This document shows, piece after piece, positions 1 through 26,088 of a DNA stretch of 26,088 bases. The translations under genes and the position numbers were made by a program. A model generated the notes under the pieces. That model worked only from the letters and a program-made list of their open reading frames with translations, ran no database searches and was not told the origin of the DNA. The DNA lies in the IMG/VR virus record IMGVR_UViG_3300037851_000206, positions 1-26,088 of that record, one strand, 5' to 3'. Positions within the stretch are counted from its first letter, which is position 1; each line of letters opens with the position of its first letter. The stretch comes from a virus (lineage: Duplodnaviria; Caudoviricetes).

Positions 1-2
1 TA

Positions 3-638
3 GGCATCGATCAAATCACAAACACCACGTTGACTGTAGTGGTGGGCGCAGGGGGGACGGGCGGCGCGGCGGTAACGACGGACGACACAAACGGCAATGC
101 TGGGACAACCGGCGGAACCAGCTATGCGTCGGGCGGGATAATAATTGCTCGCGCGAGAAACGGTGGAGCAGCAGGAGCGGGCGGGTCTACCGGCGTTGGC
201 GCTGGCGGTGTCGGTGGCACGGCAATGTGGCCTGGCACGGACGGAGGGTCGTCCGATGGATCTGACGGTGTAGCCACGCAAACCATCGGAGCGACCGGCG
301 GCGGTGGTGGTGGCTGGCTCAACACCAGCAACACGGAAACGGCTGGCGGCGACGGAGGAGTGTACGGAATCCAAGTCTCGACTGCTGCCGCTGGCGGAAC
401 GGCCGGCGGCGGAGCAGGGACCGCCGGTACCGATGCTGTCTCTAGTGCCTACTTGTCCTACGGGCAGGGCGGCGGCGGTGGCGGTTCTCGCGCATCAGGT
501 GGTACCGGTGGCACCGGCGGCAACGGCGCATTCCCTGGCGGTGGCGGCGGCGGTGGCGGTGCGAGTGTCAACGGCCAAAACAGCGGAGCAGGCGGCAACG
601 GCGGCAACGGGTTTGTCAGGATCATCGTTTATTACTGA
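3..638 (+). CDS. Glycine-rich phage tail-fibre-like protein, C-terminal part (5'-truncated by the window edge)
   Basis: The frame is open from position 3. It has GGGGGG/GGxGG repeats and ends in GGNGGNGFVRIIVYY, typical of phage glycine-rich domains. Confidence 0.7.
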   Translation, partial: GIDQITNTTLTVVVGAGGTGGAAVTTDDTNGNAGTTGGTSYASGGIIIARARNGGAAGAGGSTGVGAGGVGGTAMWPGTDGGSSDGSDGVATQTIGATGGGGGGWLNTSNTETAGGDGGVYGIQVSTAAAGGTAGGGAGTAGTDAVSSAYLSYGQGGGGGGSRASGGTGGTGGNGAFPGGGGGGGGASVNGQNSGAGGNGGNGFVRIIVYY

Positions 639-644
639 GGCAAC

Positions 645-1040
645 ATGGCAATCGCAATCCTCAACTCCGAAGGCCGGGTCATCACATTCGTCCGCGACGA
701 CGTTCCGTCGGGCTGGCAGCCGCCGGAGGGCACCACTGCCGTGCCAGACACCGAACTGCCGGAAGGCTGGGGGCGAGTCGAAGAACCGGACCCCGTACCA
801 TCTCAGGTGTCGGCGAGACAGATACGACTATGGCTAGTCCAGGCTGGCGTGAGCATGGCGACCGTGGAGGCGGCGATTGATTCGATCGAGGATGCCGTGA
901 TCCGTGAGTCGGTGCGGGTGGAGTGGGAGTATGCCCCACACGTGGAGCGAACCCATGCGTGGCTCGTGCCTATGGCCGCGGCTCTCGGATTCACCGAGCA
1001 GCAGATTGACCAGGCATTCCGGGAGGCGTCACAGCTATGA
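645..1040 (+). CDS. Phage hypothetical protein, tail-fibre-associated type
   Basis: GAGG RBS. The VPSQVSARQIRLWL...VEWEYA...IDQAFREA pattern is typical of small genes downstream of phage fibre genes. Confidence 0.6.
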   Translation: MAIAILNSEGRVITFVRDDVPSGWQPPEGTTAVPDTELPEGWGRVEEPDPVPSQVSARQIRLWLVQAGVSMATVEAAIDSIEDAVIRESVRVEWEYAPHVERTHAWLVPMAAALGFTEQQIDQAFREASQL

Positions 1041-1873
1041 TCGTATTCGATCGCGGTGTATATGAGTCATCGATTCTTGGGTCGGCAGAAGTTCTGTCGA
1101 TCGAAGACATTTATGCTCTGTTGGAAGTCAATGCCGCGTTGACGGATGCAGAGAAGGTGGTCGTTCAGCAATCGATGGTTGCGGCATGGGGTGCCATCCG
1201 TCGCTATCTCGGATACGACCCTGTGATTGAACAGCGGACGGAGTTCTATCCACAGATGGACTTCTCGTCTCTTGGTGGTGGGTCAAGGTGGGAGTCGAAT
1301 GATACCCATGCTTACATGAGACAGACGAACGGTGGCGCTTGCAACCAACTCCAACTCAGCCACATTCCAGTTCGATCGATTGTGTCCCTGCGAATCGATT
1401 ACGACGGGCGGGGTGGTTCCAGATCGGGTTCATTTGGTGATGCGACGGAGAAGACAGAGGGTGTCGATTTCTGGCGAAATACGGACACCTTGGACGGTGA
1501 AGGCGAGCCCATGAGCCGTGACGGCATTCTGTTTTCTCACGGCTTGTGGCCGTTGGTGCCGGGGTCAGTCAAGATCACGTATCTTGCAGGGTATCGAGCA
1601 ACAGAGTTGCGTGGGGAAGATGCGATCACCGATGCCTCATTGATTCGGGAATCATTGATCGATGAGACTATCCGTCGGCTTCATCGAAATGAGAGTCGTG
1701 CGAAACGATCGGCAACTGGATTTTCTGGACCGCTCACGAGTGAGAATCTTGGGGATTATTCGTACTCTGTTGATTCGACAGTTCGTAATGAGTTGGTGGC
1801 TGGTGGTGATCTGTCGAAAGTGAATTGCCAGCGGTTGGAGATGTTCCGTCGGTGTGACTTGGGGGTGCTGTGA
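1037..1873 (+). CDS. Putative head-tail connector/adaptor protein
   Basis: ATGA overlap. Motifs IRRYLGY, VKITYLAGY and SENLGDYSYS are characteristic of head-completion adaptors. Confidence 0.7.
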   Translation: MIVFDRGVYESSILGSAEVLSIEDIYALLEVNAALTDAEKVVVQQSMVAAWGAIRRYLGYDPVIEQRTEFYPQMDFSSLGGGSRWESNDTHAYMRQTNGGACNQLQLSHIPVRSIVSLRIDYDGRGGSRSGSFGDATEKTEGVDFWRNTDTLDGEGEPMSRDGILFSHGLWPLVPGSVKITYLAGYRATELRGEDAITDASLIRESLIDETIRRLHRNESRAKRSATGFSGPLTSENLGDYSYSVDSTVRNELVAGGDLSKVNCQRLEMFRRCDLGVL

Positions 1874-2505
1874 TGGCCCACAAACGGTACACGAAGAACT
1901 GGCACAATGAGCCCGATAAGCGATTGAAGCATCTCGCCAAGTTTGTTGGTCATCCGATCAACGTGTTGGAGATTGGGGTGCATGAGGGGCGATCAACGTG
2001 CTGGATGCTTGACAACATAGCGACCCATCCAGAATCCAAGGTCATTGCCGTTGATCCGTTTGGGTATGGGGGCGGGTCGAGTGAAGCGGAGACGGAGGCA
2101 ACTCGATTCAATGCGCGGGTGTGGGGTGAGCCCGATGCAATCAAAGCCAACTTCCTCCATAACACTGCCGAATACAACGGCAAGGTGAGTCTGTCTGAAT
2201 GGCCGTCTGACGAGTTCTTCCAGCATTGCCGACCCGGGTTCGCAGTGCCCGAATACTCTATCATCGTAGTCGATGGCGGACACTCCGCACCGCAAGCCGC
2301 CCGCGACTTGCTCCACTCGTGGGACTTGCTGGCAGTGGGCGGTATGTTGGTGTTCGACGACTACGAATGGAAGGGTGACGGCAAGTGGAAGTGTGATGGA
2401 CCGAAGCGAGCGATGGACGCCTTCTTGTCCATACTGCCAGAACCAGACGTCCGTGTAGCCTACAAGGGCTACATCGTCATCCTTGAGAAGCTCCGAGCAG
2501 ACTAG
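1873..2505 (+). CDS. Class I SAM-dependent methyltransferase (Methyltransf_24-like)
   Basis: VLEIGVHEGRST motif I, VDPF, IVVDGGH and LLAVGGMLVFDDYEW. Confidence 0.85.
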   Translation: MAHKRYTKNWHNEPDKRLKHLAKFVGHPINVLEIGVHEGRSTCWMLDNIATHPESKVIAVDPFGYGGGSSEAETEATRFNARVWGEPDAIKANFLHNTAEYNGKVSLSEWPSDEFFQHCRPGFAVPEYSIIVVDGGHSAPQAARDLLHSWDLLAVGGMLVFDDYEWKGDGKWKCDGPKRAMDAFLSILPEPDVRVAYKGYIVILEKLRAD

Positions 2506-2527
2506 GCACAGCAACGGGGAAGGCATA

Positions 2528-3507
2528 GTGAGCAACAAGGCGCTCCCGCTGATTGAGCTGGCCATTGAACAGGCTGCTGAGCTGTCTACGAGAGCGTTCT
2601 GCCCGACCGGACCTGGAGGCGGGCGGGACAACTCTTGCTCTCCCAACGGCGGCAAGTCAACTCCAGACTTTGGCAGCATGACGAGTAAGGACATCGTCGC
2701 ACACTTGCAGAAGTCGCTTGCGAAGCTGACCAAGGCAAGAGCTGATCTGCAAGCGGTTCGGGATCAGGTGAGGGAGAAAATTGCAGCTCGTGTTGAGGCA
2801 GGGGAGGACTACGACGACGTCACTGACGAGATGATAGAGGAGGAGATGGAGGCGACGATGCCCCTCTATGATGTAATAGAGGAAGCGAATGAGTCCATCA
2901 TGAAGGTGCTAACGCTTCCAGATCACAGGCAGTCTGGGATCCGTATTGCGCCGGGGTCTAATCTCAGCACTGATCAGAAAGAATTCGTCACTCAGTACGC
3001 CAAGCATGTAGACAAACTGTTGGATCGTGACGTACTCGCCTCAGCCAACACGGGACGTCCTAACATGGTTCCGGTTCGCATGGAGAAGGGTGTACGGGCC
3101 AATCACGACGGACGGGGCATCGTTCTCGGTAAGCTCAACTCCGATGATTTTTTCATGAGCTGGGTCATCATCTTGAGCTATCTGAGGGAGCACAGGACGC
3201 CGCTACTTCGTTTTTGAATGATCGCGCCAACTTCGGACAGCTTGAGCCTATCCCAGGTCACAAGGGCGAAATGGCATACATCGCTCGTCAAGGAGCGAAA
3301 GAGCTGCCGTCGTATGCCAGGAAATACTACTCGGGAGGGGAGACGGAGATCGTTTCCATGGGAGTTGAGCAGCTCATGAACGACCCGCATCACTTTCTGA
3401 CGAAGGACCCGGAATGGTTTGGGTTCACGGTCGGTATTATGAGGGGCGAGCACCTGAGCGGTGCTGAGAGGGAACGTGCAAGTCGTGCTCTGGATGGAGG
3501 AATCTGA
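2528..3507 (+). CDS. Tagged cargo protein: leader + Cys/Gly tag + zincin-like metallopeptidase, split by a -1 frameshift at about 3148-3154
   Basis: GTG start at 2528 and tag at 2597-2644. Frame 0 ends at 3217. The -1 frame reads HELGHHLE from 3154 and is continuous with ORF 3214-3507 (YARKYY...TEIVSMGVE...DPEWFGF). Confidence 0.75.
3148..3154 (+). promoter_or_regulatory. Candidate -1 slippery heptamer T_TTT_TTC (alternatively a homopolymer indel)
   Basis: An X_XXY_YYZ heptamer in the correct phase. A -1 shift gives DDFF-HELGHH. Confidence 0.45.
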
Positions 3508-3508
3508 C

Positions 3509-3754
3509 ATGCTGACGGTTCGCATACACGATCTTGACTACCACTGCGACGAGCAGGAGAAGTGGCACGGTCCGCGCAAGAACGTCTTATGGGCTCTGCA
3601 ATGGGCTCTTGACGATGCAAGGCGTCACGTATCTGCTGGCAGCGATGCGTACCCGGAACGAACGCAACTAGAAGCCGCTCGGAGTAGGTACCCGTCGCTG
3701 GAACTGATCACAATGGCTCCACCGCCCCGCCATGTACCAGGAGTGGTATACTGA
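3509..3754 (+). CDS. Small hypothetical protein downstream of the peptidase cargo (candidate partner/immunity protein)
   Basis: GGAGG RBS at 3496-3500 and ATG immediately after the upstream stop. The function is inferred from position only. Confidence 0.6.
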   Translation: MLTVRIHDLDYHCDEQEKWHGPRKNVLWALQWALDDARRHVSAGSDAYPERTQLEAARSRYPSLELITMAPPPRHVPGVVY

Positions 3755-4092
3755 TGAGGATCACAACGGACTCCATCGATCGGTTCTTGCAGTGCCTAGA
3801 CGATGCCCGTCACATCTGGTGTGATACGGTGAGGCTCAACATCGGCGAACGCCCGCTGGACGCTCAGAAGGATTGCGTCCGCTTCGAGATCGTGGTGCAA
3901 GCGTCCGCCATTGTGCGAGTCAGTGACGAGGAGAGCTACTTGCTTGAGGGCGGGGAGATCTGCGGCGTCGACTACCGCGACGCGACCCAGGAGACTACAG
4001 GCAGCGTCAAGGCGGCTGAGCTAGAGGAGCGAGTGCGGACTGCGGCTGCGGCAAGGGGTTGGAAGGTGCTGCCGGGTCTTATCGAGCTCTGA
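3754..4092 (+). CDS. Hypothetical protein
   Basis: TGATG coupling to the upstream gene; 112 aa. Confidence 0.65.
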   Translation: MRITTDSIDRFLQCLDDARHIWCDTVRLNIGERPLDAQKDCVRFEIVVQASAIVRVSDEESYLLEGGEICGVDYRDATQETTGSVKAAELEERVRTAAAARGWKVLPGLIEL

Positions 4093-4157
4093 TTCGGGTC
4101 AGCCGTATTCTGTAGACTCGTGCTACAATCTCGCAACCCGTATTCAGGAGACACTAC

Positions 4158-4496
4158 ATGGCCGTTCTAAGCTCGCACAATCCAGGCGTTCTGCACCACT
4201 TGCCCATCTCGACCGCTGCGAGCGGGGACACGACGATTCTCGCCGCTGTCACGGGCAAGCGCCTTCTGCTGTTGTCCTATGCCCTGGTGGCAAGTGGAGC
4301 GGTGGCCGTCAAGTTCAAGAGTGGCTCGACTGACTTGTCTGGAGCGATGGCACTGGCTGCCAATGGGTCGCTGACGGGCAGTCTCAACAAGTACGGCCAT
4401 GTCGCCACCGCTGCTGGACAGGCGCTGATCCTGAATCTCGGGACTGGTGTGCAAGTGAGTGGTCACGCTACAGTTCTTGAAGTGACAGAGGTCTAA
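4158..4496 (+). CDS. Hypothetical protein, possibly a small beta-rich virion protein
   Basis: AGGAG RBS; Ala/Gly/Ser/Thr-rich, 112 aa. Confidence 0.65.
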   Translation: MAVLSSHNPGVLHHLPISTAASGDTTILAAVTGKRLLLLSYALVASGAVAVKFKSGSTDLSGAMALAANGSLTGSLNKYGHVATAAGQALILNLGTGVQVSGHATVLEVTEV

Positions 4497-4534
4497 GTTC
4501 ACGGGCTGGCGATTATTCCAGGTCGCCTTGATTC

Positions 4535-4906
4535 ATGTCCATCCTTGACAATTTCCCTCACCGATGCCGTATCGAGCGTGTGTCACGTCAGCCTGACAGC
4601 ATGGGTGGGAATCGGGATGTGCCCATTGTGGTGGCCGAGGACGTGCCTTGCTGGTTGCAACAGGCAGGGGCTACGGAGCTGAAGCTCTTCGAGCAGCGGG
4701 GCATGACGCTGTCGTACAAGATCTTCTTCTTGACCGATCCCGGGGTCACTGCTCAGCACCAGATTGTCCTGACGTGGTACCAGGATCAAGAAGCCGAGTT
4801 CAACCCGGGCACCGTACTGTCCGCGACCAAGCCTGACGCCACTGCTGGTTTGGGTAAACTGTGGAAGGTGATGGTTGGCGAGCAGACACCGGAGTTCGTA
4901 GGATGA
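4535..4906 (+). CDS. Putative head-closure/head-tail joining protein (SPP1 gp16-like)
   Basis: The pattern HRCRIERVSRQPDSMGG...VAEDVPCWLQ...YKIFF and the size (123 aa) fit this family. Confidence 0.65.
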   Translation: MSILDNFPHRCRIERVSRQPDSMGGNRDVPIVVAEDVPCWLQQAGATELKLFEQRGMTLSYKIFFLTDPGVTAQHQIVLTWYQDQEAEFNPGTVLSATKPDATAGLGKLWKVMVGEQTPEFVG

Positions 4907-5322
4907 CCAAGAACCTTGAATCGCAGCTCCAGACCGCAATCGATCTGGCTTCCCAGCTCTCGAAAGGTTTCTGTGCGACCGGACAGGGCGGGGGTATCGA
5001 CAACTCATGCGGGCGTGAAGGTGGCGGGGATGCGAAAGTAGGCGCCGCCAAGGACAAGTACGTTGCAGGCGAGCCCCCGGCGGAAGGTATGCTCGCACCC
5101 AAGCCCCCTACCGTCAAGCTCCCAAAGTCAAAGGCACGGCTCAACATTGACGAGTCGAATGCGGCGTTGAAGCAGATGGGCTACACCGTCAAGAGCAAGA
5201 CAGCGCCGGACAGCTCAGGAAAGTGGAGCACGACCCATACACTGACTGATGCCAAGGACGCATCCGTAGCGATGTCTTCCAAGGGGCTCAAGAGTTTCAT
5301 CTACGCCAACCAGAAGAAGTAA
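4903..5322 (+). CDS. Tagged cargo protein: leader + tag + small basic domain of unknown function
   Basis: ATGA overlap at 4903; MTKNLESQLQTAIDLASQLSK-GFCATGQGGGIDNSC. Confidence 0.8.
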   Translation: MTKNLESQLQTAIDLASQLSKGFCATGQGGGIDNSCGREGGGDAKVGAAKDKYVAGEPPAEGMLAPKPPTVKLPKSKARLNIDESNAALKQMGYTVKSKTAPDSSGKWSTTHTLTDAKDASVAMSSKGLKSFIYANQKK

Positions 5323-5362
5323 GCTGGAGGCAGAGGGACGGTCTAAGAAGAACAGGAAGAAC

Positions 5363-5776
5363 ATGCGACCTTTCAAACGGCTTGTGGAGTGGATTGAGCA
5401 ACGTAGGTATCGGAGATCACTTGTCGGACGTCTGACGGACCTTCAACGCAAGCTCGTTCGCCTTGAATACGAACGACTTCGTGTGGAGGCAGAGGTTCAG
5501 CTACAGAAGACGGAGACTGAAGAGCAGCGCGTGCGGTACGATCGTGCCATGCAACGCCTTCAGGACTCTCTTGAGAAGAGTGAGTTGTTTGTCAAGAGAC
5601 AAAAGGAGGCGATCGACGCGCTAAATGATCAGCTCCAGACAGCAACGGAGCTGACCATTCCAACGCTCGTCGCCGCACATCAATTGGTCCTGAATCGGTT
5701 CGAGCACGAGTCGCAGATACTGGCAATGCGAAACGGTGCTATGGTGGCAGCAAGCCAGGGTAACAACGAAGGGTGA
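5363..5776 (+). CDS. Coiled-coil hypothetical protein
   Basis: AGGAAG RBS; heptad-rich L/E/Q/R sequence. Confidence 0.7.
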   Translation: MRPFKRLVEWIEQRRYRRSLVGRLTDLQRKLVRLEYERLRVEAEVQLQKTETEEQRVRYDRAMQRLQDSLEKSELFVKRQKEAIDALNDQLQTATELTIPTLVAAHQLVLNRFEHESQILAMRNGAMVAASQGNNEG

Positions 5777-5785
5777 TGACAAACC

Positions 5786-6286
5786 ATGAGACGCAAGCAA
5801 ACGATCAAGCTGATAGACACTGCGATTGAGCAAGCCGAACGTCTGTCAAAGGTGTTCTGTCCTACTGGACAGGGTGGCGGGGTGGATCCGACGTGCTCGC
5901 CTGGTGGTGGGCGGTCTGGTGATGGCGGGGGCAGTGGTGGGGATGTTTTTGCTCATGAGCGTGGCGGTAGAGAAGAATTGTACGATGGTCCAAACGTCAC
6001 TCCGACTCTATCCACATATCTGGCAGAGGGTCACGGAGCCTTCTCTATGGAGGATGTAGCAGAAGCTCAAGGGAGTGCCCAGAGCTGGTTGGATCGGGCG
6101 ATAGAGGAAATGCCGCCCCGAACTGATTCTGAGATTGATCAGTTCGAATCTGATATGTCTGCAACTGTTGACAACTGGGTGGAGAACGAGGGATACAACG
6201 AGGATGTGACGGAAGACGCCAAAGACATCTTTTACGAGGTTTTATCCGGAAATCTTCAACGACTTCGACAAGACAAAAAACGCTGA
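5786..6286 (+). CDS. Tagged cargo protein: leader + tag + acidic helical domain of unknown function
   Basis: KQTIKLIDTAIEQAERLSK-VFCPTGQGGGVDPTCSP followed by a D/E-rich region. Confidence 0.8.
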   Translation: MRRKQTIKLIDTAIEQAERLSKVFCPTGQGGGVDPTCSPGGGRSGDGGGSGGDVFAHERGGREELYDGPNVTPTLSTYLAEGHGAFSMEDVAEAQGSAQSWLDRAIEEMPPRTDSEIDQFESDMSATVDNWVENEGYNEDVTEDAKDIFYEVLSGNLQRLRQDKKR

Positions 6287-6303
6287 TCGTATGTCCATCC
6301 CGT

Positions 6304-6366
6304 AAGCTGCCAAAGAAAACTGAGTGGGGTGTCCTTGTGAGCAGACGTGTCGTAGAACTGATCGAC
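6304..6366 (+). repeat. Imperfect direct repeat of about 63 bp; second copy at 8547-8610
   Basis: aagctgccaaagaaaactgagtggggtgtccttgtgagcagacgtgtcgtagaactgatcgac versus aagccgccaaagaaaaactgagtgaggtgtccttgtgagcagacgtgttgtagagctgattgat. Confidence 0.9.
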
Positions 6367-6417
6367 GACAGCCCACCAAGCAAGCCCGGACGTCAGCCGC
6401 CACGCAAGAGAAACTGA
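6337..6417 (+). pseudogene. Remnant cargo gene, 26 aa (MSRRVVELIDDSPPSKPGRQPPRKRN)
   Basis: The first 10 aa are identical to the 8581 leader, and the end resembles the KKPPKKN tail of 8118-8567. Tag and cargo are missing. Confidence 0.65.
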
Positions 6418-6428
6418 AGGAGGCACCC

Positions 6429-8114
6429 GTGCCGTCAGCGATCACAAAGGCTCTGTCACGCGGACAGGCCATCTACGACGTAGCCCATCACACCGGTCTC
6501 TCTATGAAGAAACCGGACATCTCCCGCATCCTGATGCCGTTCGATGCCGCGTCGCCTTTCACCCAGCTCGCCGACCAGGCCGCCAACACCCGCCGTTATC
6601 AACTCTACCGCGGTTGGGTGTACGCCGCAGTGAATGCCCTTGCGGCCGAGGCAGCGGGGCAGCCTGTGACGCTCGGACGTGTGTCCAGCAAGTCCAAGAA
6701 GGGCAAGCCGAGAAGCGAGAAGGGGTACGTCAAGGTCCCTTCGTTCTACAGGACGAAGCAAGCAGACGACGAAGTCGAGATCATCTACGAGCACCCGCTA
6801 CTAGATGCACTGGAGCCGCCCAACCCTATTCAAGGCCTCTGGCAGTACGTCTACTCCTACGTCGCCAACCTATGCCTCACTGGCTGGTCGTTCATTGTGA
6901 TCGATGACCAGGGCAAGGACGGTCGCGACTACTACTCAATCCCAACCACATGGATACGCCCGGACCACAGCGAAGGAGCGTTCTCCAAGTTCCGCATCAT
7001 CAATCCGCAGAACCCAGCATCGGAGCTGAACGGGGAACCGTTGGACAGGTCGCAGGTCATGTTCGCGACGCTGCCAAACCCAGCTGACCCGATGGGTGCT
7101 CTATCCCCTTCCACAGCAACCTCGCAAGCGATTTCCATTGACGACCAAATCCAGACGTCGCAGGCGGCCTTTTTCGAGAACGGAATCTTTCCGTCAGTGA
7201 TCGTCACAATGGGTTCTAACCCGCACCCCGACGTACCAGCAGGCATTCGCCCACGACTGACATCGGAGCAGCGGCGGCAAGTGTACGGGGCCATCAAGAA
7301 GGTGAGCAGCGGTGTAGCGAACTACGGCAATCCAGCCATCATTGACGGCATGATCGAGAAGATTGAGCGTCTGTCCGCTTCGCAGAATGAGATGGGCTGG
7401 GAGAAGAGCGAGAAGGCAGTCCGCACTCGCATCCTGTCAGCATACGGAGTCCATCCGTTCATCCTTGGTGAGGAGATGCCGGGTTCGTATGCCCAGGCCA
7501 ACATTGTTGAGGGTCGCTTCTACAAGAAGGTAAACACCTACTTGAAGATGCTGAGCGACTTGCACACCGCCCACGCAAGGCAGCATGACGACGATTCCAT
7601 TCTGATGTGGTGGGAGCCGTGTAAGGCAGTGGATCCGGGCATGGAGCGGAGTGCATGGGAGTCGGCCAGGAACAGAGGGGACGTCCGCCAGAACGAGTAT
7701 CGAGCCGAGGTGATGGGACTGCCACCAGATCCAGATGAGACAGAAGAGCTCATTGACAAAGGCATGACGAAGGACGTGCTCGCTGTCGCTCAGGGCGTCC
7801 GTGCGGGCACGATTGAGAAGGAACAGGGTGTCGCCATTCTGGTCGGAATTGGGATGCCGGAGAAGATGGCACGAAAGATCGCAGGGGAGGCAGCACCGCC
7901 ACCGCCGGCCCCGCCAGCCGTTGCGCCGGGCATACCAGGCGCGCCCGTTGCGGGTGCCGTTGCTCCTCAGGCAGCAACGAACGAGCCTACAGGCGACGAT
8001 ATGCAACAGGCAGTCAAGACGCTTGATCGACTGATCGGAATCTGCGAACTGGATCCAGATGACGAGGTTGATCGTATTATGAGGAAGTCCTCAGTACATG
8101 CACAGGAGAAGTGA
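6429..8114 (+). CDS. Phage portal protein (HK97 family)
   Basis: AGGAGG RBS then GTG at 6429. Motifs WVYAAVNALA, HPLLDALEPPNP, FFENGIFPSVIV, ILSAYGVHPFILG and NEYRAEVMGLPP, with a Pro/Ala-rich tail. Confidence 0.9.
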   Translation: MPSAITKALSRGQAIYDVAHHTGLSMKKPDISRILMPFDAASPFTQLADQAANTRRYQLYRGWVYAAVNALAAEAAGQPVTLGRVSSKSKKGKPRSEKGYVKVPSFYRTKQADDEVEIIYEHPLLDALEPPNPIQGLWQYVYSYVANLCLTGWSFIVIDDQGKDGRDYYSIPTTWIRPDHSEGAFSKFRIINPQNPASELNGEPLDRSQVMFATLPNPADPMGALSPSTATSQAISIDDQIQTSQAAFFENGIFPSVIVTMGSNPHPDVPAGIRPRLTSEQRRQVYGAIKKVSSGVANYGNPAIIDGMIEKIERLSASQNEMGWEKSEKAVRTRILSAYGVHPFILGEEMPGSYAQANIVEGRFYKKVNTYLKMLSDLHTAHARQHDDDSILMWWEPCKAVDPGMERSAWESARNRGDVRQNEYRAEVMGLPPDPDETEELIDKGMTKDVLAVAQGVRAGTIEKEQGVAILVGIGMPEKMARKIAGEAAPPPPAPPAVAPGIPGAPVAGAVAPQAATNEPTGDDMQQAVKTLDRLIGICELDPDDEVDRIMRKSSVHAQEK

Positions 8115-8117
8115 GCG

Positions 8118-8567
8118 ATGAGCAAGCAAACCATCAAGCTGATTGACACCGCCATTGAGCAAGCCCATCGCCTGTCGAAGGTGTTCTGTCCTACTGGCCA
8201 AGGCGGCGGTCGGGATCCAACGTGCTCGCCAGGCGGCGGGAGGGGTGACGGTGGCGGCAATCCTATGGTGACTTCGACGGGCGACGAGATAAAGGTTGGT
8301 CATACTTACTTGGACACTGAAACAGGTGACGAGTTTACAGTGGAAGAGTTTCATGTTCTTGTTCGTTATGAGCCTGTCACAACTCCGTTTCCAGAAAAGG
8401 TAGAGAAGCCTATTGTCATAGGTACCATACCGGGATGGAAAGGTCAAAGGTGGAGGTACCCGCACAAACTAGGTCCGCTTGTGAGTAAGCCAGCCAAGCC
8501 GCCGAAGGCACCCAAGCCAGCCAAACCATCAAAGCCAGCCAAGAAGAAGCCGCCAAAGAAAAACTGA
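8118..8567 (+). CDS. Tagged cargo protein: leader + tag + small beta domain + Lys/Pro-rich tail
   Basis: Leader and tag are nearly identical to those of the 5786 gene. It ends KPAKPPKAPKPAKPSKPAKKKPPKKN. Confidence 0.8.
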   Translation: MSKQTIKLIDTAIEQAHRLSKVFCPTGQGGGRDPTCSPGGGRGDGGGNPMVTSTGDEIKVGHTYLDTETGDEFTVEEFHVLVRYEPVTTPFPEKVEKPIVIGTIPGWKGQRWRYPHKLGPLVSKPAKPPKAPKPAKPSKPAKKKPPKKN

Positions 8568-8580
8568 GTGAGGTGTCCTT

Positions 8581-9420
8581 GTGAGCAGACGTGTTGTAGA
8601 GCTGATTGATACTGCCATTGAGCAAGCCCTTGGGCTGGCCAAGGCTTTCTGCCCGACGGGTCCAGGTGGCGGCGTGGACAATTCATGCTCACCGAAGGGC
8701 GGAGGTAAGGGTGGCGACGATGCGTTTGCCAGTTCCAGGTTGTTCACTGAAGACGAGATCAAGGGCGGGGACACCTCCCAGCCCGCCGAGACCAAAGAGG
8801 ACATCTACAAACTCGCACGCGCAGCCCGCCCTGACTTCGTTGCGATCTTGGACACCGGAGAGGGCGTTGACAAGACCATCGGAGCGAACGCTGCTCACGT
8901 TGATACTGCCGAAGGATTCGCCGAGGCGATTCAGACCAAGGGGCACACTGTCATCATCGGAGGACTCAAGTCAGAGAAGCGAGCGACGGAGAAAGTTGAG
9001 GGCAAGTACGAGGGCGACTGGTCCAGACTCAAGGACGTCGTACGAGCGACCGTCGCTGTGGATTCCAAGGAAGACATTCCGAAAGCGGTGGGGGCTATTC
9101 GCAGTCACATGGAAGCGAAGGGGTACGAGCTGGTGGAAGTGGACAACCGCATGGAACATCCCAACGCGGCGGGCTATCGCGACATCAACACCGTATGGCG
9201 GTCGCCTGACGGCTTCTGCACGGAGCTTCAGATCAACACCAAGGCCATGATTCGTGCCAAAGAGATCGGCGAAGGCCATAAAATGTTTGAGCGGGCAAGG
9301 CACATCGCAGAGACGCCTGGTCGCGAGAAGCGACAGGCGACAACTGAGGAACGTGCAGAGCTCGACGATCTCAATGCACGAATGAGAGTTCTCTACGGAA
9401 AGGCATGGGACGAAGGATGA
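8581..9420 (+). CDS. Tagged cargo protein: RelA/SpoT-like nucleotidyltransferase (small alarmone synthetase-like)
   Basis: LKSEKRATEK, LKDVVRAT, GYRDIN, ELQINT and GHKMFE match the order of RelA/SpoT synthetase motifs. Confidence 0.85.
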   Translation: MSRRVVELIDTAIEQALGLAKAFCPTGPGGGVDNSCSPKGGGKGGDDAFASSRLFTEDEIKGGDTSQPAETKEDIYKLARAARPDFVAILDTGEGVDKTIGANAAHVDTAEGFAEAIQTKGHTVIIGGLKSEKRATEKVEGKYEGDWSRLKDVVRATVAVDSKEDIPKAVGAIRSHMEAKGYELVEVDNRMEHPNAAGYRDINTVWRSPDGFCTELQINTKAMIRAKEIGEGHKMFERARHIAETPGREKRQATTEERAELDDLNARMRVLYGKAWDEG

Positions 9421-9617
9421 AGTATGTCTGGCATGACGGTGTGATCGTTCGGCAAGCGGACCCGTTCGCCCAGGCCGAGATCTACGGACCGAAGGCGAAG
9501 AAGTGGTTCCCGTTCCCGGAGTCGAAGGACAGCCGCCATTCCGCGTTCGCTGCCATGCACGAAGGGACGCCGCTGACTGAGAAGCAGGTCAAGGATAAAA
9601 TCGCGGAGCTTTCTTGA
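9417..9617 (+). CDS. Small hypothetical protein coupled to the RelA/SpoT-like gene (candidate antitoxin)
   Basis: ATGA overlap upstream and TGATG overlap downstream; 66 aa. Confidence 0.65.
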   Translation: MKYVWHDGVIVRQADPFAQAEIYGPKAKKWFPFPESKDSRHSAFAAMHEGTPLTEKQVKDKIAELS

Positions 9618-12600
9618 TGTCTTCGCTCACCACCAGAGCTTTCTGCCCGACGGGCCCGGGCGGGGGCGTAGACAACTCCTGTCCTCCCAAGCATGGAGGC
9701 GGGAATGCAGACGCGGCGCAGGCTGCAAAGGACGAGGCCAAGCGCAAGGTCCGCGAGCTCACGAAGGATCTGACTCGTGAGGAGATGCTGAACGCGGTTG
9801 CGAAGGCAGAGAACACACCGGAGAAGCTCTTTGACCTGTCGCAGCCCGGAACCAAGTTCGTCAACATTGGCGAGCTCAATCCGATCCGAGCACGGGAGAA
9901 GGGCATCGACACTGCCACCCGCATCATGTACGCGGGTGGCACCGACCAGTCGCCCATGCCTCCTCGCGTTCCCATCAGCGTCAAGAAGACTGGGCCGACG
10001 TACGAGATCCAAGACGGGAATAGCACCTACGCCGTACTGAAGGCGGCTGGGTGGGAGCGGGTTCCGGTCGTGGACGTGGACCTGCAAACGAAGTCAGCAA
10101 TGTTGACCCTCGTAAAAGCCGGGCAGACACTTGCCAAGATGCGAATCCGTCACACCGCACGTCGCAAGGTGCGGGAGGTCAGCGGGAAGGTTCATCTGCG
10201 CCAGTACGACGCAACGGTAGTGAAGCTCGAGGGCGTGTTGCACCCGTTCTTCCTTGCACAGGCCAAGGATGTCAGCGATCGCCTGTTGCGACTGGAGCGG
10301 GGCTCCGATGTGATTGGTGAGAAGGCATGGTGTCCAACGGGACCTGGCGGGGGCAAGGACAATTCATGTTCGCCCAACGGGGGCAAGTCCATCCCTTCGG
10401 TGACGCTTCCAGACGAGGTGGATAAGAACCTCGAGTCGTTTGGTTTGTCGGGTCCATTGGGCGGAATCTGGAAGCAAGTTCTGGAGAGCAATGGAGTCGA
10501 CCCAGCCGCTATTCAGGAGATGGAGCAGCTTTTCGACAGCCACCGTCATGGTGACGGGATCCAGGAGAGGGCAGATAAAGAGATTGCCGATGCTCTGCAC
10601 ACAGACACGCCACTTGGCAACGCGCTTCGCACTCAGGTGGCAGTGGAAACGGCGGTCCTTGCCAAGTACGAGAAGCTCCGACCCGTACTTGCTGATAGGC
10701 AAGATGCTCGATCCAAGGCTGACATGAAGGAGGCTTGGGAGCATGGGTACGCGCCAAAGAACGACGATGCCTATGGGTCGTGGGAAGAGCAGTGGGAGGT
10801 AGAAGAGAAACACGAGACGAGGGAGTTGCGGGAGCCCATGCGGTTCTACCGTAAGGGCAGCCTCGACAAGGATGTAGTGGCAACGTCTACCAATTCTTCT
10901 GGAGCAAGAAGCCATGCCGTCATTGGCGACCCATCTAGTCAGCCACACTTCAAGCCAACAGGTTCTTGGACAAGTGCAGAACTGAAGGCTGAAGGATACA
11001 TGGTTCTTGGAGGAGTCGGTTTCAAAGGAATGGGCTACTCCGGAGAGAACGAGGTGACGTGGATTCGCGTTCGCGAAAGTAGCGTCACGAACACTAAGTC
11101 CGCATCTCGCACGAAGGCACAGCAGACCCACAGCAACACGGATGCTGAGGCACTGGCCCACTCCGTCTACGACCCGCGTGAGTGGGATGCGTTGCTGGTC
11201 GAGACGCTGATGGTGCCGTATGCAGAGGCGTACCTGGAGGCCGCTTCTGCTGAGGTGGAGCTTGCGAAGATGGCAGCGGACATCAAGCAGGTCAGTATCG
11301 CGGGCTCCAAGATGGTGCAAGCGTACGAGCAGTGGAAGGCCTTCAACCCTAATCAGCCACGCGACGAGGCCGGACGTTTCGCATCCACTGGCTCAGGAGG
11401 GATGGGTAGGGTAGAGCGGGGTGCGGACACACCGGACAAGAAGGCACTGGTGGATCAGCTCGCTGTGATGCGGGACATGATCGAGAAGAACTTCAAGCAA
11501 GAGGGGTGGAAACACGGGTCGATCCAAGGCATGGTGATAGAGGAGGGGCAGTGGGACAACCCACAGCCGCTACCCAAAGGCGTCCGCCGTGGCACCATGA
11601 AGCAATGTTTCCAGAACGCCTACCAGCTCGCAACGCGAGACTCTGAGTACACCTACGTCGAAGGCTATGCCATGACGAAGGGTATTCCGCTGGCCATCGA
11701 ACATGCTTGGGTCGTTGACAAGGCTGGCAACGTGGTTGACAACACTTGGGACACGCCAGGCACAGCGTACCTTGGCATCCACTTCGACACGTCGTTCGTG
11801 GAGCAGCAAGCCGCCAAGACGGGTGTGTATGGGGTGCTGGGCGGCTACCACATGGAAGCCACGCGGGAGCTACTGGAGAACGGGCTGCCAAGTGGAGCGA
11901 GGACCAAGTCGGCGGGCATGTTCATCCGCACCAAGGCGTCCACCGCTGCAAGGTGGATCGGTGCGAAAGTGCTCAAGTACGATGAGATGACAGTTCGAAC
12001 GAGTGCTGGTGAGTTCAGTTTCAAGATCTCAACCGAGTATCCGAAGTGGATGAAGCGTCGTCTCAAGGAACTGCTCGAAGAGACGTTCTCGCAAGACTAC
12101 TGGCAGGACATCAACGACACGACCTCATCCGACATCACTTCTGTTCTGCAACGGGGCCTCAAGGATGGGTGGTCCATCACGGACATCGCACAAGAGATCG
12201 TTGACAGCCTTCCTGGCGGGCAGGGGGACACGTTGTCGCGAGCCACTGCAATCGCTCGGACGGAGGCAGGGCACGCGCTCAACGGTGCAAGGTCCGCTGC
12301 GATAGACGACCTTGCTGAGGAGATGCTGCCGTACGGACTCCCGATCAAGAAGACGTGGATGTCCGTACTCGGAACAACCACGCGGGAGACTCATGCAGAC
12401 GCTGACGGGGTGCCAGCCGACCAGCGTGGCATGTGGTCCATCGGCGGGTACGATTGCCGCTGGCCTGGGGACGTGATGCTGCCCGCCCATGAGCGGATCA
12501 ATTGTTTCCCTGGATCGGTTTTAGTCTCTGGTGATTTCACAGGGGCGCAGATGGGCAGGTACGATGGCATTGTCGCCAAAATCATACTCAGCACGGGGGT

Positions 12601-14596
12601 GGTTCTTACCGTCACTCCACATCACCCAATAATGACCTCTAAGGGATGGGTTAGTGCAGGCTGTCTCCAGAAGGGTGATAAGGTGGCGTGCTATCGGACC
12701 GATTCTAATCTCGCTCTTGGGAAGGCCGCCGGGGTACCTACGAGTGGGATCTGGAAATACGGCGGCGAAGATGTAGATTACAAACCAGTCTCGATCGAGC
12801 AGGTATCGAAGGCGATCTTTTCCGCGGGTGCTACCTCTGGGGTGATTGAAATCCTGCGAGCTGAGATGAACGATTTCTATGGCGATGGAGTGTTCTTTGA
12901 TGCAGAGGTCCAAGTTGTAAGGGCCGACTGGAAACTGCTGATCGACCGCATAATCGAGGGACCGAAGAAAATCGGTGACTTTGTTTTCACTCTGGTAGAT
13001 CCCCAGTCTTCTGGTGTACCTTGTTTGAGCTCGTCGTACATTAGACTCGACAGAGTTCCCGTTGCTGCGCCGGGTCTCCCAAGCCTTGCCAAGCCATTTC
13101 TCTGTATCCCCATCAGCAGCATCTCTCCATCTGGATCGCTGGCCCTCGGAATAGCCCCGGATAGACACACCGCGTTCCTTGAGATAGGAGGTGATGCGAT
13201 TTCGGGTTATCCCGTATCTCTTCGACAGTCGTTGCAGAGGGATACCGTTGGTGTACTCGGAGAGGAGAGTATCGGCTATTTCAGGAGGGATCTCCAGTCG
13301 TCTAGAGCTGTTCCATCCACATCGTTTGATCACAATGCCGCGGCTCTCGATTCTGCTTTTGATGGTGGCGGGATCGCAGTGGTAGACTCTGGAAATGGAG
13401 AGCATCGATTCCCCTCTGAGGTATCGTTTGCAGATGTCGTCAGTGTCGAGGAGTTTCCGTTTCATGGTGTGGTATACGATCTCCAAGGTGTGAATGGATT
13501 GATTGTAGCGAGGGACCCCGAATCAGCAAGCATTGGCATAGGTGTGATTGCTTCGAATTGCCAGTGTACCATTCTATCTGAGTACGGGATGACAGATTCC
13601 GAGGCAGGAGAGCTGCTCAGCGATTACAGAGCCCGAGTCGAAGAACGCGAGCAGTTCTACCGATCGCAAGGCAAGTCGTACACAGACGACAAGAGCTGCG
13701 GTGCTGGGTCCGCCGGTAGTCCAGGATTCGGAACCGGGAACACCTGCGCCGTTGGTCGCGGTGGGCAGTCTCTGTTAGCTACCAAGAAGCGACGGGACGG
13801 AACGCGAGTCCTTGCAAACGGCAAGCCCCTCCCCGACCACGTCCCAGTCATTCCGCCAGCGTGGGAGGATGTGCATGTCAGCCTTGACAAGAACTCCGAT
13901 CTGGTTGTGAAGGGCAGGGACGCGAAGGGTCGCATCCAGTCCATCTATTCGGAGAAGCATTCGACGCGACAGGCCAAGCTCAAGTTCGCCAAGGTCAAGG
14001 AGCTACGAGCCAAGCAGAAGGCCATCCGCAAAGAAATCGAGAGCGACCTCAAGTCGGACGATCCAGAGGTTCGCGAGTCCGCTGCTGTGGCACGTTTGAT
14101 CCAGGAGACGGGCATCCGCCCGGGCGGGAGCAACGACGGCAAGGCAGCCGTCCAGTCATATGGGGCGACGACGCTTGAGGCACGTCACATCAGCGTCCGC
14201 GATGGAAAGGTCACGCTCAAGTTCGTGGGCAAGAAGGGCGTCAAGCTCTCCATCCCCGTAGAAGACAAAGCCGTTGCCAAGGACCTAATACGACGTAAGG
14301 CCGAGGCCGGTGGACCGCGTCGCCCCATCTTCGACACGACGGACGAAAGGCTTCGGGAGTACGCGGACACGTTGGACGGCGGCAAGTTCAACCCGAAGGA
14401 CTTCCGCACGGCGAAGGGTACGGAGATCGCTGTTGCCATGATCAAGTCCATGCCCGCACCAAAGACGGAGCGTGAGTACAAGGCGTCAGCCAAGGCAGTG
14501 GCCAGAGCGGTTTCCGACCGCCTTGGAAACACCCCGACCGTCGCCCTTCAGTCGTATATTGATCCTGTGGTGTTCTCGAAGTGGAGGATCAAGTGA
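9617..14596 (+). CDS. MuF/SPP1 gp7-family minor head polyprotein with intein. Cargo modules: ParB-like, ART-like, papain-like and C-terminal DNA topoisomerase IB
   Basis: MuF motifs RATAIARTE, KKTWMS..TRETH and PGD..LPAHERIN/CQC. TopIB motifs IPPAW, GRDAKGR.Q..Y, GIRPG, FVGKKG, KDFRT and LGNTPTVALQSYIDP. Confidence 0.9.
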   Translation: MSSLTTRAFCPTGPGGGVDNSCPPKHGGGNADAAQAAKDEAKRKVRELTKDLTREEMLNAVAKAENTPEKLFDLSQPGTKFVNIGELNPIRAREKGIDTATRIMYAGGTDQSPMPPRVPISVKKTGPTYEIQDGNSTYAVLKAAGWERVPVVDVDLQTKSAMLTLVKAGQTLAKMRIRHTARRKVREVSGKVHLRQYDATVVKLEGVLHPFFLAQAKDVSDRLLRLERGSDVIGEKAWCPTGPGGGKDNSCSPNGGKSIPSVTLPDEVDKNLESFGLSGPLGGIWKQVLESNGVDPAAIQEMEQLFDSHRHGDGIQERADKEIADALHTDTPLGNALRTQVAVETAVLAKYEKLRPVLADRQDARSKADMKEAWEHGYAPKNDDAYGSWEEQWEVEEKHETRELREPMRFYRKGSLDKDVVATSTNSSGARSHAVIGDPSSQPHFKPTGSWTSAELKAEGYMVLGGVGFKGMGYSGENEVTWIRVRESSVTNTKSASRTKAQQTHSNTDAEALAHSVYDPREWDALLVETLMVPYAEAYLEAASAEVELAKMAADIKQVSIAGSKMVQAYEQWKAFNPNQPRDEAGRFASTGSGGMGRVERGADTPDKKALVDQLAVMRDMIEKNFKQEGWKHGSIQGMVIEEGQWDNPQPLPKGVRRGTMKQCFQNAYQLATRDSEYTYVEGYAMTKGIPLAIEHAWVVDKAGNVVDNTWDTPGTAYLGIHFDTSFVEQQAAKTGVYGVLGGYHMEATRELLENGLPSGARTKSAGMFIRTKASTAARWIGAKVLKYDEMTVRTSAGEFSFKISTEYPKWMKRRLKELLEETFSQDYWQDINDTTSSDITSVLQRGLKDGWSITDIAQEIVDSLPGGQGDTLSRATAIARTEAGHALNGARSAAIDDLAEEMLPYGLPIKKTWMSVLGTTTRETHADADGVPADQRGMWSIGGYDCRWPGDVMLPAHERINCFPGSVLVSGDFTGAQMGRYDGIVAKIILSTGVVLTVTPHHPIMTSKGWVSAGCLQKGDKVACYRTDSNLALGKAAGVPTSGIWKYGGEDVDYKPVSIEQVSKAIFSAGATSGVIEILRAEMNDFYGDGVFFDAEVQVVRADWKLLIDRIIEGPKKIGDFVFTLVDPQSSGVPCLSSSYIRLDRVPVAAPGLPSLAKPFLCIPISSISPSGSLALGIAPDRHTAFLEIGGDAISGYPVSLRQSLQRDTVGVLGEESIGYFRRDLQSSRAVPSTSFDHNAAALDSAFDGGGIAVVDSGNGEHRFPSEVSFADVVSVEEFPFHGVVYDLQGVNGLIVARDPESASIGIGVIASNCQCTILSEYGMTDSEAGELLSDYRARVEEREQFYRSQGKSYTDDKSCGAGSAGSPGFGTGNTCAVGRGGQSLLATKKRRDGTRVLANGKPLPDHVPVIPPAWEDVHVSLDKNSDLVVKGRDAKGRIQSIYSEKHSTRQAKLKFAKVKELRAKQKAIRKEIESDLKSDDPEVRESAAVARLIQETGIRPGGSNDGKAAVQSYGATTLEARHISVRDGKVTLKFVGKKGVKLSIPVEDKAVAKDLIRRKAEAGGPRRPIFDTTDERLREYADTLDGGKFNPKDFRTAKGTEIAVAMIKSMPAPKTEREYKASAKAVARAVSDRLGNTPTVALQSYIDPVVFSKWRIK
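12503..13558 (+). mobile_element. Intein (352 aa) inserted in the MuF ERIN|CQC motif
   Basis: N-terminal CFPGSVLV, block B LTVTPHHPIMTSKGWV, block F FHGVVYDLQ and terminal ASN followed by Cys(+1). Removal restores the MuF ERINCxC motif. Confidence 0.92.
12521..13465 (-). CDS. Putative homing endonuclease: tandem HTH repeats + Vsr/DUF559-like PD-(D/E)xK nuclease, antisense within the intein
   Basis: Two HTH-like repeats (YLRGESMLSISRVYHCDPATIKSRI; YTNGIPLQRLSKRYGITRNRITSYL), then SENKVTDFL...QQFPVGPYNLDLCIKEHSIAIEI...KDRLRYLLDRDWFVIYI. Start at 13465 (ATG) or 13486 (TTG). Confidence 0.8.
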   Translation of the reverse strand: MKRKLLDTDDICKRYLRGESMLSISRVYHCDPATIKSRIESRGIVIKRCGWNSSRRLEIPPEIADTLLSEYTNGIPLQRLSKRYGITRNRITSYLKERGVSIRGYSEGQRSRWRDAADGDTEKWLGKAWETRRSNGNSVESNVRRAQTRYTRRLGIYQSENKVTDFLRSLDYAVDQQFPVGPYNLDLCIKEHSIAIEIVHLSSQDFNHPRGSTRGKDRLRYLLDRDWFVIYIFAAVFPDPTRRYPGGLPKSEIRIGPIARHLITLLETACTNPSLRGHYWVMWSDGKNHPRAEYDFGDNAIVPAHLRPCEITRD

Positions 14597-16176
14597 GTCG
14601 CATTGAAGGCCTTGACGCTGATGTTCACTTTGGCAGTGTGGACGACGAGGACGCTGACTGGCGTTCTGAACTCGTTGATGTGGATCCAGATGACGAGGAG
14701 CTTGCACAGACTCCCGACGACGTGATCGCCATTCTTGGGTTCGACCCACTCGAGGAGTACGGCCCGCGGGCGACAAAGGCGTTCTGTGCGACAGGCGTTG
14801 GTGGGGGTGTGGACAACTCATGCAGTCCAAAGCAAGACGCGGGAGGTGACAAGGACCTTCGCGGAGCGAACTTGCGTGGCAAGGACTTGCGGGGTGTTGA
14901 CCTGGAGTCAGCAGACCTACGCGAGGCGGACTTGAGGGATGCGGATCTACGGGATGCGAATGCGAAGAACGCTGATATGAAGAACGTGGATGCACGGTCA
15001 GCTGACATGACTCGTGCGGACCTTCGCAAAGCGAACTTGGAATCGGCAACTCTCCGCAATGCCTACCTTGATGTGGCGGACCTCAGCGGAGCGAACCTAT
15101 CGGAGGCTGACATGCGGTCTGTGTCTGCCAAGAGTGCCTCGTTCAAGAACGCGGACCTACGGGGTGCTGTGTTGACGGAGGCCAATCTGAGTGGCGCGGA
15201 CCTGCGCAACGCTGATCTACGGGAGGCGAATCTAAGAAGTACCCACATGACGGGTGCTCGTCTTCGCGGAGCGAAACTGGACGGGGCTCTTCTTCAAGGT
15301 GCAGATTTTGGCGGTGCTGATCTCGATCAACGCGAGGTAGAAGCCGCTGCAAGCGGCCATGCCCTCGTGGATGGGAAGGCGTGGTGCCCTACTGGTCCGG
15401 GAGGTGGACGGGACAACTCGTGTTCTCCCAAGCGGGACTCCTCGCAACCTAGTTCTGGGATGCTCGCGAGGGCAAGCGCCGTTTTTCAGGAGCTTGACGG
15501 CGACGGGGAGTTGGGTAATGCGTGTGATGCGCAGATGAGGGGCGGAAAGTTCAACAAACGAGGTACCTTTGAGCCGTTCTCCGAGAAGACGAAGCTCTTG
15601 AACCTCCGCAAGATTCGAAGAGGGCTTGCTGATCTGAAGGACAAGGATTCAGAGGCGTTTGAGCTCGCTAGGCAACTGGGCATCGCGGACAGGTTTGGAG
15701 TAGAGGAGTACGCAGATCTTCCTGACAAAGTGACCGTCTACCGAGGTCATAGTGAACACGAGGAAGCATCCACAGTCAACAACGTCACCACCCGCAAAGA
15801 AGTGGCCGAGAAGTTTGGGGAGACGGGGGTCGTCACCGAGTACGAGATGAGCAAGGACGACATCATCTTCCCTCTGTCTAACAGTGTCTTTGATGAGGGC
15901 GAGATGATCGTCCATACCAAGAGCATGAAGGTCGTGAGTCAAAGACTGTCCGATGCGGTTGTTGAGAACCGTGCCTATCTTGACTTCGTCAAGGACCTCA
16001 GTCATCACGGAAGCAAGGTGGTAGGCATGTTCGAGGGAGCAAAGTCCGTCGGCAAGGTGAAGCATCTTGGAGTCTCCAACACATTGGTCGTTGAGTGGGA
16101 TGTACCTGGACAAGGAACTGTCACTGACTACCTGACGGCATGGCGGGACGTGCAAATTGTGAAAGGCGAGTCATGA
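14593..16176 (+). CDS. Two-tag polyprotein: acidic N-terminus + pentapeptide repeat domain + ADP-ribosyltransferase-like domain
   Basis: GTGA overlap; tags at 14782 and 15382. A(D/N)LxxA repeats at about 14850-15330. VTVYRG..VTT..VAEKF..DEGEMIV at about 15727-15912. Confidence 0.85.
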   Translation: MSRIEGLDADVHFGSVDDEDADWRSELVDVDPDDEELAQTPDDVIAILGFDPLEEYGPRATKAFCATGVGGGVDNSCSPKQDAGGDKDLRGANLRGKDLRGVDLESADLREADLRDADLRDANAKNADMKNVDARSADMTRADLRKANLESATLRNAYLDVADLSGANLSEADMRSVSAKSASFKNADLRGAVLTEANLSGADLRNADLREANLRSTHMTGARLRGAKLDGALLQGADFGGADLDQREVEAAASGHALVDGKAWCPTGPGGGRDNSCSPKRDSSQPSSGMLARASAVFQELDGDGELGNACDAQMRGGKFNKRGTFEPFSEKTKLLNLRKIRRGLADLKDKDSEAFELARQLGIADRFGVEEYADLPDKVTVYRGHSEHEEASTVNNVTTRKEVAEKFGETGVVTEYEMSKDDIIFPLSNSVFDEGEMIVHTKSMKVVSQRLSDAVVENRAYLDFVKDLSHHGSKVVGMFEGAKSVGKVKHLGVSNTLVVEWDVPGQGTVTDYLTAWRDVQIVKGES

Positions 16177-17489
16177 ACATCAGTCAACACGAACCGCCGC
16201 CGGACATCTCCCTCGCTGGATATTCAGTCGTAGCCAGCTACATCGAGGCAGCCAACAGAATCCTCGTTCAGGACCCTTCTGTATCCGAAGTCGAGCTAGA
16301 CAGAAGGGCACGCGCCGTAGCCGCACAGCCGACTAGGAAGAAGAAGGGGGCGTCCGATCGTCTCAAAGCATTCTGCCCCACGGGTCCAGCCACCGATAAC
16401 GACGGCTCATTCGATCCGAAGAACCCAGACATCACGAAGGCATTTTGTCCAACCGGCCCAGGTGGGGGTGTAGACAACTCATGCAGTCCAAAGCGTGGCA
16501 GCAACAATCGGAGACGGGATAGGCATCAACACGTTGACACCAACGGTGACGGGGTGACGGACGCCGCTCGTGTAGGTGTGCCTGCGATGGAGGTGCCCCC
16601 GCCGCCAGGCGTTCCGAAGTTGGACGGACTTGACGAACGTAGTGAGCAGGCTCAGCAGGCATTCATAGACCACTTCGAAGCTGATCCGGATGGGGTGGCA
16701 AGCAAGTTTCGTGAGCTGGTTGTCAAGGCAGGGGGAACTCCTACGTTCGGAACGGACGACGCAAAGGTTCTGGCAGACGTATGGTCCGAGACGGACCCTG
16801 AGCAACGTGCGACCAACCGTGCCACAATGAATCTGGCTCTCCATCAAACCGCTAACGCAATCGCCAAGCGAGCATTCTTGCAGTACCTGGACACGTTGGA
16901 GCCCGGTGCCAATATCCTGGTCACTGCGGGTGGCTGCGGGGCTGGGAAGGGGTTTGCTCTTGGCACTGACAAGGATGGGAACCCCTACGTTCCCAAGGCC
17001 CATGAAATGAAGACCCAAGCCTCCGCCGTGTGGGACTCGGCAGGTGACCAGAACGGTATCGAGAGCCCATGGATTCTTGAGGAGGCTGAAAAGCGAGGGC
17101 TGACAGTTTCGTACGCCTACATTCATGCCGACCCGAAGGTACAATGGGCTGACCCGAACAAGGGCGTGGTCAAACGTGCCAGCAACCCGAAGGACGGGCG
17201 GATGGTAGACGCAAGAGTGTTCGCTGACAGCTATGTGGTCGGAGCTCAGAACCACATGGCGTTCTACGAGGCCAACAAGGACAACCCAGCCGCGTCGTTC
17301 GTCTTCATTGACAACCGCAACGGTCCCAAGGAGGTCCCTACCATTCCGGAGGAGGCACTGAGTCTGTCTGCTGATGAGCTGGTAGAGTTTGCAGAGCAGG
17401 CAGTGGCAAGCCCTGACGTTCCACCCCGCGTTCGCGAAGGTGCTACTCAAGGGCGTCGTGTGTGGGAGGCAGCAGATGACGACGATTGA
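16173..17489 (+). CDS. Tagged cargo protein: zeta-toxin-like P-loop kinase
   Basis: ATGA overlap. Walker A ILVTAGGCGAGKG at about 16929, plus VWDSAG, YAYIHADP, RASNPKDGRMV and FVFIDN. Confidence 0.75.
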   Translation: MNISQHEPPPDISLAGYSVVASYIEAANRILVQDPSVSEVELDRRARAVAAQPTRKKKGASDRLKAFCPTGPATDNDGSFDPKNPDITKAFCPTGPGGGVDNSCSPKRGSNNRRRDRHQHVDTNGDGVTDAARVGVPAMEVPPPPGVPKLDGLDERSEQAQQAFIDHFEADPDGVASKFRELVVKAGGTPTFGTDDAKVLADVWSETDPEQRATNRATMNLALHQTANAIAKRAFLQYLDTLEPGANILVTAGGCGAGKGFALGTDKDGNPYVPKAHEMKTQASAVWDSAGDQNGIESPWILEEAEKRGLTVSYAYIHADPKVQWADPNKGVVKRASNPKDGRMVDARVFADSYVVGAQNHMAFYEANKDNPAASFVFIDNRNGPKEVPTIPEEALSLSADELVEFAEQAVASPDVPPRVREGATQGRRVWEAADDDD

Positions 17490-19071
17490 GCAGTGGTGGG
17501 AAGAGGACGCAGAGAGGTTGAACAAGCTCGCGGAGGCTGCTCGTCCATTCGCTGCAAAGGTGCTGCCAGATGACGACAAGCCAACAGACGCCAAGGCCTG
17601 GTGTCCAACAGGCCCAGGTGGCGGGCGGGACAACTCCTGCTCGCCCAAGCGCAACGCCGTTGGTGACGTGTCTGTTCCTACGGAAGATGAGGCACGGGCG
17701 AACTACGAAGCCCTCTACGAACGCGCAAGAAAGCAAGAGGCCCAGAGAGAGGTTGTAGCCTCCCAGTGGTCTTCAATGAGGTTCGAGTTGGAGAAGGACA
17801 GACTCGAGCTCGAGAAGTTGCGGAACGTCTACCCGCGGACCCCAGAACTCGAAGAACGAATAAACGCCGCTGCGGAGGCACTAGACGACAAGGAGTTGAC
17901 GTATGCACAGCTCTCCCGTCAGGTTCAAACAATGGATCGGGAAGAGCAGTTGGTTCTACACGAGATGACTCGCGAGAAGATGCAGCTCCAAGCCGCCAAC
18001 CCGGAGGAGTACCGTGCGGCTATGCTGGAGGACCTGGAAGGGATGAAAGCGACTCACGGCAAGCTCGCGGAGCTTGAGAAGCTGGCAGACGAATCTGGAT
18101 ACGTTGGTCTTTACAATAGTCAGATTGGCAAGATGGCTGAAGTCGTCAGATCCTTTGCCACTCTCGAAGATGCTTTGGAGACTCATCCTGCTCTTCAAAG
18201 CCACCCGGAACTTGCGAAAGCGATGTTCGAGTACAAAGGCCCAGCGAACATGCGGCCAGACAACTCAAAATGGCTGCCACCATACTACGGGGACCCTCAC
18301 ACAGTCGGGGACACTCGTGCTGAGATGTCGTCAAGCAAAGTGTCCAAGCTGGTAGCAGGCAGAGTCAAGGAGCAGGGCGGGGCGAGTGAGGACGTCAAAT
18401 CCTTCACTGAGCAATGTGGGATCTATGCTCAGATGAGTTCCGGTGGAGTGGCCCAGATACTGATGAGCGAAGACGGTCGTGTCAAGAACGGATTCTTCAG
18501 GGATACGCCTGGTTCCGTAGGAGATGGCAGGCCGACGTACTGGCCCATTCGTAAAGGCGCAGAGAAGCGGATGTTCGACATCCCGCTTTCAGCAAGACCC
18601 GATCAGCGTCCAGTGTATGGGTACCTTGAACATCCACACCGTTCGCGTAGTGTTTCCCAGAAACACAAGCAATATGGCGACGTTCAGGTCGTTTTCAAGC
18701 CTGCTGTGAAGGCTCGCACCACGATGACTGTAGGAGACTCGCTGGATGACGAAGGTCTTCATGGAGCAAAGGCAGTGGCAGTCAACGACCCAGGGGGAAG
18801 CATTCTCTCTGACGGGTACACAGTGTCAGCCGCTCCTGTTGCATCTGATTGGAAGGTTGGGTATGCAAGCGATCCGGAAGCAGAAGGATGGACGCCACGA
18901 TACATCGAGGCTCAGATGCACGGCAAAGTGAGCAGAGGCGACATCCAAGAGATTAGAGCTGCGAAAGGTACATTGTCTTCATACGCCCGCGAAGCGGCGG
19001 CAAAACACGGCATCCCGATAGTTGACCTGCCGCCTCCGCACATTCTCTACTCGTATGCTCGAGGTTGGTGA
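17476..19071 (+). CDS. Tagged cargo protein: coiled coil + DUF3626-like (ART-like) domain
   Basis: GGGAGG RBS and ATG at 17476. Motifs RPVYGYL, QYGDVQVVFKP..KARTTMTVGDSL and YIEAQMHGKV..DI. Confidence 0.75.
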   Translation: MTTIEQWWEEDAERLNKLAEAARPFAAKVLPDDDKPTDAKAWCPTGPGGGRDNSCSPKRNAVGDVSVPTEDEARANYEALYERARKQEAQREVVASQWSSMRFELEKDRLELEKLRNVYPRTPELEERINAAAEALDDKELTYAQLSRQVQTMDREEQLVLHEMTREKMQLQAANPEEYRAAMLEDLEGMKATHGKLAELEKLADESGYVGLYNSQIGKMAEVVRSFATLEDALETHPALQSHPELAKAMFEYKGPANMRPDNSKWLPPYYGDPHTVGDTRAEMSSSKVSKLVAGRVKEQGGASEDVKSFTEQCGIYAQMSSGGVAQILMSEDGRVKNGFFRDTPGSVGDGRPTYWPIRKGAEKRMFDIPLSARPDQRPVYGYLEHPHRSRSVSQKHKQYGDVQVVFKPAVKARTTMTVGDSLDDEGLHGAKAVAVNDPGGSILSDGYTVSAAPVASDWKVGYASDPEAEGWTPRYIEAQMHGKVSRGDIQEIRAAKGTLSSYAREAAAKHGIPIVDLPPPHILYSYARGW

Positions 19072-19075
19072 CACC

Positions 19076-19300
19076 ATGTACGCTCTGAATGAACTGCCCG
19101 CTACTGATCGAGAGACGTTCAACGGCTACACGTTGATCGGACGTGACCCAACCAACCGTCAGCCAGTCATGCAGAACGAGTATGGCGAGTTCACGCTGTC
19201 ATCAATTGAGCGGGGCTACTGGGAGCGGGAGCTCGACAGCCCATTCACAGAGCAGGACAAGGCACGGATCGAGAGCATACTCGTCCGTGCTGGTGTGTAG
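19076..19300 (+). CDS. Small hypothetical protein downstream of the DUF3626-like cargo (candidate partner)
   Basis: GAGGT/GGTG RBS; ATG 4 nt after the upstream stop; 74 aa. Confidence 0.65.
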   Translation: MYALNELPATDRETFNGYTLIGRDPTNRQPVMQNEYGEFTLSSIERGYWERELDSPFTEQDKARIESILVRAGV

Positions 19301-19327
19301 TGTTCGGTAGATACCCAAGAGGACAAG

Positions 19328-19621
19328 GTGATGCTGATCCCAGCCAACATTGACGACGTGGAGCTGACCCGTGCCGTAGAGACGCGCTTCATCGATCTCT
19401 GCGACACCTACCTTCGCATCAAGGGAGTCACGCTGCCCATTCCAAAGGATCTCGTCAAAGAGCTGGCGTTGTGGCGTCAGATGGCAGTCCGATTCAAGAC
19501 AGGTGACATGCGAGTGTCTGTTGACGAGCGGAAGGCTGTTCGCAGGTTTGCTCAGTGGACGCTTGACGTCAACTGCGACCTTCGCAACCAGCCAAAGCAG
19601 ACGCTCGTCTGGAAGGACTGA
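19328..19621 (+). CDS. Hypothetical protein
   Basis: GAGGA RBS; 97 aa. Confidence 0.65.
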   Translation: MMLIPANIDDVELTRAVETRFIDLCDTYLRIKGVTLPIPKDLVKELALWRQMAVRFKTGDMRVSVDERKAVRRFAQWTLDVNCDLRNQPKQTLVWKD

Positions 19622-19623
19622 GC

Positions 19624-20052
19624 ATGGCACGAGCACGTCTGCAAGACTTGCCTGGTCTGTTTGATGGACCCATCTTCCGTCCGGGCGACAGAGTCCTTGC
19701 TCGTGTGCGGGGGCGACTCGACTTCGTGCAGACAAGGAAGCTCACACGGGCGATCCAGAAATTCGCCTGCTGCGATGTGCGGGTTCTGATCGTCGATCCG
19801 TATGACTGCCGCGTGGTGCTGGTGCGGGATGGCAAGAGGTACTTGCTGGCGGACCTGAGCCAGTCTTCAACGCCCACGCAGATGGGCATCGCGAACGTGA
19901 GCTGTCAGCAGGTCGAATTCGTGGAGGGGGATGAGCTGTTGCTCATACGCCTGGCTCTGATGACCCCCGACCAGGAAAAGCGGTTGTGGCAAGCCGCACG
20001 TGACTGGGCTGGGCCGGGTGTCCCGATCCGCTCCAAGTATCTCGTCGGGTAG
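19624..20052 (+). CDS. Hypothetical protein
   Basis: Starts 2 nt after the upstream stop; 142 aa. Confidence 0.65.
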   Translation: MARARLQDLPGLFDGPIFRPGDRVLARVRGRLDFVQTRKLTRAIQKFACCDVRVLIVDPYDCRVVLVRDGKRYLLADLSQSSTPTQMGIANVSCQQVEFVEGDELLLIRLALMTPDQEKRLWQAARDWAGPGVPIRSKYLVG

Positions 20053-20100
20053 CGTGGTTTCTTCGCGGTTTCCTCGCTGAAGAAAATTGTCTCCTAGGGG

Positions 20101-20128
20101 TTGCAACGTGCATCGCAGAGGCTATACT
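20101..20128 (+). promoter_or_regulatory. Putative sigma70-type promoter TTGCAA-N16-TATACT
   Basis: Near-consensus hexamers in an intergenic gap, about 50 nt upstream of a gene with a GAGGAGG RBS. Confidence 0.55.
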
Positions 20129-20178
20129 ACATATGTGACGCCTGTCACGCCCCTGCCACCCCCGAGGAGGACCGAGCG

Positions 20179-20379
20179 ATGCCGATCATCATCAAGAACA
20201 TCGAGAACAGCCAGTCCGGCGAGCTGGTCAAGGACCTCAAGCTCGTCGGCAAGTACCGCGTCCGACTTGCAAGCGGCAAGCTGGTTGAGTGGTACAAAGG
20301 CGAATGCAACCTTGTTCACAACGGATCCGTCATCCACTGGCCCGATGTCGAGGACGTCCTCGCCGCATCCGGATTCTGA
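20179..20379 (+). CDS. Small hypothetical protein
   Basis: GAGGAGG RBS; MPIIIKNIEN..., 66 aa. Confidence 0.7.
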   Translation: MPIIIKNIENSQSGELVKDLKLVGKYRVRLASGKLVEWYKGECNLVHNGSVIHWPDVEDVLAASGF

Positions 20380-20408
20380 TTCCAAAAGCCTCCAAGGAGA
20401 ACGCAACC

Positions 20409-20681
20409 ATGCCAAACGCTAACACCAACGCCCGCCCACGCATCCTGCCGCCAGTTCCAACTCCGTTCGCGGATCGCCTCGTCAAGGCTCTCCAGAACCC
20501 GTTCAATTGGAAACTGCCCACCGCACCCTTCGTCACCTACGACAAGGAGGCTGCGGACGAGCTCGGCTACGCCTTGGACTTCTACATGGGCGGGCACGAG
20601 CTCCAAGTCTTTCCGTTCTGTGAAGGCAGCGGGGCCTACACCGTCACCAGTGCTGGTTACTATCACTACGTCGGAGCATGA
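20409..20681 (+). CDS. Small hypothetical protein
   Basis: AAGGAG RBS; MPNANT...GYYHYVGA, 90 aa. Confidence 0.75.
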   Translation: MPNANTNARPRILPPVPTPFADRLVKALQNPFNWKLPTAPFVTYDKEAADELGYALDFYMGGHELQVFPFCEGSGAYTVTSAGYYHYVGA

Positions 20682-20693
20682 AAGGAGTCAACG

Positions 20694-20954
20694 ATGAGTG
20701 TTCTCGATCGAGTGATCAAGGAGTACGACAAGAGCATCGAGCAGCTCGAGAGGGACCTGCGGGTCGCTGTCGGGCGGTTGCAAGTGTCGTCAAACGAGCT
20801 GGCGGCCAACGCCCTGGGGGACATGCCCGTTCAGCTCTACGCCGAGAAGGTAGCGTCTCTTGCTCAGGGCATCGCTGTCCTGCGGCAGCAGATTGACGGG
20901 GAGAAGGCTTACCGGATGACTCTGCTGTCCATCAAGAACGGAGCAGCCGCATGA
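20694..20954 (+). CDS. Small coiled-coil hypothetical protein
   Basis: AAGGAG RBS; 86 aa. Confidence 0.75.
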   Translation: MSVLDRVIKEYDKSIEQLERDLRVAVGRLQVSSNELAANALGDMPVQLYAEKVASLAQGIAVLRQQIDGEKAYRMTLLSIKNGAAA

Positions 20955-21112
20955 GCAAGCCCACCAACAACGTGGTTTGCCCCTACTGCGAGAAATCGGT
21001 ACGGGTGAACGTCAACGGTCGAGTTCGGGTTCATCAATCAGGAACGGGCCGCCACTGCCAAGGCAGCGGCAAGAAGGAAGGAGGGATGGAAAAGGCTCCG
21101 CCATCCAGGTAG
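20951..21112 (+). CDS. Small putative Zn-ribbon protein (53 aa, not in the ORF track)
   Basis: GGAG RBS and ATGA overlap; CPYC-x14-H-x7-CQGSG. Confidence 0.65.
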   Translation: MSKPTNNVVCPYCEKSVRVNVNGRVRVHQSGTGRHCQGSGKKEGGMEKAPPSR

Positions 21113-21181
21113 TTTCAAGTCGAGTTCGGTATATTGGTTCTAGGTAGTTTCACTTCAGCACCCAAGCAAGGAGAACAGAAG

Positions 21182-22201
21182 ATGGCACACGAGATCACTT
21201 CAACGGACGGTGCGGTGTACCACGCCAAGCCCGCATGGCACGGACTGGGACTGGTGGTGGCGGACGCCCCAAGCCCACGGGAGGCCTTGAAGCTGGCCGG
21301 GATGGGCTGGGACGTGATTCAGCGTCCTCTGTTCGTCAAGGACGGGAACTTCGAGGACCAGGTGGAGACCCACGTGGTCAACTACCGCTCTGACAATAAC
21401 GAGCGACTCGGTGTCGTGTCCGCCAACTACCAGCCCATCCAGAACGGGGAGGTGGCAGACTTCGCTCAGGCTCTTAGCGAGCTTGGGACCGAAGTGAAGG
21501 TTGAGTCCGCTGGGACCATCCGCGGTGGCAAGCGGATCTGGTTCTTGCTCAAGGGCGAGACCTTCAGTGTGGCGAAGGGTGACGAGATCTATCCCTACGT
21601 CCTGCTCAGCAACGGGCACGACGGGTACGGATCGTTCCGCGTCACTCCGACCACTGTGCGAGTCGTGTGCTCCAACACGCTCCACATGGTAATCCCGCGA
21701 TCAGATTCCGGGGAGCTGTTGGATTCGGCCTTGGTGCTCAAGCATACGGTCAACGTGATGACTCGAGTCCAGGAGGCCAAGCGAGCCTTGTCCATGTACG
21801 GCAAGGCGGTCAAGGGTGTGCAAGCCGTCGCAGACGTTCTGTCCGCGAAGGATGTGAACCACGCCGACGTGCAGAAGTTCTTCCTGGAGAACTACACTGT
21901 GGACTTCGGGGACATCCCGGCCAACCCACAGAACGTGTGGGAGGAGAAGAAACGGGAGCGGGCACACTCCGCTCTGGCATCCTTCTCCCGCCGCTTTGAT
22001 GACGAGCGGAGCATCGCGGGGGCAAGTGCCTGGAACATGCTGAACGCCTACACTGGGCTGATCCAGCATGATCGCAAGGCGGTGGGCAAGGACGACGAGT
22101 CCCGCGTGGAGAGCCGCGTGGATTCCAACCTGTTCGGACTCAGCCAGCAGCGGACTCAGGCTGCTCTGCGTCGGGCCTATCGGTTCGCAGTGGCCACCTG
22201 A
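21182..22201 (+). CDS. DUF932-family phage/plasmid protein (TIGR03299-like)
   Basis: AAGGAG RBS. Motifs MAHEI, PAWHGLG, LGVVSANYQPIQN, ESAGTIRGGKRIW, NGHDG and TTVRVVCSNTL. Confidence 0.88.
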   Translation: MAHEITSTDGAVYHAKPAWHGLGLVVADAPSPREALKLAGMGWDVIQRPLFVKDGNFEDQVETHVVNYRSDNNERLGVVSANYQPIQNGEVADFAQALSELGTEVKVESAGTIRGGKRIWFLLKGETFSVAKGDEIYPYVLLSNGHDGYGSFRVTPTTVRVVCSNTLHMVIPRSDSGELLDSALVLKHTVNVMTRVQEAKRALSMYGKAVKGVQAVADVLSAKDVNHADVQKFFLENYTVDFGDIPANPQNVWEEKKRERAHSALASFSRRFDDERSIAGASAWNMLNAYTGLIQHDRKAVGKDDESRVESRVDSNLFGLSQQRTQAALRRAYRFAVAT

Positions 22202-22224
22202 TAGGTAGCCCAACAACGAAGGTC

Positions 22225-22264
22225 AGCACCCGCCGGGGACCACTCCGGCGGGTGCTTCGTTGGT
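22225..22264 (+). terminator. Putative intrinsic terminator hairpin after DUF932
   Basis: 12-bp stem agcacccgccgg/ccggcgggtgct with a weak T tail (tcgttggt). Confidence 0.6.
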
Positions 22265-22302
22265 GGAGGGTATTGGAGAATTCAGAACATGCCATACACT
22301 TC

Positions 22303-22330
22303 TTGACGTTGAGAAACTTTTCAACGTCAA
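22303..22330. promoter_or_regulatory. Perfect 10-bp inverted repeat TTGACGTTGA-N8-TCAACGTCAA (candidate operator)
   Basis: Intergenic, upstream of the protease/capsid operon. Confidence 0.45.
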
Positions 22331-22355
22331 CAACACACACGACAGGGGACACGAG

Positions 22356-22727
22356 ATGTCGAAGATTGTCAACTTCTACTTGGGTGCTGCGGTTGGGCTT
22401 GCTTCGCGGCAGCTCGTGATCACTCGTATGCCGAAGTCCGGCGACGACGAGCCGCTCGACATCGAACCAGCAGTGGACGAAGAGCTCGGCGACGACGTCG
22501 AGTCGTACGAGGCTGAGCTCGATGACGACGAGATTTTCCAAGCCGTGCTCACGGACACTGCCACCAACGGACTGGTGGGTGCCCCTGCCATCCTCAACTT
22601 CAACACGACGTACGAGGTGTGCCCGGGTCCCGCGTCAGACGCAAGTGACTCGCTCTTCCGAATCACGTCTATCGAAACGGTTCCCGTGACGCCTAGCTCG
22701 TCATCTTCCTCTTCTAGCGGCGAGTGA
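22356..22727 (+). CDS. Acidic hypothetical protein upstream of the prohead protease
   Basis: AGGGG RBS and ATG at 22356; poly-Ser C-terminus. Confidence 0.7.
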   Translation: MSKIVNFYLGAAVGLASRQLVITRMPKSGDDEPLDIEPAVDEELGDDVESYEAELDDDEIFQAVLTDTATNGLVGAPAILNFNTTYEVCPGPASDASDSLFRITSIETVPVTPSSSSSSSSGE

Positions 22728-22770
22728 TGAGTGACGAGTCGGTTCGAGTCCTTCCCATCTAGGAACACCC

Positions 22771-23928
22771 ATGGCAGTCGATCTTCTACTCAAAGCGGTC
22801 CGCGAACGCCAGACCAAGAACCCGTGGAATCGCGGGATCGTGACTGCTGACAGGTATGTGCAGACGATCCAGGAGTGTTTCGGGAGCGATCTGTGCAAGC
22901 GATTCGCGGCTACGAAGGGTGGCGACTTCGAGTCGGTGATGAAGAAGGCAGCGCAGACGCTCACGTTCAACAACCCGGAGATGATCGTCAAGGACATCTA
23001 CGGTTCGACCTTCGACTGGAAGGACAAGGACGGCGATCGCTTGGAGCTGCCCAAGAACACGCTGATGGTGTTCAAGCATGTCCTCACCACGCCTCGCAAG
23101 GACCGTGACGGCGACGTTCTTCGCACGGAGGGAGCTCAGCCGGATCCCAAGATGCTCTTGCTGTGGCAGCATGTCCACACACTGCCCATCGGCAAGATGC
23201 TGACTGTGTTGGAGCACAATGCCAAGGCACTCACAGCCGCCTCCGCCATTGTGGACATCAACGAGCTGGCTCACGACGCTGCTGTGATGGTGGACAACGA
23301 CATGGGTCGCTTCAGCCACGGTTTCCGTGCGCTTGAGTTCGATCGTATTCGCACCAAGGGCGTCAAGGAAGAGGACTGGCCGTTCGACGTCAAGTCGTTT
23401 GAGATCATGGAGGAGTCGCTTGTCAGCGTCCCGTCGAATGCGGACGCGGAGACGCTTGGTATTCTCCTTGACCTTGTTGAGGGCGGCAAGCTGACCAGCC
23501 CCACAATGAAGGAAGCTGGCAAGAACATCCGTTCCAAGTACCATCCAGTCCAAGTCAACATCCCGCTCGACACGAGCAAGAAGAACGCTGAGGGCACTGA
23601 CGATGAGCCAGCCGAAACCAAAGGAACGAAATGCGGCCCAGGAAGCGGCTGCGGTTGCCAAGCCTGCACATCAGAAGAAACCGATGACGACGAGTCAGGG
23701 GACGAAGGCAAGTCCAAAGAGTCAAAAGTGAAGGAACCGGAGCCGAAGACAGTCGAGGTGGTTGTTGAGAAGCTCCGCGACGCTACAACGCAAGAGGCGA
23801 TGGCAATCTTCCTGGCGGGGGCTACTGCTGGCGAACGCCAGCAGATGAAGAGCTTGCTCCACAGCATGGAGCAGGTCGAAGAGAACAACGCTCGCATCAA
23901 GCAGATCCGAGCGATCATGAAACAATGA
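22771..23928 (+). CDS. Prohead (capsid maturation) protease, HK97 family
   Basis: KDRDGDVL, LLLWQH..PIG (His), RFSHGF (Ser) and EESLVSVPSN. It lies directly upstream of the capsid gene. Confidence 0.9.
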   Translation: MAVDLLLKAVRERQTKNPWNRGIVTADRYVQTIQECFGSDLCKRFAATKGGDFESVMKKAAQTLTFNNPEMIVKDIYGSTFDWKDKDGDRLELPKNTLMVFKHVLTTPRKDRDGDVLRTEGAQPDPKMLLLWQHVHTLPIGKMLTVLEHNAKALTAASAIVDINELAHDAAVMVDNDMGRFSHGFRALEFDRIRTKGVKEEDWPFDVKSFEIMEESLVSVPSNADAETLGILLDLVEGGKLTSPTMKEAGKNIRSKYHPVQVNIPLDTSKKNAEGTDDEPAETKGTKCGPGSGCGCQACTSEETDDDESGDEGKSKESKVKEPEPKTVEVVVEKLRDATTQEAMAIFLAGATAGERQQMKSLLHSMEQVEENNARIKQIRAIMKQ

Positions 23929-23982
23929 GGCGAAGCGGTGGTCGCGAGCTTCTTTGAGGGTTTGGGTTTCTTTCTTTAGGAG

Positions 23983-25674
23983 ATGGACATGACGCTTTCC
24001 AAGAACTTGAAGCGCTGGCTGGTTGCCAACGCGGGTGTGAAAGCGACGGCTGACGAAGCTACGTTTCAGAAGGCCGCCGCAGATGCCATGGTCAAGGGTG
24101 ATCTCACTGTCGCCAAGTACACCGAACTCGTTTCCGAGTCGGATGCTGAGGCGACCGAGTTTGCCAAGTCCATGCAGACGCTTGCCACCACGCTCCAGGG
24201 CGTGAAGGATGCACTCGTCACGAAGATGAAGGACGAGGACGAGGACGAGGACGAAGAGGAGGAGGAGGACGAGGAAGGTGAAGAGGATCCGAAGGCTCGT
24301 CTTGCCAAGCTCGGCAAGTCCGCCAAGGGCCAGCCGACCAAGACCAAGGCCGTCGCTTCCGAGTTCGAGAAAATGGTCACTCGCATCGGTGGGTTCGACA
24401 ACGAGCTCAAGGACGGGGAGTCCGTTTCGGTTCGCGTCAAGGAGGCTGCTGAGGCCTACTCGGACACGAAGTCGACGCTGACGTATCCGAGCCACACCAA
24501 GCAAGGCAAGCCCCATCCGTTCGCTGGGCGTCCTGTGGTGGACTTCAGCGAAGGCACGGGCCGCACGATGGATAGCCTGTCGGATCGCGACAAGGCTGTC
24601 TCCGGAGCGTTCGCCAAGTTCCTGGTGAACAAGGCTGTTCGCAAGAGTGCATCGGTGGCGTTCCAGACGCTGCCGCAGCATGACCGCGAGCTGCTCACGT
24701 TCGCGATGGAGAAGATGACGTGGGGCGGTTCCAGCGACGGAAGCGATCGGGCTGACATCGTCAACCGGAAGCTGACTCACCTGGAGCAGAAGTCGTTGAT
24801 CGACGATGCAACGTCCGGCGGTATTGAAGCCGCTCCGGTCGTGTTCGACGACAACGTGATCCAGACTCCGCTTCTCTACGGCGAGCTGTTCCCATTGGTC
24901 AACCAGATCCCGCTCGACCGCGGTCGACGGGTTGAAGGTGTGGCAACGGGCACGGTCACCGGCGGCTGGGGTGGTGTTGACGCCACTGCGGTGACGCTGT
25001 TCAATACGGCGAGCTACGTCTCGGCGTTTGACACGACCGTCTTCCGCTGGGAGGGTGCCCTTCGCATCGGCTTGGACTTCCTGTCCGACACGCCGATCGA
25101 CTTCGGTGCTCACGTCACTGCCCAGTACGGCGAGCGGCTGCTCCAGGATCTTGACAACGTGATCGCAACGGGCAACGGTTCTACCCAGCCTGAAGGGATC
25201 ATGAACAAGTCCGGAGCGACGAGTGTGTCGTGGGGCGGTGCGACGTCCATCGGAAACTACGAGTCGCTCCGATTCGGAGTTGCCAAGGCGGAGCATCGTT
25301 CGACGGTTGCTGCCACCGCAGTCTTCTGCGGTACGGAAACCAGCTACATGCGAGCCCGTGCGATCCCAGTGGGATCAAGCGATGCCCGTCGGCTGGGTTC
25401 GGCAGGAGCTTCCAACGCGGCGTCTGGTTACGGCGACTACACTTGGATGGATCGTCCGTACAAGATCAACGAGTCGCTCGAGAACACTGAGGTCTTCTAC
25501 GCGATCCTTGCCCGATACCGCATGTACCGGCGGCGTGGGTTGGCGATCCGGACCAGCACCGAAGGCGACACGCTGATCCGCCAGAACGCCATGCTCATGG
25601 TGGCGATGGCTCGTTACGGTGGCCAGATGGAGCGTGGGGCTTGCATCGCTCGCACCACGACTGCTCCGGCCTAA
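23983..25674 (+). CDS. Major capsid protein (HK97 fold) with a long N-terminal scaffold/delta region
   Basis: AGGAG RBS. Motifs QK-SLIDDATSGGIEAAP, DFLSDTPIDF and IATGNGSTQPEGI; followed by a terminator. Confidence 0.92.
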   Translation: MDMTLSKNLKRWLVANAGVKATADEATFQKAAADAMVKGDLTVAKYTELVSESDAEATEFAKSMQTLATTLQGVKDALVTKMKDEDEDEDEEEEEDEEGEEDPKARLAKLGKSAKGQPTKTKAVASEFEKMVTRIGGFDNELKDGESVSVRVKEAAEAYSDTKSTLTYPSHTKQGKPHPFAGRPVVDFSEGTGRTMDSLSDRDKAVSGAFAKFLVNKAVRKSASVAFQTLPQHDRELLTFAMEKMTWGGSSDGSDRADIVNRKLTHLEQKSLIDDATSGGIEAAPVVFDDNVIQTPLLYGELFPLVNQIPLDRGRRVEGVATGTVTGGWGGVDATAVTLFNTASYVSAFDTTVFRWEGALRIGLDFLSDTPIDFGAHVTAQYGERLLQDLDNVIATGNGSTQPEGIMNKSGATSVSWGGATSIGNYESLRFGVAKAEHRSTVAATAVFCGTETSYMRARAIPVGSSDARRLGSAGASNAASGYGDYTWMDRPYKINESLENTEVFYAILARYRMYRRRGLAIRTSTEGDTLIRQNAMLMVAMARYGGQMERGACIARTTTAPA

Positions 25675-25705
25675 TGCAAACCGTGCGGCTCTGCCGCACA
25701 GCTCA

Positions 25706-25758
25706 CCACCGAGCAGGGGGTTTCGTTCTTCTTCCCCCTGCTCGGTGGCTTTCGTTTC
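25706..25758 (+). terminator. Putative intrinsic terminator after the major capsid gene
   Basis: 15-bp stem ccaccgagcaggggg/ccccctgctcggtgg followed by ctttcgtttc. Confidence 0.7.
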
Positions 25759-25791
25759 AACCCAGAAGAACAACTCGAGGAAAGAAGAACT

Positions 25792-26088
25792 ATGGCTGAC
25801 GCGACAACGACAACCGAGAAGAGAAAACTGGCAGCGGTGCTGCCGTTTGTGTTTGAGGCGAGGGGGCGTCGTAACGACGACCTCCTCATCCAGTGTATCC
25901 CCGGCTGCCGCCTTCGATCTGCGATTGACGGCATGGCTCCTGTGGTTGATGCTCAAGGCCTCGCCCGCGTCCCGCTCGACCAGGCCAAGGCCCTTGCGTC
26001 GTTCCCCAAGACGCCTGGGATGCAGCTCCACGTCAATCCGGGTGCCTGCACCTACTCGATTGTGGACCCTCTGCATGGAAATACGAAG
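25792..26088 (+). CDS. Hypothetical protein, 3'-truncated by the window edge
   Basis: GAGG upstream and ATG at 25792; the frame is open to the end (MADATTTTEKRKLAAVLPFVFEARG...). Confidence 0.65.
   Translation, partial: MADATTTTEKRKLAAVLPFVFEARGRRNDDLLIQCIPGCRLRSAIDGMAPVVDAQGLARVPLDQAKALASFPKTPGMQLHVNPGACTYSIVDPLHGNTK

Follow-up and report, generated by a model that had tools for sequence, protein, structure and literature searches.

A short Cys- and Gly-containing peptide tag marks interchangeable cargo in the head module of the phage DNA analysed here (the window, 26,088 nt), and every copy lies directly behind a lineage-specific motif resembling a prohead-protease site, which the earlier note had missed. 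Judged from sequence comparison, the prohead protease very probably cuts after the P1 residue of this motif, directly before the tag. The tag would then probably be a new N-terminal handle, unmasked by the protease, that holds the freed cargo at the exit for ejection. The wider question is how multi-domain head proteins are processed and delivered in ordinary phages.

A six-frame scan of the window verified the 11 full copies reported earlier, all on the plus strand and in frame in nine ORFs, and looser patterns gave no further match in the window. A 12th, truncated copy lies at 16368, and two unrelated sister tags lie within the MuF ORF, at 11339 and 13694. When the eight invariant tag columns were compared pairwise between copies, 269 of 440 third codon positions differed versus 0 of 880 first and second positions, and 2,000 shuffles of 5,653 residues gave 0 tag matches, so the claim of selection at the peptide level was confirmed. 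Eleven residues separate the first and second Cys, as previously counted, and the second Cys is retained in 237 of 238 pattern-selected tags; conservation of the Gly-rich tag extends to P15′. Searches with four tag segments against Pfam/NCBIfam (E ≤ 1) returned 0 families and a search of PDB sequences (E ≤ 10) returned 0 matches, both with short queries of low power. No match was obtained by tblastn against cultured phages, a weak test because of the low-complexity filter, and a literature search found no printed description of the tag. The two Cys may close a loop through a disulfide or a metal, as the earlier note suggested; AlphaFold modelling of the tag alignment gave a low-confidence hairpin (pLDDT 61, pTM 0.19), and Cys-free peptides occupy the same slots.

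The units have a fixed anatomy of carrier, P3-x-P1 motif, tag, Gly-Ser linker and cargo, and all genes described here are on the plus strand. The first gene (2528..3507) combines a helical leader, R and the tag (2597) with a zincin-like cargo that is split by a frameshift at 3148-3154 (ORF 2528-3217, then the -1 frame at 3151-3507). A leader followed by K and the tag precedes a small basic cargo of no known family in 4903..5322 (tag at 4969), a small acidic cargo (29 D/E versus 11 K/R) in 5786..6286 (5855), a small cargo with a Lys/Pro-rich tail in 8118..8567 (8184), and a RelA/SpoT-like domain (PF04607, E 1e-8) in 8581..9420 (8647). The portal protein between them (6429..8114, PF04860, start codon uncertain) is untagged, and its C-terminal helix at 8004 is similar to the leaders. 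The MuF polyprotein (9617..14596) consists of four tagged units and an intein-bearing MuF core (intein at 12503-13558). R and the tag (9641) precede its ParB-like domain, K and the tag (10328) its first ART-like domain, K and sister tag D (xFNPxQPRDxxGRF, 11339..11380) an enzyme of no known family, and K and sister tag B (CGxG..GFxxGNxC, 13694..13747) a topoisomerase IB. This ORF, which joins MuF, topoisomerase IB and three further units, has a polyvalent-type architecture, and its TK sites followed by S or A lie at cargo-to-MuF junctions in five of five cases. Further on, 14581..16176 has an acidic leader, K and the tag (14782) before a pentapeptide repeat, and K and the tag (15382) before an ART-like domain known as a lead only; 16140..17489 has a leader, the truncated tag, K and the full tag (16443) and a P-loop (zeta-like) domain; and 17476..19071 has a leader, K and the tag (17599), a coiled coil and a DUF3626-like domain. 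An HK97-type prohead protease with a scaffold-like tail (Peptidase_S78, 22771..23928) is the predicted cutter, and the untagged major capsid protein (23983..25674) has a putative maturation junction between K270 and S271 (24793).

The cargo labels given in the earlier note were of unequal strength. The RelA_SpoT and pentapeptide labels stood, passing the Pfam cut-offs as the topoisomerase IB cargo also did, while the DUF3626 match was below cut-off. The zeta-like label is a P-loop motif seen in the sequence, with no Pfam match; the ParB-like and first ART-like labels are motifs spotted by eye, and the second ART-like label is an Atlas lead only (0.75-0.82). The zincin HExxH exists, but ORF 2528-3217 itself does not encode it: it is read in the -1 frame downstream of the T TTT TTC run at 3148-3154. 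This -1 frame part has 13 relatives, and the nine shown lie 193-729 aa behind a tag. A Logan contig of run X1, possibly from the same source DNA, has identical letters at the frameshift, and run X2 has no coverage there. The P-loop cargo of 16140..17489 has relatives of 56-63% identity behind tags in R- and N-type phages, and no cultured relatives of the capsid or of this cargo were found.

Beyond the window, the tag occurs in no fewer than five head lineages and in 1,500 protein clusters, and one and the same tag was found alongside four portal families. In the 28 records with a detected protease, all 88 tags lie within 13 kb of the protease on the same strand; for records of at least 50 kb this holds for 47 of 47 tags versus 16.6 expected. 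These counts bear out both the view that the tag marks interchangeable head-module cargo and the confinement of tag hits to head modules. At the level of sequence, tags and cargo have evidently been exchanged between lineages. Scanning of 30 relatives identified MuF (14) or portal (3) in 17, ART-like domains only in five and no match in eight. MuF as an obligatory partner was rejected: a profile built from 10 MuF domains found MuF in eight further records, and MuF was undetected in five tag-bearing records (G020, scanned over 31 kb, G022, G024, G027 and G007). Comparison of 1,390 ORFs from 23 records revealed no non-cargo gene common to all P1 lineages. A GTDB scan for a host yielded six loci, of which four were short MAG contigs with phage-like context and two were chance-like, and no host was assigned.

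The case for a cut before the tag comes from P1, defined as the residue three before the first Cys. It is K or R in the window (R in two of the 11 tags) and in other records depends on the genome (K, R, N, E, L, F/Y), and some proteins mix residues (H/N, L/A/T, F/L). P1 agreed in 381 of 390 within-lineage pairs (shuffle mean 0.37, maximum 0.51) and P3 in 221 of 390 versus 0.15 in shuffles, with agreement at chance level at positions -10 to -6; a second, partly overlapping set (150 proteins, 481 tags) gave P1 agreement in 612 of 641 pairs versus 0.61. Met was P1 in 0 of 238 tags, 0 of 481 tags and 0 DNA matches in IMG/VR. The S78 protease was present in four of five K records and 14 of 15 R records (18/20 for K/R) versus 0 of 30 others, and DUF2213 in 10 of 20 N records versus 0 of 30 others; for the E, L and F/Y records the only protease lead was one Mu-like match below cut-off. 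Because P1 and protease share ancestry, this partition counts as about six lineages and not as 50 independent events. The capsid junction residue, assigned from alignments for K and R and by eye for N, E and Y, equals the P1 of the tag in the printed records of these five types, and it is K in nine of nine relatives found by capsid. A cut-like site is retained even behind four-residue leaders. Since P1 tracks the protease family and matches the capsid junction, the unit is best described as carrier, predicted cut, tag and cargo. As a precedent, SPN3US gp245 is reported to cut behind a P3-x-P1 motif whose P1′ residue is small (PMC10052503). A co-folded model of the protease domain, leader and tag scored 0.02, which speaks neither for nor against the cut, and a PDB search with the capsid gave chance matches only.

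Five window genes have a common helical leader ending in K/R, and a profile made from four of these leaders recovered only the five. The C-terminal portal helices of three relatives ranked the window leaders 7, 10, 19, 24 and 31 of 7,698 windows, a resemblance that is suggestive only because the anchors were picked by eye. Unrelated sister peptides can take the place of the Cys tag: tag types are exchanged at orthologous positions in MuF, and shared cargo, including topoisomerase IB and P-loop domains, is preceded by different types. Sister tag D stands directly after Met1 in SPP1-like phages and in gp14 of Mycobacterium phage Predator. Five of five records with Met1 sister tag D gave no match to S78, DUF2213 or XkdF proteases, and a JAB protease gene adjoins the tagged gene in three of the five (seen in the two scanned).

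We propose that a helical leader, or else a portal, MuF or protease fusion partner, would bring the cargo into the head. During maturation the prohead protease would cut after K (or R) and expose the tag, and a second cut, in TK before S or A, would free cargo looped into MuF. The exposed tag would retain the released domain at the exit (portal or DNA), and the domain would leave with the genome and act on the host at entry by ppGpp-like synthesis, ADP-ribosylation, kinase or topoisomerase activity, or DNA mimicry. For a role of the tag in retention or ejection as such, we lean only slightly towards acceptance. More tentatively, and with rather less than even confidence, several unrelated peptides (this Cys loop, CG..GFxxGNxC, NPxQPRDxxGRF, GGPGSGNFGH and HLPGxHDQ) could serve interchangeably, whatever the head type, as ejection signals at a free N-terminus, activated by the phage's own maturation protease of whatever kind or, in phages lacking one, placed at Met1.

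It seems rather unlikely that the tag is instead a capsid-loading address that binds scaffold, capsid or portal in prohead assembly, the cut merely trimming the upstream part. Such an address would agree with the confinement of tags to head modules and with a sister tag that stands alone, leaderless, at Met1 of an ART gene flanked by portal and MuF; in stand-alone genes tagged at Met1, which lack a leader, loading may be a further function of the tag. However, one tag serves heads of four portal families, and portal, MuF and protease fusions, which are presumably packaged regardless of the tag, contain as many as 10 tags per chain. Stand-alone tagged genes retain a separate helical leader, the same kind of leader precedes other tags in relatives, and the Cys tag never directly follows Met1. 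The tags inside fusions, the separate leaders and the five records with undetected MuF weaken the universal loading label put forward earlier, of which the marking of head-module cargo stands. The constant spacing from P1 to the first Cys in all copies and the Gly-richness of the tag would also suit a tag that is no more than the prime side of the cleavage site, its flexible or looped form easing cuts between folded domains without any later role, and the prohead proteases concerned may all share one fold. We regard this as unlikely, given that the capsid junction, the MuF-core boundary and its TK exits have no tag, that conservation reaches P15′, and that a sister tag at Met1 leaves nothing to cut.

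It is improbable that the tag acts on a host factor once injected (in membrane crossing, localisation, protease protection, or as a metal or redox switch), with the leader masking the tag in the producer cell. The Cys tag is indeed never without a masking leader, many sister tags carry Cys or His close to the predicted new N-terminus, and no non-cargo phage gene is shared across all lineages; yet sister tag D is unmasked at Met1 in the Mycobacterium and SPP1-like phages, and the GTDB scan linked no host to the Cys-tag phages. A mere DNA recombination cassette that shuffles cargo would explain the truncated tags and deleted-cargo remnants in the window and in relatives, as well as the preference of each genome for one tag type, but the contrast between third and first/second codon positions largely refutes it as the sole role and makes it highly improbable. 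Recombination may be a by-product of the tag repeats.

The tag system, with the ejection handle as the preferred reading, is a variant of the head cargo of T4, phage P1 and polyvalent proteins. T4 internal proteins and Alt carry a capsid targeting sequence, and the T4 gp21-type protease cuts after Glu, whereas the window protease is of the HK97-type S78 family with K/R at P1. T4 delivers foreign proteins with a leader alone; therefore, a post-cut signal is not universally needed. Such leader-only packaging is reported in PMC9024508. The T4 proteins and the SPN3US gp245 substrates resemble the window units in their short leader, P3-x-P1 motif, small P1′ and ejected cargo, but in those systems the shared element is removed (PMC9024508, PMC10052503), whereas in the window a conserved 15-residue element would be left in place by the predicted cut; this element is repeated along polyproteins and is found with unrelated head types. 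The Dar system of phage P1 likewise loads anti-defence proteins into heads; the N-terminal 30 residues of DarB target a reporter, and the Dar N-termini are reported to have no consensus (PMC9024508, PMC12810830). The polyvalent effectors of Iyer et al. (2017, PMC5512222; 2022, PMC9503650) share with the window units their carriers (MuF, portal, head peptidase) and their cargo classes (ART, zincin, RelA/SpoT, zeta-like kinase, 2H) and were proposed to be packaged and injected, with processing by assemblin-like peptidases suggested in PMC5512222. The accessible parts of these papers describe no inter-domain tag and no P1 rule, whereas the window units have a cut-like site and a swappable peptide.

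The tag provides a sequence rule that marks cargo boundaries, and it predicts prohead protease specificity, including cutting after Asn by DUF2213. It is also a search key for anti-defence enzymes, with 1,500 matching clusters and many units of no known family. As the cultured Mycobacterium phage Predator carries a sister tag, part of the model can already be tested. Should the tag prove to signal ejection, phage-based delivery of proteins into bacteria would gain a compact tool, and if the code is portable, any protein placed behind such a tag would exit with the DNA.

Genes for a portal (6429-8114), a MuF polyprotein (9617-14596), an HK97-type prohead protease (22771-23928) and a major capsid protein (23983-25674) mark the window as a phage head region. 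All 11 copies of the Cys tag that the earlier note had described, the peptide [F/W]C[P/A]TGxGGGxD[N/P][S/T]C(SP) ahead of unrelated cargo domains, were recovered in frame on the + strand (2597, 4969, 5855, 8184, 8647, 9641, 10328, 14782, 15382, 16443 and 17599). At invariant columns, third codon positions differed in 269/440 cases and first and second positions in 0/880, which upholds its proposal that selection acts on the peptide, and 2,000 shuffled sequences gave no tag match. Two unrelated peptides occupy tag-equivalent positions in the MuF interior (11339 and 13694), and a 12th, truncated copy lies at 16368. Truncated tags resembling leftovers of deleted cargo were seen here (16368-16440) and in two other phage stretches (end of L217:2689-4860; L220:422-3694); that of the window is fused to a stretch which we take to be like the end of an ART-PolyVal domain.

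The cargo labels proposed earlier held in part: RelA_SpoT and pentapeptide repeats scored above Pfam cut-offs, as did a topoisomerase IB cargo, and the others stand at motif level only. The zincin motif is present, but it is read in the -1 frame, downstream of the heptamer T TTT TTC (3148-3154), where a -1 shift would link it to the tagged ORF; a programmed frameshift, a broken gene or an assembly error are the three alternatives, and the letters are identical in a contig of a possible source sequencing run. The MuF gene also carries an intein (12503-13558), open on the + strand, and entirely within it lies a 321-aa ORF on the - strand (12521-13486) with a restriction-endonuclease-like match (PF18741) below cut-off, which may encode a homing endonuclease in antisense. 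The stretch that separates the cargo genes from the protease gene holds several small genes and a gene for a DUF932 protein (21134-22201).

Upstream of the tag, the residue three before its first Cys (P1) was K in nine and R in two of the window's copies. A DNA-pattern scan of 30 of the 64 parts of IMG/VR gave at least 179 loci, with at least 238 tags in 106 contigs, whose P1 residues were R (102), N (95), E (12), K (12), L (9), Y (5) and F (3). Removal of redundancy left 167 tags in 59 clusters; P1 agreed within clusters in 381/390 pairs (shuffle mean 0.37, maximum 0.51) and P3, two residues further up, in 221/390 (0.15 shuffled), and agreement at positions -10 to -6 was at chance in the same pairs. 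A profile of 115 tags found 1,500 matches at E<=0.001 among 1.84 billion cluster representatives; in the best 150 of these (481 tags), which share some proteins with the IMG/VR set, P1 agreed in 612/641 pairs versus 0.61, and some proteins mixed P1 residues. Ahead of tags, the K-type window (14581-14780) and an N-type phage (L226:16608-18098) each have an acidic leader that contains the motif ILGFDP.

We examined 50 of the 106 contigs, picked for length and P1 diversity, for their proteases. Peptidase_S78 was found in 4/5 K, 14/15 R and 0/30 other records, and DUF2213 in 10/20 N and 0/30 other records, a partition that represents about six lineages rather than 50 independent cases. In another K lineage the protease is of XkdF type and the portal of Mu type. 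Portal families also sort by P1: PF04860 (K/R), PF06381 (N), PF06074 (F/Y, L) and PF05136 (E). The inferred capsid maturation junction has K in the window, four K records and 9/9 relatives found via the capsid rather than the tag, and R in R records; placed by eye, it also matches P1 in the N, E and Y classes, and the L-class scaffold repeats LxL|S. The P1 motif follows the protease, the cut itself being predicted. The pattern corresponds to the P3-x-P1 motif with small P1' measured for SPN3US gp245 (PMC10052503). Ala at P1 before sister tags in L304:2-4431 suggests another protease class. Behind their catalytic domain, K-type proteases have a stretch rich in Cys, K|C..CGC (window 23629 onward; L218:9135-11453); in one of them yet another Cys/Gly tag type lies close to the C-terminus.

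Tags and cargo are interchangeable. Tag types differ in orthologous MuF slots among the window and four other phage records (G001, G003, G004 and G005), topoisomerase IB follows four tag types, and Cys-free tags stand in for the Cys tag. Tagged cargo in R- and N-type phages shares 56-63% identity with the P-loop cargo of the window, and the P1 before it matches each phage's own protease. Relatives found by capsid have GGPGSGNFGH, HLPGxHDQ or FNPxHD-type peptides after K; one of them (L312) has portal and MuF without cargo, which indicates that the system is accessory.

The earlier note read the tag as a loading label. Tags are confined to head modules, with 88/88 within 13 kb of the protease on the same strand in 28 protease-positive records; near-whole genomes held one stand-alone tagged gene beyond the head module (L242:6756-7349 in G010, with His at P1). 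The loading role itself is weakened: further tags stand within the portal, MuF and even the protease chain, the leader is distinct, and five records with tags gave no MuF match. A search of 1,390 ORFs from 23 records found no non-cargo gene common to all lineages. Among 30 polyproteins scanned, 17 matched MuF or portal, five ART-like domains only and eight nothing. Five stand-alone window genes share an amphipathic leader, whose likeness to the portal C-terminal helix is only suggestive because the anchors were hand-picked. The window MuF has its cargo inserted between stretches of structural sequence. Each of its five TK|S/A sites lies where cargo gives way to MuF, and no tag stands there or at the capsid junction. 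Four-residue leaders still retain the P1 site, and the Cys tag directly followed Met1 in 0/238 tags, 0/481 tags and 0 IMG/VR pattern matches. From this sequence context, we consider the tag to be separate from both loading and cutting.

The two sister tags in the MuF interior are named here type B (CGxG..GFxxGNxC, at 13694) and type D (xFNPxQPRDxxGRF, at 11339). Type D stands right behind Met1 in gp14 of Mycobacterium phage Predator and in SPP1-like phages, once with ART cargo (10 stretches, one match internal and one start doubtful). Since these genes lack a leader, loading may be a further role of the tag there, and a JAB protease gene adjoins the mycobacteriophage-like ones; both points argue against the reading proposed here. 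Removal of Met1 would leave an N-terminus identical to that made by the window's predicted cut; 5/5 Met1-type records gave no match to S78, DUF2213 or XkdF proteases, in a search whose DUF2213 positive control gave no signal. Predator gp14 (L294:4998-5759), annotated as a head maturation protease, is very basic, and its Konstantine-size orthologue has no Pfam match; the genes after it encode a JAB-domain protein and MuF.

The tag had no match in Pfam, NCBIfam or PDB, and no description was found by motif or topic in a literature search that covered mainly openly accessible papers. Its AlphaFold model is a weak hairpin; the tag may hold a disulfide or bind a metal, but Cys-free tags take its place. 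Most likely, a carrier would take the tagged unit into the prohead, where the protease would cut at P1 and free the tag as an N-terminal handle; this handle would hold the released domain by the portal or the DNA and let it exit at infection. The locus fits the polyvalent and MuF-fused effectors (PMC5512222; PMC9503650). It is not a T4-type member, because protease and P1 residue differ; by the mechanism proposed here, it would work like the head cargo of phages T4 and P1 (PMC9024508; PMC12810830).

Follow-up and report, generated by a model that had tools for sequence, protein, structure and literature searches.

For effectors of the MuF type, the MuF domain is thought to be necessary, and we know of little work on how HK97-type heads take up minor proteins beyond portal, protease and MuF; HK97 gp4 reportedly carries a C-terminal targeting signal. 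In T4, a capsid targeting sequence (CTS) of 10-19 residues is described as directing proteins into the head and as being removed afterwards (PMC9026906), and the pro-peptides of IPI, IPII, IPIII and Alt are reported to be removed by gp21 (PMC9026906, PMC7411985). Removable terminal segments have also been proposed to target gp245 and gp47 of SPN3US into the prohead (PMC7411985). MuF and polyvalent proteins are predicted to be delivered from the head, and polyvalent proteins have been proposed to cut themselves with their own metallopeptidase (PMC5576092, PMC5512222, PMC3482391); SPP1 gp7, a MuF protein, is reported to bind the portal and to be present in 1-2 copies per capsid (PMC5576092).

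The locus described here lies in a window of 26,088 nucleotides, the whole analysed stretch of a Caudoviricetes record (IMGVR_UViG_3300037851_000206). Within its HK97-type head module, five otherwise unrelated stand-alone proteins open with a predicted amphipathic helix of 21-22 residues that terminates in K or R (Table 1; genes are named by their start positions). As in the T4 CTS, to the extent that the consulted parts of those sources describe it, a short N-terminal peptide is common to divergent cargo and a candidate prohead-protease site lies at its end; however, the leader differs in this length, in being helical and in its site, which is K/R as against L/I-x-E in T4. The setting is also unlike that of T4, with an HK97-type head, a predicted S78 protease and a scaffold fused to the capsid protein, and a second conserved element, the tag, would be left on the cargo. 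With MuF toxins and polyvalent proteins (SPP1 gp7, MuF-RelA/SpoT), as portrayed in the same partial accounts, the locus shares the portal neighbourhood, RelA/SpoT and metallopeptidase cargo and small downstream ORFs, but its five leader genes are without a MuF domain, and a shared leader, a tag or processing by a prohead protease does not appear in the consulted portions of those papers (PMC5576092, PMC5512222, PMC3482391). Like the SPN3US and HK97 gp4 segments, the leader would be a removable terminal segment that targets a protein into the prohead, and its profile is similar to the C-terminal helix of the clade's protease; those segments are reportedly 64-111 residues long or C-terminal and belong to single proteins, whereas the leader is a portable module on swappable cargo. 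By analogy, the leader is likely to be the T4-type loading idea in a new form, namely a K/R-ended helix in an HK97-type head, portable across tags and cargo.

Table 1. Features of the window, with positions counted from its first nucleotide
Feature	Position	Strand	Remarks
Leader 1 (22 aa, ends R)	2528..2593	+	Tag 2594-2641; cargo HExxH metallopeptidase-like, frameshift near 3150
Leader 2 (21 aa, most divergent, ends K)	4903..4965	+	Tag 4966-5013; gene end 5322
Leader 3 (22 aa, ends K)	5786..5851	+	Tag 5852-5899; gene end 6286
Decayed copy of 8118/8581 gene junction	6303..6417	+	Repeat family D11, 92% over 50 nt
Portal (PF04860)	6429..8114	+	N-terminal helix about 6429-6509 ending near K; C-terminal helix 8001-8042
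Leader 4 (21 aa, ends K)	8118..8180	+	Tag 8181-8228; gene end 8567
Leader 5 (21 aa, ends K)	8581..8643	+	Tag 8644-8691; RelA/SpoT-type alarmone synthetase domain; gene end 9420
Small ORF	9417-9617		Follows 8581; possible immunity partner
MuF polyprotein	9617..14596	+	Intein and topoisomerase IB domain; four K/R-tag sites, three tag types
N-terminal domain of leaderless tagged gene	14593..14766	+	Directly downstream of topoisomerase IB domain in 5/5 loci
N-terminal domain of leaderless tagged gene	17476..17583	+	Directly downstream of 16173-type P-loop cargo in 10/10 loci
Prohead protease (PF04586, S78)	22771..23928	+	C-terminal helix 23845-23883 leader-like
HK97-fold capsid protein (PF05065)	23983..25674	+	270-aa N-terminal scaffold region; K270 (24790) at scaffold junction

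Each leader forms the N-terminus of its ORF and abuts the tag [AGV]FC[PA]TG. A first-pass annotation of this DNA had claimed five genes with a common helical leader before the tag, and all five sequences were found where it had placed them, with N-terminal position and tag adjacency as described; a sequence scan likewise bore out its statement that the tagged genes from 9617 onwards are without the leader. The consensus it had given, LI(D/E)xAIEQAxxL(S/A)K, fits three of the five leaders in full, the exceptions being 2528, which ends in STR, and 4903 (QLQTAIDLASQL), which escapes a strict motif scan. Pairwise identity among the five ranges from 5 to 17 residues over 18 core codons, and neither leader nor tag matched a family in Pfam or PHROG. 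A profile trained on the leaders themselves scored them at 31-52 and the next place in the window at 17; since such a profile is circular, the gap shows only the absence of a sixth full copy in the window. A decayed sixth copy does exist as a 26-residue mini-ORF (6337-6417) that includes the first 10 leader codons and lacks a tag; both this copy and the frameshift in gene 2528 had been absent from the first-pass annotation. In an AlphaFold2 model of the 8581 protein, residues 3-20 form a helix (pLDDT about 72/63), the tag at residues 19-43 is disordered (<50) and the cargo is folded, and the hydrophobic moment of the leaders against shuffles is modest (p 0.03-0.18). A second assembly, probably of the same sample, is identical over 2400-9700 with zero differences.

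Between the 5786 and 8118 leaders, synonymous differences amount to 6/13 (pS 0.46) and non-synonymous ones to 2/41 (pN 0.05; Fisher p=0.0014), and over all pairs of leaders pS is 0.62 and pN 0.34. Judged from these substitutions, purifying selection acts on the leader peptide; the residues are preserved although synonymous sites are close to saturation, an indication that the peptide, not DNA identity, is what is selected.

The cargo of gene 8581, a RelA/SpoT gene sitting between the portal and MuF genes, folds like the alarmone synthetases that inhibit growth (best match Tas1, E=1.4e-8). A scan of 35 long homologues of this cargo showed portal fusions in 8 and MuF fusions in 2, and by its sequence relationships the cargo is head-type. 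The small ORF that follows it had no homologue in the fetched loci. The cargo of gene 5786 is acidic and without known family, and that of gene 4903 is found elsewhere behind an acidic N-terminus. None of the five leader proteins matches PF04233, and gene 9617 does so at E=1.3e-5, below the curated cut-off; an N-terminal MuF helix of the polyprotein itself lies at 10097-10138. Of the downstream genes that lack a leader, one is MuF, and two of the other three (14593 and 17476) open with domains that are likely partners of the cargo encoded just upstream.

In a complete relative of 93 kb (G016) with 7 tags, the relative's own leader stands on all five stand-alone tagged genes and on neither of the two tags inside MuF, and no leader without a tag was found there (top five scores 63-79, next 30). 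Across 12 records, 18 stand-alone tagged genes from 8 records begin with a leader-like helix, as classed by eye, 9 others have different N-termini, and a helix precedes 1 of the 35 tags inside portal, MuF or protease; the MuF protein of G015 bears a leader despite its own N-terminal helix. The targeting role that had been proposed for the leader fits this distribution between stand-alone cargo and tags inside head proteins. Homologous or similar helices precede at least four other tags in relatives, so leader and tag are independent modules; the 'bipartite signal' of the first-pass annotation therefore has to be amended in that the leader is not tied to the CPTG tag. Where lineages differ in leader sequence, each still has a helix of about the same length that ends at K.

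The exact leader sequence is, by the searches made, private to this phage. Its exact pattern had 0 matches in the viral collection, where a relaxed leader-and-tag pattern gave three matches, all unrelated or spurious; a leader HMM, the search that had been suggested with the original observation, had no match in 192 loci (39,624 six-frame segments), nothing outside the window being better than E=15. P0217, found via its cargo alone, has a leader that is exactly in register in front of a different tag (p=0.002, non-circular), and a profile test of 14 leaders including this one gave one clear and one borderline result. In a local profile test that took in two leaders picked by eye, 3 of 83 outside leaders reached p<=0.01 (binomial p=0.051), so that most leaders outside the window lack significance when taken singly; an earlier blind test of the whole profile, with 16 columns inside the leader and short leaders penalised, had a best p of 0.02 among 81. 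Amongst RelA/SpoT homologues 5/153 reach p<=0.01, and of these five P0217 alone shows the K-tag layout, and a metagenome scan for start, K and tag gave 7 stretches, one with a clear helical leader. Short homologues of the 8581 cargo (P0292, P0338, P0341, P0307, P0330, P0347) have the tag 6-16 residues from the start and no helix. A search for an annotated phage relative found none, an Atlas search gave no usable match, and the MAG labels of four tag-bearing genome-collection loci are mutually unrelated. No paper with CPTGPGGG was found in the literature searched; supplementary alignments of the polyvalent-protein and MuF papers, lying outside that search, could hold such motifs.

The residue preceding the tag is phage-specific and is uniform within 103 of 110 multi-tag proteins (null mean 36.5, maximum 48, 2000 shuffles). 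In 17 of 20 capsids of the clade, K stands directly at the scaffold junction, and the HK97 capsid protein is reported to be cut at K103/S104 (PMC10275583). The uniformity of the pre-tag residue, and its agreement with the residue at the capsid scaffold junction, make it likely, in our view with good confidence, that the prohead protease cleaves at the K/R before the tag. The same observations support, indirectly, the earlier suggestion that the leader is removable.

A likeness of the leader to the portal C-terminal helix had also been suggested. With a profile of the five leaders this likeness was not recovered (p=0.27; scaffold coiled coil p=0.29), but it appeared loosely with a 26-leader profile set against class-preserving permutations (p=0.006), where the protease C-terminal helix (p=0.002), the portal N-terminal helix (p=0.012) and the scaffold coiled coil (p=0.018) scored about the same. 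Both end helices of the portal are loosely leader-like, and a long helix is predicted at residues 54-84 of the capsid scaffold region. Comparison by hhalign of the leader with four head-protein alignments gave no match, the leaders do not co-vary with the head helices of their own genomes, and the best-scoring helix differs from profile to profile; on these sequence comparisons no single head-protein helix is singled out as the leader's counterpart. This includes the reading of the leader as a specific copy of the scaffold coiled coil, given its two p values and the missing co-variation. A portal segment at residue 304, which we take to be the clip region, matches the 5786 leader at 8/13 positions (family-level p=0.025-0.047); it was set aside as a probable chance match because it is invariant and internal to the portal.

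One helix on five unrelated proteins, with own versions in related phages, is likely a 'load, then cut off' label, and we favour, as the probable though by no means assured explanation, a capsid-loading pro-peptide resembling the T4 CTS. The helix would attach its cargo to the helical scaffold within the HK97-type prohead as this assembles, the prohead protease would then cut at K/R, and the tag would become the new N-terminus. Cargo fused to MuF, portal or protease would make the leader unnecessary, and cargo behind a partner domain might, on a weaker argument, be towed in by the upstream cargo. That tagged proteins are packaged appears likely; that the helix and not the tag does the loading is rather more probable than the reverse, and as docking partner the capsid scaffold and the portal have about even chances. 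That the leader might suffice to package a foreign protein would agree with the swaps of tag and cargo seen in nature.

Loading or ejection could instead be the work of the tag, with the helix only as a spacer supplying the upstream side for the protease or as a mask on the tag until maturation. Compared with the leader, the tag shows stronger conservation (pN 0.17 vs 0.34) and is far commoner (227 tags), short tagged proteins exist with hardly any N-terminal extension, and nine stand-alone genes have other N-terminal types before the tag. However, 34 of the 35 tags inside MuF, portal and protease have the same preceding residue without the helix, so the site does not need it; a mere spacer would not require a hydrophobic face kept across 18 residues, behind the helix at least five unrelated tags can replace one another, and, of the alternative N-termini, two are partner domains linked to the cargo encoded upstream. 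We regard a loading tag as unlikely, and as very improbable an inhibitory or folding pro-peptide that would protect the producing cell from the cargo until the helix is cut off by the protease: the resemblance of the 8581 cargo to growth-inhibiting synthetases would suit such a role, but a single helix would have to suit five unrelated cargoes, the AlphaFold2 model places a 25-residue disordered stretch between helix and cargo, and small downstream ORFs are the more usual immunity route.

A possible but doubtful variant of the capsid-loading pro-peptide, overlapping with it in confidence, has another partner, the helix being a detached MuF N-terminal helix that binds the portal like SPP1 gp7 and brings in cargo in few copies. 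Ranked by a profile of the MuF N-terminal helix built from 23 further proteins, the five leaders lie within the top 0.1-1.5% of the window's 1108 segments, and no other of 1555 head-protein windows does better; against an amphipathic background, 7 of 20 outside leaders reach the top 10%. This MuF helix segment was, however, selected on the same five paralogous leaders, the MuF helix does not exceed class-preserving permutations with the 26-leader profile (p=0.19), and the missing own-genome co-variation (p=0.60) counts against this partner as well. The portal's own end helices also look similar to the leader, which suggests a third, shared partner. The shared leader might also be a by-product of gene birth, the 5' end (ribosome site, start, leader, tag) having been copied and the leader-tag DNA serving as a recombination handle for spare cassettes. 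Four of the G016 leaders are nearly identical in protein sequence, the DNA of 5786 and 8118 is 82% identical over 136 nt, a decayed copy and a frameshifted gene are present, and stand-alone cassettes are described, in the portion of the source consulted, as a feature of polymorphic toxins (PMC3482391). Residues are nevertheless kept where synonymous sites near saturation, lineages with unlike leader sequences still keep their K-ended helix, and copying accounts for origin, not constraint; we consider gene birth improbable as the explanation.

A working leader would provide a loading tag for HK97-fold particles as the CTS does for T4; the idea being already known from T4, the surprise is limited. 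Cloned genes have reportedly been used to build HK97 and D3 proheads in E. coli (PMC12749128), so packaging of a leader-GFP fusion is assayable. Tentatively, and at less than even confidence, this HK97-type clade may use three interchangeable routes to load swappable effectors. In the first, the effector is fused to MuF, portal or protease; in the second, it carries a portable helix of 20 residues which, as the end helices of portal and protease would do, co-assembles with the coiled coil of the scaffold; in the third, it is towed by a partner domain that binds the upstream cargo. One protease code would release all of them and expose exchangeable N-terminal tags, and the helix would, on this reading, be a transplantable loading peptide for HK97-fold shells. 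A short leader in place of MuF would explain why stand-alone cargo genes are dispersed over head and tail modules, and would make such genes findable from sequence.

Five stand-alone cargo genes, named by their start coordinates (2528, 4903, 5786, 8118 and 8581), were found to begin, as the first-pass annotation had described, with a leader of 21-22 residues, which shares a common hydrophobic face and ends in the K or R preceding the tag. Its consensus, LI(D/E)xAIEQAxxL(S/A)K, fits three of the five in full; leader 2528 has STR at its end, and 4903 diverges. In the AlphaFold2 model of the 8581 protein (28-sequence alignment), residues 3-20 form a helix, the tag is disordered, and the cargo is folded with confidence and has an alarmone-synthetase fold. 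Gene 2528 is frameshifted in a run of six T upstream of its HExxH motif, identically in both assemblies, which marks either a broken gene or a slippage site; the ORF that follows is the remainder of a metallopeptidase-like cargo, whose whole version occurs elsewhere at the C-terminus of MuF polyproteins. A decayed sixth copy ahead of the portal gene, which duplicates the junction between 8118 and 8581 and has left behind a mini-ORF of 26 aa, is a scar of cassette turnover.

Features of the 26-kb virus record, in window coordinates
Feature	Position	Remark
Portal	6429-8114	HK97-type head module
MuF polyprotein	9617-14596	HK97-type head module
S78 prohead protease	starts 22771	HK97-type head module
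Capsid protein	starts 23983	HK97-type head module
Capsid N-terminal scaffold region	23983-24790	about 270 aa
Sites of further tag types	11336 and 13691	
ORF in intein-like region of MuF gene	12521-13486, minus strand	321 aa
Gene following MuF	19328-19621	97 aa, no Pfam family
Decayed sixth leader copy	6303-6417	
Frameshift region of gene 2528	3140-3507	
ORF with remainder of 2528 cargo	3214-3507	
N-terminal domain of 14593	14593-14766	
N-terminal domain of 17476	17476-17583	

The record encodes an HK97-type head module and is present in freshwater metagenome runs from two studies, one of them probably its source. It carries 11 full CPTG tags (nine after K, two after R) and one degenerate copy, with two further tag types inside the MuF polyprotein. 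Across the clade of this phage and its relatives, at least five unrelated short tags stand behind the same K site (CPTG, CGAG..GF..GNTC, CGG..PGPC, GSGNFGH, FNPxHD..GRF and HGSHDQ types), the further types being located at two window sites, at loci L175, L208, L209 and L222, and on proteins P0217 and P0218. The minus-strand ORF within the MuF gene shows a weak restriction-endonuclease-like match, and the small gene following MuF, kept there in about 20 clade loci, is a candidate head-assembly factor. In relatives MuF is split into two genes (L254, 15500-18997; L175, 6841-12164), and in the related record G016 a leader-bearing cargo gene sits between the two halves.

Copying of gene 5' ends accounts for the origin of the paralogues but leaves the constraint on the peptide unexplained. 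Between leaders 5786 and 8118, 6 of 13 synonymous sites differ but only 2 of 41 non-synonymous ones (p=0.0014), and all leader pairs give pS 0.62 and pN 0.34 (tag: 0.72 and 0.17); the leader peptide is thus under selection. As to its partner in the head, among eight regions compared with a profile of the five window leaders, the helix at the portal N-terminus (p=0.007) and the MuF N-terminus (0.037) scored best. In the reverse direction the MuF N-helix profile took first place among 1555 windows, followed by portal N, a ranking that includes a selection effect. With 26 leaders from 19 sources and ten regions, the protease C-terminus (0.002), portal N-terminus (0.012) and scaffold long helix (0.018) exceeded permutations, while the MuF helix did not (0.19). 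The portal C-terminus, put forward earlier as possibly a loosely similar helix, did not stand out with the five leaders (p=0.27) but exceeded permutations with the larger profile (0.006), alongside other head helices. Comparison of the leader with head-protein alignments by hhalign was negative, and leaders did not track the helices of their own genome. The fair reading is that the leader would be a generic coiled-coil-type helix, as at the ends of inner head proteins. The capsid scaffold region, far longer than that of HK97 (102-103 aa), has a predicted 30-residue helix at 54-84, and its residues 150-245 are predicted to form a small folded subdomain. The simplest guess would be that the scaffold, or something like it, serves as a common partner; in D3 the scaffold is described as coiled-coil towers (PMC12749128). 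The alternative partner would be the portal, by analogy with SPP1, whose gp7 binds it (PMC5576092).

The residue before the tag is phage-dependent (N, K, R or L) and uniform in 103 of 110 proteins with at least two tags (null mean 36.5, maximum 48). In 17 of 20 clade capsids K lies exactly on the boundary between scaffold and capsid, and in the remaining three it is shifted one residue upstream; this is comparable to the HK97 cut at K103/S104 (PMC10275583). R-type tags are present on S78 proteases, and one N-type tagged protein shows a weak DUF2213 match. We infer that the leader is likely cut off at K/R. Its mode of action would resemble that of the T4 capsid targeting sequence (PMC9026906, PMC7411985), although site, protease and head type differ. 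The cargo is of the kind known from MuF toxins and polyvalent proteins, but the five leader genes are without MuF. A full-text literature search covering titles, abstract starts and main-text passages of freely accessible papers returned no description of this leader or tag.

Among the leaderless downstream genes, 9617 is MuF and carries an N-terminal helix of its own (residue 161). The N-terminal domain of 14593 directly follows a topoisomerase IB domain in 5/5 loci and that of 17476 a 16173-type P-loop cargo in 10/10, the window included; these loci are related rather than independent, and gene 16173 had no homologue for such a comparison. Each domain occurs either on its own, as a small untagged ORF, or joined to the tagged cargo that comes next. 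Both resemble partner or immunity domains and are candidates for uncharacterised families of inhibitors or antitoxins; such a partner at the N-terminus might draw the following cargo into the head.

Against a role of the leader count the better conservation of the tag and the breakage of one of the five leader genes. Several short proteins homologous to the 8581 cargo lack the helix and carry the tag no more than 16 residues from their start, so in other phages the tag alone may suffice, or these proteins may be fragments. In the viral collection the exact leader sequence had no match and a relaxed pattern three, all spurious. The leader HMM search suggested earlier gave no match in 192 loci; the leader type nevertheless recurs elsewhere, though not its exact sequence. 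A local test against shuffles placed 3 of 83 tagged N-termini at p<=0.01 (binomial p=0.051), and at p<=0.05 6/33 short K/R-type proteins versus 1/50 others (Fisher p=0.014). In P0217, found through its cargo alone, the leader stands exactly in register ahead of another kind of tag (p=0.002); among the remaining 13 N-termini of its test set, one was borderline in an anchored test and the rest were not significant.

Matches were obtained in 10 of 29 related records searched. The complete 93-kb G016 has five stand-alone genes with that record's own leader before an FNPxHD tag, spread over head and tail modules, while both internal tags of its MuF are without leader and a search there for an untagged leader found none. 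In record G015 a leader precedes a GSGN tag on three stand-alone genes and on MuF itself. In 12 records classed by eye (five rows dropped as false pattern matches, one ORF cut by the locus edge counted as MuF), a helix of this type starts 18 stand-alone tagged genes from eight records, nine stand-alone tagged genes start otherwise, and it occurs on 1/35 tags inside portal, MuF or protease. Other short N-termini, strand-like or acidic, recur before tags in other lineages (P0164, P0175, P0126, P0161, P0201) and are possibly further loading signals. The combinations of leader, tag and cargo across related records indicate that the three are independent modules.
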